Shown one piece after another: positions 1-64,000 of a stretch of 64,000 bases of DNA. Both the position numbers and the translations under genes were made by a program. Source of the DNA: Patescibacteria group bacterium (GTDB lineage: Bacteria > Patescibacteriota > Minisyncoccia > Phycocordibacterales > UBA12445); assembly GCA_003504275.1 (NCBI GenBank), contig DOAO01000007.1, forward strand, positions 75,535 through 139,534. Reading direction: 5' to 3'. Each line of letters begins with the position of its first letter. The stretch's first letter is position 1. The notes beneath the pieces were generated by a model. That model did not search any database. It saw only the letters and a list, made by a program, of their open reading frames with translations, and was not told the DNA's origin.

Positions 1-453
1 AGACTCCTCAGAAACAAGAGTTTCTATATTTATGGAGATGGAAAACAGGAGAGAGCTTTTTCCTATATAGACGACACAATACCACCAATGATAAGAGCCG
101 CCTTTAGTAAAAAGTGCGAAGGGAAAACTATGAACGTCGGAGGAGAAGAAAATATTTCTTTAAACAAACTAGCAAAGGTGCTTTTGGAGGAATATTTTGG
201 AACAAAGAAAATTCCAAAAGAATTTATTCCCATACATCTTCCCGCAAGACCCCAAGAGGTTAAATACGCTTACTCTAATCACGACTTAGCCGGTAAATTA
301 ATGGGATTTAAGCCCAAGACATCGCTAAGCGAAGGACTCAAAGAAATGATAAAATGGGCGAAAGAAATTGGCCCCCAGGATTTTGTTTATTTGGAGGAGC
401 TCGATTTGGAGAACGATCTTGTGCCAAAGACCTGGAAAAATAAGCTTTTGTAA
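1..453 (+). CDS. NAD-dependent epimerase/dehydratase family protein, C-terminal part (5' end lies outside the window)
   Basis: Frame is open from base 1 with no stop until 451-453. C-terminal region looks like the SDR-type sugar epimerase family (YGDGKQERAFSYIDD...). Confidence 0.55.
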   Translation, partial: RLLRNKSFYIYGDGKQERAFSYIDDTIPPMIRAAFSKKCEGKTMNVGGEENISLNKLAKVLLEEYFGTKKIPKEFIPIHLPARPQEVKYAYSNHDLAGKLMGFKPKTSLSEGLKEMIKWAKEIGPQDFVYLEELDLENDLVPKTWKNKLL

Positions 454-455
454 AA

Positions 456-1121
456 ATGAATATATATAAAAATATAAAACTAGAAAGTTTCAGCTATGAT
501 TCTTATTGGAATGGAAGAGATTTTAATATTAGAAAGAAGCTTTTTGAAAGAGAAGAGATTTTTTCCGATTGGATAAAAGACAAGAGCAAGGTTCTTGACG
601 TTGCTGTCGGTAACTCATATCTCCCTATTTATCTAAAAGAGAAAAAGGGTTGCGATGTTACTGTTTATGATTTGGCGCAGAAGGTTATAGATGAATATAA
701 GAAATACGGAATCAGGGCCGAAGGTAAGAGTATATACGATACAGCTAATGAGAGGGGTGAGGTGTATGACTTTATAGTAATGAGTGAAATATTGGAGCAC
801 TTACCCATGCCGGAAGATGTAATCAAGAAAATGTCGGAACGTGCCGAATATCTTGTAATTTCTGTTCCCAATTCCGCTTTTTATCGTTTTAGAATACAGC
901 TTTTATTCGGTAGATTTTTTAAGCAGTGGATACACCACCCGTCTGAACACCTTCGTTTTTGGTCCCACGTTGATTTCTTAGATTGGCTACGTGCACTAGA
1001 GCTTGAAGTTGTAAAAACAGAGGCTTCCAACGGTCTAGATATTGGCCCCCTAAAACTATTCAAATATTTTCCTAATTTATTCGGACATCAAATGTGCTAT
1101 CTTGTTAAAAATAAAAAATGA
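456..1121 (+). CDS. class I SAM-dependent methyltransferase
   Basis: Motif I-like LDVAVGNSY plus the acidic post-motif signature (VMSEILEHLP) typical of Methyltransf_11/23 proteins. Confidence 0.55.
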   Translation: MNIYKNIKLESFSYDSYWNGRDFNIRKKLFEREEIFSDWIKDKSKVLDVAVGNSYLPIYLKEKKGCDVTVYDLAQKVIDEYKKYGIRAEGKSIYDTANERGEVYDFIVMSEILEHLPMPEDVIKKMSERAEYLVISVPNSAFYRFRIQLLFGRFFKQWIHHPSEHLRFWSHVDFLDWLRALELEVVKTEASNGLDIGPLKLFKYFPNLFGHQMCYLVKNKK

Positions 1122-1762
1122 GCATTTTTAAAAAATATTATAATAGAGATAATGCCGAGTACGGCTCAACCTCTTCCAGAATAAGGAAGATACTTTCATT
1201 TTTTGATGGGATAAAAGGCAAGAAAGTTTTGGATGTCGGTTGTGCGGGAGGGCATCTTGGCACAGAGATAAAAAAACTAGGAAATGAGGTTACCGGAATA
1301 GACATTTCAGATGTTTTGATTAAGGAGGCTGAAAAAGTTTTAGATAAGGCTATCGTCGTAGACGTACAAGAAGAAAATATTCCCTTCAACGAAGGGTATT
1401 TTGATATTGTTATTTTGTCGGAAGTAATAGAGCACCTCTTCTTTCCGGAGATTACTCTTGAAAAAATTAAAAATGTCTTGAAAAAAGACGGAAGGCTCAT
1501 TATTACCACTCCGAACTTACTGGTTTTTTCCAATAGAGTTAGAATATTTTTCGGAAATTTTGAATATACAGAGAAAGGGATTATTATTCCGGAACACATT
1601 CGTTTCTTTACGCATGATTCGCTGATTAAATTTTTAAACAAAAACGGTTTTGAAGTAGTGAGAGAAAATAATATTATTCATCCAAAAATACCAGAATTTT
1701 TGGGCAAGTTATTTCCAAATTTATTCACATACCAGATGGTTATTGAATTTAAATTTAAATAG
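1118..1762 (+). CDS. class I SAM-dependent methyltransferase
   Basis: VLDVGCAGGHLG (GxGxG motif I), D-I-S motif II, ILSEVIEHLFFPE. Overlaps the previous gene by 4 nt (operon). Confidence 0.65.
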   Translation: MSIFKKYYNRDNAEYGSTSSRIRKILSFFDGIKGKKVLDVGCAGGHLGTEIKKLGNEVTGIDISDVLIKEAEKVLDKAIVVDVQEENIPFNEGYFDIVILSEVIEHLFFPEITLEKIKNVLKKDGRLIITTPNLLVFSNRVRIFFGNFEYTEKGIIIPEHIRFFTHDSLIKFLNKNGFEVVRENNIIHPKIPEFLGKLFPNLFTYQMVIEFKFK

Positions 1763-1787
1763 CTATTAAGAATTATAATCTAAGGTA

Positions 1788-2765
1788 ATGTTAAAAATAG
1801 CGGTTATAAATCCTGGTATAGCAGACGGTTTGGCGAGGACCATACTTGATGGGCTCGTTTCTCTTACAAAAAGAGATTCTTCGGTGTCTTTTAAATATGC
1901 CAATACTTTTCCTTACGCCATAGAAGGTCTCGAGGAGAATCAAAGTAAAGACAAAAAAGATTTTATTGATTTTGCAAAAGAGGCTAATCTTATATTTTTT
2001 ATTTGGGCAAAAAGGGATATGGATATCGGTTTGGCAAATGAAATCGGTCTCTGGGATAAAACTATTTTTATAGACGGTTCTGAAATAGGTAAAAACGGAA
2101 GATATAATTTTGAAATTCAGCACAAGATAATAAAGGGAGAGTATTCTGGGAGCGGAAAAATTGACACAGAAATGCTCCATAAATGCCCACTTTATTTTAG
2201 AAGAGAAAAACCCTATAAGGATGGAATTGTTCCTTTTCCGTTTGGAATAGAGAGTCTTTATGTTAAAGATTTTTCTTTAAATACCCCCAAAGATATAGAT
2301 TTCTTTTGTGTTTTTGGACAAGATGAATATCCTTTAATGAGAAGATATTCCAGAGAAATTTTGATTGATTTCTGTAAGAAGAACGGATTTACATGTTTTA
2401 CAGAAAAAACAGATAGAGATAATTTTTATAGAACCCTTGCAAGATCAAAAGTCGGCATTTCTGTTGGTGGGGGAGGATATGACTGCATGCGTTTTTGGGA
2501 GATATTGGGTAATAATTGTCTGATGCTGACCGAAAAAATAGATATTTATGAACCTGATTCAAAAAAGCTTAAATATGATAGGATTTGGCAGTTCAACGAT
2601 CTTTTTGATTTTGAATATCAGTTAGAAAAAATGGGAGAATATTTGAGAAAAGAATACGACCAGTCTAAGTTAAAAGAAGAATATAGAAAGGTAATGTCTG
2701 AGCATTCATCCGAAGCCAGAGTTTTGGAGATTATTGAAAAGGCAAAAGAAATAAAATTATTATAA
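1788..2765 (+). CDS. putative glycosyltransferase (GT-B C-terminal-domain-like)
   Basis: C-terminal region (GISVGGGGYDCMRFWEILGNNCLML) looks like the Glyco_trans_1_2 type fold. Context is a glycosyltransferase operon. Confidence 0.35.
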   Translation: MLKIAVINPGIADGLARTILDGLVSLTKRDSSVSFKYANTFPYAIEGLEENQSKDKKDFIDFAKEANLIFFIWAKRDMDIGLANEIGLWDKTIFIDGSEIGKNGRYNFEIQHKIIKGEYSGSGKIDTEMLHKCPLYFRREKPYKDGIVPFPFGIESLYVKDFSLNTPKDIDFFCVFGQDEYPLMRRYSREILIDFCKKNGFTCFTEKTDRDNFYRTLARSKVGISVGGGGYDCMRFWEILGNNCLMLTEKIDIYEPDSKKLKYDRIWQFNDLFDFEYQLEKMGEYLRKEYDQSKLKEEYRKVMSEHSSEARVLEIIEKAKEIKLL

Positions 2766-2770
2766 TTTCA

Positions 2771-4480
2771 ATGAAGGAAGATAACCTTAAAAATGAATGT
2801 TCTGTTGTAGTCTCATCTTGCGACGCTTTTTCAGATGTTTGGGAGGCATTTTTTACATTATTTTTTAAATATTGGCCTGATTGTCCATTCCCCATTTATC
2901 TTATAAGCGAAACAAAGAAATATCCCGATAACAGGGTAACAACATTAAACATCGGAGAAGATAAAAAATGGGCCACTAACATTAAGAACGCCTTAAAAAG
3001 AGTTAATACTAAAAATATAATTTATTTACAGGAAGATTATTTGCTTGAAAGTAAAGTCAACACAGAAAAAATTATAAATTTGATTAAAATTTTGAGCGAT
3101 AGTGGTGCTGCTTATTTAAAACTCTGTCCATCTCCCGCACCCTATAGAAAGTTCGGCGAATATAAAGATATTGGTGAAATAAAAAAGGGTAGCAATTACA
3201 GCATTTCTTTGCAGGCTGCGATATGGAATAAAAAAATAATGGAGGGTTTGTTGATAGATGGAGAAAGCGGATGGGATATGGAGTTTAAAGGTAGCATTAG
3301 GACCGCGGATATCAAGGAGCCACTTCTTAGCGTTTATAGCAGTGTTTTGAATTATTTTTATGCAACTGCGATAAAGAAAGGGGTATGGTTTTATGATGCA
3401 ATAAAATTATGTGAGAAAGAGGGAATAAAAATAGATAAAACAAAAAGAAGAATTGAAACATTTAATCACTATGTTTTAAGAGTGACAAAATTTTTACACC
3501 TAAAGAATATATTAAAAATTTTCTTATTTAAGGTAAAGAGAAAGATGATTTTAATTAGCAGATTTTCATTCAATTTATATTTATTTTTCAAAAAAAGTAA
3601 ACAAATTAGCGATTTTTATGTAACAAGAAAGACTTTTTTTGAAAATTATGACCTTATAAACAAACAAGATATTTCAAAATTTATAACTCCCCATTGGCAC
3701 GATTTAAATAAAAAATATGAAAATTATCTAAGAATAAAAAACGTACCGGTAAATTTCTTAAGAGACAGGGTAATCGGATACACAATGTTTGTTTCTTCTG
3801 GTGGCGGTGCCATGAAGGCCGAATTAGATTTTTTAGAAAATAAATATTCTAAAGGAGATTTAGGTAAATATTTAGAAGAAGAAGCCGTCGGTTTCCCTAT
3901 AATATTGAGCAGGAAATATCTCTCCTCTCACAATAGTATCCGTCACCTATACCACATAAGTCGCTTTATTTTTAGGACCAATGTGGAAATAAATTCCATA
4001 AAGACGGTTGTTGAGTGGGGAGGAGGATATGGTAATTTTGCTAAAATATTTTTAAGACTTCAGGACAGTCCCCAAAAAACAACTTATGTGATAATAGACA
4101 CCCCACTATTTAGCTGTATTCAGTGGTTATATTTGTCCGTTGTTCTTGGCAAAGATAAGGTTAATTTTGTTAGAAGAGAAAATGATAAGATTGTCTCCGA
4201 AAAGATAAACATCATTCCCCTTGGTTTTGTTGAGAAGGTTAATCTTAAGCCGGATTTATTTGTTTCTACTTGGGCGCTAAGTGAAAGTTCGCCATTCTCT
4301 CAAGATTTTGTTTTAAACAAAAACTTTTTTGGAGCTAAGCATCTTTTGATTGGTTATCAGGAAAGTAACCCATCGCTACCTGATGCGGATAGAATAAATT
4401 TAATCGTTGATGAAAAGAGGAAAGATACAATAAAAGAGATAATAGATTTTATCCCGGGGAATTATTATGTATTTAAATAA
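2771..4480 (+). CDS. hypothetical two-domain protein: N-terminal GT-like domain, C-terminal putative sugar O-methyltransferase-like domain
   Basis: Continuous 569-aa ORF. The N-terminal ~230 aa are W/F-rich and GT-like. A low-complexity AT-rich linker follows. The C-terminus carries VVEWGGGYGNFAKIF (GxGxG SAM-binding-like). Confidence 0.35.
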   Translation: MKEDNLKNECSVVVSSCDAFSDVWEAFFTLFFKYWPDCPFPIYLISETKKYPDNRVTTLNIGEDKKWATNIKNALKRVNTKNIIYLQEDYLLESKVNTEKIINLIKILSDSGAAYLKLCPSPAPYRKFGEYKDIGEIKKGSNYSISLQAAIWNKKIMEGLLIDGESGWDMEFKGSIRTADIKEPLLSVYSSVLNYFYATAIKKGVWFYDAIKLCEKEGIKIDKTKRRIETFNHYVLRVTKFLHLKNILKIFLFKVKRKMILISRFSFNLYLFFKKSKQISDFYVTRKTFFENYDLINKQDISKFITPHWHDLNKKYENYLRIKNVPVNFLRDRVIGYTMFVSSGGGAMKAELDFLENKYSKGDLGKYLEEEAVGFPIILSRKYLSSHNSIRHLYHISRFIFRTNVEINSIKTVVEWGGGYGNFAKIFLRLQDSPQKTTYVIIDTPLFSCIQWLYLSVVLGKDKVNFVRRENDKIVSEKINIIPLGFVEKVNLKPDLFVSTWALSESSPFSQDFVLNKNFFGAKHLLIGYQESNPSLPDADRINLIVDEKRKDTIKEIIDFIPGNYYVFK

Positions 4481-4482
4481 GT

Positions 4483-5196
4483 ATGAAATTAATTAAAGAA
4501 ATAAAAAAATACCTAAGACCAGTTAAGAAATTATTTAGCACAGAGTACAAAAAGACTTATTCTCAAGCAGGAGAGGATATTATTGTTTCGGGCGCGTTAA
4601 AGGCCATGAAGATAGATAATGTTAGATATTTGGACATTGGAGCCCACCATCCTTCTTATTTGAGCAATACATATCTTTTTTATAAAAATGGCGGTAGTGG
4701 GGTTTGTATTGAGCCCGATCCATACTTGTTTAAAAATATACAGAAAAAAAGACCCAAAGATATTTGTCTTAATATTGGGATAGGAGTAAATACAGAGAGT
4801 GAGGCTGACTTTTATATTATGTCGGCAAGGACCTTAAATACTTTTTCAAAAAGTGAAGCTGAAAAAGTAAGTAGGGAAACTAAATATAAAATAGAATCTA
4901 AAATAAAAGTACCATTAAAACCTGTAAATGAGATAATTGGAGAATATTTTGAAACAACTCCCAATTTTATATCTTTAGACGTAGAGGGATTAGATATGGA
5001 AATATTAAAGTCTTTTGATTTTAATAAATACAGACCAGAAGTATTTTGTGTTGAAACAATAACTTTTACCGATGATAACTCGGGGGAGAAGGAGCAGGAT
5101 ATCATTGATTTTATGATACTTAAGGGTTATTTTGTTTTTGCCGATACACATATAAACACAATCTTTGTAGATAAAGATAAATGGATAAAGAAATAA
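4483..5196 (+). CDS. FkbM-family methyltransferase
   Basis: YLDIGAHHPSYLSNTYLFYKNGGSGVCIEPDP is characteristic of the FkbM methyltransferase domain. Confidence 0.55.
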   Translation: MKLIKEIKKYLRPVKKLFSTEYKKTYSQAGEDIIVSGALKAMKIDNVRYLDIGAHHPSYLSNTYLFYKNGGSGVCIEPDPYLFKNIQKKRPKDICLNIGIGVNTESEADFYIMSARTLNTFSKSEAEKVSRETKYKIESKIKVPLKPVNEIIGEYFETTPNFISLDVEGLDMEILKSFDFNKYRPEVFCVETITFTDDNSGEKEQDIIDFMILKGYFVFADTHINTIFVDKDKWIKK

Positions 5197-5855
5197 ATCA
5201 GAGATTTATAAATGTTAAGAATTCAAAGACCTTTAATAGGATTATCCGTCTTTTGGGACTTAATAATAAAAAAGTTTTTGATGTTGGGTGTGGATTCGGG
5301 GAGTATTTAGCTCTTTTTGGCAAGGGCAGTTTTGGTATTACATCTACAGAAGAAGAAGTGTTTGTTGCAAGGGAAAGGGGGCTTGATGTTTTTAAAACGA
5401 ATGCTGAGTTGATAAGCAGAGATAGCATAAAAAATGATTTTGGAGTCATTTGGGCTAATAATCTTTTTGAGCACCTTTTGTCTCCTCACTATTTTTTAAT
5501 GAGATTGAGATCTATTTCTGACAATGGTGCTATTTTGGTTTTAGGCGTTCCCGTTATACCGAAATTTGTTTCACTTCTAAGGTTGTCTCACTTTGGAGGT
5601 TCACTTGCGAGTAATCATATAAATTTTTTTACAAAGGAAACATTAAGACTAACAGTAGAGAGGTCTGGCTGGAGGGTAATAGAAGCGAGACCATATTTAA
5701 GCAAATTTAGAATATTTGATAGTATATTAAGTTTTTTTTCTCCTCATATTTATATTATTGCCAAGAAGGACCCTTTATTTAATTATCCCGAAAAGAAAGT
5801 ATTAGAGTGGGAAGGGGAAAGTTATTACGAAAATATTTTAGGGATGACAAAATAG
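5181..5855 (+). CDS. class I SAM-dependent methyltransferase
   Basis: VFDVGCGFGEYLALFG motif I. Overlaps the upstream gene. Confidence 0.5.
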   Translation: MDKEINQRFINVKNSKTFNRIIRLLGLNNKKVFDVGCGFGEYLALFGKGSFGITSTEEEVFVARERGLDVFKTNAELISRDSIKNDFGVIWANNLFEHLLSPHYFLMRLRSISDNGAILVLGVPVIPKFVSLLRLSHFGGSLASNHINFFTKETLRLTVERSGWRVIEARPYLSKFRIFDSILSFFSPHIYIIAKKDPLFNYPEKKVLEWEGESYYENILGMTK

Positions 5856-5857
5856 AA

Positions 5858-6979
5858 ATGAAAATATTGTATTTAGAAAACATAAGAATGCCGACAGACC
5901 GTGCACACGGTATTCAAATAATGAAGACCTGCGAAGCTCTTTCAAGGCTCGGTGTAGAAGTTGAATTGGTGGTTCCGACAAGAGAAAATAATATCAAAAA
6001 AGACCCCTTTCTTTACTACAAAGTAGAAAATAATTTTACTATCAAAAAAATATATTCGCCCGATCTTGTGAGATTCGGTAAAACTGGAGGAATTGTGCAA
6101 TATATATTTTTTTCTTTTGCCTCTCTTTTTTATGCTTTAAACCAAAAGGCTGACATTTTTTATTCCAGAGATGAATTACCTATTTGGTTTTTGGGCTTCT
6201 TTAATAAAAAAGTTTTTTGGGAAGTTCATAACGGTAAATGGAATTTTCTTGTTTCAAGTCTTATGAAGAGGTGTGCTGGGGTGGTTGCAATATCGGGTGG
6301 CATAAAGAATTTTTTTAAAGATAAAGGTGTTCTTGAGGAAAAAATAATAGTAGCGCCAGATGCAGTAGATATTGATGATTTTTATTTGAATATAAAAAAA
6401 GAGGAAGCGAGAGACAGGGTTAAGCTTCCTAAAAACAAGAAGATTGTTATGTATACGGGACATCTTTTTGAATGGAAGGGAGCTGATACAATCGGCCAGG
6501 TTGCCAAAAATTTTAGCAACGATTATCTTTTCGTTTTTGTTGGCGGAACAGAAAAACATATAGAAGATTTTAAAAAGAGACATCTTTTTGATAATAAAAT
6601 ATTAATGGTTGGTCAGAAGTCTCACGAGGAAATACCTCTTTATCTGAAGAGTGCAGATGTGCTAGTTATTCCCAATAGCGCGAAGGAAGATGTCTCGCGA
6701 TTATATACATCGCCGATGAAGCTTTTTGAGTATATGGCGAGCGGGACCCCAATCATTGCCTCAGACCTGCCTTCCATAAGGGAGATACTGGATGATGACG
6801 GCGCTGTTTTCTTTAAGTCAGATGATTCCGAGAGCCTAACTAAAGCGATTAAAAAAGTCTTTGATAATCAGACCTTGGCTGATAAAATGGCCAGTATCTC
6901 AAGGGAAAATTCCAAGAATTACTCTTGGGACAAAAGAGCTGAAAAAATAAACTCTTTTTTGTTAAAAAATGGAATTTAA
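5858..6979 (+). CDS. glycosyltransferase family 4 (GT-B)
   Basis: C-terminal EX7E-like region PMKLFEYMASGTPIIASDLPSIREIL. Start moved to the ATG at 5858 (MKILYLEN), immediately after the upstream stop, rather than the ORF-track start at 5807, which overlaps the previous gene. Confidence 0.7.
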   Translation: MKILYLENIRMPTDRAHGIQIMKTCEALSRLGVEVELVVPTRENNIKKDPFLYYKVENNFTIKKIYSPDLVRFGKTGGIVQYIFFSFASLFYALNQKADIFYSRDELPIWFLGFFNKKVFWEVHNGKWNFLVSSLMKRCAGVVAISGGIKNFFKDKGVLEEKIIVAPDAVDIDDFYLNIKKEEARDRVKLPKNKKIVMYTGHLFEWKGADTIGQVAKNFSNDYLFVFVGGTEKHIEDFKKRHLFDNKILMVGQKSHEEIPLYLKSADVLVIPNSAKEDVSRLYTSPMKLFEYMASGTPIIASDLPSIREILDDDGAVFFKSDDSESLTKAIKKVFDNQTLADKMASISRENSKNYSWDKRAEKINSFLLKNGI

Positions 6980-7397
6980 AGAAAATATAAATCTAATAAA
7001 CAAGAGGGCTCGTGACCTTTATCAAAATGCCATGTTTATTAAATCTATTTTAGTAGGCTTTGTCGCCCTAGCAGTAGATCTTTCTTTAATATTTATTTTT
7101 ACCGATGTGTTTTTGTGGAATTATTGGATATCTGCAAATATCGCATTCATAATTACTATTTTGGTTAATTTCCTGTTGCAAAAATTTTGGACTTTTGGCG
7201 ATAATGTCGTCCACAGAACGAAGGCTCAACTATTTAAATTTTTTACTCTCTCTTTATTAAATCTTTTTGCAAACAGTATTTTAATGTATGTATTTGTAAG
7301 TTTGTTTGGCATATGGTATTTATTAGCCCAGACGGTTATAACGGCAATACTTTTTTTGTTTAATTTTGTGGTTTATAGATTTTATATATTTGTTTAA
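6969..7397 (+). CDS. GtrA-family membrane protein (polyprenyl-phosphate sugar translocase-like)
   Basis: 142 aa with 4 TM segments. Carries the GtrA signature (NFLLQKFWTF). Confidence 0.6.
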   Translation: MEFKENINLINKRARDLYQNAMFIKSILVGFVALAVDLSLIFIFTDVFLWNYWISANIAFIITILVNFLLQKFWTFGDNVVHRTKAQLFKFFTLSLLNLFANSILMYVFVSLFGIWYLLAQTVITAILFLFNFVVYRFYIFV

Positions 7398-7403
7398 AAT
7401 AAA

Positions 7404-8351
7404 ATGAAAATATCAATTGTTGTTCCTGTGTATAATGAAGCGAAGAGTTTGCCGGAGCTTTTTAATGAGATAAGGGCTATTTTACAAAAAGAAAAAATAG
7501 ACTATGAGATAATCGCAATTAATGACGGCTCTCGGGACAACAGTTGGGATGTTCTCAAAAAACTCGGGAGCGATGACAAGAGAATAAAAGCCCTTAATTT
7601 CAAGTGGAATAATGGTCAGACCGCCGCTATGTCTGCAGGAATAAGAGCATCAACAGGGGATGTTGTGATTCCGATAGATTCAGACCTTGAGAACGATCCT
7701 GCTGATATACCAAAACTTCTAAAGAAAATGGAGGAAGGTTTCACTGTGGTTTCTGGATGGAGAAAGGAAAGATGGAGTGGTTCCGCTTTTAGCAGGAAGA
7801 TTCCGTCGGTTATGGCCAACTGGCTCATTTCAAAAATAACAGGAGTGAAACTCCATGATTATGGTTGTACGCTCAAAGCTTACGATAGGGATATTATTTC
7901 TGAGGTAGAGCTGTATGGGGAGATGCACCGATTTATTCCGGCTTATGCCAAATGGAAGGGTGGGAGAGTGGCAGAAATACCTGTTAACTATAGACCAAGA
8001 AAATATGGCGAAAGCAATTATGGTATTTCAAGAACGTTTAGAGTTCTCTTGGATCTTGTCTTGATAAAATTTCTTGTTAAATATATGAATCGTCCAATGC
8101 ACTTCTTTGGTGGGTTGGGTTTTTTTAGCGTAATTTTAGGATTATTATCCGGAACCTTGGCGTTGGTTTTAAAGTATTCTTATGGAATAAGTTTTATTTC
8201 TACCCCAATGCCGGTCTTAACCACATTCTTTATAATCGTCGGTATTCAGATGGCAGCTATGGGTATATTGGCCGAGATGATAATGCGTACCTACTATGAA
8301 TCTCAAAGTAAAACCCCGTACTCAATAAAAGAGAAGATTAATTTTGATTAA
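7404..8351 (+). CDS. glycosyltransferase family 2 (polyprenyl-phosphate glycosyltransferase, GtrB/DPM-like)
   Basis: MKISIVVPVYNE...INDGSRDNS (GT-A DXD context) and a C-terminal TM pair, as in the dolichol-P-mannose synthase / ArnC / GtrB family. Confidence 0.75.
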   Translation: MKISIVVPVYNEAKSLPELFNEIRAILQKEKIDYEIIAINDGSRDNSWDVLKKLGSDDKRIKALNFKWNNGQTAAMSAGIRASTGDVVIPIDSDLENDPADIPKLLKKMEEGFTVVSGWRKERWSGSAFSRKIPSVMANWLISKITGVKLHDYGCTLKAYDRDIISEVELYGEMHRFIPAYAKWKGGRVAEIPVNYRPRKYGESNYGISRTFRVLLDLVLIKFLVKYMNRPMHFFGGLGFFSVILGLLSGTLALVLKYSYGISFISTPMPVLTTFFIIVGIQMAAMGILAEMIMRTYYESQSKTPYSIKEKINFD

Positions 8352-8376
8352 GTTGCGCTGTCTGCCCCCTGTTCTA

Positions 8377-8515
8377 CTTTGTCATCCGCACGAGTGTTGT
8401 CATCCCAGACTTGATCTGGGATCCACTAGCATTGGTGGTGAAACATGGATCCCAGATCAAGTCTGGGATGACAAAGGTTGTGTGTCATCCTCGCGAATGC
8501 GGGGATCCAGAAAGT
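8377..8515. repeat. nested palindromic intergenic element (MITE/REP-like) carrying GTCATCC...GGGATCCAGAAAG motifs
   Basis: Perfect 26-bp inverted repeat GTCATCCCAGACTTGATCTGGGATCC / GGATCCCAGATCAAGTCTGGGATGAC, each arm itself hairpin-forming. An outer imperfect inverted repeat (TGTCATCCGCACGAG / TCATCCTCGCGAATGCGG) flanks it. Confidence 0.6.
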
Positions 8516-8546
8516 TTTTATTAAAAAATCATAGAATAGTAAGAAC

Positions 8547-10415
8547 ATGTGTGGAATAACCGGATTTATAGGAAAAGGGACAAAAAACGACCTGGAAAAA
8601 ATGGTCGCCTCTATAAAGCACCGTGGTCCTGATGCACAGGGGCATTTTTGGAGCGAAGGCATCGCCCTAGGGCACACAAGGCTCAGTATCATAGACCTTT
8701 CTGAGACCGGCTCTCAGCCTATGTTTGATAATAAGAAAGAGATAGGTATCGTTTTTAATGGAGAAATATATAACTTTCCGGAGCTAAGAAAAGAGCTAGA
8801 GAAAAAGGGTTATGTTTTCATGGGTACTTCCGACACAGAGGCGATAATTTATCTATATAAGGAATTTGGCGAAAAATGTTTTGAAAAGATGAATGGGATG
8901 TTCGCTGTCGCCATATATGATTTCAAAAAAAATAAGCTCGTGCTCGCCAGGGATAGAATGGGAAAGAAACCATTATATTGGGGTATTTTTCAAGAGACTT
9001 TAATTTTTGGTTCCGAACTCAAGTCATTAATTTCCCATCCTCTTTTTAAAAAAGAGATTGATTTAAATTCTGTAAATAAATATCTTCAGTATGATTATGT
9101 TCCGTCACCTCATTCTATTTTTAAAAATGTTTACAAATTAGAACCGGCAAGTTATCTTCTTTTTGAAAAAGGTAAAATAGAGAAAAATAAATTCTGGAGA
9201 GCAGACCTCACTCCTAATAAAATTACCTTCAAGGAAGCGTTAGGGGAGTTTGATAGTAATATGAATAGTAGTGTCGCCTCAAGACTTGTTTCCGATGTGC
9301 CTCTCGGTATTTTTTTGAGCGGGGGATTAGATAGTTCCGCGATAGCTTATTATGCGCAGAAGAATTCCAAAGATAAGATAAAAACTTTTTCAATCGGTTT
9401 TAAGGAGGATAGTTTTGATGAATCCAAATATGCCAGACAGGTTGCAGAGCACTTAGGTACCGAGCATTATGAGAAGATTTTAAGTGCCAAAGATTCTCTT
9501 GATTTGATACCCAAAATAGCTGATATTCTGGATGAGCCCGTTGCTGATGCTTCTATAATACCGACATACTTACTTTCTAAATTTACTAAAGAGAGGGTAA
9601 CTGTCGCACTAGGCGGTGATGGGGGTGACGAACTTTTTGCTGGATATCCGACATTCCAGGCTGATTCAATAGTTGGTCTTTATGAGAGCATCCCCGAATT
9701 TATGAGGAAGGGGATAATTGAAAAGGTAATAAAAAGTATTCCCGCATCAGACAAGAATTTTAGTCTGGGATTCAAGCTTAAAAAATTTATTAGCGGGTTG
9801 GGTGTTAATAAAAAATACTTACACCAAACATGGCTCGGCAGTTTTGGAAAAGAAGAGAGAAAAAATTTATTTAAAAATGAAGCTTGGGAAAAGTTAGTTA
9901 ATGAGAATGAGTTTGAGGATATAGATACATATATGAATGAAGTAAAAGACAGTGACCCGAGGAATAAGATTCTATATTTATATATGCGAACATATCTTAT
10001 GGACCAGGTACTTGTGAAGGTTGACAGGGCTAGTATGGCGAACGCCATGGAGGTCAGAGCACCATTCCTAGATACAAGTATTGTCGAATTCGCCAACTCT
10101 CTGCCTTACATATATAAATATAAGAATTTTCAGACCAAATATATACTTAAGAAGCTTATGGAAGGTAAACTTCCGCAGAATATTATACATAGAAGCAAGA
10201 AAGGTTTCGGTATTCCACTCGGCAAATGGCTCAAAGAGGACTTGAGGGGATTTTGTGATAAAACATTGTCTAAGGATAATTGTGATAAATTCGGCTTGTT
10301 TAATTATGAATTTATTAATAAACTTAAAAACGAGCACTTTTCTGGAGTTAAGGACAATAGGAAGTTGCTCTGGAATTTAATAGTATTATTCCTGTGGAGG
10401 GAAAAGTGGATTTAA
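8547..10415 (+). CDS. asnB: asparagine synthase (glutamine-hydrolysing) family amidotransferase
   Basis: N-terminal MCGITG (Ntn Cys2), SGGLDSS PP-loop, and ~620 aa length. Confidence 0.8.
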   Translation: MCGITGFIGKGTKNDLEKMVASIKHRGPDAQGHFWSEGIALGHTRLSIIDLSETGSQPMFDNKKEIGIVFNGEIYNFPELRKELEKKGYVFMGTSDTEAIIYLYKEFGEKCFEKMNGMFAVAIYDFKKNKLVLARDRMGKKPLYWGIFQETLIFGSELKSLISHPLFKKEIDLNSVNKYLQYDYVPSPHSIFKNVYKLEPASYLLFEKGKIEKNKFWRADLTPNKITFKEALGEFDSNMNSSVASRLVSDVPLGIFLSGGLDSSAIAYYAQKNSKDKIKTFSIGFKEDSFDESKYARQVAEHLGTEHYEKILSAKDSLDLIPKIADILDEPVADASIIPTYLLSKFTKERVTVALGGDGGDELFAGYPTFQADSIVGLYESIPEFMRKGIIEKVIKSIPASDKNFSLGFKLKKFISGLGVNKKYLHQTWLGSFGKEERKNLFKNEAWEKLVNENEFEDIDTYMNEVKDSDPRNKILYLYMRTYLMDQVLVKVDRASMANAMEVRAPFLDTSIVEFANSLPYIYKYKNFQTKYILKKLMEGKLPQNIIHRSKKGFGIPLGKWLKEDLRGFCDKTLSKDNCDKFGLFNYEFINKLKNEHFSGVKDNRKLLWNLIVLFLWREKWI

Positions 10416-10426
10416 TTTTTTAAAAA

Positions 10427-11194
10427 ATGTCATCAAGCGAACGATTCGGATACGAGTGGGATACTTATTCATTTATGGATGAGAATTATGAAAAACAGTT
10501 CTTAAACTGGACTAGTCCTCTACCTAAAAGTTTTTTCAAAGATAAGTTTATTCTAGACGCTGGATGTGGAATGGGAAGGAATAGCTACTGGCCACTTAAA
10601 TGGGGAGCAAAAGAGGTTGTTTCATTTGATCTTGATGAGCGCTCTGTAAACAGGGCGAAAGAAACCTTGAGGGAGTTTAAGAATTCGGAAGTTTTTCTAA
10701 AAAGTATTTATGAAATAGATTGGAAAGATAAGTTTGATGTGGCTTTTAGTATTGGAGTAATACATCACTTGAAAGATCCTAAAAAAGCCCTCCAAAATAT
10801 TGTGAATGCTTTAAAGAAAGATGGCACCTTGCTTATATGGGTATATAGTTTTGAGGGTAATGAATGGATACCAAGGTATATTGATCCAATAAGAAAAAAT
10901 ATTACATCAAAGCTTCCTGTGGGATTGGTTCATTTTTTGAGTTATTTTTGCTCGGTACCGTTATGGACTTTTGTTAAGATTTTTAGAGGACCAACGGGAT
11001 ATTTAAAACAACTCTCAACTTTTGATTTTTGGCATATTCACAGTATTGTTTTTGATCAGCTTATACCAGATGTTGCAAATTATTGGTCAAAGAAAGATAT
11101 TGAAAAATTATTTTCTGGATTAAATATAAAAGATGTTTCTATTAAGATGCCTCCTAATGGGAGCGGTTGGACAATAATAGGATACAAAAAATAA
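10427..11194 (+). CDS. class I SAM-dependent methyltransferase
   Basis: ILDAGCGMGRNSY motif I and VAFSIGVIHHLKDP. Confidence 0.55.
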   Translation: MSSSERFGYEWDTYSFMDENYEKQFLNWTSPLPKSFFKDKFILDAGCGMGRNSYWPLKWGAKEVVSFDLDERSVNRAKETLREFKNSEVFLKSIYEIDWKDKFDVAFSIGVIHHLKDPKKALQNIVNALKKDGTLLIWVYSFEGNEWIPRYIDPIRKNITSKLPVGLVHFLSYFCSVPLWTFVKIFRGPTGYLKQLSTFDFWHIHSIVFDQLIPDVANYWSKKDIEKLFSGLNIKDVSIKMPPNGSGWTIIGYKK

Positions 11195-11198
11195 TTTT

Positions 11199-11777
11199 AT
11201 GACAAAGGAAATTAAAAAATTAAATCTTGGTGCCGGTGAATTTAAAAAGGATGGATATGTAAATGTTGATTGGCAAGATCTTACAAAACCGGATGTAAAG
11301 CACGATCTCAATGTATTACCATATCCATTTGAAAACAATACTTTTGATTTGATTGAGGCTTTTCATGTTCTGGAACACTTAGATAAACCGTTTAGCATCA
11401 TGTCGGAGCTTCATAGGATTTTGAAACCGGGGGCTATTTTGATAATAAAGGTACCTCATTTTAGTAGGGGGTTCACACACGCTGAACATTCACATGGTTT
11501 TGATGTTACTTTCCCGCTATATTTCAATAGGAATTTCACAAAATCTGGTTATTTTGGGACTGATTTTAAATTAAAAAAATTGAAGCTTAGGTGGTCGGCT
11601 TTTATACACCTCATGCCTTCTATGGGTTACGGGAAGATAAGTCTAACATTGGTTAAAATTGTTGATTTTATTTTCTCGTTTCTGGCTAATCTTAGTCCGA
11701 ATTTTTGCAGTAGAATGTGGTGTTTTTGGGTTGGTGGTTTTGAGGAAATAGAATTTGAATTCATAGCACAAAAATAA
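11199..11777 (+). CDS. class I SAM-dependent methyltransferase (Methyltransf_11-like)
   Basis: LNLGAGEFKKDGYVNVD...FHVLEHLDKP...LKPGAILII. Confidence 0.5.
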   Translation: MTKEIKKLNLGAGEFKKDGYVNVDWQDLTKPDVKHDLNVLPYPFENNTFDLIEAFHVLEHLDKPFSIMSELHRILKPGAILIIKVPHFSRGFTHAEHSHGFDVTFPLYFNRNFTKSGYFGTDFKLKKLKLRWSAFIHLMPSMGYGKISLTLVKIVDFIFSFLANLSPNFCSRMWCFWVGGFEEIEFEFIAQK

Positions 11778-11778
11778 A

Positions 11779-12468
11779 ATGTCTATATTTAGGGAATATT
11801 TTAAAAAATGGCCTATTTTTTACTATTTTGTCGGTACTGTTTTTGGCCCTGTTCTACTTGCGGGGTTAAACCCGCGAGGTTTTTTGAAAAAATATAAAAT
11901 AGACGGAAAGGTTCTTAATATTGGTTCTGGTCCAAGAAGAATTGCCTCCGGGGTTATAAATATGGACATAGAAAAATATGAGGGAGTAGATATTGTTGGT
12001 GATGCAACAAATATGCCTTTTGACGATAATACTATTTCTGCTGTGATTTGTGATAACGTCTTAGAACATGTAAAAGATCCACAGAAGGTGGCAGGGGAGA
12101 TAAATAGGGTTTTAAATGTTGGCGGTGTTGCATATATAAGTACTCCTTTTATTTACCCATTCCACTCTTCCCCATACGACTTCACTAGATGGACCAAACA
12201 GGGATTGGAAAAATTATTTAGTGATTTTGATATCGTGGAAATTGGCTCAAGGTCGGGACCGTTTTCTTCGCTAGTGGTTTGCCTATGTTATCTTTTTGCC
12301 ACGATATTTTCTTTTGGAAATAGTACTATTTATTGGTTTTTGGTAGATCTTTTTATGTTTGTCTTCTTTCCTATAAAATTTTTAGATGTAATCTTTAATT
12401 TTTGGCCCAACTCAATAAATATGGCCGCAGTATTGTATGTAGTTGTCAGAAAAAAAGATGGTCAATAA
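11779..12468 (+). CDS. class I SAM-dependent methyltransferase
   Basis: LNIGSGPRRI...ICDNVLEHVKDP...LNVGGVAYI. Confidence 0.5.
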   Translation: MSIFREYFKKWPIFYYFVGTVFGPVLLAGLNPRGFLKKYKIDGKVLNIGSGPRRIASGVINMDIEKYEGVDIVGDATNMPFDDNTISAVICDNVLEHVKDPQKVAGEINRVLNVGGVAYISTPFIYPFHSSPYDFTRWTKQGLEKLFSDFDIVEIGSRSGPFSSLVVCLCYLFATIFSFGNSTIYWFLVDLFMFVFFPIKFLDVIFNFWPNSINMAAVLYVVVRKKDGQ

Positions 12469-14254
12469 ATATTGGGCAAATCTTAAATTTTTTGTTTCTG
12501 AGCACTTAATAGCTATCTTTTTTGCTTTACTTGTCGGAACTTTGTGCTCACTTCCACAGTTTTTAGCTATCTGGTCTCTGGGGGAACAATATAAAGGAAT
12601 TCCTTTTTTGTATAGTGACTCAGAGTTTGTTTATTTGGCTAGAATACAAGAGATATTTGATGGACATTTGTCCGCAAGTTCACATGTTTTTTATGAATAT
12701 AAGGATTCAGTTTCAATAACACCCCCTTCTGGTGAATATTTTTATTTTTTAGGAAGTAAACTATTGGGAATAAGTATTATCGGATTTGTTTATTTGAGTA
12801 AGCTAATTTTTCCCGCCATTCTTTTTCTTCTCATATATTTTCTTGTTTTACTTCTAACAAAGAAAATAGAAAGTGAGTGTGGTCTCGGTCAAAAATTAAC
12901 GGCTATTCTAGCCGGATTAACCTCCACTATAGGGTATGAATTTTTTAATTATCGCACCCTGATACCACTATTGTCGGGTAATACTCAAAATTTAAATTTA
13001 AATATATGGACAAGGCTTATTAATCCCATAACTGGTGCTATTTTATTATTTTTATTCTTTATATTTTTATTAAAAATAATAGAAGGTAAAAGGAAATTGA
13101 TAATACCAGCGGGAATATTACTTTTTTTGATGATTGGCTACATATTCTCCTTCGGAATTTCGCTATTAACTTGTTTGATATTGAGTATTATTTTTGCAGT
13201 AAAAAAGGAATACCGGATATTTAAAGATCTTCTCTCGGTAATTTTATTTTCCACCATCATCTTTGCTGTTTATATTTTTATATCATTAATGACCAACCCC
13301 TATCCGACAGATTCTCTGAGGATGGGATTGTTTTTGACCCATACTGTTTTGTTAAACAAGCTATTGCTTTTAGTCATTTCTTTTTTTGCTGTTTCGTCTC
13401 TTTATTTTGTTAAAAATAAGACCTTTTTTAAAGATGAGAGAAATAATTGGTGGCTATTTCTTTTGTCTGTTGTTTTGGCCTGTTTTATTTCCTACACACA
13501 GCAGGTTGTGACAGGTATGACTGTTTGGCCACAACACCTCGTCCAATATACAATACCGATTTCTATTATAACTGTTTTAGTTTTATTATTTAACTTTTTC
13601 TCTAATAATTGGAGAAAAATATATATCCCTTTTTTAATAATATTAATTTTTTCAAATGTTTTTATGAGTTTAATGAGTCTATTAACATATAAAAATATTT
13701 TAATTGATTTTATTGACGTTCAAAAATATGGAGAAGCTGTTAATTGGATTAAGTTAAATGCCGAAAAGGACTGTGTTATTTTGTCGTCAGATAATAGAAT
13801 GAATCGGATAATACCGGCACTAACCAGATGTAATGTTTATTTATCCGATTGGGTTTTTTCCGGTGTTCCTATGGACAGAGTAAGGCATAATTATTTTTTG
13901 TATCTTAGACTAAAGGGGATTACCCCAGACACCATAGACAGCTATCTTTCTGAAAATAAAGAAGAGGTCTCCAATCTTTTTTTTAGAGACTGGAAAGATT
14001 TGTTTATGGACAATAATGATCCGTGGCTTAATAAAATAAGTAATAAAAAAGAAATAGAAAATTGGAAGGAAGAATTGAATTTAGATTTGGCGTCCGATTT
14101 CAAAAAATTTATGAATAATGACCTTTTAGAACAAATAAAAAAATATAGAATTGACCATGTTATAATAAACGGCGCCGATATTGGCAAATATAAAGAATTA
14201 AAATTGAATTTAATAGAAGAAACAGGTGATTTTAAAATCTATAAATTAAATTAA
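12458..14254 (+). CDS. polytopic membrane protein, putative GT-C-type glycosyltransferase
   Basis: About 12 predicted TM helices followed by a soluble C-terminal domain. Sits in a GtrA/GT2 neighbourhood. Start set at the internal ATG (MVNKYW); the ORF-track start at 12443 overlaps the upstream gene further. Confidence 0.35.
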   Translation: MVNKYWANLKFFVSEHLIAIFFALLVGTLCSLPQFLAIWSLGEQYKGIPFLYSDSEFVYLARIQEIFDGHLSASSHVFYEYKDSVSITPPSGEYFYFLGSKLLGISIIGFVYLSKLIFPAILFLLIYFLVLLLTKKIESECGLGQKLTAILAGLTSTIGYEFFNYRTLIPLLSGNTQNLNLNIWTRLINPITGAILLFLFFIFLLKIIEGKRKLIIPAGILLFLMIGYIFSFGISLLTCLILSIIFAVKKEYRIFKDLLSVILFSTIIFAVYIFISLMTNPYPTDSLRMGLFLTHTVLLNKLLLLVISFFAVSSLYFVKNKTFFKDERNNWWLFLLSVVLACFISYTQQVVTGMTVWPQHLVQYTIPISIITVLVLLFNFFSNNWRKIYIPFLIILIFSNVFMSLMSLLTYKNILIDFIDVQKYGEAVNWIKLNAEKDCVILSSDNRMNRIIPALTRCNVYLSDWVFSGVPMDRVRHNYFLYLRLKGITPDTIDSYLSENKEEVSNLFFRDWKDLFMDNNDPWLNKISNKKEIENWKEELNLDLASDFKKFMNNDLLEQIKKYRIDHVIINGADIGKYKELKLNLIEETGDFKIYKLN

Positions 14255-14262
14255 AATATATA

Positions 14263-15399
14263 ATGAAAATTTTATATATATTGGAAAATATGGATGGCAA
14301 AGATGGGTGGAGTACTTATGGTCTTTCTCTTATTGATGAGGTTATGGCACTTGGGATGGAGGTTCGTATTATTTCTTCAAAAAATTCGAAAAAATCAAAC
14401 GAGAAGTCGTCTTTTTTGTATTTTTTAAAACCACCAAAGGATTATTTGTTAAATATTTTTAATTGTTTCTCAGCCTCCCGAAAGATAAGGGTGGTAATTG
14501 AAGAGTTTAATCCAGACATTATTCATTTCGTAGTTGAACCTTATTCAAACATACTTTTATTTTTGAGAAGGAATAAAAAAGAGAAATATATTTTAACCGT
14601 GCATGGAACTTATTCATATATTCCTGAACTATTTGACAACCCCATTAAAAAAATTGTATCCGCTCTTATCTGTGGGGTTGTTTTTAATAGTATCGATAAA
14701 ATTATTGCAGTAAGCAACTTCACTTCAAATTACCTGAAAAGCAAAGCCCCATACCTAAGGGATAAAATAATTGTAATTAAAAATGGAATAAAAATAAATA
14801 AAAACGCAAGGACAGTGAAACAAGAAGGCGGTGTAAAGAAAATTACCTATATAGGAGCCGTAAAACCAAGAAAGGGTCTCTACGAAGCTGTGGAGGCTCT
14901 GGGTATTTTTAAACAAAACAGCAATACTCCATTTATTTTTAATATAATTGGTTCATACCACGGAGGTGATTCATACTATGAGAAGATTTTAAACAAAATT
15001 AAAATCAATAAGCTTGAAGAAAATATAAAATTTCTCGGCAGGGTGAGTGACGAAGAAAAAAATTCGTTGTTGTCTGATTCCGATCTGTTTATAATGACTT
15101 CAATAAATAATGGAAAGGACTTTGAAGGTTTTGGTTTGGTATACCTAGAAGCAAATAGTTTTGGTGTACCATGTATTGGCCCCAACGATTCTGGTGCCGT
15201 TGATGCTATAATGGAAGGTGTTAGTGGATTTGTAGTTAATCCTCGCAATTCGAGAGAAATTTGCGATAAGGTAGATTTTATAATTAATAAGAAAGCCATA
15301 AAAAGAGAGGATTGCGTCGATTGGGCTAAAAAAAACGATATAAAGAATAGAATATTGGAAACCGTTGAAGTTTATAAAGATATAAATAATAACAACTAA
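14263..15399 (+). CDS. glycosyltransferase family 4 (GT-B)
   Basis: EGFGLVYLEANSFGVPCIGPNDSGAVDAIMEGVSGFVVNP is the EX7E region of GT4 enzymes. Confidence 0.7.
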   Translation: MKILYILENMDGKDGWSTYGLSLIDEVMALGMEVRIISSKNSKKSNEKSSFLYFLKPPKDYLLNIFNCFSASRKIRVVIEEFNPDIIHFVVEPYSNILLFLRRNKKEKYILTVHGTYSYIPELFDNPIKKIVSALICGVVFNSIDKIIAVSNFTSNYLKSKAPYLRDKIIVIKNGIKINKNARTVKQEGGVKKITYIGAVKPRKGLYEAVEALGIFKQNSNTPFIFNIIGSYHGGDSYYEKILNKIKINKLEENIKFLGRVSDEEKNSLLSDSDLFIMTSINNGKDFEGFGLVYLEANSFGVPCIGPNDSGAVDAIMEGVSGFVVNPRNSREICDKVDFIINKKAIKREDCVDWAKKNDIKNRILETVEVYKDINNNN

Positions 15400-15418
15400 G
15401 AATAATTTTTTTCAAAAA

Positions 15419-16558
15419 ATGTCCTTTTTGTGTAAAAAAAAAATTGTGCTGAGTGCTTCATATGGGTTAGGAAACCTGGGAGATGAGGCAATTTGTAAGA
15501 CTTTGATAGAAGATCTTTTTTCTACTGGTTTGGTTAAAAAAATAACTGTTTTGGTTTTTGATAAGGTTGTTTTTATAAATAATCACCCTGAATTGATAGA
15601 AGAAAAAAGGGTTAGTATAAGAGAGTTTTTTGTTGGCCCCAAGGTATTATTATCTATTACAAAAATATATGATTTTTTGTTTTCAATTTATGATTTGGTT
15701 TACTGTGATTTATTTATTTTGGGTGGTGGTGGTTTAATAAGAAATAGAAACGATTGGTTTAGATTTTATATTCAACCATTAAAAATAGTACAATTTTTTC
15801 ATCGAAAAACGGCGATTTTTTCTATTGGAGTTGATGCGGTTGAGAGGGAAGACGTCATCTTAGGGGTTAACAAGATAAAAAGGGTAGATTTTTTCTCTGT
15901 GAGAGACAATGAATCTAAAAATAATTTGCTAGCAATAAATAAGAATTTTTCTGATGAATTTATAAAAGTGATACCTGATCCGGTTTTTCATATGAAAAGT
16001 ATTTATAATCATTCTCCGGAAAATAAAAAGATCGGCTTTAATTTAACTTCGCCGGATCTTCTGAGCCTTGGTGGAAAAGCGTTTGATAAAGGTAAATTTT
16101 TAAATGATCTGTCTGGAATATTTAATGAATTATTTACAAAAGAAAAGTTTGAGCTTGTTTGTTTACCTACAGATACCCAAAAAGATTCTTTGTTTATGAG
16201 CGACTTCATTTCTTCTTTAAATAAAGAAATACACGTTACTTTAATTAAATTAGAAACCCCAGAGCAATTTTTAAAAGAAGTTTCTCGTTGTCGCTGTTTT
16301 ATTGGTATGAGAATGCACTCATTAATAATGTCTTCAATAATAGAAGGTTTGCCGATATTGGGTATAGTTTATGCCAAAAAGGTTGAAAATATGTTTGGGG
16401 AGATCGGTTTTAAAAATATTGTTTCCGCTGATATAATTTCCGGCAGGGATAGTATCATTAAGTTTTTGAGTAGGCCGGAAGACTATGTTTTTGACTTCAA
16501 ATCTACGAAAGATAGTTCTTACGATGGCACAAAGAAGATCCAATTTTTATTAAGATAA
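15419..16558 (+). CDS. polysaccharide pyruvyl transferase family protein
   Basis: N-terminal GYGLGNLGDEAI and GGGGLI motifs typical of PS_pyruv_trans. Confidence 0.5.
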   Translation: MSFLCKKKIVLSASYGLGNLGDEAICKTLIEDLFSTGLVKKITVLVFDKVVFINNHPELIEEKRVSIREFFVGPKVLLSITKIYDFLFSIYDLVYCDLFILGGGGLIRNRNDWFRFYIQPLKIVQFFHRKTAIFSIGVDAVEREDVILGVNKIKRVDFFSVRDNESKNNLLAINKNFSDEFIKVIPDPVFHMKSIYNHSPENKKIGFNLTSPDLLSLGGKAFDKGKFLNDLSGIFNELFTKEKFELVCLPTDTQKDSLFMSDFISSLNKEIHVTLIKLETPEQFLKEVSRCRCFIGMRMHSLIMSSIIEGLPILGIVYAKKVENMFGEIGFKNIVSADIISGRDSIIKFLSRPEDYVFDFKSTKDSSYDGTKKIQFLLR

Positions 16559-16568
16559 TATATAAATT

Positions 16569-18425
16569 ATGTGCGGAATTTTGGGAATCGTGAGTTCAAA
16601 AGATGAGAATATCTCTGAAAGTGTTTTTAGGGAATCTCTTTCTTTGATGAGTCACAGAGGACCAGATGGTATGAATATAAAGAAGAATGTAGGGTGTATT
16701 CTTGGTCATGTTAGATTATCCATAATAGATCTTTCTGATTTAGGGAAACAACCAATGTACTGTGAGTTTAATAATAAAAAACTCATGATTGTTTTTAATG
16801 GAGAAATTTACAATTATTTAGAAATTAGAGACTCGTTACTAAAAGAAGGTTTTGTATTTAAAACAAAAACAGACACAGAGGTTCTTGTTGCCGCTTATTC
16901 TTTGTGGGGAGAAAATTGTTTAGATAGGCTCAACGGAATGTTTTCTTTTGCTATTTGGGATGTTAATAGGAGGGAGTTATTTGCAGCTAGGGACAGAATA
17001 GGAAAAAAACCTTTCTTTTACTATAAACATGGAGATACTCTTGTTTTTTCTTCAGAAATAAAGGCAATAAGAAATATTTTTCCACAAATACAAATGGATC
17101 CGGAAAAATTTTTTCAGTATTTAGTTTTACCAAATAATTATAATTCTGGGCCAATTGAAACATTTTTTAAAAACATCAAACAACTTCCCGCCGGGCATTT
17201 TATAAAATACAAAGAAGGAGGAGATTTTTTAATAAAAAAATGGTGGAGCTTTTCTGATTTATTAAAGAATTCAAAAAACGAACAGTTTTTACCAGGGGAG
17301 TTTAATTCGATTTTTCTCGACACCTTTAATGATGCTGTTAAAATAAGGACCAGGAGTGATGTAAAAATAGGATTAAGTTTAAGTGGTGGGATTGATTCAA
17401 CCTCAATATTGAGCGCACTTTCTAAAATTTATGACGAAAAAGGTGGGGATATATTTACGTTCAGTCTTTGTCACCCCGGAAGCAGTACTGATGAAAGGGG
17501 TCTCGTTCAGGACACAGTAGATTATTTTAAAAATAAAACTGGCACAAAAATTATTCCGTCTTTTTTTGACTTTCCCAAAACCATATCAGAAGAAGATGTA
17601 ATTAAGTTTTGTAAAATTCACGATGAGCCCGTTAGAAGTTTCGATGTTTATAATCAATTCTTTTTAAATAAAAAAGTACATGAATCTGGGATTAAGGTTC
17701 TGTTGAGTGGGCAAGGGGCAGATGAATTTTTTTGGGGGTATCCACGTTATTATAATGTTAAGGCCCTAGACGATCTAAAAAGAATAAAAGTTATTAATTT
17801 TATTAAGGATGTTTCATATATATCCAGTTTTTATAACAAAAAGTTTCATTCTGTGGTTTTGAATACTTTCTCAATGATGTTTCCTAGCTTATATTTTAAT
17901 AAAAGATTGGATTATTTTAGTCATAATTATTTTTTGAATAAAGATTTATTGAAGCCGGAGCTTCTTTTCAATAGATATAATTTTCTTAATCCCACCGATG
18001 CTAACGCCTTTAGGGTGGCAGAATTAGATTACTCTAGTTTGCCATCTCTCCTGAGAGATGAAGATATAAATAGTATGAGTTTTTCAGTTGAGACAAGAGC
18101 CCCCTATTTAGACTATAGAATAATGGAACTAGCAACGAAGATACCAATAGAAGAATGTTTAAAAAATAGCCAGACTAAGTATTTCAATAGATCTATTTTT
18201 TCCGAATTAATACCTAAAAATATCGCGTGGAGGAAAACAAAGTCCGGTTTTTATGAAAAAAGAACAATGAGATATCTTAATAATTTTGAGATGTTTGCAT
18301 TAAAGGAAATAAAGAAATCAGATTTTATTAAAAATTTTATTAGAATAGGAGATGTTGATTTGAACAACTCGGAATTGCTTTGGAAATTGTTTAACGTTGC
18401 CGTGTTAGATATTAAACATGATTAA
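16569..18425 (+). CDS. asnB: asparagine synthase (glutamine-hydrolysing) family amidotransferase, second paralog
   Basis: MCGILG N-terminus and SGGIDST PP-loop. Clearly diverged from the copy at 8547. Confidence 0.75.
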   Translation: MCGILGIVSSKDENISESVFRESLSLMSHRGPDGMNIKKNVGCILGHVRLSIIDLSDLGKQPMYCEFNNKKLMIVFNGEIYNYLEIRDSLLKEGFVFKTKTDTEVLVAAYSLWGENCLDRLNGMFSFAIWDVNRRELFAARDRIGKKPFFYYKHGDTLVFSSEIKAIRNIFPQIQMDPEKFFQYLVLPNNYNSGPIETFFKNIKQLPAGHFIKYKEGGDFLIKKWWSFSDLLKNSKNEQFLPGEFNSIFLDTFNDAVKIRTRSDVKIGLSLSGGIDSTSILSALSKIYDEKGGDIFTFSLCHPGSSTDERGLVQDTVDYFKNKTGTKIIPSFFDFPKTISEEDVIKFCKIHDEPVRSFDVYNQFFLNKKVHESGIKVLLSGQGADEFFWGYPRYYNVKALDDLKRIKVINFIKDVSYISSFYNKKFHSVVLNTFSMMFPSLYFNKRLDYFSHNYFLNKDLLKPELLFNRYNFLNPTDANAFRVAELDYSSLPSLLRDEDINSMSFSVETRAPYLDYRIMELATKIPIEECLKNSQTKYFNRSIFSELIPKNIAWRKTKSGFYEKRTMRYLNNFEMFALKEIKKSDFIKNFIRIGDVDLNNSELLWKLFNVAVLDIKHD

Positions 18426-19359
18426 AATTAGAGAAAATTGTCCCGTTTGTAGGAGTAGCGAAATCTCAGACATAAGGAGCAGGTACGATTTTACACTTTC
18501 TTTTTGTAAAAAGTGCGATTTTATGTTTGTTAAAGAAATATTTAATTATGATGATTTTTACAATTCTAAATATTTCCGTAATTATGCTAATTCAGAGGCC
18601 TTATTTGATAAGAACAAAGATTCTATAGAGGGGGAGTGTAGTTATGAAAAAAATAAAGACACTCACAAGATTAGCTATGAAGGTGGCTTTCGCGCGTTGA
18701 AAAAATCTATTGACCCACGTGGCGCTACTTATCTAGATATCGGGTGTGCCGAGGGTTATGGGGTTGAGTTGGCTAAAAATTTTGGGGCTATTCCATATGG
18801 GCTAGACGTTTCTAAGGATGCCGTTGAAAAATGTAGGGAAAGTGGTTTAGGGGACATGTTTGTAGGAGAGCTATCAAGTTGCCGATTTTCTAATATAAAA
18901 ATGGCGACCATGATAGATGTTCTGGAACATATGCAAGACCCTGTTTCTAACTTAAGGGCACTTAATAGAATAATGGAAACTGGAGGTTTTGTTTTTGTTA
19001 AGAATAATTTATTTTCCCTAGACTTGTTTATGAATGACAATGATTATTTTTTAAGAAATTTCGAACCACCCTACCACTGTAGTTATTTTTCCGAGAGTAA
19101 GATGGTAGAGATCTTTAATGATAATGGATTTAAATTAGTATACAGAAGACCCAATTTTGTGCTTCATGTTTTTCAAATTTACGGATATCTTAAGGGGCTT
19201 TTTAATCGGAAACACAGGGATCTTTACATGGAAAATAAAAAGAAGAGATTACCGGGATTAATGGCCAAAAAAATTAGCAAAGGAGGTTTTTGGGGTAGAA
19301 AGATGGAGGAGTTTTTCCCGTCGGGCTTTGTCTTTAAAAAGATAAAAAATATTAGTTAA
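18418..19359 (+). CDS. class I SAM-dependent methyltransferase with N-terminal Zn-ribbon
   Basis: CPVC...CKKC zinc ribbon. YLDIGCAEGYG motif I. IDVLEHMQDP. Confidence 0.55.
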   Translation: MIKIRENCPVCRSSEISDIRSRYDFTLSFCKKCDFMFVKEIFNYDDFYNSKYFRNYANSEALFDKNKDSIEGECSYEKNKDTHKISYEGGFRALKKSIDPRGATYLDIGCAEGYGVELAKNFGAIPYGLDVSKDAVEKCRESGLGDMFVGELSSCRFSNIKMATMIDVLEHMQDPVSNLRALNRIMETGGFVFVKNNLFSLDLFMNDNDYFLRNFEPPYHCSYFSESKMVEIFNDNGFKLVYRRPNFVLHVFQIYGYLKGLFNRKHRDLYMENKKKRLPGLMAKKISKGGFWGRKMEEFFPSGFVFKKIKNIS

Positions 19360-19368
19360 ATCTACTGT

Positions 19369-20748
19369 ATGAAAAAAACAATATTTATAACCAGTTTTCA
19401 CAGTATAATCTCAAAAAATATTTTTAATTCTGATGTTTTAAAGATATTGTCTGAAGATAAGAATATAAATATTGTTATTTTTGTTCCCTCCCATAAAAAA
19501 GAATTATTTGAAAAATATTACAAGAGAGATAATATAATCTTTGAGGGGATAAATCTTGAACCCTTAATTAACTCCAAGATAAACACCTTTTTTTCAAGAA
19601 TATCTTTTTTGCTTATGGATTCTCACTATCTTTGGTATAAAAAGGCGGAAAGGTTGGAGACTGCAAAAAACTTGAGGGGATATTTAAAATATTATTATGA
19701 AATTGTTTTTACAAAAATACTCAGCGGACACCGATTTGTAAATAACTTTTATAGGTTTTTTGATTACCTATTTACACCAAAGAATTTTTTCAAAAAATAT
19801 TTTGATGCATATAATCCTAACATGGTTTTTGTAACAGATCTTTTTGATAAGACTGATTCCGCCTTCTTAAGAGAAGCTAAATCTAACAAGGTTTTTTCAA
19901 TAGGAATGGTTAGATCTTGGGATAATTGCTGGAGTAAGGGGCTGATGAGAGTTTTGCCTGACAAATTTATTGTGAATAATGAAGTGATCAAAGATGAGAT
20001 CGTTTCAATGCACAATGCAGATAAAAAAAATATATTTGTTGGCGGGTTGCCACAATTTGATAAATTTTTATCTATGGACTTGGGCTCAAGAAAAGATTTT
20101 TTTGAAAAGTTGAAAATAAGGGAAGATAGAAGATTATTAATGTTTTCCCCATTAGGATATTCTTTATCGGACGTTGATTGGGAGATACTGCAGATTTTTA
20201 AAGATGCAATTAAAAATGGTGACCTACCTGAAAATATTCAATTTTTAATCAGAATGCATCCTGGCAGACCGTTGCCACTTAAGGATTTCACCCCAGACGA
20301 TCATTTTTATTTTGATAAACCAGGAATCGGAGAAGGAAAGGACGTGGAATTTCGACCAGACGACGTTGAGCATTTAGCCAAATCACTTTATTTTTCAGAG
20401 ATAATAATATGGGTAGCAACGACCCTGGGCTTAGATGCAGCTGTCTTTAATAAACCACAAATAGTTGTTAATTTTGATGGCTGGGAAAAACGCGAATATA
20501 TCAATAGTGTACGTAGATATCATAATGAGAACCATATGAGAAAAATGATAGACTGCGGAGGTGTAAAAGAGGTTTTAGACAGAGAATCTCTTATTGAGGC
20601 TATAAATAAATATTTAAACAATCCTTCTCTTGATCAGACCGGTAGAGACGCAATGGTAAAACAACAGCTCTATAAAATAGACGGTAGGTCAGGAGAGAGA
20701 ATAGCCAATTTTATTTTGAGTGAATTAGAAAAAATAGACAAAAAATAA
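19369..20748 (+). CDS. hypothetical GT-B-like protein (possible CDP-glycerol/capsule-type glycosyl- or glycerophosphotransferase)
   Basis: C-terminal IIIWVATTLGLDAAVFNKPQIVVNF resembles the Glyphos_transf / capsule biosynthesis family. Weak. Confidence 0.3.
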   Translation: MKKTIFITSFHSIISKNIFNSDVLKILSEDKNINIVIFVPSHKKELFEKYYKRDNIIFEGINLEPLINSKINTFFSRISFLLMDSHYLWYKKAERLETAKNLRGYLKYYYEIVFTKILSGHRFVNNFYRFFDYLFTPKNFFKKYFDAYNPNMVFVTDLFDKTDSAFLREAKSNKVFSIGMVRSWDNCWSKGLMRVLPDKFIVNNEVIKDEIVSMHNADKKNIFVGGLPQFDKFLSMDLGSRKDFFEKLKIREDRRLLMFSPLGYSLSDVDWEILQIFKDAIKNGDLPENIQFLIRMHPGRPLPLKDFTPDDHFYFDKPGIGEGKDVEFRPDDVEHLAKSLYFSEIIIWVATTLGLDAAVFNKPQIVVNFDGWEKREYINSVRRYHNENHMRKMIDCGGVKEVLDRESLIEAINKYLNNPSLDQTGRDAMVKQQLYKIDGRSGERIANFILSELEKIDKK

Positions 20749-20751
20749 ATT

Positions 20752-21468
20752 TTATTTTTTATTACTCTCGAGAAGCTTCATTTTTTGTTCCGCAATAAAC
20801 CAGTCCTCTTCCGTATTTATATCTACGTTGTATTTGTCGTCCATTGTGAATAGTTCAACTTTTTCTCCATATAAATTAGGAACATCTTCATATAGATTTT
20901 TGGGTCTCAGTAGATAAATAATATCGTTTCTTGAGTAGCATTCTGGTAAATCTTGGCTTCTTGTTATTATTTTCTTAAGTGGTTCTCCTGTAAATAAGGT
21001 AACTTTGTCGTCTTTATCTTTTTTTAATATCCAATAGGGATTATTGTTTGCTGTTGCCCTAATAACAGAGACCACTGAATCTGGTTTTTTGTCCTCAAAT
21101 ATTTTTATTGCTTCATCTATCTGTTCCGTCGTTCTGGTTGGATTTGTGGGTTGTAGTAGTGCTATTAAGTCGGGTTGGTAATTTTGATTTTGCTTCAACC
21201 ATTCATATGCGTGTTTGAGGACAGGTTCTATTCCCATTTTGTCTCCTGATAGTTCCTCTGGTCTAATGAAAGGAACTTCGGCTCCATATTCTCTTGCTAT
21301 GTCTGCAATTTTAACGTCGTCGGTTGAGACGATAACTCTATCTAATTTGCTCTTAATGGCACTCTCTATAGACCATGCAATAAGTGGCTTATTTAATAAA
21401 ATCTTTTCATTTTTATGAGGAATTCTTCTTGAGCCACCCCTTGCTGGTATTACAGCTAATATTTTCAT
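20752..21468 (-). CDS. neuA: acylneuraminate (nonulosonic acid) cytidylyltransferase, CMP-NulO synthetase
   Basis: MKILAVIPARGGSRRIPHKN is the CMP-NeuAc / CMP-Pse / CMP-Leg synthetase N-terminus. Confidence 0.75.
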   Translation of the reverse strand: MKILAVIPARGGSRRIPHKNEKILLNKPLIAWSIESAIKSKLDRVIVSTDDVKIADIAREYGAEVPFIRPEELSGDKMGIEPVLKHAYEWLKQNQNYQPDLIALLQPTNPTRTTEQIDEAIKIFEDKKPDSVVSVIRATANNNPYWILKKDKDDKVTLFTGEPLKKIITRSQDLPECYSRNDIIYLLRPKNLYEDVPNLYGEKVELFTMDDKYNVDINTEEDWFIAEQKMKLLESNKK

Positions 21469-21509
21469 ATTTTTTATGATATATTAAATCATTATTATCT
21501 TCAAACTAT

Positions 21510-22451
21510 ATGGAAATCAAATATTGGAAAATAGAGGACGGCATTAGAAAGGAAATAGAGGATCATTACAGAACCAGACTTGCTCTTTCTCTGAAGGAAC
21601 AAAGTGCAATAGAGATTGTTAAAGAGATAACTTTTGATAATGTCGCCCCAAATTTAAATGTGAAGGAGGTTGATAGTCTTATTTCTTTTGTTAACAAAAA
21701 TTTTTTAGAAGAGAAATTGGAAGGTGTCGGGCTAGAGGTCGGCGCAGGATGCGGATTTTTCAGCGCTGTTTTTGCTAAAGAAGCTACTGTAAAAAAGGTT
21801 TATGCCCTAGAGATAGTGGAGAATATTGTAAAAGAACTGATGCCTAAGGTCGTTGAATCTGTCGCGGGTAAAAATAGTAATAAAGTTGTTGGATGTGTGG
21901 GGGAGTTTAATAATATAGAATTACCTAATAATTCTGTTGATTTTGTATTCGATTTTTATTCACTACACCATTCTAATAATCTGGAAAAAACTTTTAGAGA
22001 ATTATTTAGGGTTTTAAAACCAGGGGGTTTTGTTTTGTGTTTTGACAAAGCCAGGAGCAATTCACTTAGCAGGGAACAATTAGACGGCCTTTTAGATAAG
22101 GAATATCCACGCGAAGCAAAAATTAACATGGGTATAGATCCTTCCGCTATTCATACACGAAGAATGAACGGAGAATATGAGTATAGGCTTAAAGATTGGG
22201 AAAAGGCTTTTTTGGATTCAGGTTTTAATAATTTTTATCACTATCATTTGGCTAGAATGGGCTCGGGCGGTGTTTTTTCTCGGATATACAAAAAGATGAT
22301 TTCAATTTTTCCTATAAAGTTACAAATATTTATAAATAACCTTTTATTGAGAAATAAGAAGGTTAATAATTTAGATGTTTCTAATGTTATCTACACTCGC
22401 TTAGTAGATAATATGCCAAAAGAAATTTCGCTGATGATGGTTTATAAATAA
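21510..22451 (+). CDS. class I SAM-dependent methyltransferase
   Basis: GLEVGAGCGFFS motif I and LKPGGFVLCFD. Confidence 0.55.
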   Translation: MEIKYWKIEDGIRKEIEDHYRTRLALSLKEQSAIEIVKEITFDNVAPNLNVKEVDSLISFVNKNFLEEKLEGVGLEVGAGCGFFSAVFAKEATVKKVYALEIVENIVKELMPKVVESVAGKNSNKVVGCVGEFNNIELPNNSVDFVFDFYSLHHSNNLEKTFRELFRVLKPGGFVLCFDKARSNSLSREQLDGLLDKEYPREAKINMGIDPSAIHTRRMNGEYEYRLKDWEKAFLDSGFNNFYHYHLARMGSGGVFSRIYKKMISIFPIKLQIFINNLLLRNKKVNNLDVSNVIYTRLVDNMPKEISLMMVYK

Positions 22452-22476
22452 AAAAAGACCACAATTTCTTGTGGTC
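22450..22476 (-). terminator. rho-independent terminator for the minus-strand radical SAM gene
   Basis: Hairpin GACCACAA-TTTC-TTGTGGTC. On the minus strand it is followed by a T6 run. Confidence 0.55.
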
Positions 22477-22483
22477 CTGTCTG

Positions 22484-24139
22484 CTACATATTTAGAATAT
22501 CTTCTATTCTCCCATTGTCTATTTTTTTTCTTGCCTCCAGAAAAATTTCGTTAGACATTTCGCTGAAGTTAAGTGGTTCTCCATTCTTGTCCAATAATAC
22601 TTTTGTTGCATCATCCAGTTCAAGAACATAATTTTGAAGCTTGTCGTCGAAAATCAGCTCTCTTTTATTGCTGAATTTTATTTCAAAATGCTTGTTAAGA
22701 ATCTTTGTGACATGGGGGTCGCTAAACATCCTTGTTCCAGGATAAGCCGTCGCAGTAAACATCTTTTTATTAATTGAGCCAACTGCAATTTTATGAGACT
22801 CTGTGCCTGGAGTTAATTCTTTAGAGACATTTTCTATCTGCCACAGTATGAAAGAAACACTCTTCTTTAAGTCATTAAGTGTTTCTCCTGGGTAACCCAT
22901 TATCCAAGTGCAGTTTGAATGTATTCCGTAAATTAGGCAGTTGTTTATTCCCTCAATCATTGTTCTTGGGAATTCAAAATCATAACCAGGTATTTTAATC
23001 ATACCTTTTTTGAGTATAAATCCACCCTTCCCCATTTTCTCTAGTATTTTTTTACTCGCACTTTCTGCGCCAAAACCTATATAAATGCACCCAGAGTCAG
23101 CCATATCCTTAAGTCTTTCGTCGGCCTCATCTATTCTTGTGTGCGTTCCCCAGCGAAGTTCAATTTCTTTGAATAATAGGGGTAGCAATTTTAATCTTTT
23201 TGTATCAACGGCAAAATTGTCGTCAGGATACCCAAGAAAATCTATTGCATATTTATCCTTAAGTATTTTTGCCTCCTGAAAAAGATTTTCAGCGCTTCTC
23301 ATTCTGTAATTTCTCTCCCCCTGAGAACCACGATAACAAAAAGCACAGTTGTATGGACAACCTCGGCTACTGACCGTAGTAAGACTTTTTTTCATTGTAA
23401 ATGGTGTAGCAGAACTATTATTCGCTGACCCACCCCAAACTGGAGTGTCAATGTACCAATCAAGGAGTCTATTACCAAAAACATCTACTTCAAGTAAATC
23501 TAGCGCAGGAAGGGGTAAAGAATTAAGGTCTTTGGGTCTGCTACCGGGGTATAAGAAGCGATGCCTACCATTAATTTTACCAAAATAGAAAGGAGAATTA
23601 AGGTTACGATCAAAATTATTAAACGCCCCATTTTTCTTGAGATCCAAAATCTCTTTAGCGATTACCAGGATAATATCGTCTCCCTCTGAGTGCCCGATAG
23701 CATCAATGTCATTTATCCAATTAAAGAGTTCGCCACGGATTTCGGTTGCAAGTCCTCCTCCAGAAATCATAAATGATTGTGGACTCGTTTTTCTACAAAT
23801 ATTGGCCACAATTTTTTGCCATCTTAGCGTTGTAATCATTCCAGAGAGGGCGATAATGTCTGGTTCGCCAAATTTATTGAAATGGCTTTCCAGGAGAAAT
23901 TTCACCTCATTCTCTGTGAGGTGTCTTCCCAAAGAAGCTCTTTTGGCTTCCGATAATTCATCAATTATACGATAGGCGTTAAGATCAACAATAGAAACAT
24001 CCGCTCCGTGGCTTCTAAGTCTGGATGCGAGTAATAGTGGTCCTTGTGGTGGTACATTTGGCCTAGCCATCTCCCTTAATGGCATATTAATGAAAACAAC
24101 ATTCAAACCTCTTAGTTCAGAAAATTCTTTTATGATCAT
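22484..24139 (-). CDS. B12-binding domain-containing radical SAM protein
   Basis: N-terminal cobalamin-binding Rossmann-like region. Radical SAM CxxxCxxC = CPYNCAFC. Confidence 0.7.
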   Translation of the reverse strand: MIIKEFSELRGLNVVFINMPLREMARPNVPPQGPLLLASRLRSHGADVSIVDLNAYRIIDELSEAKRASLGRHLTENEVKFLLESHFNKFGEPDIIALSGMITTLRWQKIVANICRKTSPQSFMISGGGLATEIRGELFNWINDIDAIGHSEGDDIILVIAKEILDLKKNGAFNNFDRNLNSPFYFGKINGRHRFLYPGSRPKDLNSLPLPALDLLEVDVFGNRLLDWYIDTPVWGGSANNSSATPFTMKKSLTTVSSRGCPYNCAFCYRGSQGERNYRMRSAENLFQEAKILKDKYAIDFLGYPDDNFAVDTKRLKLLPLLFKEIELRWGTHTRIDEADERLKDMADSGCIYIGFGAESASKKILEKMGKGGFILKKGMIKIPGYDFEFPRTMIEGINNCLIYGIHSNCTWIMGYPGETLNDLKKSVSFILWQIENVSKELTPGTESHKIAVGSINKKMFTATAYPGTRMFSDPHVTKILNKHFEIKFSNKRELIFDDKLQNYVLELDDATKVLLDKNGEPLNFSEMSNEIFLEARKKIDNGRIEDILNM

Positions 24140-24320
24140 ATTACCCCTCCTCTTCTTTATTTTAAGTTTTCAAAGTTCAGACTATTTTAAATTATAAAAG
24201 CACATAAATGGTATTTTTACAATAGCAACATAACAATTAAGATAGAAGATTATTCAATAATCGTGTTTAGATAATAGATGTGCCCAGTTTTTCTTATCTT
24301 ATGCCGAATAATAATTAAAA

Positions 24321-24342
24321 GCCGACTCTTGTGAGAGTCGGC
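24321..24342. terminator. hairpin terminator downstream of the small radical SAM gene
   Basis: GCCGACTCT-TGTGA-GAGTCGGC with A/T runs on both sides. Confidence 0.5.
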
Positions 24343-24350
24343 AAAATTTT

Positions 24351-25154
24351 TTATGTGGAAGTGGGTACGCCCCAGAATTCACATTTAGCGCAAAGGGGAA
24401 TTCCTGCTCTTTTTCCTTGCTTATGGAGTTCGAGCCACTCAAGTCTCTGTTTACCATTCCATATCTCGGCTAGGGTATTTTCATTTACATTGCCTATGAC
24501 TCCGAGATGGTTTGGGTCGAATCTGACACAGATTGAGACATCTCCTGTAATACTGATGCAAAGATGGCTAAGAAAGTCGAGACATATTCCTATTTCCGGT
24601 ATTGTGGGATTTTTTTTCTGATACTTGAAACTTCCCATTGGATGATGTAGAACCCTCTTTACCATAAGAAGTCCAAGGTGTTCATACCCCTTAGGATCAA
24701 TTTCCCCGATGAGACGAAGGTTCGTAAACGGTTTTCTATTTCCTTTTATTTTTACGAATTCTTCGATTATTTTGAGCTGTTCTTCTGCTTCGGTGTCCCC
24801 TTCAAATATTGAAATAGACATCGTATCGAGGTTGTCAATTATCTCGTCGGCTTTTTTGATGAGCAGTTTTCCGTTGGTTGTAATGCTTTTAATTTGTCTT
24901 GTAAATAATTTTAAGGCGTCGCCAAATCTGGGATAGAGTAGACCTTCTCCGTCTTTGTGAAATTGAACCACAATGTTTGAAGGAAGTTGCTCTGCTATTT
25001 TACGCAGTATTTCAAAGTCGGCGTCACCATATTTAAGCGTAAGTTCCGGAAAATCCTTTTCTACTTTTCTTCTGCCACACATCCAACATTTTTTGTTGCA
25101 CCTATTTGTGAGCTCAACATTGACGCAGTTAAGACCAAAAAGCCCTTTTTCCAT
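24351..25154 (-). CDS. radical SAM protein with C-terminal Cys-rich (SPASM/twitch-like) region
   Basis: CNKKCWMC (CX3CX2C) near the N-terminus. C-terminal CxxxxxxC...CAKCEFWG. Confidence 0.65.
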   Translation of the reverse strand: MEKGLFGLNCVNVELTNRCNKKCWMCGRRKVEKDFPELTLKYGDADFEILRKIAEQLPSNIVVQFHKDGEGLLYPRFGDALKLFTRQIKSITTNGKLLIKKADEIIDNLDTMSISIFEGDTEAEEQLKIIEEFVKIKGNRKPFTNLRLIGEIDPKGYEHLGLLMVKRVLHHPMGSFKYQKKNPTIPEIGICLDFLSHLCISITGDVSICVRFDPNHLGVIGNVNENTLAEIWNGKQRLEWLELHKQGKRAGIPLCAKCEFWGVPTST

Positions 25155-25161
25155 ATTTATT

Positions 25162-25170
25162 CCCCCCCCC
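25162..25170. repeat. homopolymeric tract C9 on plus (G9 on minus) forming the RBS of the radical SAM gene
   Basis: On the minus strand: AAGGGGGGGGGAATAAATATG. Nine G ending 7 nt before the start codon, in a very AT-rich genome. Confidence 0.6.
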
Positions 25171-25323
25171 TTATTTTCAAAGTCCTAAGTTGACAAAAGA
25201 TTAACATCTTATTAATTATTTGTCAAAAAATAAAAATGATTTTCGTTGACGCTACTTTATTAATGTGATATCTTCATTCTTAGGTCTTGGAACTTTTACA
25301 ATAAAAAAGAAGGGGGAGATATT

Positions 25324-26187
25324 ATGGCTATTAAGATTGGAAACAGGCTTGTGGGCCTCGGTCACCCGTGTTTCATTATCGGAGAAATAGGCATCAATCA
25401 CAATGGTGATGTTGCTGTCGCCAAAAGGCTTATCGAGGTTGCTAAGAATGCTGGATGTGACGCAGTTAAGTTCCAGAAAAGAACAATTGATATCGTCTAC
25501 CGGCCCGAAGAACTGGCTATGCCAAGGGAAAATCTTTTTGGTAAAACGAATGGCGATCTCAAGCGCGGACTCGAATTCGGTCAGAAAGAATATGAAGAGA
25601 TTGATCGTTATTGTAAGGAAATCGGCATCATATGGTTCGCTTCTCCGTGGGACGAGGACAGTGTTGATTTTCTCGAACAGTTTAATCCGCCCTGCTATAA
25701 AGTAGCTTCCGCTAGTTTGACTGATAGCGGTCTTTTGTCTCATATTAAGACGAAAGGAAGGCCGATTATCTTATCGACAGGCATGAGCACAATGAAGGAA
25801 ATCGAGTACGCATTCAAGGTTCTGGGAAAGGAAAATTTAATAATTCTTCACACCGTTTCCACCTATCCTTCAGAAAATGACGAGTGCAATCTCGCTGTTA
25901 TGGGAACTCTCAAGAACAAATTTAAAGATGTTCCTATTGGATATAGCGGACACGAGAGGGGTATTGTAATTTCTGTAGCGGCTGTTGCACTCGGTGCTTG
26001 TGTTATAGAGAGACATATTACCCTTGATCGCGCAATGTGGGGTTCTGATCAGGCGGCGAGTATTGAGCCAAAAGGTCTCGAACTTTTGGTCCGCGATATT
26101 CGTATGGTCGAGACAGCTATTGGAAGTCCCGAGAAAAAAGTTTACGAAAAAGAGATAGCGATAAAGAAGAAACTCCGCAGAAAATAA
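25324..26187 (+). CDS. neuB: N-acetylneuraminate synthase family (NeuB/PseI/LegI-like nonulosonic acid synthase), short form without obvious SAF domain
   Basis: FIIGEIGINHNGDVAVAKRLIEVAKNAGCDAVKFQKRT is the NeuB N-terminus. 287 aa. Strong SD GGGGGAG upstream. Confidence 0.75.
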   Translation: MAIKIGNRLVGLGHPCFIIGEIGINHNGDVAVAKRLIEVAKNAGCDAVKFQKRTIDIVYRPEELAMPRENLFGKTNGDLKRGLEFGQKEYEEIDRYCKEIGIIWFASPWDEDSVDFLEQFNPPCYKVASASLTDSGLLSHIKTKGRPIILSTGMSTMKEIEYAFKVLGKENLIILHTVSTYPSENDECNLAVMGTLKNKFKDVPIGYSGHERGIVISVAAVALGACVIERHITLDRAMWGSDQAASIEPKGLELLVRDIRMVETAIGSPEKKVYEKEIAIKKKLRRK

Positions 26188-26206
26188 ACAAAAAAGTTTT
26201 TACTTA

Positions 26207-26236
26207 AAAGGGCGAACAAATGTTCGCCCTTTATTT
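26207..26236. terminator. bidirectional rho-independent terminator between convergent neuB and the flippase gene
   Basis: AAAGGGCGAACA-AATG-TTCGCCCTTT followed by TATTTTTTAAATTTTT. Confidence 0.6.
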
Positions 26237-26237
26237 T

Positions 26238-27488
26238 TTAAATTTTTCTAAGTGTATAGAAATTAAGAATAAGATTTATAAAACCGTTTAATATTTCTGC
26301 GGCTACTGCTCCGGCTAATCCCCAGATGGGTAGTAGTATCAGTTTGAGAATTAATAATATAGTAGGATTAATAACAGATAAAAAATAATTTATTTTTTTT
26401 CCACCATGAGCTGTAATTGCAATACTCAGTGGTTTTTTGGAATAAGTTAGCAGAGTAAGGGCTAAGAACTGTGAATATATTATAGCCTCATTATATTGAG
26501 GAAAGAATATATTATAAAAATAAGGTATCAATAAAATATAAAGAACAGTAGGAATTATCATTAGCAGGGTGATTTTTAGAGACTTGATTGGAAGCGTCTT
26601 TTTTAAATCCTCAATACTTCTGGATGCTATTTTGGGAATAAGCAGGGAGTTTGATGTTTTTAGCATTGATGCAACTTGATCTACCGGGGCGGAGGCGAAG
26701 GCATAGATAGCCAGTGGTGTGGCTCCCAGGTAATGGAAAACAAGGATTTTGTCTATATTACTGCTTATCATCCCTAATATACCCATTAAGCTGAGGTGTT
26801 TTCCATATTTTATTGCCCCTTTTTCAACATCATGATTTGGTTTATATTTGCTGACGGTAACGAAATAGTAAAAGGTTACCATTATTGCATTTGATAAAAA
26901 ATAAGACCCGACAACATAGACGGGACTGCCAGTTAGCAAGATGGTGACAATCATTACAGCATTTGTGAACAAGCCGGAAGTTACACCATACGTTGTGGAG
27001 GTTTTGAATTCTTTTTTTCCCGTTAGAAATGCTCCATAAAGACTAAGGTTTGTCGTTATTGGCGACAATAGAGCGGGAAAGAGAAGGGAGATACCTAGGG
27101 TATAGTTTTGATTTAAAAAATAATAGGCAGAGATAGCTAACGATATTGATGTGGGAATGAAGCTCCACTTAAAACCTGTTTTAATCGCGGCATACATAGT
27201 ACCTTCAAACCCTCGGGAAACTGATTGGGCTACAATAGTTCCAAGTCCTGTCAGATAGAAGGCACTCGTTATTCCCGCTAAAGACATAATATATTTGTAG
27301 CTTCCATATGAATCTTTTGGGAAGTAGTTTGCAAAAACGAGAGACATTATGAATGTCCCAATCATAGATACACCAAAACCGGAACCAAGCCAAAAACCGC
27401 CCTTAGCGAAATAGACCAGGTCGGTTTTTAAATATCTTCCACCTAGTTTAAGCCATTCAAATACCTTTATCTTTATTTTTTTCAGCAT
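26238..27488 (-). CDS. oligosaccharide flippase (Wzx/MOP superfamily polysaccharide biosynthesis protein)
   Basis: 416 aa, ~12 TM helices, general MOP flippase architecture. Confidence 0.6.
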   Translation of the reverse strand: MLKKIKIKVFEWLKLGGRYLKTDLVYFAKGGFWLGSGFGVSMIGTFIMSLVFANYFPKDSYGSYKYIMSLAGITSAFYLTGLGTIVAQSVSRGFEGTMYAAIKTGFKWSFIPTSISLAISAYYFLNQNYTLGISLLFPALLSPITTNLSLYGAFLTGKKEFKTSTTYGVTSGLFTNAVMIVTILLTGSPVYVVGSYFLSNAIMVTFYYFVTVSKYKPNHDVEKGAIKYGKHLSLMGILGMISSNIDKILVFHYLGATPLAIYAFASAPVDQVASMLKTSNSLLIPKIASRSIEDLKKTLPIKSLKITLLMIIPTVLYILLIPYFYNIFFPQYNEAIIYSQFLALTLLTYSKKPLSIAITAHGGKKINYFLSVINPTILLILKLILLPIWGLAGAVAAEILNGFINLILNFYTLRKI

Positions 27489-27606
27489 CTTAACAATTTT
27501 AGACTATTTGTCGTCCTTTTGATAGAGTTACCGTTATTGAAACTATTGTTTGTGTTATTTGGTTACAAATACACCCTATTAAATAAAATTTAAAATTAAA
27601 TAATAT

Positions 27607-27864
27607 ATGTACTGCTATGTCTATGTTTTGAGGTCTGATAAGGATGGTAAAATGTATACTGGTTATACAAATAATTTAAAATTTAGATTTGATAGTCACA
27701 ATAAGGGTCTAGTGTTCTCAACAAAAAACAGAAAACCTTTTAAATTGATATATTTTGAGGGGTGCTTAAATCAACAAGATGCGACTAGGCGTGAAAAATA
27801 TTTGAAGACTATTTATGGAAAGAGGTTTATTAAAAGCAGGATCAAATCTTATTTAATAGGGTAA
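27607..27864 (+). CDS. GIY-YIG nuclease domain protein
   Basis: CYVYVLRSDKDGKMYTGYTNNLKFRFDSHN carries the GIY...YTG core. 85 aa. Confidence 0.55.
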   Translation: MYCYVYVLRSDKDGKMYTGYTNNLKFRFDSHNKGLVFSTKNRKPFKLIYFEGCLNQQDATRREKYLKTIYGKRFIKSRIKSYLIG

Positions 27865-27927
27865 ATGAAAAATAAATACAAGATAGGGGTGGCGGGGGTT
27901 GGGATGGTGGGTGTTCAGGTGAGATAA
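27865..27927 (+). pseudogene. duplicated 5' fragment (20 codons) of the downstream UDP-glucose dehydrogenase-like gene
   Basis: MKNKYKIGVAGVGMVGVQVR* matches the start of the 28959 gene (KKGQYKIGVAGVGMVGVQAERW). A 37-nt stretch is identical (27883-27919 = 28992-29028). Confidence 0.6.
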
Positions 27928-27952
27928 ACGGAAAGATGGTAAGATTAAAAAA

Positions 27953-28966
27953 ATGAAAAAGGAAAATAAAAATATTGATGAAAAATTAGATAGAGGAGAG
28001 ATAGCAATTTATCAAAATAAGGACAAGGGTGTTATCGTGGAGGCTAATCTTAAGGAGGATACTATTTGGCTTACACAAGCTCAAATAACAGACATTTTCG
28101 GAGTAGACAGAAGCGTCATAACTAAGCATATTCGTAATATATTTAAAGACGGGGAGCTAGAAGAAAAAAGCAATGTGCAAAAAATGCACATTGCTAATTC
28201 TGATAAATTGGTTAATTTTTATAACTTAGACATGATTCTCTCTGTTGGTTATAGGGTTAATTCTAAACAGGCAACACAGTTTAGGGTTTGGGCGACAAAG
28301 ACTCTCAAGGAACATATCATTAAGGGATACACGTTAAACAGTAAAAGATTGGAGGAGTTGAAGGGAAAGCAGTTAAACGAATTTGAACAAGCGATTGGCC
28401 TAATAAAAAAAACCATAGACACAAAGATTCTTTCTGGAGGAGAAGAGAGTGGTCTTTTGAAGGTCATTACCGAATACGCTAATTCCTGGTTACTCTTACA
28501 GAGATATGATGAAGATGGACTGACTCTACCAAGGAAGGTAAAAAAGCCTACTTTTTCTCTTAAATATGATTTTGCGCAATTGGCTATTTTTGATTTGAAG
28601 AGAGATTTAATGAAGAAGGGAAACGCAAGTGAGCTTTTTGGTACCGAAAGGTCAAGTCTTCAGGGTATAATAGGAAATATCTACCAAACTTTTGGTGGTT
28701 CTGAATTGTATTCAAGTATAGAAGAGAAAGCGGCTCATCTTCTTTACTTTGTTATCAAGGACCATCCTTTTGCTGACGGAAATAAACGTATAGGCTCTTT
28801 TTTGTTTATTGTTTTTCTTGCACAGAATAAACATCTTTTTAGAAAGAATGGGGATAAAAAAATAAATGACAACGCTCTTGTTGCGGTTGCTTTGCTTGTA
28901 GCCGAAAGTGAGCCTTCACACAAAGATACTTTAATAAAATTGATAACAAATTTAATTAGTGATTAA
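27953..28966 (+). CDS. RhuM-family (virulence RhuM) / Fic-DOC fusion protein
   Basis: N-terminal RhuM-like region (IWLTQAQITDIFGVDRSVITKHIRNIF...SVGYRVNSKQATQFRVWATKTL). C-terminal Fic motif HPFADGNKRIGS (HxFx[DE]GNKR). Confidence 0.65.
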   Translation: MKKENKNIDEKLDRGEIAIYQNKDKGVIVEANLKEDTIWLTQAQITDIFGVDRSVITKHIRNIFKDGELEEKSNVQKMHIANSDKLVNFYNLDMILSVGYRVNSKQATQFRVWATKTLKEHIIKGYTLNSKRLEELKGKQLNEFEQAIGLIKKTIDTKILSGGEESGLLKVITEYANSWLLLQRYDEDGLTLPRKVKKPTFSLKYDFAQLAIFDLKRDLMKKGNASELFGTERSSLQGIIGNIYQTFGGSELYSSIEEKAAHLLYFVIKDHPFADGNKRIGSFLFIVFLAQNKHLFRKNGDKKINDNALVAVALLVAESEPSHKDTLIKLITNLISD

Positions 28967-29834
28967 AGCCATGAAAAAGGGGCAATACAAAATAGGGGTG
29001 GCGGGGGTTGGGATGGTGGGTGTTCAGGCAGAAAGATGGTTCAAGTCAAAGGGATTTGAAGTTTTTGCTTATGATAAATTCAAAAATATTGGAAAAGAGG
29101 AAGATCTGCAGAAAGCCGATTTGATATTTTTGTGTTTACCTACTCCCCATAAGGATAAGGTTAATACGGGGGTGGATATTTCAGTATTTTTTGATTTTTT
29201 GAAGAAGTTTAAAGAACCAAAGATATTTGTAATCAAGTCCACCGTTCCGCCCGGAGCGACCGAGGCAATACAAAAGAAATTTCCCAAACACAAATTCTTA
29301 CATAGTCCGGAGTTTTTGACCGAAGCCACCGCTTGGAAAGATTTTTCAAAACCTGTATTTCAGCTTCTTGGATATACAGAAAAAAGTAAAGATGTGGCTC
29401 AGAATGTTTTAGATATTCTTCCAAGGTCTAAAAAAACAAATTTATTAATGAAGTCTTCTGAGACAGAGGTATTCAAATTTGCACGAAATGCATTCTTTGC
29501 TGTTAAGGTTGTTTTTGCTAATCAGATATATGATATTTGTAAATCTTTTGGCGGTGATTACGATATTATAAAAAATTTAATGCTTTCCGATCCTTGGATA
29601 GGAGGACATCATTTGGAGGTGATTCATAAAGGGTATAGGGGGTTTGGAGGTAAGTGTCTTCCAAAAGATCTCAAGACTTTCATAAAGGTATTTAAAACCA
29701 AAAAATTAAAGCCAGAATTATTTGAAGCGACCGATAGAATCAATGATGGTCTTATAAAAAAACAAAAACTCACAAAAACCTTGAATAAATATTGGTTGGG
29801 AAATTACAACGAGCCCGATTTAGTAAAATTTTAA
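28959..29834 (+). CDS. UDP-glucose/GDP-mannose dehydrogenase family protein, short form (N-terminal NAD-binding and central domains only)
   Basis: N-terminal KIGVAGVGMVGV Rossmann motif. GFGGKCLPKDL catalytic Cys region near the C-terminus. Ends ~100 aa earlier than canonical ~430-aa enzymes. Confidence 0.5.
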   Translation: MIKAMKKGQYKIGVAGVGMVGVQAERWFKSKGFEVFAYDKFKNIGKEEDLQKADLIFLCLPTPHKDKVNTGVDISVFFDFLKKFKEPKIFVIKSTVPPGATEAIQKKFPKHKFLHSPEFLTEATAWKDFSKPVFQLLGYTEKSKDVAQNVLDILPRSKKTNLLMKSSETEVFKFARNAFFAVKVVFANQIYDICKSFGGDYDIIKNLMLSDPWIGGHHLEVIHKGYRGFGGKCLPKDLKTFIKVFKTKKLKPELFEATDRINDGLIKKQKLTKTLNKYWLGNYNEPDLVKF

Positions 29835-29895
29835 ATTATAATAATGTTTTACTATGTCTACGTGGGCAGGTTAAGGATTAAGAATAATTATCCCG

Positions 29896-29989
29896 ATTGT
29901 CATTCCCGCAGATAGAAAATTTAGAAAGAGGCTCAACCTCCTAAAAAAGAGGTTGAGCCTCTAATTTTCTATCTGCGGGAATGACGATG
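29896..29989. repeat. nested palindromic MITE/REP-like element (outer inverted repeat GTCATTCCCGCAGATAGAAAATT, inner 13-bp-stem hairpin GAGGCTCAACCTC...GAGGTTGAGCCTC)
   Basis: Perfect 23-bp outer inverted repeats at 29899-29921 and 29964-29986 enclose a conserved inner hairpin. The same inner hairpin recurs at ~32925-32960. Confidence 0.65.
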
Positions 29990-30111
29990 CAATAAAAATA
30001 GACCACATTATATTTTTTAGAAAACATTTAATTTTGTCTCTAATAATGCTATATTACTTTAGATAAAAAGAGTTTCTTTTTTGAGTTAAATTAAAAATTA
30101 AAAACAAGAGA

Positions 30112-32304
30112 ATGAGTAATATAAGCACAGAAAAGCTTCTTAAAAACGCAATTATCGGCGGATTATTTTTAATTCCTTTTTTGCCTTTCATTGTGTCCGG
30201 TTCATTGTTCTTTCCGTTTATAACAGGGAAGAATTTTGCATTTCGTATAATTATAGAAATAGTTTTTGCTCTTTGGCTTGCTCTTATTATTTTTGATAGA
30301 AATTATTTACCAAAGAAGAGTGATATTATTATCTCAGTTCTTTCTTTTGTTGGAATAATTGCACTAGCTGATTTTTTGGGAGTAAATTCATTCAAGAGCT
30401 TCTGGTCAAATTACGAAAGAATGGAGGGACTGGTTTCCTTGTTACACGTTCTGGCATATTTCATTCTTCTTGTTTCTGTTTTTAATGAAAAAATTTGGAA
30501 ATATTTTTTTAATACGATACTTGTTTCCGGAATAGGCCTCTACGCAGTAGGGACTCTTCAGCTTATGGGAAAGGTGGCGATACATCAGAGTGGTACCAGA
30601 TTAGATGCTACTTTTGGAAACTCGTCATACTTTGCTGTTTATATGCTTTTTCTAGCATTCTTGGGCGCTCTATTTTTCTTTAGAAATAAGATTGAAAATA
30701 ATTTTTATTCTTGGTTTTATGGTTTTGTTTCCCTCTTCGCTGTATTTATGTTGGCGCAGACAGCTACTAGAGGTACTGCTATCGGCCTTGTAATGGGTGT
30801 TATTGTTTCATCTGCTATTCTCGTGTGGCAGGGAGATGAGACGCAAAAAAAGATAGCTAAATATATTATTGGTGGAATAGCGGGGGTTATTCTTCTTTTC
30901 TTTTTTGTTAAAGAAATTCCTGCAATAAAAAGTCACCCTATCTTAGGGCGATTTGCTGAACTCTCTGTTACAAGCATAATGAACCAACCTAGATATATGG
31001 TTTGGAATATGGCATATCAGGGTTTTAAGGAAAGACCTATTCTTGGATGGGGTCAGGAGAATTTTAATGTTGTTTTCAACAAAAATTATGAGCCGAAAAT
31101 GTATTCTCAAGAACCTTGGTTTGATAGGGCGCATAATGTTTTCTTCGATTGGTTGATTGCGGGTGGGATTTTAGGATTGTTGTCTTATCTCTCTATATTT
31201 TTCTTTTCAATTCGTGCTATTTGGAATAACAAGAAGACAAAAAAACTGTCTCTCCTGGATAGATCTATTCTCACAGGTCTTCTTACTGGATACTTTATTC
31301 ATAATTTTTTCGTTTTCGATAATCTTTTGAGCTACGTGATGTTCTTTGCGGTTATTGCATATATATGTCACGAATCAGGTGGAATAGCTGTAAAGAGCAA
31401 GGAGAAACCAGTATCCCTTATTAAAGATGAGCTTTGGGTTTATGTAGCGGTTTCAGTCATTATTGTGTCTGTTTCAATGTGTTTGTATTTTGTAAACATT
31501 AAACCGATAATGGCCTCTAGGACTTTAATCAAGGCTCTATCCTCAAGGACCATTAATGAAACTTCTGATTATTTCAAAAAAGCTATTTCATACAACACAT
31601 TTGGCACCACAGAATCAAGGGAGCAATTAGTACAAAGATCAATGTCTATTTCTAGGTCCAGCGAAATAGATGCAACAACAAAACAATCTTTCTTTTTACT
31701 TGCGAGAGAAGAGATGAATAAGCAGATAGAGCTTTTCCCGTCAGATGCAAGGTATAGAGTTTTTCAGGGGGCATTATATTCAACCTATGGATTTCTTGAT
31801 GACGCCATAAGGGAGTTTGTGTCTGCTAACGAGCTCTCTCCCAGAAAACAAAATATTATGTTTGAGCTAGTTTCTGCTCTATTGAATAAGGGAGATTATG
31901 CTAACGCGCTTGTTATTGCGGAAAAAACTTTCAGATTAGAAGAAACTTATATTGATGCCAGGAAAATTTATGCGGTAACCCTTATTTATAATAAGGAGTT
32001 TAATAAGGCAGAAGAATTACTCGCTGAAGTTTATGGAGAAGGGGTGATTGTTGTAGATGACCGTATAATAAATGCCTATGCTGCAACAAAACAATACAAG
32101 AAGATAATTGAGATATGGAAAAAGAGAATTGAGTCAGAACCAACAAATGCTCAGTATCATGTATATCTGTCTGCTAGTTATTTGGCTGATGGTCAGAGAA
32201 CTAATTCAATCTCTGAACTTAGAAAAGCAGTGGAGCTCAATCCTCCATTTGCGCCTCAGGCTGAAATATATATAAAGGAAATAAAGGCCGGTAGGAATCC
32301 TTAA
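30112..32304 (+). CDS. O-antigen ligase (Wzy_C)-like polytopic membrane protein with C-terminal TPR repeats
   Basis: Multi-TM N-terminal region with a loop (ATRGTAIGLVMGVI) typical of O-antigen ligase-like proteins. C-terminal ~250 aa are TPR-like. Confidence 0.55.
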   Translation: MSNISTEKLLKNAIIGGLFLIPFLPFIVSGSLFFPFITGKNFAFRIIIEIVFALWLALIIFDRNYLPKKSDIIISVLSFVGIIALADFLGVNSFKSFWSNYERMEGLVSLLHVLAYFILLVSVFNEKIWKYFFNTILVSGIGLYAVGTLQLMGKVAIHQSGTRLDATFGNSSYFAVYMLFLAFLGALFFFRNKIENNFYSWFYGFVSLFAVFMLAQTATRGTAIGLVMGVIVSSAILVWQGDETQKKIAKYIIGGIAGVILLFFFVKEIPAIKSHPILGRFAELSVTSIMNQPRYMVWNMAYQGFKERPILGWGQENFNVVFNKNYEPKMYSQEPWFDRAHNVFFDWLIAGGILGLLSYLSIFFFSIRAIWNNKKTKKLSLLDRSILTGLLTGYFIHNFFVFDNLLSYVMFFAVIAYICHESGGIAVKSKEKPVSLIKDELWVYVAVSVIIVSVSMCLYFVNIKPIMASRTLIKALSSRTINETSDYFKKAISYNTFGTTESREQLVQRSMSISRSSEIDATTKQSFFLLAREEMNKQIELFPSDARYRVFQGALYSTYGFLDDAIREFVSANELSPRKQNIMFELVSALLNKGDYANALVIAEKTFRLEETYIDARKIYAVTLIYNKEFNKAEELLAEVYGEGVIVVDDRIINAYAATKQYKKIIEIWKKRIESEPTNAQYHVYLSASYLADGQRTNSISELRKAVELNPPFAPQAEIYIKEIKAGRNP

Positions 32305-32404
32305 AAAATATTTGCTGTAAATAAGCTGTTTTGGTAATATATAGGAGTGAGCGTTGTTCAATAATAATTATTTTATTTGAACTGCACTTCATTAAGCAAG
32401 TACA

Positions 32405-32441
32405 AGCGCAAAACCCCCGAAAGGGGGTTTTGCGTTTTTTT
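32405..32441 (+). terminator. rho-independent terminator
   Basis: GCAAAACCCCC-GAAA-GGGGGTTTTGC followed by T8. Confidence 0.7.
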
Positions 32442-32769
32442 TGTGGAATTGATAAAATTATAGGTAGATCTTTTGTTTAGTTAAGGTTGGCGGAACGCTC
32501 ACATCTTTTGTACTTGTGGAGTTTGTTTCCGCCAACTTTAAGTAGATGAAAACTTGTCCGCCAAAATTTTTATATAATAAATAAAATTGTGCGGTAATAT
32601 TTTAAATAGGTATTAATTTATTTTATCGTTGAAATTGATTGTATAAAAATTTAGGAGGATGAATTTTAAAAAAAAACGAGAGCAATCTCGTTTTTTTCTT
32701 GCCCCGTTAGAAGTTCTCCATTCGGATTAATGCGATTCCCGTCAGAATGACAGTCTCGTCGGGTCAGCA

Positions 32770-32995
32770 TCCACTCGCCACCGTCTTTGCGAGACCGAAG
32801 GTCGTGGCAATCCAGAAAGTATTATGAACAATCTGGATTGCTTCAAGCTTCGCTTTCGCAAAGACGATAAGAAATATTTTTTGTAAATTATTTTTCGCTG
32901 TCTTTGCGAGATTTAAAAATTTTAGAAGCTCAACCTCCTAAAAAAGAGGTTGAGCTTCTTTTTAAAAAATTTTTAAATCTCGAAATGACGACAAG
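32770..32995. repeat. two adjacent nested palindromic elements of the same family as 29896-29989 and 8377-8515
   Basis: Inverted repeat GTCTTTGCGA...TCGCAAAGAC enclosing GCAATCCAGA...TCTGGATTGC. Then inverted repeat CGAGATTTAAAAATTTT enclosing the AGCTCAACCTCCTAAAAAAGAGGTTGAGCT hairpin. Confidence 0.55.
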
Positions 32996-33162
32996 AAATA
33001 TTTTTTATTTTATTTTTTTAAAGTTATCCACATATTTTTTATTTTTTTTATTACAAAAAATTTTTTTATGTGAGATAATTAAATTATTAGAGCAACATCA
33101 TCACAAGAATTTTTATTTAAAAAGGTCGGATGTTGTCTCCAAGCAAAAAAAAGAAAAATAAA

Positions 33163-33249
33163 ATGGCAGCAAAAAAGAAAGCAAAGAAAGTAGTAAAGAA
33201 AGCAGTAAAGAAAGTTGCAAAGAAGAAAGTTGCAAAGAAGAAGAAATAG
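33163..33249 (+). CDS. candidate small ORF encoding a 28-aa Lys/Ala/Val-rich basic peptide (MAAKKKAKKVVKKAVKKVAKKKVAKKKK)
   Basis: ATG-initiated ORF immediately followed by a strong terminator. Below the 60-aa ORF-track cutoff. No clear SD, so tentative. Confidence 0.3.
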   Translation: MAAKKKAKKVVKKAVKKVAKKKVAKKKK

Positions 33250-33258
33250 TTTTTAACA

Positions 33259-33295
33259 AAAAGAAAACCCTCCTAATCGGAGGGTTTTCTTTTTG
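33259..33295 (+). terminator. rho-independent terminator
   Basis: AAAACCCTCC-TAATC-GGAGGGTTTT followed by CTTTTTG. Confidence 0.65.
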
Positions 33296-33405
33296 TTTAA
33301 TTTCACAATTTGCAAATTATATTCCGGCCTAGATTTTTTCTGTTATTTTGCTCTCAAATGAGCTAGTATAATTAAATAGCTTTTATTTATCCTAAACACT
33401 AAATC

Positions 33406-35904
33406 ATGTATATATTAGATAAAATATTTGGAAGCAGAAACGACAAGGAAATAAAGAATATGGGGCCCATTGTAGAAAAAGTGGCCTCTTTTGGCGATTC
33501 CTTAAAAACACTTTCCGACGAGCAACTTTCTTTAAAAACAAAAGATTTTAGGGAGAGGATTGCTAAGGGGGAAACCTTAAACGATATTTTGCCCGAAGCT
33601 TTTGCTGTAGTGAGAGAGGTTTCAACAAGATTGTTAAATCAGAGACATTACGATGTTCAGATAATGGGTGGTATTGTTTTGCATGAAGGTAAAATTGCAG
33701 AAATGAGAACGGGAGAAGGAAAGACACTCGTCGCAACCTTACCTGCTTATCTGAATGCACTTGCGGGACACGTTCATGTCGTAACAGTAAATGATTATCT
33801 TGCGAGAAGAGACTCTGTGTGGATGGGACAGATATATTCTTTTTTGGGACTTTCTGTTTCTGTTATAAATCACGAGTCTTCTTATTTGTATGATCCAAAA
33901 CATAGTGAGGCGGACAAAGAAAGAGATGAGCTCGGGTCTTTTAAAATTGTTTATGAATTTTTGAGACCGTGTACAAGAAGAGAAGCATACTTGGCTGATA
34001 TTGTTTATGGAACAAATCACGAATTTGGTTTTGATTATTTGCGTGACAATATTGCATACGAGGAAAGAAACATAGTTCAGAGCTTTGGTGATTTTTCTGA
34101 AAAGTCTGCCTATAATTTTGCAATCATAGATGAGGTTGACTCTATTTTGATAGATGAATCAAGAACGCCTCTTATTATTTCTGCCCCGGCTGGTGAATCA
34201 GAAGACCTTTATGCAACTTTTGCAAAGATAGCATCATCCATGAATGAAGTTGAAGATTATGCAATAGACGAAAAGCTTAAGGCAATAACTTTAACAGATG
34301 CAGGTATTACAAAAGCGGAAAAAGCTCTTGGTGTTTCAAATATATATACAGAAGGAGGTGTAAAATTTGTACACCACCTAGAATCAGCTGTTAAGGCGAA
34401 GGCTTTGTTTACGCTGGATAAGGACTATGTCGTTAAGAATGGCGAAGTCATAATCGTTGACGAATTTACAGGAAGACTTCAGCCTGGGAGGCGCTGGTCT
34501 GACGGTCTCCATCAAGCAATAGAGGCGAAAGAGGGTGCACGTGTGCAAAAGGAATCAAAGACGATGGCCACCATCACTATTCAGAATTATTTTAGAATGT
34601 ATCAGAAATTATCCGGAATGACCGGAACAGCGCTTACTTCCGCTGAGGAATTTTTGAGTGTATATAATTTAGACACGATAGCAATTCCTCCAAATAAAAT
34701 AAGTAAAAGAAAAGATGTTGACGACCTCGTTTTTCAAAGTGAAGAGGGCAAGATAAAAGCGATTACTGCTAAAATAAAAGAGCTAAACAAGAAGGGTCAG
34801 CCTGTACTTGTTGGTACTGTTTCTATAGAGAAAAATGAAGTGCTTTCTAAATATTTAGAAAGAGAGGGTATTAAGCATAGTGTTCTTAACGCCAAGAATC
34901 ATGAGAAAGAAGGAGAAATTGTTGCCGAGGCCGGTAAAAAGGGTAGTGTCGTTATCGCAACCAACATGGCTGGAAGAGGTGTTGATATCAAGCTTGGTGG
35001 TCCAATGGCTAATAAGGAAGAAATGGAAGAGATCAGGGGGCTTGGAGGGCTATTTGTACTTGGTACAGAAAGGCACGATGCCAGAAGAATTGATAATCAA
35101 TTAAGGGGAAGAAGCGGAAGACAGGGTGATGAAGGGGAAACTCAATTTTTTGTTTCTCTGGAGGATCCTTTGATAAGAATCTTCGCTTCAGACATGGTAA
35201 AGAATATGATGGGTAGGCTTGGTATACCAGAAGATGAAGCTATACAAAATAGGCTTGTTACAAGATCTATAGAAAGCGCACAGACAAAGATTGAGGGGAT
35301 AAATTTTGACTCTAGAAAACATCTTCTTGAATATGACGATGTTATGAATATTCAAAGGAAGACTGTTTATGAAAAGAGGAGAAAAATACTTTTGGGTGAT
35401 AAAGAATATTTAGAATCATTCTTGAATGAAATATCAGCGGGAGATGAAGATGTCGCTAATTTTGTTAAAAAATTAAAGGAAGAATTAGGTGAGGATAATT
35501 TCTTTGCGTCATTAAAAATACTGTCACTTCAGGTTGTGGATATGATTTGGACCGATCATTTGGAGATGATGGATCACATGAGGTCTAGCGTCAGGTTGCG
35601 TGCTTATGGACAGAGAGACCCTTTGGTTGAATACAAGAAAGAGGGAATAAAGCTATTTAGAGAAATAGAAGACACCATAGCAGATAGTATAGTGAAACTT
35701 CTGCCTACGTTGCGGGGTAATAATGTAATGATGTCGTCTGACGGCGCTGAGTTAAAAGAAGTGCATGACTCCGCTAGTCTTGTTGGGAATTCCGAAGACG
35801 AGGATCATGCCAAAATGGAATCTGAAAAAGAGGTCGTCGGTAGAAACGAACCATGTCCTTGCGGGAGCGGAAAAAAGTACAAGAAGTGCTGTGGGAATAA
35901 ATAG
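33406..35904 (+). CDS. secA: preprotein translocase subunit SecA
   Basis: DEAD-like motor motifs (MRTGEGKT, DEVDSILIDE). C-terminal Zn-finger CPCGSGKKYKKCCG. 832 aa. Confidence 0.9.
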   Translation: MYILDKIFGSRNDKEIKNMGPIVEKVASFGDSLKTLSDEQLSLKTKDFRERIAKGETLNDILPEAFAVVREVSTRLLNQRHYDVQIMGGIVLHEGKIAEMRTGEGKTLVATLPAYLNALAGHVHVVTVNDYLARRDSVWMGQIYSFLGLSVSVINHESSYLYDPKHSEADKERDELGSFKIVYEFLRPCTRREAYLADIVYGTNHEFGFDYLRDNIAYEERNIVQSFGDFSEKSAYNFAIIDEVDSILIDESRTPLIISAPAGESEDLYATFAKIASSMNEVEDYAIDEKLKAITLTDAGITKAEKALGVSNIYTEGGVKFVHHLESAVKAKALFTLDKDYVVKNGEVIIVDEFTGRLQPGRRWSDGLHQAIEAKEGARVQKESKTMATITIQNYFRMYQKLSGMTGTALTSAEEFLSVYNLDTIAIPPNKISKRKDVDDLVFQSEEGKIKAITAKIKELNKKGQPVLVGTVSIEKNEVLSKYLEREGIKHSVLNAKNHEKEGEIVAEAGKKGSVVIATNMAGRGVDIKLGGPMANKEEMEEIRGLGGLFVLGTERHDARRIDNQLRGRSGRQGDEGETQFFVSLEDPLIRIFASDMVKNMMGRLGIPEDEAIQNRLVTRSIESAQTKIEGINFDSRKHLLEYDDVMNIQRKTVYEKRRKILLGDKEYLESFLNEISAGDEDVANFVKKLKEELGEDNFFASLKILSLQVVDMIWTDHLEMMDHMRSSVRLRAYGQRDPLVEYKKEGIKLFREIEDTIADSIVKLLPTLRGNNVMMSSDGAELKEVHDSASLVGNSEDEDHAKMESEKEVVGRNEPCPCGSGKKYKKCCGNK

Positions 35905-35908
35905 AAAC

Positions 35909-36124
35909 ATGTTAAATATAAAATTGGGAAAATACGAGCATTATAAAGGAAAGCTCTATGAAGTGGTTGGAGTCGCCCGACATAGTGAGACTTTAGAGAG
36001 CATGGTTGTTTATAGACACTTGTCTGATGATGGTGGATTATGGGTTCGTCCAGCGAAAATGTTTGAGGAAATGATCAATATTGATGGTGATGTTGTGCCT
36101 CGTTTTAAATATATAGAAGAATAA
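35909..36124 (+). CDS. DUF1653-like small protein
   Basis: YEHYKGKLYEVVGVARHSETLESMVVYR. Start set at the ATG just after the secA stop rather than the overlapping ORF-track start at 35765. Confidence 0.45.
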   Translation: MLNIKLGKYEHYKGKLYEVVGVARHSETLESMVVYRHLSDDGGLWVRPAKMFEEMINIDGDVVPRFKYIEE

Positions 36125-36128
36125 GTTT

Positions 36129-36560
36129 ATGGAACATGTGGCGATAATGAAAAGATCTTGGAAGCACATAGAAAAAATCTTGAGTGGCGAGAAGAATATT
36201 GAATCGCGCTGGTATTCAATGAAATGTAGACCGTGGAATTTAATAAAAAAGGGAGAAAAGATTTATTTTAAAGATTCTGGTGGTGTAATTAGGATAAAAG
36301 CAGAGGTCAATAAAGTCTTACAGTTTGACGGTCTTGTTTCGAAAGAAGTGCAAGAAATATTAAATAAATACGGAAAAGATATCGGAATACAAAAAGATCA
36401 GAGTAAAGAATTTTTTGAAAGATTTAAAAATAAAAAATATTGCATACTTGTGTTTTTGAATAATATTACAGAAATTAAACCTTTTGATATAAATAAAACC
36501 GGATTTGGGATGATGTCAGCATGGATAACAGTAGACAGTATTTCAAAAATTAAAAAATAA
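36129..36560 (+). CDS. hypothetical protein, possible ASCH/PUA-like domain
   Basis: Small beta-rich protein with an ASCH-like N-terminus. Weak. Confidence 0.3.
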   Translation: MEHVAIMKRSWKHIEKILSGEKNIESRWYSMKCRPWNLIKKGEKIYFKDSGGVIRIKAEVNKVLQFDGLVSKEVQEILNKYGKDIGIQKDQSKEFFERFKNKKYCILVFLNNITEIKPFDINKTGFGMMSAWITVDSISKIKK

Positions 36561-36566
36561 TTTTTT

Positions 36567-37469
36567 ATGAAAAATAAAAAAGTAAAAGTTGTGGTCACCG
36601 GCGGTGCTGGATTCATCGGTTCAAATTTAGTTGACGCACTTATTTCTGAGGATTTTAATGTTCATGTTATTGATAATCTGTCTGGTGGCAAAAAAGAGAA
36701 TGTTAACAAAAAAGCCAAGTTACACATTGCCGACATAACGGATCTAAAACAGATAAAACCTATATTCAAAAAGGCTGAATATGTATTTCATTTGGCCGCT
36801 TTACCCAGGGTGCAATATTCCATAGAACATCCTAAGGAGACAAATGAAGCCAATGTTAATGGAACATTGAATGTGCTCATTGCGTCTAAGGGTGCAGGGG
36901 TTAAAAAAGTTGTCTATTCTGCTTCAAGTTCGGCTTATGGAGATCAAAAAATAATGCCACTTAAAGAAGATATGAAGGCAAGTCCAAAGAGTCCTTACGG
37001 CCTCCAGAAACATATAGGAGAATTATATTGTAAGATTTTTAGTGATGTTTATAGTTTGCCGACCGTTTCTTTAAGGTATTTTAATGTTTATGGACCAAGA
37101 CAAAGTTCAGAAGGCGCTTATGCTTTGGTCATCGCCAAGTTTTTAAAACAAAAAGCAGAAGGGAAGATGATGACAATTACGGGTAGCGGGAAACAAACCA
37201 GAGATTTTACACATGTGAGCGATGTCGTTCGTGCAAATATTCTTGCCATGAAAAGTAATAAGGTTGGAAAAGGGGAGGTTGTAAATATTGGATGTGGAAA
37301 TAATCAGTCTATAAATAAGATTGCGAAATTAATTGGAGGAGAGGTTGCGTATATTCCAGCAAGACTTGAGCCGAAAGACACACTAGCCGATAATTCATTG
37401 GCAAAAAAATTACTCAGTTGGGTGCCAAAGGTAAAGATAGAGGAGGGGGTAGCGTGGCTGAAAGAATAA
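36567..37469 (+). CDS. NAD-dependent epimerase/dehydratase (UDP-sugar 4-epimerase-like)
   Basis: VVVTGGAGFIGSNLVDAL Rossmann motif. YxxxK region SPYGLQKHIGE. Confidence 0.75.
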   Translation: MKNKKVKVVVTGGAGFIGSNLVDALISEDFNVHVIDNLSGGKKENVNKKAKLHIADITDLKQIKPIFKKAEYVFHLAALPRVQYSIEHPKETNEANVNGTLNVLIASKGAGVKKVVYSASSSAYGDQKIMPLKEDMKASPKSPYGLQKHIGELYCKIFSDVYSLPTVSLRYFNVYGPRQSSEGAYALVIAKFLKQKAEGKMMTITGSGKQTRDFTHVSDVVRANILAMKSNKVGKGEVVNIGCGNNQSINKIAKLIGGEVAYIPARLEPKDTLADNSLAKKLLSWVPKVKIEEGVAWLKE

Positions 37470-37479
37470 ATATCTAAAA

Positions 37480-37941
37480 ATGGCTACGATACATAGATTT
37501 GAGGATTTGATTTGTTGGAAGAAAGCTCGTGAGCTTACGAAGGAGATATATAAAGCTTTTAAGGATAGTAAAGATCGTGGGCTGAAGGACCAGATTGAAC
37601 GTGCGGCGGTTTCTGTAATGAGCAATATTGCAGAGGGTTTTGAAAGAGGCACTAAACAAGAGTTTCTGAATTATCTTTTTATCGCAAAAGGTTCGGCAGG
37701 AGAAGTAAGATCACAGCTTTATATAGCACTTGATGTTGGTTATTTAAATATTGAAACATTTAAATATTTAAATTCTCTGGCAACGGAAAATTCACGTCTC
37801 ATCCAGAGTTTTACCGAGAAGGTAAGGGGTGGTTCACGTGCGGGAACGCAATTTAAGAAACTAGACAAAAAGGACCCTTTAGAAGAAATTATAAAAGAGA
37901 AGTCCCCAGAGCTTTACGAAAAATTTTACGGAAAAAATTAA
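37480..37941 (+). CDS. four-helix-bundle protein (23S rRNA intervening-sequence-type protein family)
   Basis: MATIHRFEDLICWKKARELTKEIY...SNIAEGFERGTKQEFLNYLFIAKGSAGEVRSQLYIA fits this family. Confidence 0.55.
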   Translation: MATIHRFEDLICWKKARELTKEIYKAFKDSKDRGLKDQIERAAVSVMSNIAEGFERGTKQEFLNYLFIAKGSAGEVRSQLYIALDVGYLNIETFKYLNSLATENSRLIQSFTEKVRGGSRAGTQFKKLDKKDPLEEIIKEKSPELYEKFYGKN

Positions 37942-38158
37942 TAAATTTATAGACGTCCAGCAGGATTAGGTCATATATAATTTTTCTGACGATTAGCAGG
38001 ATTAGGCCACGAGTTACTAATTCGCTTCGCTCATAAGTACTCTCGGCCCCGCCTCAGCTCCCATTCTTGCAGAATGGGTCCCGCTTCCGGCTTTCAAATC
38101 CTGCTGTGGCGCTACAAAACAAAAAACACCCAAATGCTTTCGCATTTGAGGTGTTTGT

Positions 38159-38327
38159 TTTGTGCGCCCAGCAGGATCTTTTCTCTACGAGAACAGTATA
38201 GGTTTCCCATTTTTTCGGATTAAAATCCTCAAAAATAAGGGAGAACCTTTTCAAATCCTGACGCAAGGTAAGCAGTTACCTTGCTTGGGCGCAAGAGAAA
38301 AAACAGGCTAAAGCCTGTTTTTTGTTG
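38159..38327 (-). ncRNA. candidate structured element downstream of tRNA-Lys (trailer element copy 1)
   Basis: Closed by a stem that copies the tRNA-Lys acceptor/3' end (18-nt direct repeat 38159-38177 = 38325-38342). Internal hairpins show compensatory changes relative to copy 2. A hairpin plus T-run terminator separates it from the tRNA. Confidence 0.4.
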
Positions 38328-38400
38328 TGCGCCCAGCAGGATTTGAACCTGCGACCCTCCGCTTAAGAGGCGGTTGCTCTACCAACTGAGCTATGGGCGC
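38328..38400 (-). tRNA. tRNA-Lys (anticodon CTT)
   Basis: Cloverleaf: acceptor GCGCCCA/TGGGCGC, anticodon loop CTCTTAA, T-loop TTCAAAT. No encoded CCA. Confidence 0.85.
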
Positions 38401-38442
38401 TTGATTTGCTGATTTAAAATAACACTTTTAATCTTTTTTTTC

Positions 38443-38609
38443 AATGTGCCCGAGGTGAATCTTCCTCTACGAGGACTGTATAGCTTTCCCATTTATTCAG
38501 AGCAAAGCTCTTCATAAATAAGGGAGAAGCTTTTCGACTCCCTCACGCAGACCAAGCAGTTGGTCTGCTTCGGCATAAAATCAAAACCAAAAGATGGTTT
38601 ATGATTTTG
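38443..38609 (-). ncRNA. candidate structured element downstream of tRNA-Leu (trailer element copy 2)
   Basis: Same architecture as 38159-38327, with a conserved core ...TTCTCCCTTATTT...AAATGGGAAAG/CCTATAC...CTCGTAGAG... . Hairpins vary by paired substitutions (GCAAGGTAA/TTACCTTGC vs GCAGACCAA/TTGGTCTGC; GGATT/AATCC vs AGAGC/GCTCT). Confidence 0.4.
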
Positions 38610-38693
38610 TGCCCAGAGAGGGAGTCGAACCCTCAATCCCTTGCGGGCGACAGATTTTAAGTCTGTAGCGTATACCAATTCCGCCATCTGGGC
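38610..38693 (-). tRNA. tRNA-Leu (anticodon TAA)
   Basis: Acceptor GCCCAGA/TCTGGGC, anticodon loop CTTAAAA, long variable arm, T-loop TTCGACT. Confidence 0.85.
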
Positions 38694-38717
38694 ATTAGAC
38701 CCTTTTTTAGGATCTTG

Positions 38718-38789
38718 AGGCCTGGGGGAGAATCGAACTCCCGCATAACGGTTTTGCAGACCGTCGCTTTACCACTTAGCAACCAGGCC
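38718..38789 (-). tRNA. tRNA-Cys (anticodon GCA)
   Basis: Acceptor GGCCTGG/CCAGGCC, anticodon loop CTGCAAA, T-loop TTCGATT, U73 discriminator. Confidence 0.85.
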
Positions 38790-38794
38790 AATAT

Positions 38795-39145
38795 TTATTT
38801 ATATGCTTGATCAGCTCTGTTCGCTTGGCTTAAAAGCTCATCAATTCTTTGTCTGTGTTTCTCTCCTTTGTCTAATTCAAAATCGAAGAATGGGATAAAT
38901 TTCATATTCCAGTCTTTCTTTACATAGTCACGAAAATCACTTCGTTGTCTCTTTAGGAATTCCAGAGCTCTTTCTTCCCCGCTATCCGGAAGAACCGTAA
39001 AAAGGACCTTGGCCTCCTTCATATCAGGAGAAAGGTCAATGCTCGTTATTGTTATTATCGATTTCTTATTAGAAACTCTCTCCACGAAATCCGCGGCAAG
39101 TTTCATTAAAAGGGATGATATTTTTTCGTTTCGTCTTCCTTGCAT
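38795..39145 (-). CDS. rbfA: ribosome-binding factor A
   Basis: 116 aa with RbfA-like N-terminal sequence. Sits just downstream of infB. Confidence 0.75.
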   Translation of the reverse strand: MQGRRNEKISSLLMKLAADFVERVSNKKSIITITSIDLSPDMKEAKVLFTVLPDSGEERALEFLKRQRSDFRDYVKKDWNMKFIPFFDFELDKGEKHRQRIDELLSQANRADQAYK

Positions 39146-39288
39146 TTTACCCAGTTAAATAAAATTGACTGATAATCCGTCTTGCACCTGTTTTTAACAT
39201 TTTATCCTGATAATGTCTATCTTTCCGAGATAAGCCCAGCCAATTTTAATTTTCTTTTTTAAAAATTATTTAACCGGGTGAATTGCCT

Positions 39289-40791
39289 TTAAATCGTTTC
39301 TAAGTCAAAGGCCTCAATGATATCGCTCTCTGCAATTGTTATTTTTGAATCGATTGTGACACCGAATTGCTTTCCTTCAACAACCTCTCTCGCTTTCATT
39401 TTATTCTCTTGAAGCTCGTTTATTTCTCCTCTTCCTATCTCATTTTTCTGTCTTATTATCTTTACTTCCTTGCCTACGATAATAGATCCGGAAAGTACAG
39501 TACCTCCTACAACCTGCTTGTCTTTTTGTCTACTAAATACCCTAAGTATTCGGGCTTGTCCTAGGGTTTTCTCAACTTCCTCCTTCGGCATTCTTCTTTT
39601 TATTTCTTCCTCTATTGTATCGTTGATCTTATAAATAATATCAAAGGTCATTGGTTTTATGCCAAGTTTTTCGCCAAGCTCCATGACGTCTCTATCTGCT
39701 TTAACATTAAAACCAATCACGAGAGGCTTATCTTTGTTTCCTGCAGAGCTGACATCATTCTCTGTGATATTTCCAACCCCACAAGATATTATTCTTATCT
39801 TCACATCGTCGTTCTCCAATTTTCTAAGTTCCTTTTCAATTGCCTCAACTGAGCCTTGAAAGTCGGCTTTAAGTATTACCGGTAATACTAATTTTACATT
39901 TTCATAATTTTCTTCAGCTCTTCTTGCGCAGATAGGCGCTTGAGTCTCTGCTATTTTCTCGGCCTCTTTTTTGTTTTTTGTTGATATGAAATTTGAACCA
40001 ACAGCAGGAAGCTTACTGAATCCTGTTATTTTAACAGGGGATGAGGCGATAGCTTCCGCTATTTTTTTTCCTGCGAAATTTTCAAGGCTTCGGAGGGGTG
40101 TTACATTTCCGTCAATTATTATAAAATCTCCAACATTTAAAGTTCCATCTTTGATTATAAGTGTAGCGACACCACCTTTCTTTGGATCGAGATTTGATTC
40201 AAAGACAAATCCTTCTCCAGGTTTACTATCGTCTTTTTTAAATTCACCCATTTCAGCCATCAAGAGTAATACATCCAAGAGATCAGAAACCCCGTCTCCT
40301 GTTTTTGCAGACACGGGAACATTTGGAACATCTCCTCCATAACCTTCAAGGAATACTCCATTTGATGCCAAGTCTAATTTAGTTTTCTCAATGTCGGAAT
40401 TTGGTTTATCTATTTTATTTATTGCTACTACATAAGGAGTTCCTGAGTCCTGTATTGTTTTGATTGCTTCTATTGTTTGAACATTAACACCATCGTCAGC
40501 TGCGACAACAAGAATTATTACATCTGCAATTTGTGCTCCTCTACCCCTCATTTTGGAAAAAGCAGCATGACCAGGTGTGTCTATAAAAGTAATTCTTTTT
40601 GCCTCGCCACTCGGCATTTCGTGCATGACTTCATATGCGCTCGTGTGTTGAGTTATTCCTCCAGCCTCTTTTTCTACCGTATTGGCCTTTCTTATGTAAT
40701 CAAGAAGGGTAGATTTACCATGATCAATATGACCCATCACCGTGATGATTGGAGGTCTCTCTGTTTCAGTTTTTTGGGTCTTGTTAGTCAT
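39289..40791 (-). CDS. infB: translation initiation factor IF-2 (short form lacking N-terminal extension)
   Basis: G1 GHIDHGKST, G3 DTPGH, G4 NKID. 500 aa. Confidence 0.85.
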   Translation of the reverse strand: MTNKTQKTETERPPIITVMGHIDHGKSTLLDYIRKANTVEKEAGGITQHTSAYEVMHEMPSGEAKRITFIDTPGHAAFSKMRGRGAQIADVIILVVAADDGVNVQTIEAIKTIQDSGTPYVVAINKIDKPNSDIEKTKLDLASNGVFLEGYGGDVPNVPVSAKTGDGVSDLLDVLLLMAEMGEFKKDDSKPGEGFVFESNLDPKKGGVATLIIKDGTLNVGDFIIIDGNVTPLRSLENFAGKKIAEAIASSPVKITGFSKLPAVGSNFISTKNKKEAEKIAETQAPICARRAEENYENVKLVLPVILKADFQGSVEAIEKELRKLENDDVKIRIISCGVGNITENDVSSAGNKDKPLVIGFNVKADRDVMELGEKLGIKPMTFDIIYKINDTIEEEIKRRMPKEEVEKTLGQARILRVFSRQKDKQVVGGTVLSGSIIVGKEVKIIRQKNEIGRGEINELQENKMKAREVVEGKQFGVTIDSKITIAESDIIEAFDLETI

Positions 40792-40828
40792 GATTTATCT
40801 GTTTAATTTTTTAATAAAAAACTTTTTA

Positions 40829-41290
40829 TTATTCTCGATTTTCCCAGGATATTCTCATTGCTTCTTTTTCTTCGCCGGAAAGTTCGTAATCTGATTTTAA
40901 TTTTTTTATCGGCTTAGCAAATACACTTACTTTATCTCTGGCATAGAGACTAGATAATACAACCCCATCTCCGTGATCATCTAAAAAGGCTGAGGCAAAG
41001 CTCTGGTTGCCACCAGCATCTCCAAAAGGATTAAATCTTATAGTTCCTGCGGTTTGTATATTTCTCCTTATTTTAGTTTTTATCGCCTGTATTTCTTTTT
41101 CTATTTCTTTTTTGGAGTCAGTTAATTTTTCGATATCATTAAGGGCAGATACAATCGTACCTTCGACATCTTTTACATTATTACCTCGCAAGAGGCGTCG
41201 TATTCTAATTTCTAGTCTAATGGCTAAAATTAGAAGTATCGCAACTAGTGCGATAAGCGCATAGGTTATATATGGTGAATTGATGTTCAT
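40829..41290 (-). CDS. DUF4446-family protein (N-terminal membrane anchor)
   Basis: N-terminal TM. Conserved IRFNPFGDAGGNQSFASAFLDDHGDGVVLSSLYARD. Confidence 0.5.
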   Translation of the reverse strand: MNINSPYITYALIALVAILLILAIRLEIRIRRLLRGNNVKDVEGTIVSALNDIEKLTDSKKEIEKEIQAIKTKIRRNIQTAGTIRFNPFGDAGGNQSFASAFLDDHGDGVVLSSLYARDKVSVFAKPIKKLKSDYELSGEEKEAMRISWENRE

Positions 41291-41486
41291 GGTGTGGGAC
41301 CTGACAGTAATCTAAACACTAGATTAAAAATAAAAAACTGTTTGTCGGTCACGATCTTAAAATTTTGGCTGCAAATTACGAATTTCTCGTCGGCTGCCTT
41401 ATCTAAATTCGTTATTTTCGCTCAAAATTTAAAAATCCTGACTCAATATTAGATTTCTAACAGGTCTCGCTATTCTACCTTTTTTT

Positions 41487-42710
41487 TTGCTATTTTGCAA
41501 AAAATTCAGTATTATGGCGCTCGTGATAAAGAAAACGAAGAAAATCGGAAAAAGAATATTTTTGGATCATGCCTCAACCACCCCTGTTCTCGGTGAGGTT
41601 TTGGGTGCTATGAAAAAATTCTGGTCATCTGAATATGGTAATCCGGGCTCCATACATTCTTTTGGTATCAATGCGAGTAAGGCAATTGAAGAATCTAGGA
41701 AAAATATTGCGATGGTTTTGGGCGCCAAGTCTTCAGAAATTATTTTTACAAGCGGTGGTACAGAATCAAACAACCTCGCGATACTTGGTGTTGCTAATTT
41801 ATTTAAAAAAAATAGCAACGGAGCGAAACTTCACATAATAACTACACAGATAGAGCATCACGCAGTTCTCTATCCTTTTAAGTATTTGGAAAACTCAGGA
41901 TTTGAAGTTACTTATTTACCTGTATCTGAAAAAGGAATTGTTTCGGTGGAAGAAGTAAAAAAAGCGATAAAAGAAAATACTGTTTTGATTTCAATAATTT
42001 ATGCCAATAATGAGGTTGGAACCATTCAGCCTATTAGAGAGATTGGTAATCTTATAAAAAAGGTAAGAGCCGACCGACCTTATCCAGTATTTCACACAGA
42101 CGCATGTCAGGCTCCATGTTTTTTGAATTTACAGGTTTCTAATTTGGGAGTGGACTTGATGACGATAAGCGGATCAAAATTATATGGTCCTAAAGGTTCG
42201 GGATTTTTGTATGTTAAAAATAATACACCGATAGAGCCGACAACCTTTGGAGGAGGACAGGAGTCCGGCTTACGTTCTGGAACCCAAGCCGTGCCTCTTA
42301 TTGTAGGATTGGCTAAGGCATTGAAGATAGCCGAAGATAAAAAGAAAAAAGAAAGCGATAGGCTGATTTCACTGAGAGATTATTTTATTCGTTTGGTTCT
42401 AAAAAAAATAGCAGGAACAAAATTAAATGGCGATATGAAATTAAGATTACCAAATAACGCCAATATTTATTTTCCGGGAATTTCAGGCGAACAGCTTGTT
42501 ATTGAATTGGATGTGAAAGGCATAGCTGTTTCTACGGGAAGCGCTTGTAGTAGTAGGGAAGAAGCTCCATCTCATGTGCTTTTGGCAATTTATAATGATA
42601 AAAAGAGAGCGGATGGCTCTATTAGATTTACTTTTGGACGAGATACCACCAAAAAGGATGTTGACCAAACGATAAAAACTTTGGATTCTATAATTAAAAG
42701 AATAAGGTAG
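41487..42710 (+). CDS. cysteine desulfurase (aminotransferase class V, IscS/NifS family)
   Basis: RIFLDHASTTP, SGGTESNN, SGSKLYGPKG (PLP Lys), and the active-site loop SACSS. The true start may be the internal ATG at 41514 (MALVIKK). Confidence 0.8.
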   Translation: MLFCKKFSIMALVIKKTKKIGKRIFLDHASTTPVLGEVLGAMKKFWSSEYGNPGSIHSFGINASKAIEESRKNIAMVLGAKSSEIIFTSGGTESNNLAILGVANLFKKNSNGAKLHIITTQIEHHAVLYPFKYLENSGFEVTYLPVSEKGIVSVEEVKKAIKENTVLISIIYANNEVGTIQPIREIGNLIKKVRADRPYPVFHTDACQAPCFLNLQVSNLGVDLMTISGSKLYGPKGSGFLYVKNNTPIEPTTFGGGQESGLRSGTQAVPLIVGLAKALKIAEDKKKKESDRLISLRDYFIRLVLKKIAGTKLNGDMKLRLPNNANIYFPGISGEQLVIELDVKGIAVSTGSACSSREEAPSHVLLAIYNDKKRADGSIRFTFGRDTTKKDVDQTIKTLDSIIKRIR

Positions 42711-42757
42711 AAAAATTTTCTTTTACTTTTTATTTTTGTCGTGTAGAATAAAGGTAA

Positions 42758-43660
42758 ATGGAAGAGCTCAACAAGACACAAATAATTCTTTTGGCAATAT
42801 TTATCACTTTGGTTACTTCGGTAGCGACGGGTGTTATTGTTGTTACTCTAATGGATCAGGCACCACCCGGGGTTACTCAGACAGTAAATAGAGTTGTTGA
42901 AAGAACCATTGAAAGAGTTATTTCTCCCGGAAAAGTAGAAAAAACTGAAGTTAAACAAATTGTGAGGGAGGACGATACAATTGTTTCTTCTGTGAAGACT
43001 GTAAGACAATCTCTTGTAAAAGTTGTCAGACAGGGTGCTTCAAGCGATGTTGCTTTTAGTAATCCGGACTTACAAGTATCTTCTATTTCTGGGTCAATAG
43101 AAAGCTCCAGTTTGGCTTCTGGTTATTTGGCAGTAGGAGAGGACGTTAGCAGGGTGGGCTTTATTGTTTCTGGGGATGGATTAATTATGACAAGCAATGA
43201 AGTTCTGGGGGGAAGCGGTTCCGCCTATTACGCTATTTTAGGTGATTCAAAATATAATCTTAAGTTTATAAAGAGTAATGATTATAATGGAATTGCGCTT
43301 TTCTCAATGGAGCAAGCTCCTAAGGGATTAGTCCCAATAGATGCTTTGTCTATAGATCAAGTATCTTTAGGACAGACAGTAATAACGCTTGGATTTGATT
43401 CAGGATTGAATACTTTAACAATGGGTTATATTTCCGGTCTTAAGGTTGGTAACGCATCTTCAACACCTATAATTAAGACGAGTATTAGACCAACAGAAAA
43501 TTGGAGCGGTAGACCAATTATAGATATAAATGGATTTTTGATTGGAATGTATGGTTCGGATAATGACGTCGTACCTTATGTAGTTGTAAAGAATTTAATT
43601 GATTCTTCCAACCCAAAAACAGGCGGAAATAACGCTACCTCAACAAAAACTTCTCAATAA
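42758..43660 (+). CDS. membrane-anchored trypsin-like serine protease (HtrA/S1C-like, no obvious PDZ)
   Basis: N-terminal TM. Asp IALFSM region. NWSGRPIIDINGFLIGMY resembles the GNSGGPL catalytic Ser context. Confidence 0.5.
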   Translation: MEELNKTQIILLAIFITLVTSVATGVIVVTLMDQAPPGVTQTVNRVVERTIERVISPGKVEKTEVKQIVREDDTIVSSVKTVRQSLVKVVRQGASSDVAFSNPDLQVSSISGSIESSSLASGYLAVGEDVSRVGFIVSGDGLIMTSNEVLGGSGSAYYAILGDSKYNLKFIKSNDYNGIALFSMEQAPKGLVPIDALSIDQVSLGQTVITLGFDSGLNTLTMGYISGLKVGNASSTPIIKTSIRPTENWSGRPIIDINGFLIGMYGSDNDVVPYVVVKNLIDSSNPKTGGNNATSTKTSQ

Positions 43661-43775
43661 CAGAAATAAAGGAGTAAAAGTCAAAAATGGTTTTTTAACT
43701 TTCTTTTGAATTTTTAGTTGTTATTTTACATTTTGAGATTTGCATTTTGCATTTATTCACGTACCCCTCTTTTGT

Positions 43776-43804
43776 TTGACAAGACGCTATTGGTCTATTA
43801 GTAT
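43776..43804 (+). promoter_or_regulatory. sigma70-like promoter upstream of clpB
   Basis: TTGACA, 17-nt spacer, TAGTAT, about 27 nt upstream of the ATG. Confidence 0.45.
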
Positions 43805-43830
43805 AACCGACATAATAATAAGACAAATTT

Positions 43831-46500
43831 ATGATCCCATTTAACAATTTAACTTCAAAAGCGCGTGAAGCCATAAGAAAAGCCCACGAGTTGGTAATAG
43901 AAAGAGGACAAAATCAGGTAAACCCGATACATCTTTTGGTGTCTCTTTTGATACAGGAAGACAGCTTGATTCTTTCTATCTTAGATAAGATGGAAGTAGA
44001 TACAAACTTACTCATGGATCAGCTTCTTGAGTCTGTGGAAGGAGCGGAGAGCCAGAACGTTCTTTCACCTTCATATCAAATATATTTGACCGCTGAACTT
44101 GTAAAAATATTAGATGGTTCAGCCAAGATGGCTGCAGTACTCAAGGACGACTTTATTTCAACAGAACACTTATTTTTATCAATGCTCGAAGAAGCAAACT
44201 CGGCTAGGGAAATTTTAAATAGATTTAAAATAAACAAAGAAGAGGTGCTAAAAATTCTTCAAGATATAAGGAAGGGAAAAATTTCTGATGTTGGCGGAAA
44301 GAAAAAGCCAAAAGCCCTGGAGAAGTTTACGAGAAACCTTACGAGATTAGCCAAAGAAGACAAACTGGATCCTGTTATTGGTAGAGATGAAGAAATCAGG
44401 AGGATAATGCAGATATTAACAAGAAGAACAAAGAATAACCCTGTTCTTGTTGGAGAAGCAGGTACCGGAAAAACTGCGGTTGCAGAAGGTCTTGCTATCA
44501 GAATTGCCAAGGGCGATGTGCCGGAAACTTTGAAAGATAAAGAAATAGTTTCTCTTGATCTCGGTTCTCTTATTGCCGGAACAAAATTCAGAGGAGAATT
44601 TGAGGAGAGATTAAAAGCTATTTTGAAAGATATAGAGAAGTCGGCAGGAACGGTTATTCTTTTTATAGATGAGATCCACACAATAGTGGGCGCTGGTGCC
44701 GCTGAGGGTTCTCTTGATGTTTCAAATATGTTAAAACCCGCTCTTGCAAGGGGAGAGCTTAGGGCTATCGGTGCAACTACTCTTAATGAATACCAGAAGC
44801 ACATAGAAAAAGACCCCGCTCTTGCTAGAAGATTCCAGCCTGTTCATGTGGGTGAGCCAAGTATTGAAGATGGTATCGCAATATTACGTGGTCTTAAGGA
44901 TAGATACGCTATTCATCATGGAATAAAAATAACTGACTCCGCTATTGTAGCTGCAGTTAATTTGAGCAGTAGATATATTGCTGATAGGTTTTTGCCGGAC
45001 AAGGCGATAGACCTCATAGATGAGGCGTCTTCATCTTTACGTTTACAATTGGAAGATAAGCCGATAGTAATTCAGGATACAGATAAAAAAATAATGAGAC
45101 TGGAAGTTGAAAAAGAGGCTCTTAAGAAAGAGGACATTTCAAAAGATGTTCAGGCAAAAGCTAGATTAAAGAAAATAGATAAAGAAATCGCCGACCTAAG
45201 AGAGAAAATATCAGAAGTTGATATGCGCTGGAAGAATGAGAAGAAATTAATAGCTGAGACAAGAACGATTAAAAAAGAGTTGGATATTTTGAGACTTGAA
45301 GCTGAGGCCGCCGAGATGAGATCGGATCTTTCTCTTGCCGCAGAAATAAGATACGGAAAAATACCAACCAAAGAGAAGTCGTTAGCTTCTCTTGAAACAA
45401 AACTCTCCAAACTTCAGCCAAGAAGATTACTCAGAGAAGAAGTCACAGAAGAGGATATCGCAAATGTTGTGTCCAAGTGGACTGGCATCCCAGTATTTAG
45501 AATGCTTGAGGAAGAGGCTGATAAATTGAGAAGAATGGAAGATGAGCTCAAGAAAAGAGTTGTTGGACAGGATGAAGCCATCAGAAAGATATCAGAATCT
45601 ATTAGACGATCAAGAGCTGGTGTTTCTGACCCAGACAGACCAATTGGTTCATTTATGTTCCTCGGTCCATCAGGTGTAGGAAAGACAGAACTTGCAAAAA
45701 CATTATCTCAGTTCTTATTTAATGACGAGAAGGCGATAATCAGAATAGATATGTCCGAATTTATGGAGAAACATTCAGTTTCAAAATTGATCGGTTCTCC
45801 TCCGGGATATGTCGGATATGACGAAGCCGGGAAGCTTACTGAGATGGTAAAACATCGCCCATATTCCATCGTGCTCTTTGATGAGATAGAAAAAGCTCAT
45901 CCGGAGGTGTTCAATATTCTTCTTCAGGTTTTGGATAATGGACGATTGACCGATTCAAAAGGAAGGACTGTTAACTTTAAGAACACTGTTATTATCATGA
46001 CCTCAAATGTCGGTTCCGAATTTGTGAATAAAATGGAGACGATTGGATTTGGTAACGGCAAGAATGAAAAGTCCGAATATAACTTGATGAAAGAAAAGAT
46101 AATGGAAAGACTCAAGGATAATTTCAGACCGGAATTTTTGAATAGACTGGACGAGGTAATCATATTCGATACTTTAAGTAAGGATGTTATTAAGACGATT
46201 GTTGGCGTTCAGCTTGAGGTTGTTAAAAAGAGACTTGAAGACAGGGGAGTAAAACTAGAAGTTACACCTGACGTCTTTGATATACTCGCGACCGAAGGAT
46301 ATGATCCTCAGTATGGTGCAAGGCCGATGAAGAGACTTATTCAGACAAAGATATTAAATAGAGTCGCTGAGTATTTAATATCAAAGAGTTTGAGTCCTAA
46401 GTCGGTGGTAGTTGTCAGTGTTAAAAATAATGATATAATGGTCGGCATCAAAGAAACGTCATCTGAGAAGGTGACTGCTGGGAAGAAAAGTAAGAAGTAG
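43831..46500 (+). CDS. clpB: ATP-dependent chaperone ClpB
   Basis: Clp N-domain, two AAA+ modules (GEAGTGKT; GPSGVGKTE), a long middle coiled-coil between them. 889 aa. Confidence 0.9.
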
Positions 46501-46539
46501 TTGAAAATTGAATAAAGGCAGTGGAAACACTGCCTCAAT

Positions 46540-46622
46540 GCGCAGGTGGTAGAGTGGTCAATTACAACAGACTGTAAATCTGTCGGCTTCGGCCTACGAA
46601 GGTTCGAATCCTTCCCTGCGCA
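46540..46622 (+). tRNA. tRNA-Tyr (anticodon GTA)
   Basis: Acceptor GCGCAGG/CCTGCGC, anticodon loop CTGTAAA, long variable arm, T-loop TTCGAAT. Confidence 0.8.
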
Positions 46623-46628
46623 TAACGA

Positions 46629-46655
46629 AAAAGTTCCCGAAAGGGGACTTTTTAG
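46629..46655 (+). terminator. rho-independent terminator after tRNA-Tyr
   Basis: AAGTTCCC-GAAA-GGGGACTT followed by TTTTT. Confidence 0.7.
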
Positions 46656-46890
46656 TTTGCGCAGGAGAAAGCCATTATCCATGGCTTTCGTGAAGGATTC
46701 GAAGCCTGATTGAGTATTTTTTCTAGTTCAGAGAACGAAGAAAAAATCCAATCAGGTTACTGGTCGTGTAACGACCGAAACTCCTTCCCTGATTTTTTAA
46801 CTGCTTCATTCGCGTAAGGATTCGAAAAGCTCCTCTCATAATTTTTAGGATTTTTTAATCCGAAAAAATGGGAAAGCTATATCTGTGTAT
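46656..46890 (+). ncRNA. candidate structured element downstream of tRNA-Tyr (trailer element copy 3), with partial tRNA-Tyr copies
   Basis: Begins GCGCAGG (the tRNA-Tyr 5' acceptor copy). Contains T-arm-like fragments GAAGGATTCGAA and CTCCTTCCCTG. Core GATTCGAAAAGCTCCTCTCATAATTTTTAGGATTTTTTAATCCGAAAAAATGGGAAAGCTATA is near-identical to copies 1 and 2. Confidence 0.4.
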
Positions 46891-46951
46891 AATAATAATT
46901 AATTTGATATAATTATTGTGCATTATATTTTATCAGTAGGTTAATAATAAA

Positions 46952-49900
46952 ATGAAGAAATTTATTGTAGTAATCATCTTGCTCTGTATGAGCGTGGTTT
47001 TTATAAAAAACATCTCTGCTTCTGGTCCAACTTATTTACCTGGGAATATTCTTATAAATGAATTCATGACAAGCACGGACGTCGGAGTTTCACAGTGGTA
47101 TGAATTAATAAATACAACAGAGGATAATATTAATTTGACCGAATGGGTGTTAAGTTCGGCTGTTAATGGTGAAATCAACATTGCGACGATACTCGACGAT
47201 GACACAATACCCGCTTACGGCATTGTGGTAATAGATACAGCTTACAATCCCGCAGATGATTTCGGCGATGTCCTTCAATTAAAAGATCCTACCGCTCAGG
47301 TGATTCACGCGGTTTCTTATGGCGATCAACCGGAGCCAGCTGAGCCAAACCATACAGACGCTCCGACCGTTGGAAGTACGGTTGCTTTAATTTCTGGTGT
47401 ATGGGGTTCTGCCCCTATGCCTACCAAGGGTTGGTTTAATGATGCAATAGATTGGACTTGCGAACAAATCAATGGAATAGATTCACCGGAAGTTCCTCCG
47501 ACACTGTCTTCTGTCGCGACATGCCTTTCTTCTGAAATGAGTCTTGAGACAAATTTGGGAGAAGGGTCGCCGATAAATCCCTCTGCTTTTTCAAGCTTAT
47601 ACTTCAGGATACCTGGTATGGGGATGATAACTTTCAATGACAATCTTAATCTTTCCGATCAAAATACTGTGACGGTTATACGGTCTCTTGCAGACAAACT
47701 TATGATGAGTACGGCTGGAACGGTAGGATTAAATCCTGATGCGTGTGATCCAATGTCTGGCCCTTGTATTGTTCCTGCGCCATCAGTCTTTAAGAACGTT
47801 AACGCAACTGTGGAATTTTATGGAGTAAATGCTCTAGGATTTTATAATGTTCCACCTATTTTGGTTAAGGATGATGAGGGGGTTATAATTCCATCAGATG
47901 ATCCAAGTTACCCCACAATTACTAATCTTTCATATGATGGGGGCCAAAATGATGGAACCGTATATTTGACTACAAACCATTTCACACAGTTTACTCTGGA
48001 TAATAGTGTTTATGTAGACGATGATTTTAGCGGAGATGGATCTGAAGCTAATCCTTTCGCAACGATAGCAGAGGGTGTTGCTAATGTTCCTGAGGGAGGT
48101 ATTGTTCATGTTGCAGCAGGTTCTTATGATGGAAATATTTTAATAGACAGATCGATGACTATTCAGGGGGTGAGTAGTACGACAATTACAGTTACGGCCC
48201 CCCTTGCTTCTCACGGGTTTGATGTAAGTGCGGACAATGTAACAATATCAGGGTTCACAATAACCGGCGCGACGGGTGGTGGGGGAGGGGGAAAGGCCGG
48301 TATAAATATAAATTCTGGCGTAGATAATCTAACGATATCCGATAATATCATAGCAGGGAACATGTATGGAATAAAAACAAAGGGAGCTATCACTGCCCTT
48401 AATGTGCAAAATAATTCCATTAACAATAATTCGTATTATGGTATCTATATTATTAAGGTGGTTGGTGATTTAACGGTTGTTGCCGACTGGACACTACAAA
48501 ATAACTCCTTCGAAAATGATTCTTATAATATTTACAGAGAAGGAACGACTGGTACCTTGAATGCTGAAAATAATTATTGGGGCTGGGACAATAGAGCCTA
48601 TGTGAAAAATTCCATCTACTATGTTAGCAATAATGGAGGTGTGGATTTTGTTCCTTTCTATACTGATGAGGAAAGAACCACCCTATCTGATCTTTATTTC
48701 ACATTTGATGTTGGGGCGGATGAAATGCATACCTACTTTTCGATTCAGGATGCTATTAATGAGGCTGATTGTGAAGCATCGACTACAGGAACAAGTAATA
48801 TAATTACGGTAGGTCCAGGATATTATTCAGAGACAATAAGTATGACAAAATCTGTAGACTTAAGGGGACCTAATTCAAATATCAATCCTATAACGGATGA
48901 GCGCGCTGATGAGGCGATACTGGATGGAGTATTGCCATTAATTCAGATGACTACCAATGGGGTGGCTAACGTAACAATAAACGGATTTAAATTGGTTGGT
49001 GCCACTGATGTGGCCGTTGCTGGAGCCATATACTCCAATAAATTAAATGCACACAACATCACGATTCGCGACAACATTTTTTCTGGTAGTCAGGGGCGAT
49101 CGATCTTTACATCACAAGGAGAAGAGGGGGTGTATCGAAACAATTGGCTTATAACTGAAAATGTTTTTGAGAATGTGGGAAGTGTAGAAGGAGATCCTTT
49201 TCAGGCGGCCATGATGATTCAGAGTATCGAGGGCAGTTCAATAACGAACAATCAGATTGATAACACTTCTTATGGGGGGATTCAATTGGGTCACTCCTCC
49301 TCTACTATTATATCTGGGAATAGTGTATCTAACGTACCACGATCGGGTATTCAGGTCGCCTACAGCACAGGGATTACTGTCACAGGGAACACTATTACGA
49401 ACGCTGGTAATGGCGAAGAAATGGTGGATGTTCGAGGGTTTGGGGTTCATACCGACGACACGACTGAGAATGGAGGCATTACATTTTATAATTATGATCA
49501 GCCAAATATTACCGTCACCAACAATACAATCAGCGGGTCTTACAATGGCATCGCAATCCGCAGTGTGGGTACTTCGGAGTTGGGAAATTTGGGAGAGGAT
49601 ATCCTTATTAACGAGAACAGTATAACGGGTAGTCTTAATTTTGCGGTGGAAAATCTTGCTCCCTCCGGACAGCTTAGCGCTGAGCATAATTACTGGGGAA
49701 GCTCCCTTCCTGATTTTGGAACGATAATGTCTGGTAGTGTTGATTATAATCCTTGGTGGACGACTGCTTCCGGTCCAGATGTTGTTTCCTCTTCTAACAA
49801 AGATATTTCTAGTTTTTCTATTTCCAGTCAAGTGGGTACTACTACGATAAATCAAACTACACATACTGTCTCGATGGTTGTTCCTTTTGGTACAGACGTT

Positions 49901-51121
49901 ACTGCTTTTTCGCCCACAATAACTCACACTGGTTTATTTATTAGTCCATCAGGTGGAACAGCGCAGGACTTTACGACACCACAAACATATACTGTTACCG
50001 CAATTGATTCTTCAACCCAAGAATATACTGTTTCCGTGGAGATTTTGTCTGATACTCAAACAGCTCCAAATGATTCAGGAAGCGCTACTGCCAGTTCCAC
50101 AAAACCTCAAGTTGTAATTAAAAATCCGACACAGGAGGTAAGTGTCTCAATAGAAAGCGGAACAATCGAGCCATCTATTGATGTGAGTGCATTTATCACT
50201 GATGGGGTTGGAGATATACCAAAAATTACTATTACATCTGCCAATGCGGGAAATGCTGTTATCTCAATTCCGCCTACGACAATTACAAGTGCGAGTACTA
50301 CATGGAATGGAATTCTTGCCGCGCCTACAGTAACCTCTGTTACTTTGCCGGAAACCTCAGGAGAAACAAAGACATTAAGTACTGCAATCGAAGTCGGATT
50401 TTCGGGAGTCAAATTGTCTTTTGATAAAGGAGTTAGGATTTTATTACCAAGTCAAGCTGGTAAAAGAGTGGGATATATTAGGACTGGAATAGAATTTACT
50501 GAGATAACCGCCACATGTTCTTCTGATTCTCAATCGGCTGGAGATGCTCTTGTTGCAGATGGTGATTGTAAAATCGATGTTGGCAGTGATTTAGTTATCT
50601 GGACGAAGCATTTTACAAGTTTTGCGTCTTATACTCAGACGACAAATACAACAACACCTTCTTCGGGTGGAGGTGGTATTGCAGGAAGTGGACCTACGGC
50701 AGTCGGTTACGTGGTGACTTATCCCCCTAGTCTGGTTCAATTAGCGCCTAAACAAATGTCAGAAATGACAATAGAAGAATTGAAGGCTGAGATATATAGA
50801 CTGACAGTATTGCTTCAAAGTCTCCGTACTCAAATAGAGCCACTAATCATTCGTCCATATGGTTTCGCTGTAAATTTAGCATTCGGTTCAAAGAATGAGG
50901 ATGTGAGAAATTTGCAAAAAGTTTTAAACAGCGATCTGGACACTGCGGTTGCACTCTCTGGGGCAGGATCAAGCGGGAATGAAACAAATTTTTTTGGAAC
51001 AGCTACAAGGGTGGCGGTGTTGAAATTTCAAAAGAAGTACGGTATTGCGCAGACTGGATTTGTAGGGCCCTTGACCAGGGCAAAATTACAGGAACTGTTC
51101 GGAACACATATAAATAACTAG
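46952..51121 (+). CDS. large secreted surface protein: signal peptide, lamin-tail-like domain, parallel beta-helix repeats, C-terminal putative peptidoglycan-binding domain
   Basis: N-terminal signal peptide MKKFIVVIILLCMSVVFIKNISA. LTD-like ILINEFMTS...WYELINTTEDNINLTEWVL. Many right-handed beta-helix (PbH1-like) repeats. C-terminal PG_binding-like region GTATRVAVLKFQKKYGIAQTGFVGPLTRAKL. Confidence 0.6.
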   Translation: MKKFIVVIILLCMSVVFIKNISASGPTYLPGNILINEFMTSTDVGVSQWYELINTTEDNINLTEWVLSSAVNGEINIATILDDDTIPAYGIVVIDTAYNPADDFGDVLQLKDPTAQVIHAVSYGDQPEPAEPNHTDAPTVGSTVALISGVWGSAPMPTKGWFNDAIDWTCEQINGIDSPEVPPTLSSVATCLSSEMSLETNLGEGSPINPSAFSSLYFRIPGMGMITFNDNLNLSDQNTVTVIRSLADKLMMSTAGTVGLNPDACDPMSGPCIVPAPSVFKNVNATVEFYGVNALGFYNVPPILVKDDEGVIIPSDDPSYPTITNLSYDGGQNDGTVYLTTNHFTQFTLDNSVYVDDDFSGDGSEANPFATIAEGVANVPEGGIVHVAAGSYDGNILIDRSMTIQGVSSTTITVTAPLASHGFDVSADNVTISGFTITGATGGGGGGKAGININSGVDNLTISDNIIAGNMYGIKTKGAITALNVQNNSINNNSYYGIYIIKVVGDLTVVADWTLQNNSFENDSYNIYREGTTGTLNAENNYWGWDNRAYVKNSIYYVSNNGGVDFVPFYTDEERTTLSDLYFTFDVGADEMHTYFSIQDAINEADCEASTTGTSNIITVGPGYYSETISMTKSVDLRGPNSNINPITDERADEAILDGVLPLIQMTTNGVANVTINGFKLVGATDVAVAGAIYSNKLNAHNITIRDNIFSGSQGRSIFTSQGEEGVYRNNWLITENVFENVGSVEGDPFQAAMMIQSIEGSSITNNQIDNTSYGGIQLGHSSSTIISGNSVSNVPRSGIQVAYSTGITVTGNTITNAGNGEEMVDVRGFGVHTDDTTENGGITFYNYDQPNITVTNNTISGSYNGIAIRSVGTSELGNLGEDILINENSITGSLNFAVENLAPSGQLSAEHNYWGSSLPDFGTIMSGSVDYNPWWTTASGPDVVSSSNKDISSFSISSQVGTTTINQTTHTVSMVVPFGTDVTAFSPTITHTGLFISPSGGTAQDFTTPQTYTVTAIDSSTQEYTVSVEILSDTQTAPNDSGSATASSTKPQVVIKNPTQEVSVSIESGTIEPSIDVSAFITDGVGDIPKITITSANAGNAVISIPPTTITSASTTWNGILAAPTVTSVTLPETSGETKTLSTAIEVGFSGVKLSFDKGVRILLPSQAGKRVGYIRTGIEFTEITATCSSDSQSAGDALVADGDCKIDVGSDLVIWTKHFTSFASYTQTTNTTTPSSGGGGIAGSGPTAVGYVVTYPPSLVQLAPKQMSEMTIEELKAEIYRLTVLLQSLRTQIEPLIIRPYGFAVNLAFGSKNEDVRNLQKVLNSDLDTAVALSGAGSSGNETNFFGTATRVAVLKFQKKYGIAQTGFVGPLTRAKLQELFGTHINN

Positions 51122-51343
51122 ATAAATAACCCCTTCTCAGGATTCCGCTCCGTCATACCTGGAGTTTCCCTTACTGGCATAAGGAGTCCTTGTGGATATA
51201 TGTGACTGTATGGAATGGACTAAGGTCATACACCCAATCCCCGCCCTCCTAAGTAGATAAATTGGGTAATTGGAGGAGGGAGTTTATGGTGGAGTTTTGA
51301 TTATTAATAAAATAATACCACTTTCCAGACAGGAGTATTTTAT

Positions 51344-51372
51344 TTGACTCTTTGTTATTATGAGTGTATATT
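51344..51372 (+). promoter_or_regulatory. sigma70-like promoter upstream of def
   Basis: TTGACT, 17-nt spacer, TATATT. Confidence 0.45.
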
Positions 51373-51423
51373 CATAATATTATATAGGCGGGTTTTGAGA
51401 TATTTTTAAACAAAATAGTAAAA

Positions 51424-51954
51424 ATGGTAGAGATAATTCAAAAGGATGATAAAATTCTACGAGAAATTTCGAAAGAAGTTTCTGTCTCTGAAATAACAAA
51501 ACCGGAAATACAAAAAATTATTTCCGATATGAATTCCGCACTGGATTCTCAGTATGATGGAGTTGCAATAGCTGCACCTCAGATTGGTGTGTCTCTTCGA
51601 ATTTTTATAATACCTAAAAGAGTTTTTGAAAACAGAGATTTTATTAAACAAATAGGTTCCATAGATAATCTGAAAGAAGAAATTAAGCAAAATCTGGTTT
51701 TTATTAACCCTGTTATTAAGAAGTTATCTAAGGATAAAAAATTAATGGAAGAGGGTTGTCTGTCTGTTCGTCCCATATTTGGTAACGTTAGAAGAGCCAC
51801 CAGGGCTACTGTAGAAGCTTATAATGAAAAAGGTGAAAAATTTATAATGGAAGGAACCGGTTTATTGGCTCACATATTTCAACATGAGGTTGACCATTTA
51901 GAAGGAATACTTTTTACAGATAAAGCAAAAAATCTTCGCGAGATTAAAATATAG
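51424..51954 (+). CDS. def: peptide deformylase
   Basis: GVAIAAPQIG, EGCLSV, and QHEVDHLEG (HExxH). Confidence 0.85.
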   Translation: MVEIIQKDDKILREISKEVSVSEITKPEIQKIISDMNSALDSQYDGVAIAAPQIGVSLRIFIIPKRVFENRDFIKQIGSIDNLKEEIKQNLVFINPVIKKLSKDKKLMEEGCLSVRPIFGNVRRATRATVEAYNEKGEKFIMEGTGLLAHIFQHEVDHLEGILFTDKAKNLREIKI

Positions 51955-51998
51955 TTTTTTGGTTTTTTAAATAACAAATTATTAATAAAAATTGAATT

Positions 51999-52304
51999 AT
52001 GCCAAGACCTCAACGTTGTTTGTGCCAAGGTATAAAATTTAGACCAAATGTAGTTTATTTCAAGCCCCAAGGTGTTCCGATACAAGATCTTGAGGTTGTA
52101 GAACTATCGATGGAAGAAATTGAATCTTATCGCTTACGCCATATAGATGACTTAGATCAAAAGGAATCTGCTGAAAGAATGCATACGTCTCAAAGTACTT
52201 ATCAGAGAATACTTAATTCAGCATATAAAAAAATTGCCGATTTTTTGATAAATGGCAAAGCAATTAAGGTTGTTGAGCACGAACAATTTGTTATTAGAAG
52301 TTAA
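51999..52304 (+). CDS. DUF134 (UPF0251) family predicted DNA-binding protein
   Basis: MPRPQRCLCQGIKFRPNVVYFKPQGVP N-terminus. C-terminal HTH-like region. Confidence 0.6.
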   Translation: MPRPQRCLCQGIKFRPNVVYFKPQGVPIQDLEVVELSMEEIESYRLRHIDDLDQKESAERMHTSQSTYQRILNSAYKKIADFLINGKAIKVVEHEQFVIRS

Positions 52305-52321
52305 AAATAAATAAATATAAC

Positions 52322-53065
52322 ATGACACTACTTTATATATTATTGGCCACACTTTCCATAACATTCTGCGTTTTTGTGGCTGTCGGTTTTTTGTATATAA
52401 AAAAAGAGATTTTACCAAAGATATTGTTGACACTAGTTTCTCTTTCTGCTGGTGCTTTGATGGGGGGCGCATTTTTGCACCTTTTACCGGAATCAGTTTC
52501 TTCAGGTGTTGGGTTTGATACTGCTGGGTTGATTGTTTTATTATCGTTTATTTTTTTTCTTTTAGTAGAAAAATTTCTTCATTGGCATCATTGTCACAAG
52601 GCAAATTGTGATATCCATGGCAGTATTGGTCGCATCAATCTCTTGGGAGACTCTATCCATAATTTTATTGATGGTCTTGTGATAGCCGCTTCTTTTTTGG
52701 TTGATTTCAATACAGGAATAGCAACATCATTGGCAATAGCACTACACGAGATACCTCAAGAAATTGGGGATTTTGGTGTTCTTTTGTATGCAGGATATAA
52801 CAGAAAAAGGGCGCTAATCTTTAATTACCTAGTCGCAACGACAGTGGTATTGGGAGGTTTGGCGGGTTACTTCTTTAATTTTATGATTGAGGGTGTAATG
52901 CCTTACTTATTGCCATTTGCAGCCGGAGGATTTATTTATATTGCAGCCTCCGACCTTATACCTGAAGTACGAAAAGAAACAAGTGTAAGTAAGTTTATGC
53001 TTCACCTCAGTGTTTTTGTTATAGGTATTATTTTCATGTTTTTAATAAAATTTATTCACGAATAA
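52322..53065 (+). CDS. ZIP-family divalent metal transporter (ZupT-like)
   Basis: HNFIDGLVIAASF and HEIPQEIGDFGVLL metal-binding motifs. 8 TM helices. Confidence 0.7.
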   Translation: MTLLYILLATLSITFCVFVAVGFLYIKKEILPKILLTLVSLSAGALMGGAFLHLLPESVSSGVGFDTAGLIVLLSFIFFLLVEKFLHWHHCHKANCDIHGSIGRINLLGDSIHNFIDGLVIAASFLVDFNTGIATSLAIALHEIPQEIGDFGVLLYAGYNRKRALIFNYLVATTVVLGGLAGYFFNFMIEGVMPYLLPFAAGGFIYIAASDLIPEVRKETSVSKFMLHLSVFVIGIIFMFLIKFIHE

Positions 53066-53076
53066 TTTTTAAATTT

Positions 53077-53346
53077 ATGAAAGTATTAAAATTTGGAGCA
53101 GTTTGGTGTTCTGGTTGTCTTGTAATGAGACCAAGGTGGAAGGAAATAGAAGAGGAAAATAAATGGATGAAAAATGAATATTATGATTTCGACAAAGATA
53201 AGGAGATGGTAGAAAAATACAAAATAGATCAAAATTTACCCACTTTTGTTTTTCTGGATAAAAATAATAATGAGATAATGCGTTTGAGCGGGGAGCCATC
53301 AAAGGAAGAGTTACTTAAGTTGATTGAAGTGCACAAAGACAAATAA
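53077..53346 (+). CDS. thioredoxin-fold protein
   Basis: WCSGC active site. 89 aa. Confidence 0.6.
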   Translation: MKVLKFGAVWCSGCLVMRPRWKEIEEENKWMKNEYYDFDKDKEMVEKYKIDQNLPTFVFLDKNNNEIMRLSGEPSKEELLKLIEVHKDK

Positions 53347-53355
53347 CCAAAATAT

Positions 53356-54561
53356 ATGTTTAAAAAAATTATTTTCTCAATCTTTTTATTTTCTCTGTTT
53401 TTGATACCAGGGTATATTTTTGCTCAAGAAAATAAAAATATTGTTAATGTTTATTTCTTTTGGGGCAACGGTTGTCCCCATTGTGCTAATGAGAAGCCGT
53501 TTTTGGATAAAATTGAAAAAGAAAATGAATATGTTCATATTAATAGGTACGAGGTTTGGGAAAATAAAGAAAACCTTGATTTACTTATTAATATTGGTAA
53601 AGAGCTGGGGGTAAATGTTTCAGGGGTTCCTTTGACGCTGGTTGGGGATGAATCTTTTGTTGGATATGCTGAAGGGTATACATCTAAACAAATAGAAGAC
53701 AGAATTGCTTATTGTTCCACTAATAAATGCAAAGATTCCGTTGCATCTCTTGCTGGACTAGAAACATCAAACGGAGATGGTGAGGTACTAGCTTCTTTTA
53801 CAAAGAAGGAAATTCCAGAAAGCATTAACTTACCAATAGTAGGAAATATAAATATTAAAAACTTTTCCCTGCCTCTTCTTACGGTTATTTTGGGTGGTTT
53901 GGATGGTTTTAATCCCTGTGCAATGTGGACACTTCTCTTTCTGATAAGTCTTCTTTTGGGAATGGAGAATAAGAAAAGAATGTGGATATTGGGCAGTGCT
54001 TTCATAATAAGTTCAGCCCTCGTGTATTTTATGTTCATGGTGGCATGGTTAAATTTACTTTTATTTCTTGGATTTATTGTTTGGGTAAGAATTTCCGTGG
54101 GTTCTTTGGCTTTAATTGGTGGGGGTTACAATATAAGAGAGTATTTTATGAGTCAAACCGCAGGATGTAAAATTACTGGATCAGAAAAAAGGCAGGCTGT
54201 TTTTGAAAAATTAAAAAAAATTACACAAGAAAATAGCTTTTGGTTGGCACTTGTTGGTATCGTTATCCTTGCTTTTGCTGTTAATTTGGTAGAGTTGATT
54301 TGTTCCGCCGGATTACCGGCTGTTTATGCTCAAGTTCTTGCGCTTAGCGAACTCTCTTCCTTGCAATACTATTTATACATTTCCTTGTATATATTTGTTT
54401 TTATGTTAGACGATTTGGTTGTCTTTTTCATTGCCATGTACACACTGGAGATGGTTGGAATTACAACTAAATATACAAAATGGTCTCATTTAATAGGCGG
54501 GTTATTGATGGTAATAATAGGCTTCCTGCTTATTTTAAGGCCAGATTTGTTAATGTTCTAA
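53356..54561 (+). CDS. thioredoxin-like domain fused to CcdA/DsbD-type transmembrane disulfide-reductant domain
   Basis: N-terminal signal peptide and WGNGCPHC. C-terminal multi-TM region with a conserved Cys in a helix (GLDGFNPCAMWTL), as in the DsbD/CcdA family. Confidence 0.6.
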   Translation: MFKKIIFSIFLFSLFLIPGYIFAQENKNIVNVYFFWGNGCPHCANEKPFLDKIEKENEYVHINRYEVWENKENLDLLINIGKELGVNVSGVPLTLVGDESFVGYAEGYTSKQIEDRIAYCSTNKCKDSVASLAGLETSNGDGEVLASFTKKEIPESINLPIVGNINIKNFSLPLLTVILGGLDGFNPCAMWTLLFLISLLLGMENKKRMWILGSAFIISSALVYFMFMVAWLNLLLFLGFIVWVRISVGSLALIGGGYNIREYFMSQTAGCKITGSEKRQAVFEKLKKITQENSFWLALVGIVILAFAVNLVELICSAGLPAVYAQVLALSELSSLQYYLYISLYIFVFMLDDLVVFFIAMYTLEMVGITTKYTKWSHLIGGLLMVIIGFLLILRPDLLMF

Positions 54562-54604
54562 AAATAAGTAATCATGTATCTAAGGAATAATTTTTTATTT
54601 TAAA

Positions 54605-55666
54605 ATGATTATTAAAAAACTACTCATTATTTTATTTTTAATTCCATTTTTTGTTATTGCCGAAAGCCCTGAAATTTTTAAAGGTGAGGTGTTGGATATT
54701 ACGTTTGAGGAAGATACTATAATTCCGGAAATAAATTTAGAAACTTTTGTTCAGGATCTAAAAATAAAGATTATTGAAGATAACAATAAAGAGAAGATTA
54801 TAGACGTAAAGAATGACTACATAAGGCTTAAGAAGGGGGATAGGGTTTTTGTAGAAAACACTGGAAACGGTACAAAGGAAGAGGGCAGTTTTATCATAAA
54901 AGAAAAAGATAGAACTGGTCCTCTTTTTTATTTTCTAATAATATTTGTTTCCTCAATAATTTTTTTTGGTGGAATGCAAGGTGTTAGATCTGTGTTCAGT
55001 TTGTTTTTAAGCTTTGTTGCAATTGGTTATATCCTTATTCCCGCAATAATGAGCGGTTACTCACCAGTATTAATAAGTAGTGCGGTTGCAACAGCAATAT
55101 TATTTATTGCTATATATTTTACACATGGTTTCAATAGAGAATCCACCTCGGCCTTTTTAGGAACGGTAATCTCCGTAATCGTTACTGGTTTTTTATCTTA
55201 TGTTGGAGTAAAAATGGCTCAATTTACAGGAATGGGAACAGAAGAGGCTTTTATCCTTAGTTTACATGGAGGTGTAAGTATCGATTTTTCGGGTCTACTT
55301 TTGGGAGGTATTATAATTGGAACCTTGGGTGTTTTGGATGATGTTGCTGTAACGCAATCTATTGTCGTAAGGGAAATTTATAAACTACAAAAAGATATGA
55401 AATTTTCCGATGTCTATAAACGTGCGTTGTCTGTTGGAAAGGAGCATGTTGGAGCAATGGTTAACACTCTGGCCTTGGCTTACACGGGAGCGTCTTTGCC
55501 TCTTATTCTTATTTTTTACAAAAGCGAATATCCCGTGTCTCTTATTTTGAGTCAGGAGATATTTTCCGTTGAAATAATGAGGACTGTGGTTGGAAGTATT
55601 GGGTTGATTTTTTCAGTTCCATTAACCACAGCTTTTGCTGTTTATCTTTTAAGGAGTAAAATTTAA
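54605..55666 (+). CDS. YibE/F-family membrane protein
   Basis: N-terminal signal/soluble domain followed by ~8 TM helices. YibE/F-like GMQGVRSVFSLFLSF. Confidence 0.5.
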   Translation: MIIKKLLIILFLIPFFVIAESPEIFKGEVLDITFEEDTIIPEINLETFVQDLKIKIIEDNNKEKIIDVKNDYIRLKKGDRVFVENTGNGTKEEGSFIIKEKDRTGPLFYFLIIFVSSIIFFGGMQGVRSVFSLFLSFVAIGYILIPAIMSGYSPVLISSAVATAILFIAIYFTHGFNRESTSAFLGTVISVIVTGFLSYVGVKMAQFTGMGTEEAFILSLHGGVSIDFSGLLLGGIIIGTLGVLDDVAVTQSIVVREIYKLQKDMKFSDVYKRALSVGKEHVGAMVNTLALAYTGASLPLILIFYKSEYPVSLILSQEIFSVEIMRTVVGSIGLIFSVPLTTAFAVYLLRSKI

Positions 55667-55670
55667 ATAT

Positions 55671-56099
55671 ATGAAAAAATATCTTTTAATTGGAACTTTT
55701 TTAACAGTAGGATTATTTGTCTATAATTTTTATTCTCCAGGTGTCTGTCTTGGAGGAGAGTGTGAAGTAATTTCAAATATAGAGCAGACTGCTAGTTTGT
55801 CTAATCCTGAAATTATTCAAAAACAGCTAAATATTGGCCAATTTGTTCTAATTGATGTAAGGGAGGACGAAGAGTGGGACACTGGACACATTTTGGGAGC
55901 AAAACATATACCCTTAAGTAGTTTAAATGAAGAAACCACAAGAAATATTCCTAAAGATAAAATAGTTTATCTTTATTGTCGTTCAGGTAAGAGAGCTAAA
56001 AACGCTGAGACCATAATGAATGATTTGGGTTTTGAAAAAGCTAAGGGTATTGGTGGAATTGTGGAATGGCAAGAAAACGGAGGTGTATTGGTTCAATAG
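55671..56099 (+). CDS. rhodanese-like sulfurtransferase domain protein
   Basis: LIDVREDEEWDTGHI...YCRSGKRA, with the active-site Cys in CRSG. Confidence 0.65.
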   Translation: MKKYLLIGTFLTVGLFVYNFYSPGVCLGGECEVISNIEQTASLSNPEIIQKQLNIGQFVLIDVREDEEWDTGHILGAKHIPLSSLNEETTRNIPKDKIVYLYCRSGKRAKNAETIMNDLGFEKAKGIGGIVEWQENGGVLVQ

Positions 56100-56130
56100 A
56101 AGTATGCGTCTTTATTATTAATATATAAAA

Positions 56131-56838
56131 ATGAATAAAAAGAATTTATTAGTGGTATCGTTATTTTTTGTTTTATTCTTGATTCTTAGTTTTAATTTAA
56201 ATCAGAAAAAAAATACAAATTCAAATAATTTAAACAATAAATACGAAGAATATGTAGTTGATTCCGGAGATATGATAAAAGAAAAAGACCTCTCCGTGTC
56301 TATATTAGATTTAAATATTACAGCAGAAGAGAAGGCCGGTCTCATTCTTATGAGGGAAGAGGAGAAATTGGCCAGAGATGTATATCGTCACCTTGGGGAA
56401 AAGTGGGGAATGAATATTTTCTTTAATATAGCAGATAGCGAACAAACACATACTAATGCTATTAAGGTACTGCTTGAACGTTATGGCGTAGAGGATCCTG
56501 TTAAAGACGATATTTCGGGTAAATTTACTTCTTTGGAAATGTCCAAATTGTACGAAGAATTAATACAAAAAGGAGAAAAGTCTATTGTCGATGCGATTAT
56601 GGTGGGTGCCATTATAGAGGATCTTGATATAAAGGATTTGGAGGTTCTTTTGGGACAAACGACAAAAGAGGATATTGTTTTAACTTATAAAAACCTTCAA
56701 AAAGGTTCTAGAAACCATCTTCGTGCTTATTCAAAAAATTTAGATCGTCAAGGAATTACATATGCTCCGCAATACATATCTGAGGAAATATACAAACAAA
56801 TAATTTCTTCTGAACAAGAGAGGGGAACAGTAAAATAA
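56131..56838 (+). CDS. DUF2202 ferritin-like domain protein
   Basis: LILMREEEKLARDVYRHLGEKWGMNIFFNIADSEQTHTNAIKVLLERYG. Confidence 0.55.
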   Translation: MNKKNLLVVSLFFVLFLILSFNLNQKKNTNSNNLNNKYEEYVVDSGDMIKEKDLSVSILDLNITAEEKAGLILMREEEKLARDVYRHLGEKWGMNIFFNIADSEQTHTNAIKVLLERYGVEDPVKDDISGKFTSLEMSKLYEELIQKGEKSIVDAIMVGAIIEDLDIKDLEVLLGQTTKEDIVLTYKNLQKGSRNHLRAYSKNLDRQGITYAPQYISEEIYKQIISSEQERGTVK

Positions 56839-56857
56839 CCCGTCATTCACAAATAAA

Positions 56858-56890
56858 ATACCGGTATAAACGCCGGTATTTTTGTTTTTG
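56858..56890 (+). terminator. rho-independent terminator
   Basis: ATACCGG-TATAAACG-CCGGTAT followed by TTTTGTTTTTG. Confidence 0.65.
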
Positions 56891-56919
56891 TTGACAAAAA
56901 ACAGTTATGGGTATATATT
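56891..56919 (+). promoter_or_regulatory. sigma70-like promoter for the DUF5320 gene
   Basis: TTGACA, exactly 17-nt spacer, TATATT, about 40 nt upstream of the ATG at 56959. Confidence 0.55.
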
Positions 56920-56958
56920 CATAATAATAGTCGTATTTATTATTTAATTTTTAAAAAA

Positions 56959-57153
56959 ATGCCAAGATTAGATGGAACAGGCCCAATGGGCCAGGGGCGT
57001 GGTATGGGTCGTGGGCAGGGGGGGGTTGGGAGAGGACGTCGGGGTTTTTCTCAGAACCAAGTTAGAAAACTTGATGGAACAGGCCCAATGGGTCAGGGAC
57101 CAAGAACTGGCAGAGGGTTGGGAAATTGTCCCGCTTCTGATAAAAGGGTTTAG
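56959..57153 (+). CDS. DUF5320-family small Gly-rich protein
   Basis: MPRLDGTGPMGQGRGMGRGQGG...LDGTGPMGQGPRTGRGLGNCPAS with an internal repeat and a C-terminal Cys. Confidence 0.55.
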   Translation: MPRLDGTGPMGQGRGMGRGQGGVGRGRRGFSQNQVRKLDGTGPMGQGPRTGRGLGNCPASDKRV

Positions 57154-57259
57154 GTTTTTAAAAACCTAATTATTACGTTATTGTTGTCAAAATTAAGAAT
57201 ATATTGTAAAAGTTATTTTCTTTGTATTTTTTATTTGCGTTATTTATTTTTATTTTTTA

Positions 57260-57385
57260 TAATAACATTGAGGTTGATGGTTTGACAGGTTGTGTCGTGA
57301 GGCATAACCACTCGGTTGCAACAGACCGATAGAACCGTTTTACCTTGTCGAGAAGTTCCGGGTCAAACCGGGGCTTTTTGATTTG
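57260..57385 (+). promoter_or_regulatory. structured 5' leader with intrinsic terminator/attenuator upstream of the P-type ATPase (candidate riboswitch)
   Basis: GC-richer structured stretch inside an AT-rich intergenic region. Ends in hairpin AAGTTCCGG-GTCAAA-CCGGGGCTT plus TTTGATTTG, about 45 nt before the start codon. Confidence 0.4.
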
Positions 57386-57428
57386 TGGTTAATTTTGGAA
57401 AATTTGAAAATATTAGTAGAATTGTCTT

Positions 57429-60083
57429 ATGAATAAAATAGATAAAGATACGATTAAAAATCCATTTTGGGCAATGTCGGCGGAAGATTCTGTCGCAATA
57501 TTAAGATCTTCTTATTTGGGTGTTTCAAATCAAGAGGTCTCTGAAAGAAAAAAGATTTTTGGGAAAAATAAAATAATATCCCAAAAGCAATTTGTTGTCT
57601 TGAAACTATTTCTAAGACAATTTGAGAGCCCATTGATTTACATATTGGTACTGGCGGGAATTGTAACCTTATTATTGGGTGATTTTAGTGATGCCATATT
57701 TATATTTACAGCTGTTTTTATAAATGTGTCTCTCGGTTTTTATCAGGAGAATAAAGCAGAAAAAGCCCTGGAGAGTTTGGCTAATTATTTAGAAATAAAG
57801 ACTAGGGTTATAAGGGAAGGAAAGATAAAGGAAATAAATATAGAAGAACTCGTTCCTGGGGACATAATAAATTTTTCTAGTGGAGATAGTATTCCTGCAG
57901 ATTGTAGAATCATTCAATCAAATAATCTTTTGATAGATGAGGCAATATTAACAGGCGAATCTCTTCCTGTGGAAAAAGGAGTAAGGACGGTTGGATTAAG
58001 GGTTGGTTTGGGAGACAAAAAATCGATGGTTTTTTCAGGCACCTCTGTTGTTGAAGGGCTTGGTTCCGCTGTTGTCGTCTCAACGGGTAAAGATACTGAG
58101 CTTGGTCTAATAGCATCACTTATGGCTAGTATAAAAGACGAAGTCACACCTTTGCAAAAGAACATAAATTCTTTCGCAAATAAACTTACTATAATGGTTT
58201 TACTCCTGTCTTTTATGGTTTTTGTTTTGGGATTATTTTATGAATATTCTATTTTGGAAATGTTCACGATGTCGGTTGCCATTGCGGTGGCTGCTGTTCC
58301 CGAAGGTCTCGCTATATCATTGACGGTTATTTTGGCTGTTGGAGTAGAGAGATTGGCAAAGAAAAAGGGTGTTGTAAGGAGGCTTTCATCTTCAGAGACA
58401 CTTGGAGATACTTCCGTTATTCTTACGGACAAAACAGGAACATTAACCATGGCCAAAATGAATCTAGTTAGAGTAGAGGTTCCATATCTGGAAAATCAAA
58501 ACAATCTCTTGGATTATCAGAAGGAAATATTGAAGTTTGCAATACTTTGCACGGATGCTCGTGTTGAAAATCCAGAAGCACCAATTTCTGAATGGAGAGT
58601 AATAGGTAAGTCGCTAGATTCGGCCCTAATAATTGGCGCAGCAAAAAATTTTGAATTAAAAGAGTTTGATATAAGAAAAAGAGCATCTGTAATAGATAGA
58701 TTACCTTTTAATTCTTCAAATAAATTTTCAGCAGTTAAGATTAGAGAGGGAGAAATAGAGTCTACTCTTATGATTGGCGCCCCAGAGGTTGTTTTAAAAA
58801 TGTGCCACAATTTTTACTGGAATGGAAAAAATGCTATTTCAGACAAAGAGAGATCTGATCTTTTGAAAGAGGTTCACAAGAATGCGGGAGATGGATACAG
58901 AATAATTTCCGTTGCATTTTCTGAAAAAAATAAAAATACACAGCTCAAAGATATTAAAAAAATAGACGGATTTTATTATTTGGGAAACCTTTTATTAAAG
59001 GATCCAATTAGAAAAGAAGTTGGTCAGGCTATAAAGGAAATACAAAAAGAAGGAATTAGAACGATTATTGTGACCGGTGACCATACTGGTACTGCAAAAT
59101 CTGTGGCTCGAGAAATAGGCATGGATATAGATGAAAATTCTGTTATTGAACAACATGAACTGGATTTGTTAAGTGACGAAGAATTGCAGGCAAAGCTATC
59201 TTCGGTAAGAATTTTTTCTAGAATCAATCCAGAGTCTAAGGTTAGAATCGCAAGATTATTTCAAAACAATGGCCACGTCGTTGCTATGACTGGTGATGGT
59301 GTGAATGACGCGCCTGCCCTAAAACAAGCCGATGTGGGAATAGCAATTGGTTCTGGTTCTGGTGTGGCGCGTGAATCTTCTGATCTGGTTCTTCTGGATG
59401 ATAGTTTCCACACCATAGTTTCCGCCATAGATGAAGGAAGAAGAATTCTTCAGAATATAAGAAAGGTTTTGGTTTTTTGTTTAACTTCTCTATTTGACGA
59501 ACTTATTCTCGTTGGTGGTTCTATTATTCTTAATATACCTATTCCTTTAAATGCACTGCAGATACTTTGGGTAAATTTTATTGCAGACAGTTTTCCGGCC
59601 GTTTCCCTTTCTTATGAAGATGAAAAAAATAAAGAAGAAATAATAAGAAGGAAAATAAGCAGAGAATCTGTCTTTGATAAGGAGGTAAAATTCTTGGTAT
59701 GGGTAATTGGAATCCTCACAAGTATACTTTTATTTTCTTTGCACGTAATAATGTTAAAACTCGGCATAGAAGAGGGTCTTGTTAGAACATTTATTTTTGC
59801 GTCATTTGGAATTTATACACTCATGCTTATTTTTTCTATTAGAAGTCTGGATAAGAATATTTGGGAATATAACCCATTTTCCAATTGGTTAACAAATCTT
59901 AGTTCCGCTGTTGGTTTATTGTTAATGTTTGTTGCTATTTATTTTCCTCCCGCACAAGCGCTTCTAGATACCGTGTCACTCCCTGAGCCCTGGATTCTTT
60001 CTGTTTTTGGTGTCGGCTTTTCTTGTATAGTGATGGTTGAGGTTGGAAAATTTATATTTATAAGAAAAAAAATGGTGCGTTAA
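57429..60083 (+). CDS. cation-transporting P-type ATPase (type II, Ca2+/Mg2+-like)
   Basis: DKTGTLT phosphorylation motif, TGDGVNDAPAL hinge, TGES. 884 aa, 10 TM helices. Confidence 0.85.
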   Translation: MNKIDKDTIKNPFWAMSAEDSVAILRSSYLGVSNQEVSERKKIFGKNKIISQKQFVVLKLFLRQFESPLIYILVLAGIVTLLLGDFSDAIFIFTAVFINVSLGFYQENKAEKALESLANYLEIKTRVIREGKIKEINIEELVPGDIINFSSGDSIPADCRIIQSNNLLIDEAILTGESLPVEKGVRTVGLRVGLGDKKSMVFSGTSVVEGLGSAVVVSTGKDTELGLIASLMASIKDEVTPLQKNINSFANKLTIMVLLLSFMVFVLGLFYEYSILEMFTMSVAIAVAAVPEGLAISLTVILAVGVERLAKKKGVVRRLSSSETLGDTSVILTDKTGTLTMAKMNLVRVEVPYLENQNNLLDYQKEILKFAILCTDARVENPEAPISEWRVIGKSLDSALIIGAAKNFELKEFDIRKRASVIDRLPFNSSNKFSAVKIREGEIESTLMIGAPEVVLKMCHNFYWNGKNAISDKERSDLLKEVHKNAGDGYRIISVAFSEKNKNTQLKDIKKIDGFYYLGNLLLKDPIRKEVGQAIKEIQKEGIRTIIVTGDHTGTAKSVAREIGMDIDENSVIEQHELDLLSDEELQAKLSSVRIFSRINPESKVRIARLFQNNGHVVAMTGDGVNDAPALKQADVGIAIGSGSGVARESSDLVLLDDSFHTIVSAIDEGRRILQNIRKVLVFCLTSLFDELILVGGSIILNIPIPLNALQILWVNFIADSFPAVSLSYEDEKNKEEIIRRKISRESVFDKEVKFLVWVIGILTSILLFSLHVIMLKLGIEEGLVRTFIFASFGIYTLMLIFSIRSLDKNIWEYNPFSNWLTNLSSAVGLLLMFVAIYFPPAQALLDTVSLPEPWILSVFGVGFSCIVMVEVGKFIFIRKKMVR

Positions 60084-60118
60084 AAACTTTTATTTTTTGA
60101 TTCTGCTATAATTAACCT

Positions 60119-60991
60119 ATGAAAAAATATTTAATATTTGCAGTAGTGTTTTTTTTATTTGTTTTTATTAATCACAGCTTAGCTGTCGAAATACCTCCTA
60201 TTAAGCCCGGCAAGGTCACTCCTATTAAATGGGATAATACCCGGGAAATGATAGATTTGGTCAACGCCTGTCCGATTCAGGATATTGATCCTGCAGAGCC
60301 AAAACCGACCGTTTCAAATATGAAAGGAAGATTTAAGATTATTCGAGCTGATGGTAGCGAACAATATTACTACAACAGACACGGAGAAGCAAATGCTCCA
60401 GTAGAACTTAAGGATGGCGATCAAATAAAGACGTCTGACGGTTCTTCTTCAATAAATTTATCAGACGGAAGTAGCTGGATACTTGGTGAGAACACTACCG
60501 TTAAATACAGAAATAATGAAACCCTCACAAAAATATCGTTATTGGTTGGTAAATTAAGAATATTAAGACCGTCTGTCTTTTTACATGGTTTAAAGAAAAA
60601 AGTCGCTGCAAAACTTGAACCAAAAATGAGAGTAACTTCAGCTTGTGTAAGGGGAACTGATTTTGTGATGGAGCAGACTGAGGACGAAAATACATCAAAA
60701 TATTATCTACATGAGGGAACATTAGACATCGCTACATTGCAGGGCGAGATTAAGCATTTACAATCTGGAGATATTGCTGTGGTGGATTTCGATGGTCAGG
60801 TTGTTCTCACGAAATTAGATGATAATGAATGGAATGAATTAGTGAAAAATCTCGCTCCTCTCGGTGCCATAAATCCACCAGCACAGGAAGGAGAGACTAC
60901 CACTAAACAATCTTCGTCGAAATGGATTGTCTTGGTTACTGTTTTATTGATAATTGGCGGATATTATATTTATAAAAAGAAGTTTAGATAA
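60119..60991 (+). CDS. secreted FecR-domain-like protein with C-terminal TM anchor
   Basis: Signal peptide, FecR-like beta region (INLSDGSSWILGENTTVKY...GKLRIL), C-terminal hydrophobic helix. Confidence 0.4.
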   Translation: MKKYLIFAVVFFLFVFINHSLAVEIPPIKPGKVTPIKWDNTREMIDLVNACPIQDIDPAEPKPTVSNMKGRFKIIRADGSEQYYYNRHGEANAPVELKDGDQIKTSDGSSSINLSDGSSWILGENTTVKYRNNETLTKISLLVGKLRILRPSVFLHGLKKKVAAKLEPKMRVTSACVRGTDFVMEQTEDENTSKYYLHEGTLDIATLQGEIKHLQSGDIAVVDFDGQVVLTKLDDNEWNELVKNLAPLGAINPPAQEGETTTKQSSSKWIVLVTVLLIIGGYYIYKKKFR

Positions 60992-61003
60992 TTTTACTAC
61001 AAG

Positions 61004-61041
61004 AAAAAATCCCCTCAACCAATCGGCAAGAGGGGATTTTT
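61004..61041. terminator. bidirectional rho-independent terminator between convergent genes
   Basis: A-run, TCCCCTC, 13-nt loop, GAGGGGA, T-run. Confidence 0.6.
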
Positions 61042-61043
61042 AG

Positions 61044-61376
61044 TTAAACTTTTCCAAATCTATACAGGATGCCGTCGTAGACATTTCTAAACCAGTTTTT
61101 TAGTCCCTCTATTGTATAGTCTAGCGTGTTGTTTATCTTTGTTGTGATACCAGATAGATAATCAAATATCTTACTAAATCCCGTTGGAACATCGTATTTT
61201 ATATCTGACGTCGGCTTCTGAGCCTTTTCATAAGAATTGCCTCGATCAGGACAAGGTATCTCTAGGGTGTCTATACAGACTGGCTCGGGAATGACATATT
61301 CTTGAGCGAAAGCGATCGGTGCAACTAATAATGACGCCACTATTAATCCGCAAATTATTATTTTATTTTTTTTCAT
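61044..61376 (-). CDS. small secreted hypothetical protein
   Basis: Signal peptide MKKNKIIICGLIVASLLVAPIAFA. 110 aa. Confidence 0.4.
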   Translation of the reverse strand: MKKNKIIICGLIVASLLVAPIAFAQEYVIPEPVCIDTLEIPCPDRGNSYEKAQKPTSDIKYDVPTGFSKIFDYLSGITTKINNTLDYTIEGLKNWFRNVYDGILYRFGKV

Positions 61377-61466
61377 ACTTTTATTTTACCACTCAATATG
61401 TTTAATCGCAAAGTTTCTTCTCAATAATTCATTGCGCCTCATTCTTTATTACATTAAGATTAATAG

Positions 61467-62387
61467 ATGGAAATTCAAACATATTTATTTATTGCATTTG
61501 CTTTTATAATTACCATTTTTCTCGTTGCTGATCTTGGATACTTTAACAGACGTGCACACAAGGTGGATATGAAGTCGGCGCTTTTGCAGTCTATCTTTTG
61601 GGTGGCGGTTTCTCTCGCTTTTGCAGTTTTAATCCTTATATATATGGGGGAGGATTTAGCTCTTCAGTTTTTGAGTGCATATGTCACAGAAAAGATGCTT
61701 TCTGTAGACAATCTATTTGTTATTCTTTTAATTTTTAATTTCTTTAAGTTAGATGAGAAATATCATCATCGCGCACTGTTTTGGGGTATTTTGGGTGCAA
61801 TAGTTTTTCGAGGAATATTTATTACTGCTGGTTCGCTCATCGTCAGCCAATTTCACTGGGTATTGTATATTTTTGGAGTGATACTTATTTATACAGGCTT
61901 TAAATTGTTTGAAGAAAAAAAGGAAGAGCATATCAATTTTCACGAAAACAAAGTTTTAAAGTTTGCTCATAAATATCTGTCTTTTACGAACAGTCCCCAT
62001 GAAGGTAAATTTATGCTTCGCGAGAATGGCAAGTGGCATTTTACCCTACTCTTCATGATAGTGCTTCTTGTAGAAACCACAGATATAGTTTTCGCAGTTG
62101 ATTCTATCCCGGCCGCGTTCGCAATTACTCAGAATCCTTTTATACTTTATACTTCAAATATTTTTGCGGTAATGGGTCTTCGAGCACTCTTCTTCCTTAT
62201 TGAGAATGTTATGCACAGGTTTCATCATTTACAGAAGGGGCTATCCTTAATCCTTATTTTTATCGGCGGTAAAATGTTTGCCGGAATTTTTCATATTGAG
62301 ATATCGTCTTTTGTATCATTTGCCATTGTGATGTCCGCTCTTGTTTTATCTCTGGTTCTCTCCATATATTTTCCAAAGAAAATATAA
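61467..62387 (+). CDS. TerC-family integral membrane protein
   Basis: VDNLFVILLIF and DSIPAAFAITQNPFILYTSNIFAVMGLRALFF repeats of the TerC/Alx family. Confidence 0.7.
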   Translation: MEIQTYLFIAFAFIITIFLVADLGYFNRRAHKVDMKSALLQSIFWVAVSLAFAVLILIYMGEDLALQFLSAYVTEKMLSVDNLFVILLIFNFFKLDEKYHHRALFWGILGAIVFRGIFITAGSLIVSQFHWVLYIFGVILIYTGFKLFEEKKEEHINFHENKVLKFAHKYLSFTNSPHEGKFMLRENGKWHFTLLFMIVLLVETTDIVFAVDSIPAAFAITQNPFILYTSNIFAVMGLRALFFLIENVMHRFHHLQKGLSLILIFIGGKMFAGIFHIEISSFVSFAIVMSALVLSLVLSIYFPKKI

Positions 62388-62460
62388 AAGCATAAAATCA
62401 CTGTTGATAACTATCACGTTTTAATGTGTTATAATTCTAGAGTTAGTTAATAAAATTTTT

Positions 62461-63261
62461 ATGCACCAACAACTTGTAGATTTTATAGAAGAATATCTTC
62501 GAAAAGGCTCGACAAAAGAAGAGATTCACTCGGCTCTTTTAAGGGTGGGTGGATGGACACAGAAAGAAGTAGATGATGTTTTTTTAATTGTCGAAAGAAA
62601 TAATTCATCCTTACCCCAAGATGTTCCAGTTAAGCCAATACCTACAATACCAGCCGTCTCTTCAAATATTGATATCAAACCGACAGTACCAACAAATTCT
62701 CCCGTGACACCACAGAAGCCAATTATTCCGCCATATTCTAGGCCTGTTATAAACAAGCCACCAATGATTGGATTTCAGACATCTTCTCCCTCCTCTGCGC
62801 CTAAGCCACAATTGGAATTTAAGACAACTCCCGCGTTACCACCAAGGCCTTTAATGGATATCAAGGAGCCCTCTTCGCAATTCAAGCCAGTCAAGCCACA
62901 AATGCAGATTTACCCCATGCCAACTCAATCTCCTGTGTCTGCGAATAATACACTTCGGATTGTCTTAATAACTATTTCTATTTTTTCCTTATTCATTGCT
63001 GGAGGAGTGTTTGTATATTTTTACTACTTTGCTCCTGTGATAAATGAAAAAATACCGGTTCAAAATATTGCTACAACAACTGAAACCGAGAGGAATGTTA
63101 TTTTGCCTCCAGACAATGCCGTTCCAGAAGGGGCTGATTTACTTATTCTGCCCCCGGAGATTATTCAGGATATAAAAAACGATGTTTCTTCTACAACGTT
63201 AGAAGTGCCCATAGTTCCTCCTACGCAGTCTTCGTCTTCAGTCCCTTTTGTTAACGATTAA
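62461..63261 (+). CDS. hypothetical Pro-rich membrane-anchored protein
   Basis: N-terminal soluble domain, Pro/Thr-rich low-complexity linker, single TM helix. Confidence 0.35.
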   Translation: MHQQLVDFIEEYLRKGSTKEEIHSALLRVGGWTQKEVDDVFLIVERNNSSLPQDVPVKPIPTIPAVSSNIDIKPTVPTNSPVTPQKPIIPPYSRPVINKPPMIGFQTSSPSSAPKPQLEFKTTPALPPRPLMDIKEPSSQFKPVKPQMQIYPMPTQSPVSANNTLRIVLITISIFSLFIAGGVFVYFYYFAPVINEKIPVQNIATTTETERNVILPPDNAVPEGADLLILPPEIIQDIKNDVSSTTLEVPIVPPTQSSSSVPFVND

Positions 63262-63479
63262 TAACGTTTATAAAAAAAGACTAAGAAAAATATCTCTTAG
63301 TCTTTTTTATTGCCCAAAAATCAAAAAGACCTAGATAAATCTAGGACTCTTTGATGAGGTAAGATGGTTCTATCGATCTGTTGCAAACGAGTGGCTTATA
63401 CCTTGCGATAAAACCTATCAAACCATCAACCTCATTTACAAGTATAAAAAAAAGATAAAAATGGGTCAAGGATCCACCT

Positions 63480-63675
63480 GTGGATAACTTTTGCACCCTC
63501 GTCACCGTCATTGCGAGACGAGGCGCATTGCCCAGTAGTGAGCTCTGCTCTACTACCTTGGGTCCTAGCCGAGTCGTGGCAATCCCCGTCGACCAATCCA
63601 GGAATCCATTCCCGTTTCCGTCATTGCGAAGGCTTTAGCCTGTGGCAATCCAGACTGAGTTTTTTATGATATTAT
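63480..63675. repeat. cluster of GTCATTGCGAG / GTGGCAATCCAGA palindromic repeat motifs (same family as 8377, 29896, 32770)
   Basis: GTCATTGCGAGACGAGG...GTCGTGGCAATCC...CCGTCATTGCGAAGGCTTTAGCCTGTGGCAATCCAGACTGAG followed by a T-run. Confidence 0.5.
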
Positions 63676-63744
63676 AATTGTGCGTAGGGTTTTTCATTTT
63701 AAATAACTCCTACCAACTAATATTTACTTTATATTTTTTATTTT

Positions 63745-64000
63745 ATGGATACACCAAGAAATGGAACATTGGATTTCGGGGGAACAAAAGCCACAGTAGG
63801 CGAGCCTGCCCGAACCGACGGCAGTCGGGGCGGGGGATTTTATCTTTTCTTTGATACAGAAACGACAGGGCTACCAAAAGATTGGAAAGCACCTGTTACT
63901 AATTTGGATAATTGGCCACGTCTCGTTCAGATAGCCTGGATGTTGTATGACAAAGACGGCGGTAAGATAAGTGAGGCGTCATATGTTGTTAAGCCGGAGG
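63745..64000 (+). CDS. DnaQ-like 3'-5' exonuclease (DEDD family) domain protein, N-terminal part (3' end lies outside the window)
   Basis: FDTETTG Exo I motif. ORF runs off the window end. Confidence 0.55.
   Translation, partial: MDTPRNGTLDFGGTKATVGEPARTDGSRGGGFYLFFDTETTGLPKDWKAPVTNLDNWPRLVQIAWMLYDKDGGKISEASYVVKPE

Follow-up and report, generated by a model that had tools for sequence, protein, structure and literature searches.

A probable surface-glycan biosynthesis locus, rich in methyltransferases, in the genome of a CPR bacterium of the Parcubacteria

In the genome of Parcubacteria group bacterium GW2011_GWF2_38_76, an uncultured CPR organism from groundwater, methyltransferase (MT) and glycosyltransferase genes lie together in a cluster of about 35 kb. 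What does this cluster make, and do the MTs take part in making it? We consider it probable that the cluster is a real surface-glycan biosynthesis locus, and that it makes, via two coupled routes, a surface sugar chain that is rich in methyl groups, carries amides and pyruvate, and ends in a sialic-acid-like cap.

A preliminary description of the window (the whole stretch of 64,000 nucleotides analysed here) had proposed a 27-kb island. The cluster is real, but it is larger: its upstream end lies about 2.7 kb outside the window, where the source contig carries two further GT4 genes, and it ends at about 32.3 kb, at the Wzy_C-TPR gene (30112-32304). From 1 to 20748 it is an array of 20 co-directional genes, including MTs and glycosyltransferases. 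The 19 junctions of this array comprise 5 overlaps, 13 gaps of at most 25 nt, and one gap of 195 nt; the overlaps of a few nucleotides reported earlier are thus real. For example, the MT genes at 456 and 1118 overlap by 4 nt. Domains were called by the Pfam gathering score and families by the NCBIfam curated cutoffs. Nine MTs, three GTs, GtrA, two AsnB homologues, the pyruvyl transferase, NeuB, the cytidylyltransferase, Wzx, and Wzy_C are above the Pfam thresholds. The genes are as follows.

1..453, +, NAD-dependent sugar epimerase/dehydratase, 3' end of a 345-aa protein (Pfam Epimerase/GDP_Man_Dehyd)
456..1121, +, class-I SAM MT, MetW/Methyltransf_23-like (PF13489 54.5 bits, cutoff 27; PF07021 54.6 bits)
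1118..1762, +, class-I SAM MT (PF13489 85.4 bits, PF08241 67.3 bits)
1788..2765, +, GT-B-like (Glyco_trans_1_2) putative glycosyltransferase, conserved in CPR (PF13524 19.3 bits, below cutoff 25)
2771..4480, +, predicted GT-A / NanM-like sugar O-MT fusion, 569 aa (Foldseek, TIGR04371)
4483..5196, +, FkbM-family MT, Methyltransf_21 (PF05050 76 bits, cutoff 22.7; TIGR01444 48.3 bits, cutoff 37.7)
5181..5855, +, class-I SAM MT (PF13489 40.6 bits, cutoff 27)
5858..6979, +, GT4 glycosyltransferase, 373 aa (PF00534 89.5 bits, PF13439 34.9 bits)
6969..7397, +, GtrA-family small membrane protein (PF04138 75.3 bits, cutoff 26.1; four hydrophobic segments)
7404..8351, +, GT2 polyprenyl-phosphate glycosyltransferase, ArnC/GtrB/PgfS-like (PF00535 117.3 bits)
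8547..10415, +, AsnB-type glutamine-dependent amidotransferase 1 (PF00733 337.5 bits; GATase_6/7; TIGR01536 507 bits, cutoff 267)
10427..11194, +, class-I SAM MT (PF08241 63.8 bits)
11199..11777, +, short class-I SAM MT (PF08241 39.9 bits; one C-terminal hydrophobic segment at ~147)
11779..12468, +, membrane-anchored class-I SAM MT (PF08241 47.1 bits; C-terminal hydrophobic hairpin)
12458..14254, +, putative GT-C-fold membrane glycosyltransferase of an undescribed CPR family (AF2, Foldseek)
14263..15399, +, GT4 glycosyltransferase (PF00534 106.1 bits, PF13439 67.7 bits)
15419..16558, +, polysaccharide pyruvyl transferase (PF04230 93 bits, cutoff 25.3)
16569..18425, +, AsnB-type glutamine-dependent amidotransferase 2 (PF00733 162 bits, GATase_7 150 bits)
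18418..19359, +, class-I SAM MT with an N-terminal CxxC...CxxC segment (PF13489 53 bits)
19369..20748, +, TagB/BFO_1060-like GT-B protein, candidate nonulosonic-acid transferase (PF04464 35.3 bits, cutoff 22.1)
20752..21468, -, CMP-ulosonic-acid cytidylyltransferase, PseF/NeuA-like (PF02348 89.5 bits)
21510..22451, +, class-I SAM MT (PF08241 60.3 bits)
22484..24139, -, radical-SAM enzyme with a weak B12-binding domain (PF04055 71.7 bits)
24351..25154, -, radical-SAM/SPASM protein (PF13186 44.8 bits, PF04055 33.5 bits)
25324..26187, +, NeuB-family nonulosonic-acid synthase, 287 aa, without SAF domain (PF03102 272.7 bits)
26238..27488, -, MOP-family (Wzx-like) flippase (PF13440 43.6 bits, PF01943 35.2 bits, both above cutoff)
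27607..28966, +, small GIY-YIG protein and RhuM-Fic protein (PF01541 59.3, PF13310 81.2, PF02661 44.9 bits)
28959..29834, +, nucleotide-sugar dehydrogenase-like protein, 291 aa, without C-terminal domain (PF00984 67.5, PF03721 57.8 bits)
30112..32304, +, Wzy_C membrane protein (O-antigen ligase/polymerase/O-OTase-type) with C-terminal TPR (PF04932 64.5 bits, cutoff 31.7)

The GT4 (5858, 14263), GT2 (7404), GtrA (6969), pyruvyl transferase (15419), flippase (26238, minus strand), and nonulosonic-acid genes (NeuB, 25324; cytidylyltransferase, 20752, minus strand) named in the preliminary description are all present. Its title did not include the two AsnB-type amidotransferases (8547, 16569) or the two radical-SAM genes (22484, 24351). 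The first GT4 gene of the window probably starts at 5858, not 5807; on the source contig it is called at 373 aa. The reading frame of the epimerase/dehydratase crosses the window start, the complete gene being L001 6646-7683, and its top NCBIfam matches (LegB-like, GalE, RmlB) are all below cutoffs. The GIY-YIG and RhuM-Fic pair is a probable mobile or selfish insert within the locus. A GIY-YIG paralogue, 59% identical to the insert copy, lies at the upstream edge of the locus.

All nine class-I MTs counted earlier (456, 1118, 4483, 5181, 10427, 11199, 11779, 18418, and 21510) score above the Pfam gathering threshold, with matches to Methyltransf_23/11/12/25/31 and, for 4483, to Methyltransf_21 (FkbM). 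The glycine-rich SAM motif I is kept in all nine and is most degenerate in 456. MT domains occur in 10 of the 26 locus genes and in 0 of the 23 Pfam-scanned genes elsewhere in the window, an enrichment that exceeds chance (Fisher one-sided p = 6.5e-4). The density had been called unusual, which holds against the rest of the window but not among CPR loci with the same GT-C family, where it is common. At least one MT is present in 70 of 73 comparable CPR loci. The nearest PDB relatives of the MTs are structural-genomics 'putative methyltransferases' or unrelated small-molecule MTs, and for none of the locus MTs does the sequence reveal a substrate specificity.

The 2771 product (569 aa), in which an O-MT-like domain had been noticed, has no Pfam match. 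Its C-terminal half resembles NCBIfam TIGR04371, 'putative sugar O-methyltransferase', with E 4.7e-10 and 39.4 bits, slightly short of the 44-bit cutoff. In the predicted structure (AF2 mean pLDDT 93), Foldseek matches the N-terminal half to SpsA, TarS, TarP, B4GALNT1, and WrtF, and the C-terminal half to the O-MTs Plu4890, DnrK, and BchU. The model points to a bifunctional protein in which a GT-A glycosyltransferase (residues ~1-250) is fused to a NanM-like sugar O-MT (~255-569). The two domains are also found apart or in different fusions. The neighbouring 1788 protein has 321 homologues, the best 120 of 321 at 49-70% identity; some carry PF13524, one is named glycosyltransferase, and several are on the same contigs as 2771 homologues.

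The GT-C-like membrane protein of the preliminary description starts at 12458 and has a GT-C fold (12458-14254; AF2 pTM 0.91, Foldseek E down to 2.5e-6). Its best fold matches include protein O-mannosyltransferases and oligosaccharyltransferases, and the first-loop acidic residues of GT-C are kept in 77-80 of 81 family members. It belongs to an undescribed, CPR-wide family of putative membrane glycosyltransferases. In 43 of 85 loci the GT-C gene is directly adjoined by an orthologue of the 11779-type MT, and in 59 of 85 such an orthologue lies within 10 kb; the linkage is missing in 26 of 85. GT-C identity across the loci with conserved linkage is only 29-46%. The membrane-anchored MT is usually the conserved partner of the GT-C, and its C-terminal hydrophobic hairpin is also found in its orthologues. 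Of 84 GT-C loci, 42 carry a full-length GtrB-like GT2, and GtrA is detected in only 17; two GT-C family members are natural GtrA-GT-C fusions. The 7404 GT2 aligns full-length to ArnC (NF007986, E 2e-59) and PgfS (1.5e-45), both under equivalog cutoffs, and has C-terminal hydrophobic segments at ~238-290. GtrA (6969) is a putative flippase for a polyprenyl-P-sugar.

The two AsnB homologues are 32% identical to each other; both start with MCGI, and hence the Cys nucleophile is intact. The 19369 protein, with an HP motif at 297 and DVD at 268, matches the BFO_1060 family (NF046086, E 5.5e-12, 45.5 bits, cutoff 200), whose namesake is the Pse/Leg transferase of T. forsythia (PMC5420450). The cytidylyltransferase scores 166.3 bits against PseF (TIGR03584, cutoff 205.7), and NeuB 270 bits against TIGR03569 (cutoff 399.65) and 221.6 bits against PseI (cutoff 340.25). 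The 22484 radical-SAM enzyme (CxxxCxxC at 261-268) has a B12-binding domain below cutoff (PF02310, 19.4 bits, cutoff 32.1); its nearest NCBIfam families, far under their cutoffs, are P- and C-methyltransferases, and it is possibly a class-B radical methylase. In the 24351 radical-SAM/SPASM protein, CxxxCxxC lies at 19-26. The 28959 dehydrogenase-like protein reaches 141 bits against TIGR03026 (cutoff 189.8). The Wzy_C-TPR protein has ~11 hydrophobic segments and weak TPR matches; a homologue is present in L005, and phmmer finds one in 13 of 84 GT-C loci. Two gaps speak against the preferred reading: the locus contains no sugar aminotransferase and no equivalent of NeuC, PseB/C/H/G, or LegB/C/H/G, so that its nonulosonic-acid pathway is incomplete, and neither the scanned window genes nor the 7 kb upstream include a phosphoglycosyl transferase for initiation (Bac_transf or WecA/MraY-type).

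Gene content, folds, operon packing, conserved linkage, and fusion proteins are observed; in what order the steps follow, on which substrates, and where and how many methyl groups are placed, we infer. Route 1, as the domain content suggests, would begin at the cytoplasmic face, where soluble GT4, GT-A, and GT-B-like transferases would build a polyprenyl-linked oligosaccharide, whose sugars would be tailored at the lipid-linked or nucleotide-sugar stage. Up to ~10 SAM MTs, one fused to its glycosyltransferase, would provide methyl groups; the two AsnB-type amidotransferases would turn carboxyls into amides, or form amidino groups; the pyruvyl transferase would provide ketal pyruvate; and the two radical-SAM enzymes would also act, one possibly as a cobalamin-dependent C-methylase. 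NeuB and the PseF-like cytidylyltransferase would supply a CMP-activated nine-carbon ulosonic acid, which the BFO_1060/TagB-like transferase would put onto the chain. The Wzx-type flippase would export the chain, and the Wzy_C-TPR protein would then polymerise it or ligate it to the final acceptor. Route 2, a three-component module of GtrA, GT2, and GT-C, is better supported. Here the ArnC/GtrB-like GT2 would put a single sugar on polyprenyl phosphate, GtrA would aid translocation of the lipid-linked sugar, and the CPR-specific GT-C would move the sugar, outside the membrane, to glycan or protein. The 11779 MT, whose gene directly precedes that of the GT-C, would most likely methylate the lipid-linked donor or a lipid-linked acceptor at the cytoplasmic face, since SAM is available only there. 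A sequence-orphan GT-C (GT136) has been described from three-component systems in which the lipid-linked donor is tailored (PMC11127046).

It is hardly credible that the MTs have unrelated housekeeping roles, on rRNA, tRNA, quinones, or proteins, and lie here by accident. The generic class-I domains do cross-match UbiG, CmoB, PrmA, MetW, and RlmA models weakly, but about 2- to 10-fold below the curated cutoff, and in the profile search suggested by the preliminary description no MT reaches any housekeeping equivalog cutoff (UbiG, MetW, PrmA, CmoB, UbiE, RlmA; NCBIfam). For example, 456 scores 53.7 bits against MetW (cutoff 189.5), 1118 scores 71 bits against UbiG (cutoff 102.95), and 10427 scores 48 bits against CmoB (cutoff 209); the UbiE/MenG-type matches of 21510 are all far under cutoffs. 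The fusion at 2771, the conserved 11779-type neighbour of GT-C in dozens of genomes, and the recurrence of MTs in comparable CPR loci also speak against accident. Three MTs have clear orthologues (36-64% identity) in CPR glycan loci: 5181 (42% identical, in L007), 11199 (64%, at the equivalent position in L004), and 11779; the remaining MTs have only distant relatives in other such loci. The MTs are thus not housekeeping enzymes; they are packed tightly among glycosyltransferase genes, in places overlapping them, and three have these orthologues. The earlier idea that the surface glycan is heavily methylated or decorated in some other way therefore has good support. It is also very unlikely that 16569-25154 (AsnB homologue, MTs, B12-type and SPASM radical SAM) is an embedded RiPP or small-molecule tailoring cluster. 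The AsnB homologues cross-match a lasso-peptide cyclase model (232-253 bits) and the radical-SAM proteins cross-match RiPP maturases and C-methyltransferases, all with scores far under cutoffs; however, the MCGI glutaminase nucleophile and complete GATase domains are retained in both AsnB homologues, the genes are interspersed with those for the cytidylyltransferase, NeuB, and the flippase, and no precursor peptide, protease, or exporter was seen. B12-type radical-SAM genes, moreover, recur beside NTP_transferase and GT2 in other CPR glycan loci.

For the final acceptor of the surface glycan, protein glycosylation and a cell-wall polysaccharide or capsule fit equally well. General protein O-glycosylation, a special case of the preferred explanation, is a tentative reading: the Wzy_C-TPR protein would act as O-oligosaccharyltransferase in en bloc transfer, and/or the PMT-like GT-C would transfer single (methyl)sugars, to S-layer, pilin, or other surface proteins. 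By gene content, no characterised cluster comes closer than that for S-layer O-glycosylation in Tannerella forsythia, which in 27 kb comprises wzx, CMP-Pse genes, a BFO_1060-type transferase, 5 Gtfs, 3 Mtfs, asnB, and wecC (PMC6120980, PMC5420450). The GT-C fold matches are compatible with this reading, as are the resemblance of the 7404 GT2 to PgfS of the S. mutans protein-glycosylation pathway and a 1389-aa beta-helix/LTD surface protein at 46952-51121. The Wzy_C domain is common to the O-OTases PglL and PilO and to WaaL, and CPR cells are not known to have LPS, the canonical WaaL acceptor; both points favour protein O-glycosylation. However, polymerases and ligases carry Wzy_C too, the NCBIfam model that is weakly matched describes a repeat-unit polymerase, and no feature diagnostic of an O-oligosaccharyltransferase was found. 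The 64 kb contain no pilin-type signal motif and no pilin gene, and their Pfam-scanned ORFs include no S-layer or SLH gene. It is just as possible that no protein is glycosylated and that the product is a secondary cell wall polymer, teichuronic-like polymer, or capsule, with repeat units polymerised by the Wzy_C-TPR protein and the pyruvate ketal serving as anchor or charge group. Wzx and Wzy_C classically form a pair in the polymerisation of repeat units, O-antigen and EPS loci commonly include AsnB-type amidotransferases, and the top NCBIfam match of AsnB is an EPS-associated amidotransferase. The CsaB-like pyruvyl transferase, the TagB/F-like Glyphos_transf domain, and the TuaC/TuaH/EpsE-like best matches of the GT4 enzymes point the same way. 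Against this, the pyruvyl transferase misses the CsaB equivalog cutoff (93.4 vs 213.1 bits), the window yielded no LCP-family ligase, chain-length regulator, or SLH-domain protein, and a terminal nonulosonic acid with about one MT per sugar may suit defined oligosaccharides better than long polymers.

Within the proposed surface-glycan locus, it is the GT-C family together with its membrane-anchored MT neighbour that forms the less ordinary part.

The glycan locus is of a known kind, a Wzx/Wzy_C locus combined with a three-component side-branch system. What is new is its extreme load of class-I SAM methyltransferases (MTs), about one MT domain per glycosyltransferase domain; a predicted fusion of a GT-A glycosyltransferase with an O-methyltransferase; and, above all, a large family of membrane glycosyltransferases of the GT-C type that is associated with the Candidate Phyla Radiation (CPR, or Patescibacteria), lies outside current profile libraries, and has a conserved membrane-anchored MT as its partner.

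Genes for SecA, IF-2, ClpB, peptide deformylase, and four tRNAs mark the window as bacterial; its GC content is about 30–41%. Proteins encoded in the region match, at 100% identity, entries named 'Parcubacteria group bacterium GW2011_GWF2_38_76' (locus tags UT05_C0002G0068, G0078, and G0079). The source organism therefore belongs to the CPR, which fits the remark in the preliminary description on an episymbiotic lifestyle. The locus is also present on a 162.7-kb metagenome scaffold (L001), in which position 7231 corresponds to window position 1. It covers about 35 kb, from L001 4499 to window 32304, and is bracketed by GroES/GroEL and NYN-domain genes upstream and by SecA (33406) downstream. 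The glycan island of 27 kb recognized in the preliminary description is borne out as a glycan locus, although its true extent is larger and includes upstream GT4 genes and a gene for a Wzy_C-TPR membrane protein. All ORFs named there are present, and the gene overlaps noted there are real: among the 20 co-directional genes in 1–20748, five junctions overlap, 13 gaps are of 25 nt or less, and one gap is of 195 nt. The main features besides the MT genes are as follows; genes are designated by their start positions in the window.

Features of the glycan locus
Just upstream of the window: two further GT4 genes
Just upstream of the window/at the window start: epimerase, 345 aa in its complete form
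5858 and 14263: GT4 glycosyltransferases
8547 and 16569: two AsnB-type glutamine amidotransferases, both beginning MCGI
15419: pyruvyl transferase
20752, minus strand: PseF-like cytidylyltransferase (PF02348, 89.5 bits)
22484–24139: radical-SAM protein (PF04055, 71.7 bits) with CxxxCxxC at 261–268; B12-binding match (PF02310) of 19.4 bits, below the cutoff of 32.1
24351: radical-SAM protein of the SPASM type, CxxxCxxC intact
25324: NeuB-family synthase, 287 aa (PF03102, 272.7 bits), without a SAF domain
26238, minus strand: MOP flippase (PF13440, 43.6 bits; PF01943, 35.2 bits)
27607–28966: insert between the flippase gene and 28959, consisting of a small GIY-YIG gene and a RhuM-Fic gene
28959–29834: short nucleotide-sugar dehydrogenase-like gene, 291 aa
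30112–32304: Wzy_C-TPR membrane protein (PF04932, 64.5 bits)

No flanking direct repeats that would mark a mobile island were found at the island boundaries; the sole similarity from the repeat search there lies in the coding regions of two GIY-YIG genes (69% over 143 nt). These encode small standalone proteins of 85 and 101 aa that are 59% identical and read from the same strand, one inside the locus right after the flippase (window 27607–27864) and one at its upstream edge, about 3 kb before the window (L001 4228–4533). Also inserted among the glycan genes is a 337-aa fusion of RhuM-family and Fic/DOC domains (27953–28966), whose gene shares 8 nt with the start of the following one; it resembles mobile or toxin-type cargo. 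The product of that following gene, 28959, keeps an intact N-terminal Rossmann motif and the central domain and lacks the C-terminal domain. It may be a functional short form or what is left of a truncated gene; with regard to a dehydrogenase pseudogene split by the GIY-YIG/RhuM-Fic insert, no missing fragments were seen nearby. The Wzy_C-TPR gene is separated from secA by about 1.1 kb devoid of long ORFs (32305–33405), which matches no Rfam family at the gathering score and contains a 39-aa lysine-rich ORF (33130–33249) whose sequence ends KKKAKKVVKKAVKKVAKKKVAKKKK. Elsewhere in the window, a gene for a 23S rRNA intervening-sequence protein occupies 37480–37941, and IF-2 (39289–40791) is unusually short at 500 aa.

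The nine MT ORFs listed in the preliminary description all score above the Pfam gathering thresholds of class-I SAM MT models (39.9–85.4 bits against cutoffs of 21–30), 4483 being of the FkbM type. Its count of ten MT domains is also correct, since 2771 carries the tenth in fused form. The glycine-rich, SAM-binding motif I, as read from the sequences, is kept in all nine: it takes the forms DVGCAGG, DVGCGFG, DAGCGMG, LGAGE, IGSGP, DIGCAEG, and VGAGCG, with DIGAHH in the FkbM-type 4483 and a degenerate DVAVGNS in 456; the C-terminal domain of 2771 has EWGGGYG. MT domains occur in 10 of the 26 genes in 1–27.5 kb as against 0 of the 23 Pfam-scanned genes elsewhere in the window (Fisher p = 6.5e-4). 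The window MTs share only 23–34% pairwise identity and are therefore old paralogues rather than recent duplicates. An alternative raised with the preliminary description is that they are unrelated housekeeping enzymes. In a check against NCBIfam profiles none of the cutoffs for housekeeping MT equivalogs (UbiG, UbiE/MenG, MetW, PrmA, CmoB, RlmA, and BioC) was reached; the nearest match was that of 1118 to UbiG (71 bits against 102.95), and the others fell 2- to 10-fold under their cutoffs. Judged by profile similarity, then, the window MTs are not recognizable as housekeeping enzymes. For 1118 and 10427, searches of PDB sequences returned nothing but generic MTs, which point to no particular substrate; for 19369, 1788, and 4483 they gave nothing useful.

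The density of MTs had been called unusual for a single locus. The window does top the distribution, but the trait is common to CPR loci and not unique to this one. In a single-round phmmer search, 70 of the 73 CPR GT-C loci of at least 12 kb had at least one class-I MT, the median density was about 1.4 per 10 kb, and the highest count outside the window was 7 in 21.8 kb (locus L080); the window itself counted 8, with the FkbM and NanM-like domains additional. These first-round counts are conservative lower bounds. A second round was discarded for drift via GT2-MT and dehydrogenase fusions, which pulled in 7404 and 28959. Because the single-sequence search missed FkbM/NanM-like MTs in other loci, where Pfam identifies FkbM genes (L005, L008, and L009), the counts for those loci are underestimates; by Pfam annotation, L004 has 7 MT genes and L007 has 7–8. 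MT-rich glycan loci are thus a shared trait of these CPR genomes.

The tenth MT domain resides in a 569-aa protein, 2771, for which Pfam has no match. The last ~320 residues give a match to TIGR04371, 'putative sugar O-methyltransferase', slightly below the cutoff (39.4 bits against 44, E 4.7e-10), and more than 100 standalone homologues of this half exist, several of them bearing the same name. In the AlphaFold model (pLDDT 93), the N-terminal ~250 residues adopt a GT-A fold matching SpsA, TarS, TarP, B4GALNT1, and WrtF, and the remainder an O-methyltransferase fold matching Plu4890, DnrK, and BchU. As modelled, 2771 is a glycosyltransferase-methyltransferase fusion, GT-A plus NanM-like O-MT; elsewhere its N-terminal domain is fused to FkbM, GT1, GtrA, or MT_11 domains. 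The preceding gene, 1788, encodes a conserved CPR protein with weak Glyco_trans_1_2 similarity (the best 120 of 321 homologues are 49–70% identical), and in other samples several of its homologues are encoded on the same contigs as homologues of 2771, contigs of 12,494 and 21,854 bp among them. This suggests that 1788–4480 encodes a conserved pair, a GT-B-like protein and a GT-A/O-MT fusion.

The GT-C protein (12458–14254), of about 600 aa, matches no Pfam or NCBIfam family. Thirty of its homologues searched in Pfam at E ≤ 1 gave no consistent match, its family profile found nothing among PDB sequences, and no sequence-profile match was obtained to the described GT-C families as represented in Pfam, NCBIfam, and PDB (PMT, STT3/PglB, ArnT, YfhO, GtrC types, Emb/Aft, GT136, and others). 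It is the predicted structure (AlphaFold pLDDT 89.7, pTM 0.91) that points to a GT-C fold: Foldseek matches PglB, STT3, DPY19, AftA, and ArnT with E values of 2.5e-6 to 1e-3, PMTs and OSTs being best and AftA and ArnT scoring nearly equal to PMTs. GT-C enzymes are known to have conserved acidic residues in the loop that follows transmembrane helix 1, and in this family E56, D68, E80, and E93 are acidic in 77–80 of 81 members; R186 and H360 are near-invariant. With clustering at 50% identity, an exhaustive profile search yielded 2,176 representatives at E ≤ 1e-3, of which 744 reach E ≤ 1e-30, and so far as sequence profiles can tell the family is large yet undescribed by current libraries. A pattern-seeded scan of GTDB species representatives found 79 GT-C loci, almost all labelled as Patescibacteria lineages (Kaiser-, Falkow-, Uhr-, Taylor-, Lloyd-, Nomura-, Giovannoni-, Yanofsky-, Komeili-, Magasanik-, Peregrini-, and Berkelbacteria and the 'Parcubacteria group'). 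Since the seed patterns were derived from CPR sequences, and some third-party assemblies carry the label 'uncultured Gammaproteobacteria' or 'Saccharibacteria', restriction to Patescibacteria is indicated rather than proven. In two long family members, P0159 and P0247, a GtrA domain is naturally fused to the GT-C: PF04138 exceeds its threshold at residues 16–136, and the GT-C profile covers residues 159–731 and 167–748, respectively. These fusions tie the family to polyprenyl-P-sugar handling of the GtrA type. The N-terminal extensions of these two proteins are GtrA and not MT domains.

The neighborhood of the GT-C gene is conserved mainly with respect to one MT. In five metagenome loci, of the window genes only GT-C and the membrane-anchored MT encoded directly upstream of it, 11779, have clear full-length homologues in at least four; GT-C has one in all five, and 11779 a full-length homologue in four and a partial one in L007 (44% coverage). 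An HMM was built from 11779 orthologues that are 36–39% identical, align over their full length, and each carry a C-terminal hydrophobic hairpin. Its scores across loci are bimodal, and the positions of the MTs so identified are as follows.

Position of the 11779-type MT gene relative to the GT-C gene
Immediately upstream, same strand: 35 of 85 loci
Adjacent, divergent: 8 of 85 loci
Elsewhere within 10 kb: 16 of 85 loci
Not found: 26 of 85 loci (one with a short flank)

Among 84 GT-C loci, a full-length ArnC/GtrB-like GT2 is present in 42, AsnB homologues in 30, GtrA in 17, and a Wzy_C-type gene and a cytidylyltransferase in 13 each. The window encodes a candidate three-component set. GtrA (6969) scores 75.3 bits with PF04138 against a cutoff of 26.1. 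The GT2 (7404) has C-terminal hydrophobic, presumably membrane, segments at 238–290, aligns over its whole length with ArnC (E 2e-59) and PgfS while missing both equivalog cutoffs, and has AglJ among its NCBIfam matches. On their similarities, 6969 and 7404 are candidates for a three-component module with GT-C.

The nonulosonic-acid pathway in the locus is incomplete. The synthase misses the cutoffs for NeuB (270 bits against 399.65) and PseI (221.6 against 340.25), the cytidylyltransferase falls below that for PseF (166.3 against 205.7), and no aminotransferase, acetyltransferase, or hydrolysing epimerase for the NeuC, PseBCHG, or LegBCHG steps is found in the locus. Adjoining the cytidylyltransferase gene is that of a TagB-like protein, 19369, which matches the BFO_1060 family weakly (45.5 bits against a cutoff of 200) and has HP at 297 and DVD at 268; the D/E-D/E-G motif was not found in it. 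In two other CPR glycan loci (L004 12445–13962 and L008 13892–15385), NeuB and CTP_transf_3 are paired with a Capsule_synth (KpsC/KpsS-type) protein in place of this TagB-like one, and the NeuB of L008 carries a fused cupin domain, which indicates that the ulosonic-acid module varies between lineages. Radical-SAM genes of the B12-binding type recur in CPR glycan loci (22484–24139 in the window, L008 1558–3087, and L009 1131–2648), flanked in L008 and L009 by NTP_transferase and GT2; their recurrence is noteworthy in organisms from which cobalamin synthesis is not expected. The alternative that the AsnB and radical-SAM genes serve RiPP production was rejected: matches to RiPP models are far below cutoffs and MCGI is kept in both AsnB homologues. 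By Pfam, the Wzx/Wzy pair is present as a MOP flippase and a Wzy_C-type polymerase/ligase. As to an initiating phosphoglycosyl transferase, neither the scanned window ORFs nor the 7 kb of L001 that precede them contain a Bac_transf or Glycos_transf_4 domain; in L005 a Bac_transf gene comes next after Wzy_C-TPR.

The domains, folds, gene packing, linkage, and fusions are observed features of the locus, and they are best explained, in our judgment probably correctly, by glycan assembly along two routes, for which we infer the order of steps, substrates, and sites. Along the first route, GT4, GT-A, and GT-B-like enzymes would build an oligosaccharide on a polyprenyl carrier in the cytoplasm, where it would be tailored by several O- (possibly N- or C-) methylations, AsnB amidation, pyruvylation, and radical-SAM chemistry. 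The chain would be capped by a CMP-activated nonulosonic acid and flipped by Wzx, after which the Wzy_C-TPR protein would polymerise or ligate it. Along the second route, GT2 would charge polyprenyl phosphate with one sugar, GtrA would assist its translocation, and GT-C would transfer it outside the membrane. The simplest role of 11779 would be to methylate the lipid-linked donor, or a lipid-linked acceptor, before export; it must act on the cytoplasmic side, as SAM is available only there. Tailoring of lipid-linked donors has precedents in ArnD, DprE1/E2, and the ORF13 epimerase of GT136 systems (PMC11127046).

The final acceptor could be a surface protein, as the preliminary description had proposed with pili or an S-layer in mind, or the glycan could be a wall polymer or polysaccharide, and we regard the two as about equally probable. 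Transfer to protein is favored by the closest characterized analogue being the S-layer O-glycan cluster of T. forsythia, by the Wzy_C domain, by the PgfS-like GT2 7404, and by PMTs and OSTs as best fold matches of GT-C, although AftA and ArnT fit that fold nearly as well as PMTs. The Wzy_C domain is itself not diagnostic of an O-OTase, and the protein that carries it has no match to a PglL-specific domain. Against a protein acceptor, the prepilin motif is absent from the 64 kb and no SLH/S-layer gene was seen. A wall polymer would suit the pyruvyl transferase, the TagB-like domain, and the GT4 enzymes, which are TuaC/EpsE-like. The locus does not qualify as a CsaB/SCWP-SLH anchoring system: TIGR03609 (CsaB) scores 93.4 bits against 213.1, and SLH is absent among the scanned ORFs. 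The window also encodes a predicted surface protein of 1389 aa (46952–51121) with lamin-tail, right-handed beta-helix/NosD, and peptidoglycan-binding domains; it is a candidate for an adhesin or for a target of glycosylation.

The T. forsythia cluster comprises wzx, CMP-Pse genes, the BFO_1060 transferase, five Gtfs, three Mtfs, asnB, and wecC (PMC6120980), BFO_1060 representing the family of T. forsythia pseudaminic/legionaminic-acid transferases (PMC5420450). The window locus resembles it in size, polycistronic layout, Wzx flippase, nonulosonic-acid synthesis, CMP activation, and a TagB-like candidate transferase with weak similarity to the BFO_1060 family, and in having several Gtfs and class-I Mtfs, an AsnB-type amidotransferase, and a nucleotide-sugar dehydrogenase. 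It differs in its host, a monoderm-like CPR bacterium, in having about ten MT domains rather than three, in lacking a complete pseBCHGI or leg pathway, in the 45 bits of 19369 against the 200-bit family cutoff, and in adding the GtrA/GT2/GT-C module, a pyruvyl transferase, two radical-SAM enzymes, and a second AsnB. With three-component systems (GtrA/GtrB/GtrC, ArnC/ArnT, and GT136; PMC11127046) it shares the joint encoding of GtrA, GT-C, and a polyprenyl-P GT2 with C-terminal helices and, as was the case for GT136, a GT-C that is a sequence orphan recognizable by fold alone. Unlike those systems, its GT-C has no Pfam, NCBIfam, or PDB sequence match and belongs to a family that, in GTDB matches, appears confined to Patescibacteria, and the conserved partner is a membrane-anchored SAM MT rather than an epimerase or deformylase. 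With protein O-mannosylation (Pmt/Ppm1) of fungi and Actinobacteria and the Pgf system of S. mutans it has in common a GT2 resembling Dol-P/Und-P-hexose synthases, including PgfS, and the conserved acidic residues in the first extracytoplasmic loop; in contrast to Pmt/Ppm1, the GT-C has neither sequence-level PMT homology nor a MIR domain, and its C-terminal soluble domain differs.

In the Agl N-glycosylation pathway of Haloferax volcanii (AglJ/AglP/AglS), the SAM MT AglP acts at the cytoplasmic face on a glycan that is still lipid-linked, and once this has been flipped, a Dol-P-sugar charged in a separate step is added; that system, however, is archaeal and dolichol-based, has a single MT and the AglB oligosaccharyltransferase, and its orthology with the window is limited to GT2. 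In flagellin islands of Campylobacter and Helicobacter, nonulosonic-acid synthase, CMP-transferase, and amidino/methylation tailoring enzymes are clustered, as here, whereas the window lacks flagellin and Maf-family transferases. The far larger number of glycosyltransferases and MTs than in those islands indicates that the window makes an oligo- or polysaccharide rather than a single-sugar decoration.

CPR bacteria, most of them uncultured and all with few metabolic capacities, are believed to live on the surface of host cells; given such a lifestyle, the chemistry of their own surface probably plays a central part in recognizing hosts and evading phages. A literature search on glycans (nonulosonic/pseudaminic acid, O-antigen ligase, S-layer/polysaccharide) of CPR, Patescibacteria, or Saccharibacteria found nothing relevant, which is weak evidence of absence as most subscription journals lay outside its scope. 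Here, a genome with very little biosynthetic capacity devotes about 35 kb, with roughly one MT per sugar, to a glycan with extensive tailoring. Two testable units emerge from comparing the 85 loci, the GT-C family (at least 744 clusters at 50% identity, E ≤ 1e-30) and the linked membrane MT, both open to heterologous expression without culturing the organism. It is possible, though we think it rather unlikely, that GT-C is a new CPR-specific family at the CAZy level and that GT-C, MT, GtrB-like GT2, and GtrA form a four-part system that methylates a polyprenyl-P-sugar inside and delivers the methyl-sugar to the surface. If so, this would be the first case of methylation as a tailoring step of a lipid-linked monosaccharide donor, the acceptor may be surface proteins in a PMT-like way, and the system would give these episymbiotic ultra-small bacteria a surface signature common to the whole lineage. 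Sugars that bear methyl, amide, and pyruvyl groups would render the glycan hydrophobic or zwitterionic and antigenically distinctive, which bears on adhesion between episymbiont and host.

Follow-up and report, generated by a model that had tools for sequence, protein, structure and literature searches.

Two divergent AsnB-family proteins in a patescibacterial glycan island are probable amidotransferases of envelope sugar carboxylates

Two AsnB-type genes, here termed AsnB-1 and AsnB-2, lie within a glycan island of a Patescibacteria group bacterium, and we consider it probable that both encode glutamine-hydrolysing, ATP-dependent carboxylate amidotransferases whose substrates are building blocks of envelope glycans rather than aspartate, and that they belong to two separate modules. 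If this is correct, the asparagine synthetase annotation that both genes carry would, in this bacterium with a tiny genome, conceal enzymes of cell-surface sugar amidation. The window, by which we mean the whole stretch of 64,000 nucleotides that was analysed, surrounds both genes with co-directional GT4, GtrA, GT2, pyruvyl transferase and TagB-like transferase genes and at least nine SAM methyltransferases, and the same island also holds a CMP-NulO-type cytidylyltransferase, two radical SAM genes, NeuB, Wzx and Wzy_C, in keeping with the setting given in a preliminary description of this DNA.

AsnB-1 (8547..10415, + strand, 622 aa, ATG start) and AsnB-2 (16569..18425, + strand, 618 aa, ATG start) are exactly the open reading frames of about 620 aa which that description had reported. 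Both contain GATase_6/7 and Asn_synthase domains (Pfam; PF00733 E = 1.7e-100 and 4e-47, respectively), and the glutaminase domain is intact in each. The two share 32% identity over 599 columns (BLASTP, E = 1e-70) and are therefore truly diverged homologues, as had been noted. When E. coli AsnB, B. subtilis AsnB and the two ORFs were used as tblastn queries, no third copy was found in the 64-kb window. A protein of 'Parcubacteria group bacterium GW2011_GWF2_38_76' matches AsnB-2 at 100% identity, which fits the premise of a reduced genome.

Alignment with characterised enzymes indicates that the catalytic machinery is intact in both proteins, comprising the Ntn Cys, the Arg/Asn/Glu/Asp glutamine pocket and the SGGxD PP-loop: AsnB-1 retains Cys2, R45, N71, E73, D96, SGGLD, D361, E362, K531 and K551, and AsnB-2 retains Cys2, R49, N77, E79, D102, SGGID, D385, E386, K537 and K558, so that the equivalents of E. 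coli Asp351, Glu352, Lys429 and Lys449 are kept in both. E. coli Glu348 is replaced by Asp358 in AsnB-1 (Asp in 32/32 aligned relatives linked to a GT2 gene) and by Gln382 in AsnB-2 (Gln in 5/5 aligned members of the pyruvyl-linked clade), and is retained in B. subtilis AsnB. Asp384 is replaced in both proteins, and the TTxR motif is absent from both when they are aligned with E. coli AsnB. The stretch from Tyr357 to Asp384 spans 96-114 residues, against 26 in E. coli AsnB, and the acceptor-binding region carries an insertion of about 70-90 residues.

These features, together with the family scores, suggest that neither protein resembles a housekeeping asparagine synthetase. On the AsnB-proper model (NF006949, NCBIfam) E. 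coli AsnB scores 1050 bits, and both ORFs, at 326 bits for AsnB-1 and 251 bits for AsnB-2, fail the cutoff of 499. It could be argued that one or both are nevertheless real asparagine synthetases feeding an auxotrophic cell, their location in the island being coincidental, since both pass TIGR01536, 'asparagine synthase (glutamine-hydrolyzing)' (507 and 374 bits; cutoff 267), since the catalytic residues of both half-reactions are all present, and since long-form AsnB paralogues of B. subtilis can complement an E. coli asparagine auxotroph, according to work cited in PMC8554201. TIGR01536 is not function-specific, however, because it also accepts B. subtilis AsnB, a meso-diaminopimelate (mDAP) amidotransferase, at 617 bits; Glu348, Asp384 and the TTxR motif are replaced in both proteins, and both genes lie in tight co-directional glycan operons whose order is conserved in distant organisms. 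We regard this explanation as very improbable and so concur with the earlier view that housekeeping asparagine synthesis is unlikely here; by analogy with the B. subtilis paralogues, and as both proteins pass TIGR01536, a side activity on aspartate may be possible.

The family placement and distribution of the two proteins differ. The top NCBIfam match of AsnB-1 is TIGR03108 (eps_aminotran_1), at 582 bits over its full length, below the curated cutoff of 816.9, and we describe it as an eps_aminotran_1-like or WbpS-like amidotransferase dependent on glutamine and ATP; AsnB-2, a second AsnB-family amidotransferase, matches this model weakly, with 279 bits over the N-terminal two thirds. More than 120 homologues of AsnB-1 have 57-86% identity to it, nearly all from Patescibacteria, and the gene appears to be vertically inherited and widespread in that group. 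AsnB-2 is sporadic in distribution, its nearest relatives having 47, 44, 40, 39 and 37% identity and those that follow, at about 36%, being scattered over many phyla. The preliminary description had called the two genes paralogs; the two proteins fall in different clades, with different histories and different partner genes, and a recent duplication, or one within this genome, was rejected.

AsnB-1 is an orthologue found throughout the Patescibacteria and coupled to an ArnC-like GT2. In 29 of 71 loci the gene next upstream, in the same orientation, encodes a GT2, including 6/7 of those at 50% identity or more to AsnB-1 and 0/12 of those below 37%, and the GT2 homologues (40-61% identity) end 5-160 bp upstream of the AsnB-1 relatives. 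In a second set of relatives the adjacency was found in 32 of about 40 loci, on contigs with GC from 0.30 to 0.69. The 32 GT2-adjacent proteins all occupy a single region of a neighbour-joining tree, with a CPR clade (bootstrap 99) and a high-GC clade (bootstrap 100), the deep nodes having bootstrap values below 5%, so that the GT2-linked group has no demonstrated monophyly. At one locus (L040) the cassette stands alone amid uvrC, rsgA, trpC and ruvB.

This coupling bears on whether AsnB-1 might be a peptidoglycan mDAP amidotransferase of the LtsA, B. subtilis AsnB or L. plantarum AsnB1 type, acting on lipid II beside an incidental GT2 gene. AsnB-1 does have the long-form architecture of the mDAP-amidating enzymes, with an 'extra loop' of about 100 residues after Tyr357, and shares Thr/Lys at the columns of E. 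coli Asp384/Arg387 with B. subtilis AsnB, both being features that PMC8554201 describes; it aligns end to end with B. subtilis AsnB at 34% identity; it is conserved over the Patescibacteria like a core envelope gene; and LtsA uses lipid-linked substrates (PMC7920481). B. subtilis AsnB and its Bacillaceae relatives nonetheless form a separate clade (bootstrap 100) outside every clade that holds AsnB-1, and B. subtilis AsnB averages 33% identity with the GT2-linked set, compared with 41% for AsnB-1 and the high-GC members of that set. The two proteins rank the family models in opposite order, B. subtilis AsnB having its higher score on TIGR01536 (617 against 498 on TIGR03108) and AsnB-1 on TIGR03108 (582 against 507); the Glu348 kept by the former is Asp in all 32 GT2-linked proteins, and the adjacency to an ArnC-like GT2 over so wide a range of GC would be left unexplained. 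We judge a role in mDAP amidation improbable and prefer that of a sugar carboxylate amidotransferase.

Within the window the AsnB-1 module occupies 6969-14254, and the gaps between partner genes in both modules (6-11 bp, or an 8-bp overlap) are operon-like. It begins with a small GtrA-family membrane protein (6969..7397, +; PF04138, 5.9e-21; about four hydrophobic segments), GtrA being the flippase-associated component of three-component glycosylation systems; at locus L004 a GtrA gene lies between GT2 and AsnB. The conserved upstream partner of AsnB-1, the ArnC/GtrB-like GT2 (7404..8351, +; PF00535), is a predicted polyprenyl-phosphate sugar synthase whose best NCBIfam match is ArnC (NF007986, 2e-59, full length), followed by PgfS and AglJ, and which has two C-terminal hydrophobic (TM) helices at 234-295. 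A class I SAM methyltransferase (10427..11194, +; Pfam) starts 11 bp after the AsnB-1 stop, and in 12 GT2-adjacent loci the gene that comes next after AsnB is a homologue of it (cluster 3); two further SAM methyltransferases follow (11199-11777 and 11779-12468, +; Pfam), a homologue of the first, at 63-70% identity, adjoining AsnB-1 orthologues in loci L003 and L007. The last gene (12443..14254, +) encodes a polytopic membrane protein of 603 aa that has the GT-C fold of glycosyltransferases, a predicted extracytoplasmic transferase using polyprenyl-P-sugar; it has no Pfam or PDB sequence match and belongs to an unannotated family, which accompanies the cassette in only three loci.

GT2, GtrA and GT-C are thus predicted to form a complete three-component polyprenyl-P glycosylation route in which AsnB-1 is embedded. 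On the cytoplasmic side of the membrane the GT2 would attach a sugar to polyprenyl phosphate, and AsnB-1 would adenylate the carboxylate of this sugar, ammonia tunnelled from the Cys-1 glutaminase site displacing AMP to give the amide; the sugar could be nucleotide-bound or already lipid-linked when this step occurs. The neighbouring methyltransferases may modify the sugar further, GtrA would aid its flipping over the membrane and the GT-C enzyme would pass it to an extracytoplasmic acceptor. The most likely target is a hexuronic or N-acetylhexosaminuronic acid, a uronic-acid substrate being suggested by analogy because the window holds no intact UDP-sugar 6-dehydrogenase, its sole nucleotide-sugar dehydrogenase being a truncated remnant, and because such a gene lies near AsnB-1-type cassettes in few related loci only (L003, L057).

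The AsnB-2 module (14263-19359) begins with a GT4 glycosyltransferase (14263..15399, +; Pfam) and a polysaccharide pyruvyl transferase family protein (15419..16558, +; PF04230, 4e-26; 93 bits on CsaB TIGR03609, below cutoff) which ends 10 bp before the AsnB-2 start. A PS_pyruv_trans gene lies directly upstream of AsnB-2 relatives at all six loci with 37-47% identity, and the module is absent around relatives at 36% or below. GT4 orthologues precede the pyruvyl transferase in loci L001, L002 and L092, and in L092 the two are fused. A 313-aa SAM methyltransferase (18418..19359, +; Pfam), the first 8 bp of whose gene are also the last 8 of AsnB-2, has a counterpart downstream of AsnB-2 relatives in 5/6 loci, with orthologues (39-46% identity) directly 3' in L001, L002, L088 and L092. 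In this module GT4 would add a sugar, the pyruvyl transferase would add a pyruvate ketal to it, AsnB-2 would amidate a carboxylate so made and the overlapping methyltransferase would act next. The pyruvyl carboxylate is our first choice of target, alternatives being a uronic acid and the carboxylate at C1 of a NulO; to our knowledge no amidated pyruvate ketal has been reported, and our literature search found none.

NulO genes follow as far as 27488. They comprise a TagB/Glyphos_transf-like transferase (19369..20748, +; PF04464, 8e-9; BFO_1060-family glycosyltransferase domain, 5.5e-12), a candidate NulO transferase conserved after AsnB-2 and the methyltransferase in L001, L088 and L089; a CMP-nonulosonic acid synthetase-type cytidylyltransferase (20752..21468, -; PF02348; 166 bits on PseF TIGR03584, missing the cutoff of 205.7), conserved in L001 and L089; B12-binding (22484-24139, -) and SPASM (24351-25154, -) radical SAM genes, which travel with the NulO genes and have orthologues at 53-67% identity in L001 and L089; and a NeuB-family nonulosonic acid synthase (25324..26187, +; PF03102, 3.5e-81; 270 and 222 bits on the NeuB and PseI models, both below cutoffs). 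A Wzx-type polysaccharide flippase (26238..27488, -; PF13440, PF01943) has orthologues flanking the AsnB-2 module in L001, L002 and L092.

AsnB-2 might accordingly act on the NulO itself, not on a pyruvate ketal, either amidating the C1 carboxylate or converting an N-acetyl to an acetamidino group that is then N-methylated. This possibility is favoured by the gene order, since AsnB-2 is succeeded by NeuB, a CMP-NulO synthetase, a TagB-like transferase and two radical SAM genes both in the window and at loci L001, L088 and L089. It is also favoured by the overlapping methyltransferase and by a Wolinella relative (34% identity) whose neighbours are flagellin, radical SAM and methyltransferase genes, as is typical where flagellin is glycosylated with NulO. 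The link to NulO genes proposed earlier holds in 4/6 related loci (the contigs of L002 and L092 end early), but the pyruvyl transferase (6/6) is coupled more tightly than any other partner and is the sole one that never varies. For a NulO to be activated with CMP and transferred into a glycosidic bond, its C1 carboxylate and anomeric centre must be free, and C1 amidation would therefore have to come after transfer; for the amidine variant, no WbuX/PseA-type match or HisH/HisF-like partner was found in the window (Pfam/NCBIfam). We thus hold direct action on the NulO to be possible but unlikely, and retain the pyruvyl carboxylate as the preferred target. As regards the proposal as a whole, the analysis shows that the domains are intact, to which families the proteins belong, that their gene neighbourhoods are conserved, that GT4 and pyruvyl transferase are fused at one locus and that the 603-aa protein has a GT-C fold; which carboxylate each enzyme would amidate, in what order the steps would run and what the acceptor would be are inferred.

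Compared with known systems, both proteins share with E. coli AsnB and human ASNS the fold, the glutaminase residues, the PP-loop, Asp351/Glu352, Lys429/Lys449 and the chemistry, in which tunnelled ammonia attacks an acyl-adenylate, but differ in their 26-30% identity, in having Asp or Gln for Glu348 and in lacking Asp384 and TTxR. The analogy drawn earlier with PseA proved weak. PseA (Cj1316c) is a member of the WbuX-type PP-loop family ('N-acetyl sugar amidotransferase'), in which no Ntn glutaminase is fused to the enzyme and HisH/HisF-like partners supply the ammonia for amidine formation; the enzymes of this family, like ours, are ATP-dependent PP-loop enzymes adding nitrogen to a glycan building block in a NulO context, but their product is an amidine, not an amide, and neither ORF matches any such model. 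We know of no AsnB-family amidine synthase, and of the two suggestions made earlier the modification of acetamido groups appears unlikely. The amidation of sugar carboxylates is supported, the activity having been shown genetically in the family closest to AsnB-1: WbpS (P. aeruginosa O6), WbqG (E. coli O121) and PGN_1234 (P. gingivalis) are placed in eps_aminotran_1 and their mutants lose the uronamide (PMC7468200, PMC6025236), and an AsnB homologue is also present in the b-Cool GalNAcAN locus (PMC12407052). Like AsnB-1 they have about 620 aa, an Ntn glutaminase and a PP-loop synthetase and are encoded inside a glycan cluster, the likeness being judged by TIGR03108 score and literature; their partners are soluble WbpO/WbpP UDP-sugar enzymes, whereas those of AsnB-1 are the ArnC-like GT2, GtrA, GT-C and methyltransferases.

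The Arn (ArnC/ArnD/ArnEF/ArnT), Gtr (GtrA/GtrB/Gtr-type GT-C) and Rgt (RgtE + RgtA-D/F) systems have the same trio of GT2, GtrA or flipping, and GT-C functions as the operon in the window; ArnD, a soluble tailoring enzyme encoded alongside, parallels AsnB-1, and RgtE makes bactoprenyl-P-GalA, which shows that bactoprenyl phosphate can serve as a carrier of uronic acids (PMC7663294). The window differs in its GT-C of an unannotated family and in its patescibacterial host, presumably without lipid A, and our literature search found no AsnB-family amidotransferase and methyltransferases described as tailoring enzymes of these systems. The mDAP amidotransferases differ from AsnB-1 in forming a separate clade, in their 33-34% identity and in keeping Glu348, and we know of none with an ArnC-like GT2 partner. 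These enzymes, LtsA of C. glutamicum, an AsnB homologue that amidates lipid-linked peptidoglycan precursors (PMC7920481), AsnB of B. subtilis and L. monocytogenes, and AsnB1 of L. plantarum, share the long-form architecture, with the extra loop and without equivalents of Asp384/Arg387, and act, on the cytoplasmic side of the membrane, on an envelope precursor that is linked to polyprenyl (PMC7920481, PMC8554201, PMC5485061); by analogy, they are the best mechanistic precedent for the amidation of a lipid-linked carboxylate.

Two open reading frames of the glycan island, AsnB-1 (8547-10415, + strand, 622 aa) and AsnB-2 (16569-18425, + strand, 618 aa), each encode a GATase_6/7 domain followed by an Asn_synthase domain (PF00733, E = 1.7e-100 and 4e-47, respectively), and the ORF calls, domains and neighbours confirm the two AsnB-type genes of the preliminary description, as well as their divergence: the proteins share 32% identity (E = 1e-70) and fall in different clades of neighbour-joining (NJ) trees. 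The pair is not a local duplication, and no third AsnB copy was found in the 64-kb window. AsnB-1 has more than 120 relatives in the database at 57-86% identity, of which the named ones are nearly all Patescibacteria, Paceibacterota or Parcubacteria. AsnB-2 matches a protein from Parcubacteria group bacterium GW2011_GWF2_38_76 at 100% identity; its relatives above 37% identity are a handful (47, 44, 40, 39 and 37%), and its homologues at about 36% form a broad smear across Bacteroidota, Clostridia, Wolinella and archaea. Local GC is 0.30-0.32 at AsnB-2, below the 0.37 at AsnB-1. Two different AsnB-family genes often share one glycan cluster, as in the window; among the related loci from other contigs (L numbers), second copies from yet other clades occur in L002 (14100-15788), L005 (2360-4192), L090 (11066-12928), L093 (9034-10950), L066, L077 and L081.

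All genes from 456 to 20748 lie on the + strand with few-base gaps or overlaps, and they include GT4, GtrA, GT2, many SAM methyltransferases, a pyruvyl transferase and a TagB-like transferase. Beyond 20748 come a CMP-NulO-type cytidylyltransferase (NulO, nonulosonic acid), two radical SAM genes, NeuB, Wzx and a Wzy_C protein, and the remaining genes of the window are bacterial housekeeping genes (SecA, a 500-aa IF-2, ClpB, four tRNAs). Two island members are uncharacterised: a 569-aa protein (2771-4480) without a Pfam match, whose C-terminal part bears a weak resemblance (TIGR04371, 39 bits, below cutoff) to NanM-type sugar O-methyltransferases, and a 325-aa protein (1788-2765) with a faint Glyco_trans_1_2 match alone. 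Elsewhere, 46952-51121 encodes a 1389-aa protein with right-handed beta-helix/NosD repeats, a lamin-tail domain and, at its C-terminus, a peptidoglycan-binding domain; it is a candidate for a large surface protein in an episymbiont-type bacterium. Promoter and terminator scans gave counts not above those of shuffled sequence.

Neither ORF is AsnB proper. Against NF006949, the model of AsnB proper that covers E. coli AsnB and human ASNS, AsnB-1 scored 326.5 and AsnB-2 251.1 bits, below the curated cutoff of 499 bits, with E. coli AsnB as the positive control at 1050 bits. The one model that both pass is the broad TIGR01536 (507 and 374 bits, cutoff 267), which is not function-specific because it also admits B. 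subtilis AsnB (BsAsnB; 617 bits), a proven peptidoglycan amidotransferase. The closest solved structure to both is the hydroxyamidotransferase TsnB9 (7ylz), not AsnB.

Both ORFs were aligned with E. coli AsnB, whose numbering is used here, with the roles of acceptor-site residues taken from PMC6748925 and PMC8554201. Cys1, Arg49, Asn74, Gly75, Glu76, Asp98, the SGGxD PP-loop, Asp351, Glu352, Tyr357, Lys429 and Lys449 are kept in both proteins, and the class II (Ntn) glutaminase and PP-loop residues (Cys, the Arg49/Asn74/Glu76/Asp98 pocket, SGGxD and Lys449) are conserved in their relatives also; both half-reactions appear intact in each. The acceptor site differs from that of E. coli AsnB in both. 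The pocket that receives the aspartyl amino group in human ASNS is built from the counterparts of Glu348, Asp351 and Asp384 (PMC6748925). Glu348 becomes Asp358 in AsnB-1, with Asp in 32/32 GT2-linked relatives, and Gln382 in AsnB-2, with Gln in all five members of its clade. For the Asp384 and Arg387 columns two alignments were used: Asp384 is replaced in both proteins by either alignment, and Arg387 is Val or Lys in AsnB-1 and, in AsnB-2, Arg496 in one alignment and Asp in the other. Neither AsnB-1 nor AsnB-2 has the Thr-Thr-x-Arg motif in the alignment with E. coli AsnB. Tyr357 and Asp384, separated by 26 residues in the E. coli enzyme, have 114 between them in AsnB-1, 96 in AsnB-2 and 102 in BsAsnB. 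With the AsnB-proper model failed, the acceptor site altered and the glycan modules conserved, the earlier suggestion that these genes serve glycan amidation rather than asparagine supply pointed in the right direction.

AsnB-family sugar amidotransferases are already known. WbpS of P. aeruginosa, WbqG of E. coli O121 and PGN_1234 of P. gingivalis have been assigned to eps_aminotran_1; when PGN_1234 is deleted, the T9SS linking sugar loses its glucuronamide form, and GalNAcAN is reported to require WbqG (PMC7468200). A wbpS mutant of Helicobacter pullorum is altered in its HexNAcAN-containing N-glycan (PMC6025236), and an AsnB homologue is likewise encoded in the Bordetella b-Cool locus, whose glycan contains two residues of GalNAcAN (PMC12407052). 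The top NCBIfam match of AsnB-1 is this same eps_aminotran_1 model, TIGR03108 (581.8 bits, residues 1-614 on profile positions 1-621 of 628), ahead of TIGR01536 (507), and it is also the top match for 9/10 sampled relatives (518-681 bits). The TIGR03108 cutoff of 816.9 bits, set for the XrtA/PEP-CTERM equivalog, is missed by AsnB-1 (582), by AsnB-2 (279) and by 10/10 sampled relatives. For AsnB-2 the match covers residues 1-401 only, and TIGR03108 is not its best full-length family.

The main rival reading makes AsnB-1 a peptidoglycan mDAP amidotransferase of the LtsA, BsAsnB or AsnB1 type. AsnB-1 and BsAsnB have in common an extra loop in the acceptor region and Thr/Lys at the Asp384/Arg387 columns, yet they are 33-34% identical, BsAsnB retains Glu348, unlike AsnB-1, and its family preference is the opposite one (TIGR01536 at 617 above TIGR03108 at 498). 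The NJ tree (114 leaves) took E. coli AsnB and BsAsnB as its only characterised references, the latter sequence being 100% identical to protein P0241. In it, BsAsnB and three Bacillaceae relatives form a separate clade (bootstrap 100) outside every AsnB-1-containing clade, up to 108/114 leaves. Run against these two references, the phylogeny proposed in the preliminary description separates AsnB-1 from the BsAsnB clade, and AsnB-1 and AsnB-2 do not both cluster tightly with housekeeping AsnB; the deep nodes have bootstraps below 5%. Since the extra loop and Thr/Lys are shared by both groups, the mDAP reading is weakened rather than eliminated.

Gene neighbourhood points to a glycan role for AsnB-1. 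A 312-315-aa GT2 lies directly upstream, sometimes with GtrA between, in every Patescibacterial orthologue context read (L003, L004, L005 and L006). The window's own GT2 (7404-8351, + strand, 315 aa) matches ArnC (2e-59 over residues 2-312), then PgfS and AglJ, among NCBIfam models; it is not ArnC itself, as it scores 201 bits against an equivalog cutoff of 529. Its hydrophobic segments at residues 234-259 and 261-295 are C-terminal, and two C-terminal hydrophobic helices are typical of polyprenyl-phosphate glycosyltransferases; we classify it as a predicted ArnC/GtrB-type enzyme with C-terminal transmembrane helices. It is preceded by a GtrA-family membrane protein (6969-7397, + strand; PF04138, 75 bits, cutoff 26). 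The spacer between GT2 and AsnB-1 (8352-8546) is 195 bp long, compared with 5-20 bp in most related loci, and contains a perfect 29-nt inverted repeat (8397-8425 and 8446-8474) with a 20-nt loop, unique in the window; it may be either a regulatory stem-loop or a small hairpin element that has inserted there.

A scan of genome contigs with AsnB-1 as the single query returned one locus, L006 (Minisyncoccia), and the AsnB-1 family alignment, run against metagenomes, added 80 loci at 35-56% identity. Among the 71 loci with enough upstream DNA, tblastn finds 29 in which a homologue of the window's GT2 (40-61% identity), in the same orientation as AsnB, ends 5-160 bp upstream of it: 6/7 where identity to AsnB-1 is at least 50%, 3/8 at 43-50%, 11/22 at 40-43%, 9/22 at 37-40% and 0/12 below 37%. 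With a GC content of 0.53-0.69 in many of these contigs, the pair extends beyond the Patescibacteria radiation (CPR). All GT2-adjacent proteins (32/32) occupy one region of the NJ tree, with none outside it; the CPR clade has a bootstrap of 99 and a 20-member high-GC clade one of 100, and we do not claim monophyly of the whole group because of the low support at its deep nodes. A methyltransferase homologous to that at 10427-11194 directly follows AsnB in 12 GT2-adjacent loci. On the 511-kb high-GC contig L040, GT2, AsnB, GT4 and a 683-aa protein with 11 transmembrane segments stand alone among uvrC, rsgA, trpC and ruvB, which marks the GT2-AsnB cassette as a self-contained unit.

The last member of the AsnB-1 module, a 603-aa protein (12443-14254), found no match by Pfam (E ≤ 1), PDB phmmer or PDB profile search. 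Its single-sequence AF2 model was unusable (pLDDT 44); the alignment-based model succeeded, and from it the protein is confidently predicted to fold as a GT-C glycosyltransferase. Its unannotated family (P0361-P0510) comprises 717 representatives at 50% clustering, with E85 and E98, between helices 59-72 and 96-108, near-invariant. Homologues follow AsnB-1 in L004 and L005; an HMM of the family detects it in only three loci, so that this partner is not conserved at family level. Large polytopic proteins were also counted near AsnB (20/32 GT2-linked loci vs 25/47 others), a count that does not discriminate because Wzx and Wzy enter it too. We predict that 6969-14254 encodes a complete three-component polyprenyl-phosphate glycosylation route of synthase, GtrA and GT-C, with AsnB-1 and three methyltransferases embedded.

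The weak point of a uronic-acid model is the source of the uronic acid. A UDP-sugar dehydrogenase or epimerase was considered as an AsnB-1 partner and rejected, since tblastn places such genes near the cassette in few loci; an intact UGDH is near it in L003 and L057 only. The window's sole nucleotide-sugar dehydrogenase is a fragment (28959-29834) covering profile positions 71-297 of 413, without the N-terminal Rossmann start and the entire C-terminal domain, and its 5' end borders directly on a RhuM/Fic-Doc toxin-like gene (27953-28966). Given this partial match and its neighbour, the fragment appears to be a UGDH that has decayed where a mobile or toxin gene inserted.

AsnB-2 keeps different company. 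In 6/6 loci with a relative of at least 37% identity (the window, L001, L002, L088, L089 and L092; GC 0.29-0.48), a PS_pyruv_trans gene lies upstream of AsnB by 3-140 bp or by one small ORF. The window's copy (15419-16558, + strand) scores 93 bits with PF04230 (cutoff 25.3) and 93 against a cutoff of 213 with the CsaB equivalog model TIGR03609, which places it in the pyruvyl transferase family and no more closely than that. An orthologue of the methyltransferase at 18418-19359, whose start overlaps the AsnB-2 stop codon by 8 bp in the window, lies directly downstream in 5/6 loci, and an orthologue of the GT4 at 14263-15399 lies upstream in L001, L002 and L092. GT4 and pyruvyl transferase are separate genes in the window; in L092 (458-2746) they form one 762-aa protein with both tblastn matches in the same frame, a Rosetta-stone fusion. 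This module is gone at 36% identity or below, where the contexts are UGDH/PglD/DegT, a Wolinella flagellin with radical SAM and methyltransferase genes, and a cluster with a second AsnB paralogue (L090, L091 and L093). The AsnB-2-like gene of the Wolinella succinogenes contig end (34% identity) is possibly a flagellin-glycan amidotransferase.

In the window, L001, L088 and L089, the AsnB-2 module is followed by genes for a TagB-like transferase, a CMP-NulO synthetase, a B12-radical SAM protein, a SPASM radical SAM protein and NeuB; NulO genes do accompany AsnB-2, in line with the earlier suggestion of a NulO or other glycan substrate. The radical SAM pair (22484-25154, - strand, between CMP-NulO synthetase and NeuB) consists of the SPASM protein and a B12-binding protein weakly similar to P- and C-methyltransferases; L001 and L089 retain the pair at 53-67% identity, a hint that the nonulosonic acid is C-methylated or unusual in some other way. 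NeuB (25324-26187) is short (287 aa), has no SAF domain and falls short of the equivalog cutoffs for both NeuB and PseI; its 5' part is overlapped in antisense by a 163-aa ORF (25252-25743) that is probably spurious.

Substrates throughout are those we infer from neighbourhood and family. For module 1, the GT2 would make a polyprenyl-phosphate sugar, and AsnB-1 would adenylate a carboxylate on that sugar and amidate it with glutamine-derived ammonia, either at the nucleotide-sugar stage before transfer, the route proposed for WbpS, or after it, on the lipid-linked sugar, as with LtsA, which acts on lipid-linked peptidoglycan precursors (PMC7920481). The methyltransferases would act after AsnB-1, GtrA would assist flipping and the GT-C protein would transfer the sugar outside the membrane. 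Bactoprenyl phosphate does carry uronic acids, RgtE making bactoprenyl-P-GalA for GT-C transferases (PMC7663294). For AsnB-2, the invariant pairing and the fusion argue for GT4, pyruvyl transferase, AsnB-2 and then the methyltransferase acting in turn on one residue. We rank a pyruvate ketal first as the AsnB-2 substrate, because the ketal supplies a carboxylate, with a uronic acid or NulO as alternatives; we offer it as a hypothesis since, to our knowledge, no amidated pyruvate ketal has been reported, and a literature search found none. A joint reading, which we regard as rather unlikely, is that AsnB-1 defines a new Arn/Gtr-like branch of envelope glycosylation, common across Patescibacteria and also found in high-GC phyla, in which a uronic acid is amidated and then methylated on polyprenyl phosphate and the neutral uronamide delivered by a previously unannotated GT-C family, while AsnB-2, with its fused or neighbouring GT4 and pyruvyl transferase, makes an unreported amidated, possibly N-methylated, pyruvate ketal beside a nonulosonic acid.

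Literature searches that paired AsnB with ArnC, or pyruvyl transferase with asparagine synthase, or that looked for asparagine synthase or synthetase in CPR, returned nothing relevant. Two conserved couplings appear undescribed: the AsnB-1 clade with its ArnC-like GT2, GtrA, methyltransferases and GT-C, and the AsnB-2 clade with a pyruvyl transferase, GT4 and methyltransferase. Patescibacteria are host-attached and their surface chemistry is almost unknown; the two modules supply testable cassettes, one GT2/GtrA/GT-C-linked and one pyruvyl transferase-linked, for charge-neutralising glycan modifications, together with a proposed fold and putative role for the 717-cluster membrane protein family. 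Among the matches listed, at least some ten thousand public 'asparagine synthase' annotations fall in the AsnB-1 and AsnB-2 families, and some may be taken for amino-acid biosynthesis, inflating the apparent anabolic capacity of reduced genomes. Lipid-linked amidation, if true, would mean that what LtsA does in peptidoglycan has a parallel in secondary glycans.

The analogy with PseA, on which the preliminary description had relied, does not carry over to these enzymes. PseA is a WbuX-type PP-loop enzyme that is not known to have a glutaminase domain, and its product is an amidine, whereas AsnB-1 and AsnB-2 carry a fused Ntn glutaminase; no PseA-type model is among the NCBIfam matches of either ORF (E ≤ 0.001), and the window annotation has no imidazole-glycerol-phosphate-synthase-like (HisH/HisF) partner genes. 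The mDAP amidotransferases are architecturally like AsnB-1 but stand in a separate clade. With WbpS and WbqG, AsnB-1 shares its best-scoring full-length family, yet lies below the curated cutoff, and of the three-component Arn/Gtr systems all three parts are present in module 1: the ArnC/GtrB-type GT2, GtrA and a predicted GT-C fold.

Follow-up and report, generated by a model that had tools for sequence, protein, structure and literature searches.

Profile searches with Pfam and NCBIfam across every gene of the module identified a five-gene core at positions 20752 to 26187 of the window (the whole 64,000-nucleotide stretch of DNA analyzed). It encodes a CTP_transf_3 cytidylyltransferase, a class I methyltransferase, two radical SAM (rSAM) enzymes of 551 and 267 amino acids (aa), and a NeuB-family protein lacking the SAF domain. 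The deposited protein records are KKQ82352 to KKQ82356, from Parcubacteria group bacterium GW2011_GWF2_38_76. A glycosyltransferase flanks the core on one side and a flippase on the other, and the whole set lies within a 30-kb glycan island whose tailoring genes include at least nine class I methyltransferases, two Asn-synthase-like amidotransferases, and one pyruvyl transferase.

19369..20748, + strand: Glyphos_transf glycosyltransferase, 459 aa, BFO_1060-like (PF04464, 35.3 bits)
20752..21468, - strand: CTP_transf_3 cytidylyltransferase ("neuA"), 238 aa, KKQ82356 (PF02348, 89.5 bits)
21510..22451, + strand: class I SAM-dependent methyltransferase (MTa), 313 aa, KKQ82355 (Methyltransf_11, 60.3 bits)
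22484..24139, - strand: rSAM enzyme with an N-terminal cobalamin-binding-type Rossmann domain (B12-rSAM), 551 aa, KKQ82354 (Radical_SAM, 71.7 bits)
24321..24342, - strand: terminator-like hairpin directly 3' of the twitch rSAM gene (9-bp stem, 6 G-C pairs, then a T-run)
24351..25154, - strand: twitch-domain rSAM enzyme, BtrN-like, 267 aa, KKQ82353 (Radical_SAM, 33.5 bits; SPASM, 44.8 bits)
25324..26187, + strand: SAF-less NeuB-family PEP-aldose condensing enzyme (predicted), 287 aa, KKQ82352 (PF03102, 272.7 bits)
26238..27488, - strand: MOP/Wzx-type flippase, 416 aa (Polysacc_synt_3, 43.6 bits)

A preliminary description of this locus had named four genes, with neuA and neuB bracketing the two rSAM genes. 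All four are present at the positions listed here, but the 313-aa methyltransferase between "neuA" and the B12-rSAM had been overlooked, and the names neuA and neuB hold at the family level while neither protein attains any equivalog cut-off. Both rSAM genes come with a terminator-like hairpin of their own, and the one after the twitch rSAM gene suggests that the two are separate transcription units. No riboswitch was found at the locus, no aminotransferase or SDR gene lies within 8 kb of the module in the window, and the window carries no phosphatase gene.

Domain architecture of the core proteins

The 551-aa protein carries the CX3CX2C motif as CPYNCAFC (residues 261 to 268; PF04055, 71.7 bits), with all three cysteines invariant in 26 homologues. 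The earlier reading of this protein as a B12-binding rSAM enzyme stands for the rSAM assignment and the motif, but its own match to the Pfam B12-binding domain (PF02310) is below the cut-off (19.4 bits versus a threshold of 32.1). Despite this score, the AlphaFold model (pLDDT 87) supports a predicted N-terminal Rossmann domain of the cobalamin type, as do precomputed PF02310 matches recorded for many orthologues and fold matches to OxsB, TsrM, TokK, CysS, and MgmA, although the fold also matches the cobalamin-free AprD4. Within this domain, S99-x-M and G127-G-G129 are invariant, and we take them to resemble the SxL...GG cobalamin motif known from MetH. The nearest NCBIfam profiles are P-methylase, ApyD, PhpK, HpnJ, and BchE (67 to 73 bits; BchE, 53 bits), of which the P-methylase model covers residues 23 to 431 at 73 bits; the AprD4 family model reaches only 29.7 bits. 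Class B enzymes consume two SAM per methyl transfer, forming SAH and 5'-dA. By fold, the B12-type enzyme is nearest to the cobalamin-independent sugar dehydratase AprD4 and next nearest to the methylases TsrM and CysS; its proposed C-methylation is therefore rated here as plausible.

In the 267-aa protein, the motif reads CNKKCWMC (residues 19 to 26, with C19, C23, and C26; PF04055, 33.5 bits), and its three cysteines are invariant in 28 homologues. The Cys-rich C terminus noted previously does contain five cysteines (residues 191, 199, 209, 255, and 258), but only C191, C209, C255, and C258 are invariant. The SPASM profile matches at 44.8 bits (PF13186) with CX2CX5CX3C reduced to CX2C, and the four invariant cysteines indicate a one-cluster twitch domain rather than a full seven-Cys SPASM domain. 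The best PDB sequence match is BtrN (profile E value, 7e-13, in two segments), to whose cysteines C209, C255, and C258 align. Foldseek searches with the AF2 model (pLDDT 81.6) ranked BtrN (4m7t; E value, 3e-10), DesII, CteB, EpeE, and SpeY, with PqqE also among the fold matches. Its size, a single predicted Cys-ligated auxiliary cluster, and the similarity to BtrN place the protein among BtrN-type twitch enzymes; BtrN, DesII, and SpeY all act on sugars or cyclitols. The modeled fold would allow oxidation of a carbinol to a ketone and is equally compatible with a NeoN-like epimerase or a DesII-like eliminase. The GenBank name of this protein, molybdopterin cofactor synthesis protein MoaA, was rejected at 15.9 to 19.2 bits against cut-offs of 231 to 325.

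The NeuB homologue belongs to PF03102 (272.7 bits versus a gathering score of 22.1) and falls short of both equivalogs, NeuB_NnaB (TIGR03569; 270.4 versus 399.65 bits) and PseI (TIGR03586; 221.6 versus 340.25 bits); the profile alignment runs to position 278 of 329, and the chain itself ends at residue 287. As previously proposed, this short protein has no C-terminal SAF domain: Pfam returned no PF08666 match, and the chain stops 17 residues past the NeuB domain. SAF is likewise absent in 43 of 47 and in 56 of 57 rSAM-linked NeuB homologues, and the best PDB match (6ncs) is a SAF-less 290-aa chain. The metal and PEP residues corresponding to E25, K53, Q55, H215, E234, H236, and D247 of Neisseria meningitidis NeuB are conserved, and the E134 position is Ser (S, C, T, or M among rSAM-linked NeuBs). 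Absence of SAF is not unusual by itself, since about 30% of UniProt NeuB-family sequences lack this domain (PMC8208679).

The cytidylyltransferase is assigned to CTP_transf_3 at the family level only. Its closest NCBIfam model is PseF (TIGR03584; 166.3 bits versus a cut-off of 205.7), with the KdsB (Kdo cytidylyltransferase) models scoring lower, and CMP-ulosonate is its candidate product as predicted from sequence. The 459-aa glycosyltransferase, which matches the BFO_1060 family below its cut-off (45.5 bits), is a candidate for transferring the CMP-activated sugar.

Conservation of the two gene neighborhoods

Orthologues of the B12-rSAM (44 to 63% identity) were recovered at 80 genome loci and on four contigs from single-protein look-ups, in classes of the candidate phyla radiation (CPR), Planctomycetota, Nitrospirae, Acidobacteriota, a nanoarchaeon, and cultured Roseibium. 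Among the 48 loci flanked by 8 kb or more, NeuB and CTP_transf_3 each occur in 37; 28 have a KdsC-like HAD protein and 22 have an SDR, while approximately a quarter have no NeuB or CTP_transf_3 gene within 10 kb (NeuB is absent in 11 of 48). A recurrent order is Flip <NeuB <(AP_endonuc_2, SDR, HAD) >B12rSAM <MT >CTP3 <GT, and in most related loci the B12-rSAM gene adjoins the cytidylyltransferase gene or sits one methyltransferase gene away. MTa orthologues lie between these two genes in 19 to 20 related loci, the glycosyltransferase orthologue comes after the cytidylyltransferase in 24 to 25 B12-rSAM loci, and the flippase orthologue adjoins NeuB in 30 to 32. The HAD proteins resemble KdsC/KDN-9-P-phosphatase (91.8 and 64 bits). 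The SDR has PRK09186 as its best NCBIfam match, also matches the PtmA model, and is often accompanied by an AP_endonuc_2 protein. Roseibium sp. TrichSKD4 carries a compact six-gene set (NeuB, KdsC-like HAD, two methyltransferases, B12-rSAM, and CTP_transf_3) with an adjoining TPR glycosyltransferase; there are no polysaccharide genes in this module, and no SDR gene lies near the B12-rSAM in either the window or the Roseibium loci.

The twitch rSAM has more than 1600 homologues at 60 to 84% identity, many of them from Omnitrophota, where the gene lies between NeuB and CTP_transf_3, with a 4-nt NeuB overlap in one instance. The NeuB-twitch-CTP_transf_3 adjacency was seen in all three single look-ups, and each partner was found at 26 of the 27 metagenome loci that have 3 kb or more of flanking sequence. 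Every one of these 27 loci, unlike the window, encodes an aminotransferase and/or an SDR that could act on a keto product. The KdsC-like phosphatase, present in about half of the B12-rSAM loci, never co-occurs with the twitch rSAM.

The preliminary description had staked its interpretation on synteny of the rSAM genes with neuA/neuB in related genomes and on there being no RiPP precursor nearby. The synteny holds in many lineages. Open reading frames of at least 20 aa across positions 24100 to 25340 either overlap the rSAM and NeuB genes in antisense or encode hydrophobic strings of low complexity; none of them is precursor-like, and related loci contain no conserved small gene. Synteny of this kind is evidence of a shared pathway or glycan, not of the molecule on which each rSAM enzyme acts.

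Proposed pathway and competing explanations

The island contains no NeuC, PseB/C/H/G, or LegB/C/H/G-type precursor genes for Neu5Ac, pseudaminic acid, or legionaminic acid, and the nine-carbon sugar envisaged earlier is not borne out. The KdsC-like phosphatases and GmhA-like isomerases of related loci would fit Kdo/Kdn-like or longer 3-deoxy-2-ulosonic acids. The explanation we favor, tentatively and at close to an even chance, is that the module encodes a tailoring-rich pathway to a CMP-activated 3-deoxy-2-ulosonic acid for a surface glycan, with both rSAM enzymes acting on that sugar. Judging from homology and conserved catalytic residues, the SAF-less NeuB would condense PEP with an aldose to form the ulosonic acid. 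The twitch enzyme, with one auxiliary [4Fe-4S] cluster as in BtrN, SpeY, and DesII, may abstract hydrogen at a sugar carbinol carbon, leading to a ketone or to radical elimination, and would replace the KdsC-like phosphatase, SDR, and xylose-isomerase-like enzyme of related loci. In the least certain step, the B12-rSAM may methylate an unactivated sugar carbon, by analogy with GenK (sugar) and Fom3 (CMP-linked), and would thus yield a C-branched or chain-extended ulosonic acid. The class I methyltransferase would add an O-methyl group, CTP_transf_3 would form the CMP-sugar, the BFO_1060-like glycosyltransferase would transfer it, and the flippase would export the lipid-linked unit; the steps after condensation are listed here in no implied order. 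Several observations weigh against this explanation. If the twitch enzyme makes a keto product, no aminotransferase or SDR lies within 8 kb in the window to convert it, whereas all 27 other twitch loci have one or both. Precursor genes that would indicate the aldose used by NeuB are absent, an SDR adjoins the B12-rSAM in many loci, and NeuB or CTP_transf_3 is missing from the surroundings of roughly one in four well-flanked B12-rSAM loci.

A more specific version, possible but on the unlikely side, is that the B12-rSAM methylates a backbone carbon of the free or CMP-linked ulosonic acid (e.g., the terminal hydroxymethyl carbon, as in GenK and Fom3), giving a chain-extended or C-branched "higher-carbon" ulosonic acid, and that the twitch enzyme substitutes radical chemistry for the KdsC-type phosphatase/SDR route. 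The pair would then form a radical-SAM branch of sialic-acid-like sugar biosynthesis and offer candidate enzymology for C10 ulosonic acids. Mass spectrometry of Magnetospirillum gryphiswaldense has revealed unassigned CMP-activated C10 ulosonic acids (bioRxiv 10.64898/2026.04.20.719630).

The same gene content can be read differently. The "B12" rSAM could be a cobalamin-independent, AprD4-like radical dehydratase or lyase acting on a vicinal diol of the ulosonic acid, with the SDR of most loci reducing the resulting ketone to give a deoxy rather than a C-methylated product. AprD4 does act on a sugar, the Pfam B12-binding score is sub-threshold, and an SDR flanks the enzyme in 22 of 48 well-flanked loci; in those loci, this AprD3/AprD4-like arrangement favors deoxygenation over methylation. 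Overall we consider this unlikely: the profile lies much nearer to cobalamin-type families (P-methylase at 73 bits, PhpK, HpnJ, and BchE) than to AprD4 (29.7 bits), the N-terminal domain shows no variation in residues where the cofactor would be expected to sit, and the enzyme occurs without any SDR in the window and in Roseibium. It is more doubtful that the rSAM enzymes leave the ulosonic acid itself alone and modify another component of the same glycan, be it a different sugar, its lipid carrier, or the completed polymer. Such a role would suit an island unusually rich in methyltransferases, amidotransferases, and pyruvyl transferase, the separate hairpin of each rSAM gene, and the 11 of 48 loci missing NeuB within 10 kb. 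The partners that stay constant across phyla are nevertheless NeuB and CTP_transf_3 (plus HAD for the B12 family), whereas glycosyltransferases and other tailoring genes vary; the Omnitrophota twitch gene sits between these two partners with one 4-nt NeuB overlap, and the compact Roseibium module is free of polysaccharide genes.

A last reading, in which the rSAM genes encode maturases of a RiPP or a cofactor (e.g., MoaA) and lie among sugar genes by chance, is extremely improbable and is already contradicted by synteny, with NeuB and CTP_transf_3 in 26 of 27 well-flanked twitch loci. The deposited MoaA name, the frequency of SPASM/twitch domains in peptide maturases, and the fold matches to CteB, EpeE, and PqqE speak for it; they stand against MoaA-model scores of 16 to 19 bits (cut-offs, 231 to 325), the lack of a precursor-like small open reading frame in or beside the intergenic regions, and the carbohydrate enzyme BtrN as the top match in both sequence and fold.

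Comparison with described systems

Among the cobalamin-dependent class B rSAM C-methyltransferases, GenK (gentamicin) methylates a sugar carbon, and Fom3 (fosfomycin) methylates a CMP-linked substrate at its hydroxymethyl carbon. The B12-rSAM resembles them in its rSAM barrel and its predicted N-terminal cobalamin-type Rossmann domain but shows no detectable orthology (best NCBIfam score of 73 bits versus cut-offs above 500), and its predicted substrate would be a 3-deoxy-2-ulosonic acid. AprD4 and AprD3, an rSAM 1,2-diol dehydratase and an SDR reductase, carry out C3' deoxygenation in apramycin biosynthesis, AprD4 without cobalamin; the B12-rSAM differs in its low identity to AprD4 (18%) and its invariant cofactor-site motifs. 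BtrN and SpeY are twitch rSAM dehydrogenases of butirosin and spectinomycin biosynthesis, and BtrN pairs with the aminotransferase BtrS. The twitch enzyme resembles them in size (approximately 250 to 300 aa), in combining CX3CX2C with a four-Cys auxiliary-cluster domain in which three cysteines align to BtrN, and in the aminotransferase neighbor of most relatives. Its identity to BtrN is only 19%, however, and its context is NeuB and a CMP-transferase rather than an aminocyclitol pathway, with no aminotransferase in the window itself.

Kdn (Bacteroides thetaiotaomicron) and Kdo/Kdo8N are made with an aldose-phosphate plus PEP synthase, a KdsC-family phosphatase, and CTP_transf_3, and in Shewanella KdnB/KdnA perform oxidation-transamination. 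Related B12-rSAM loci likewise combine a NeuB-type synthase, KdsC-like HAD, and CTP_transf_3, and the oxidation-then-transamination pairing recurs in twitch loci; the window differs in having no phosphatase. To our knowledge, rSAM enzymes are part of no described Kdn, Kdo, or Kdo8N pathway. The NeuB/NeuA, PseI/PseF, and LegI/LegF pairs use the same two enzyme families for condensation and CMP activation, but here SAF and the dedicated precursor genes are missing. A literature search returned no publication linking rSAM enzymes to nonulosonic or ulosonic acid synthesis, in agreement with the earlier remark that no description was known.

Microbial surfaces, including flagellins, S-layers, capsules, and phage receptors, are shaped to a large extent by nonulosonic and related ulosonic acids, and the routes to these sugars that we know of use polar (two-electron) chemistry exclusively. 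In CPR bacteria, Omnitrophota, Planctomycetota, and cultured Roseibium, two large conserved rSAM families are tied to the genes for SAF-less NeuB and the CMP-transferase. This implies a sizeable unexplored sugar chemistry (C-methylated, chain-extended, deoxygenated, or anaerobically aminated), and the recurrence of rSAM genes beside sugar genes in many microbes points to an undescribed radical modification of surface sugars. It also supplies a hypothesis at the gene level for the "higher-carbon" CMP-ulosonic acids that mass spectrometry has shown and for which no pathway is known, and Roseibium, with its compact six-gene version, is a culturable model that makes direct testing possible.

Gene content of the module and its glycan island

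The cytidylyltransferase gene of the CTP_transf_3 family (CTP3, the "neuA" of the preliminary description) and the NeuB-family synthase gene enclose two radical SAM (rSAM) genes, one encoding a 551-aa protein (B12-rSAM) and the other a 267-aa protein (twitch rSAM). The preliminary description had recognized this gene set, and our analysis confirms it with corrections: its four genes stand, but the class I methyltransferase gene at 21510–22451 had been overlooked. The B12-rSAM is 100% identical to KKQ82354 of Parcubacteria group bacterium GW2011_GWF2_38_76.

Genes of the module and its immediate flanks
19369–20748, plus strand: Glyphos_transf/BFO_1060-like glycosyltransferase, 459 aa
20752–21468, minus strand: CTP_transf_3 cytidylyltransferase, 238 aa (PseF model, 166 bits, below the 205.7 cut-off)
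21510–22451, plus strand: class I SAM methyltransferase, 313 aa
22484–24139, minus strand: B12-rSAM, 551 aa (CPYNCAFC at residues 261–268; B12-binding match subthreshold, 19.4 bits)
24351–25154, minus strand: twitch rSAM with rSAM and SPASM matches, 267 aa (CNKKCWMC at residues 19–26)
25324–26187, plus strand: NeuB, 287 aa (272.7 bits; without SAF domain)
26238–27488, minus strand: Wzx-type flippase, 416 aa

Terminator-like hairpins are located 3′ of the B12-rSAM, twitch-rSAM, and NeuB genes. A scan of positions 19000–28500 for riboswitches and other RNA elements, evaluated by Rfam E values, returned only subthreshold matches, which fall on the NeuB/flippase terminator hairpin or, for CRISPR-DR63 (31.6 bits), inside the methyltransferase gene, and these are treated as chance. 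The G+C content is 0.36 to 0.39 across the rSAM and NeuB genes (22001–26000) versus 0.30 to 0.35 in most neighboring 2-kb bins of the glycan island, which could mean either that the module was acquired laterally or that Cys- and Gly-rich enzymes shape the composition.

The module lies within a 30-kb surface-glycan island that also encodes GT4 and GT2 glycosyltransferases and a Wzy-TPR protein. Methyltransferase genes are exceptionally abundant in the island, numbering nine or more of the class I or FkbM type.

Further modification genes of the island
456–1121, 1118–1762, 4483–5196, 5181–5855, 10427–11194, 11199–11777, 11779–12468, 18418–19359, and 21510–22451: class I or FkbM-type methyltransferases
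8547–10415 and 16569–18425: Asn-synthase-like amidotransferases
15419–16558: CsaB-like pyruvyl transferase

NeuC, PseB/C/H/G-type, and LegB/C/H/G-type genes and an aminotransferase are absent from the island. A canonical Neu5Ac, Pse, or Leg pathway was rejected, as the Pfam-annotated ORFs of the island and its surroundings include 0 precursor genes.

The gap between the flippase and Wzy-TPR genes of the window contains a GIY-YIG gene (27607–27864) and a RhuM/Fic gene (27953–28966), and the same position on the related contig L001 (3365–6202) contains AbiEii/DUF6922 toxin-antitoxin-like genes. Judged by these gene contents, the gap may be a hot spot for the insertion of defense or addiction modules into the glycan island. 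A 291-aa ORF with a GTG start (28959–29834) matches only part of the N-terminal and central domains of UDP-glucose/GDP-mannose dehydrogenase and is probably a truncated remnant because the C-terminal dehydrogenase domain is absent. A 23S rRNA intervening-sequence protein gene (37480–37941; PF05635, 118.5 bits) adjoins an NAD-dependent epimerase gene, and the annotated stretch contains no rRNA near it.

Neighborhoods of the two radical SAM families

The B12-rSAM family includes more than 1,000 homologues at 55 to 63% identity. A scan of one genome per species gave 80 loci, in which ORFs were called and clustered before six-frame ORFs were re-scored with family HMMs. The hosts include many lineages of the candidate phyla radiation (CPR), Planctomycetota, Nitrospirae, Acidobacteriota, Deltaproteobacteria, one nanoarchaeon, and at least 10 Roseibium genomes, among them the cultured R. 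aggregatum, R. hamelinense, and R. litorale. NeuB and CTP_transf_3 genes are each found in 37 of the 48 loci that extend 8 kb or more to each side, together with genes for a KdsC-like HAD phosphatase (28/48), SDR (22/48), flippase (21/48), and glycosyltransferase (16/48). The alternating-strand order seen in the window (flippase> <NeuB ... >B12-rSAM <methyltransferase >CTP3 <glycosyltransferase) is repeated across CPR. The slot between NeuB and B12-rSAM is variable and, as a rule, is filled by three genes, encoding an AP_endonuc_2 protein (nearest model, L-ribulose-5-P 3-epimerase, 59 bits), SDR (one or two; PRK09186 as the top model, also PtmA-like), and a KdsC-like phosphatase (KdsC, 91.8 bits; KDN-9-P phosphatase, 64 bits). 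Some loci also encode a GmhA-like sedoheptulose-7-P isomerase (187 bits). The compact locus of Roseibium sp. TrichSKD4 carries genes for a ferredoxin-reductase-like protein, NeuB, KdsC-like HAD, TylF-type and class I methyltransferases, B12-rSAM, and CTP3, and adjoins a TPR glycosyltransferase gene. Immediately downstream of the B12-rSAM orthologue of Candidatus Sungiibacteriota CP066690 are an RVT_1 reverse transcriptase gene and a bAvd gene (12152–13555 of locus L003), a pair typical of diversity-generating retroelements.

The twitch-rSAM family is large and tight (more than 1,600 matches at 60 to 84% identity, many in Omnitrophota). NeuB, rSAM, and CTP3 genes are consecutive in all three individually examined loci, with a 4-nt overlap with NeuB in one of them. 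We sampled 80 metagenome loci and counted neighbors in the 27 whose flanks reach 3 kb or more. NeuB and CTP3 are each present in 26, and an aminotransferase and/or SDR is present in all 27; 19 carry an aminotransferase (class III with a VOC protein, class IV, or DegT) and 12 carry an SDR. B12-domain rSAMs occur in 17 of the 27 loci, nearly all from other subfamilies. A single B12-rSAM family common to the Omnitrophota NeuB clusters was rejected, since most neighbors there score 47 to 131 bits against the orthologue HMM versus 450 to 930 bits for true orthologues. Four Omnitrophota-type metagenome contigs (L085, L086, L088, and L096) combine NeuB, twitch rSAM, and CTP3 genes with two or three other-subfamily B12-domain rSAM genes, and L085 carries, in addition, genes for a PEP-mutase/nucleotidyltransferase fusion and a LIC12162-family protein. 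Such clusters hint at phosphonate decoration and a wider range of rSAM-tailored ulosonic acids.

Orthologues of both rSAMs occur together in only four loci (the window, L005, L147, and L165). The twitch gene of the window and of L005 occupies the place of the AP_endonuc_2, SDR, and HAD genes of related loci, and L147 and L165 agree with each other in the order <NeuB >twitch >B12-rSAM. KdsC-like phosphatase genes accompany the B12-rSAM orthologue in 45 of 87 loci and the twitch-rSAM orthologue in 0 of 85, one 27-bit match aside. This exclusion, and the position of the twitch gene, make the twitch enzyme look like an alternative to the trio, perhaps an anaerobic oxidase or epimerase acting in place of the SDR and epimerase or, more speculatively, a radical eliminase of a terminal phosphate, giving a deoxy-keto sugar that is later transaminated or reduced.

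Sequence and predicted structure of the enzymes

The metal- and PEP-binding residues of NeuB are retained, as aligned to Neisseria meningitidis E25, K53, Q55, H215, E234, H236, and D247. At residue 131, the counterpart of catalytic E134 in the N. meningitidis enzyme, the window protein has Ser and 104 rSAM-linked homologues have C, S, T, or M, with little or no variation at the remaining catalytic, metal, and PEP residues that were checked; the change may signal that the substrate is handled differently. The preliminary description had correctly regarded NeuB as short and apparently devoid of an SAF domain. A C-terminal extension of SAF size is missing in 43 of 47 and 56 of 57 rSAM-linked NeuBs, and the best solved relative is 6ncs, an SAF-less chain of 290 aa. 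Because SAF-less NeuBs already make up ∼30% of the family, clustered among environmental bacteria (PMC8208679), the loss is a signature of the rSAM-linked group and no novelty.

The AlphaFold model of B12-rSAM (pLDDT 87, pTM 0.88) has an N-terminal Rossmann domain followed by an rSAM barrel. Foldseek matches it to OxsB, AprD4, TsrM, TokK, MgmA, and CysS (E values of 1e-12 to 3e-16), so the predicted structure places it in the B12-domain rSAM class. Besides methylases, this class takes in the ring-contracting OxsB and AprD4, a sugar dehydratase that works without cobalamin. Twelve residues of the N-terminal domain (S99, G100, T103, T104, L105, W107, Q108, G127, G129, E152, G153, and D154) are invariant in 26 orthologues. 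Among them, S99-x-M and G127-G-G129 appear to resemble SxL...GG, the cobalamin tail-binding motif of MetH.

The small rSAM has three invariant cluster cysteines, and the only invariant cysteines of its C terminus are C191, C209, C255, and C258. Its family profile matches BtrN (E value, 7e-13), with C209, C255, and C258 aligned to BtrN cysteines, and its model (pLDDT 81.6) matches BtrN best (E value, 3e-10), followed by DesII, CteB, EpeE, and SpeY. The four C-terminal cysteines and the BtrN-first matches of profile and predicted fold thus identify it as a twitch-type, small-molecule rSAM. A full two-cluster SPASM peptide maturase was rejected on the number of these cysteines, as was the database annotation as MoaA, on scores of 16 to 19 bits against cut-offs of 231 to 325.

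A candidate ulosonic acid pathway

The association of rSAMs with NeuB and CTP3 is real and conserved, and that both rSAMs belong to the NeuB/CTP3 sugar pathway is well supported and, in our judgment, probable. A modified, CMP-activated 3-deoxy-2-ulosonic acid pathway has the most support of the readings compared, and the full scheme, including the specific chemistries that we infer, is more tentative, at a little under an even chance. NeuB would perform the condensation, the twitch rSAM would abstract hydrogen and oxidize the sugar, the B12-domain rSAM would methylate carbon (with GenK and Fom3 as analogues), and the class I methyltransferase would methylate oxygen. CTP_transf_3 would activate the sugar, the BFO_1060-like glycosyltransferase would transfer it, and the flippase would export it.

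In the main rival reading, which we regard as unlikely but worth serious consideration, the B12-type enzyme would be an AprD4-like dehydratase paired with an adjacent SDR. AprD4 is among the fold matches, and SDR genes recur in the neighborhoods; the sequence is nearer the models of P-methylase, ApyD, PhpK, HpnJ, and BchE (67 to 73 bits; BchE, 53) than that of AprD4 (29.7 bits), all of these scores being far under the respective cut-offs, and the Sden_1168 model alignment begins at residue 23. It is rather improbable that the rSAMs act on a different component of the glycan; the wealth of other modification genes in the island speaks for this reading, and the company that the rSAM families keep with NeuB and CTP3 speaks against it. 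Least probable by far is a RiPP or cofactor role. The small protein has a SPASM match; no RiPP precursor is present among ORFs of at least 20 aa over 24100–25340, covering both intergenic gaps flanking the twitch gene, and no conserved small gene is found in 165 related loci. The preliminary description had likewise seen no precursor nearby, and had named such a peptide, or lack of synteny with neuA/neuB, as grounds for abandoning its reading. With NeuB/CTP3 synteny conserved in both families and no candidate precursor, neither ground exists.

A modified ulosonic acid pathway of this kind is built entirely from known superfamilies, and its logic of synthase, tailoring, CMP activation, and transfer is conventional. 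To our knowledge, a radical SAM enzyme is absent from every Neu5Ac, Pse, Leg, Kdn, Kdo, and Kdo8N pathway described so far, whereas the candidate pathway of the window would have two. The association is apparently undescribed, as the preliminary description had supposed; a search of openly accessible full-text literature found no description of rSAM or cobalamin enzymes associated with nonulosonic or ulosonic acid synthesis. For Magnetospirillum gryphiswaldense, a 2026 preprint (10.64898/2026.04.20.719630) reports CMP-activated ulosonic acids whose backbone is elongated to C10, without a biosynthetic explanation. The compared loci suggest two candidate routes to such sugars, namely, C-methylation by a B12-domain rSAM or the use of a GmhA-derived heptose phosphate as the partner of PEP in the condensation.

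Culturable Roseibium provides a direct test bed for the association. Roseibium sp. TrichSKD4 (12494–14377 of locus L044) and other Roseibium loci encode a 627-aa protein that combines TPR repeats at the N terminus with an uncharacterized C-terminal domain; its gene lies on the opposite strand directly downstream of that for the cytidylyltransferase, in convergent orientation. The architecture is reminiscent of FlmG-type flagellin glycosyltransferases, which makes flagellin a possible target of decoration by the Roseibium sugar.
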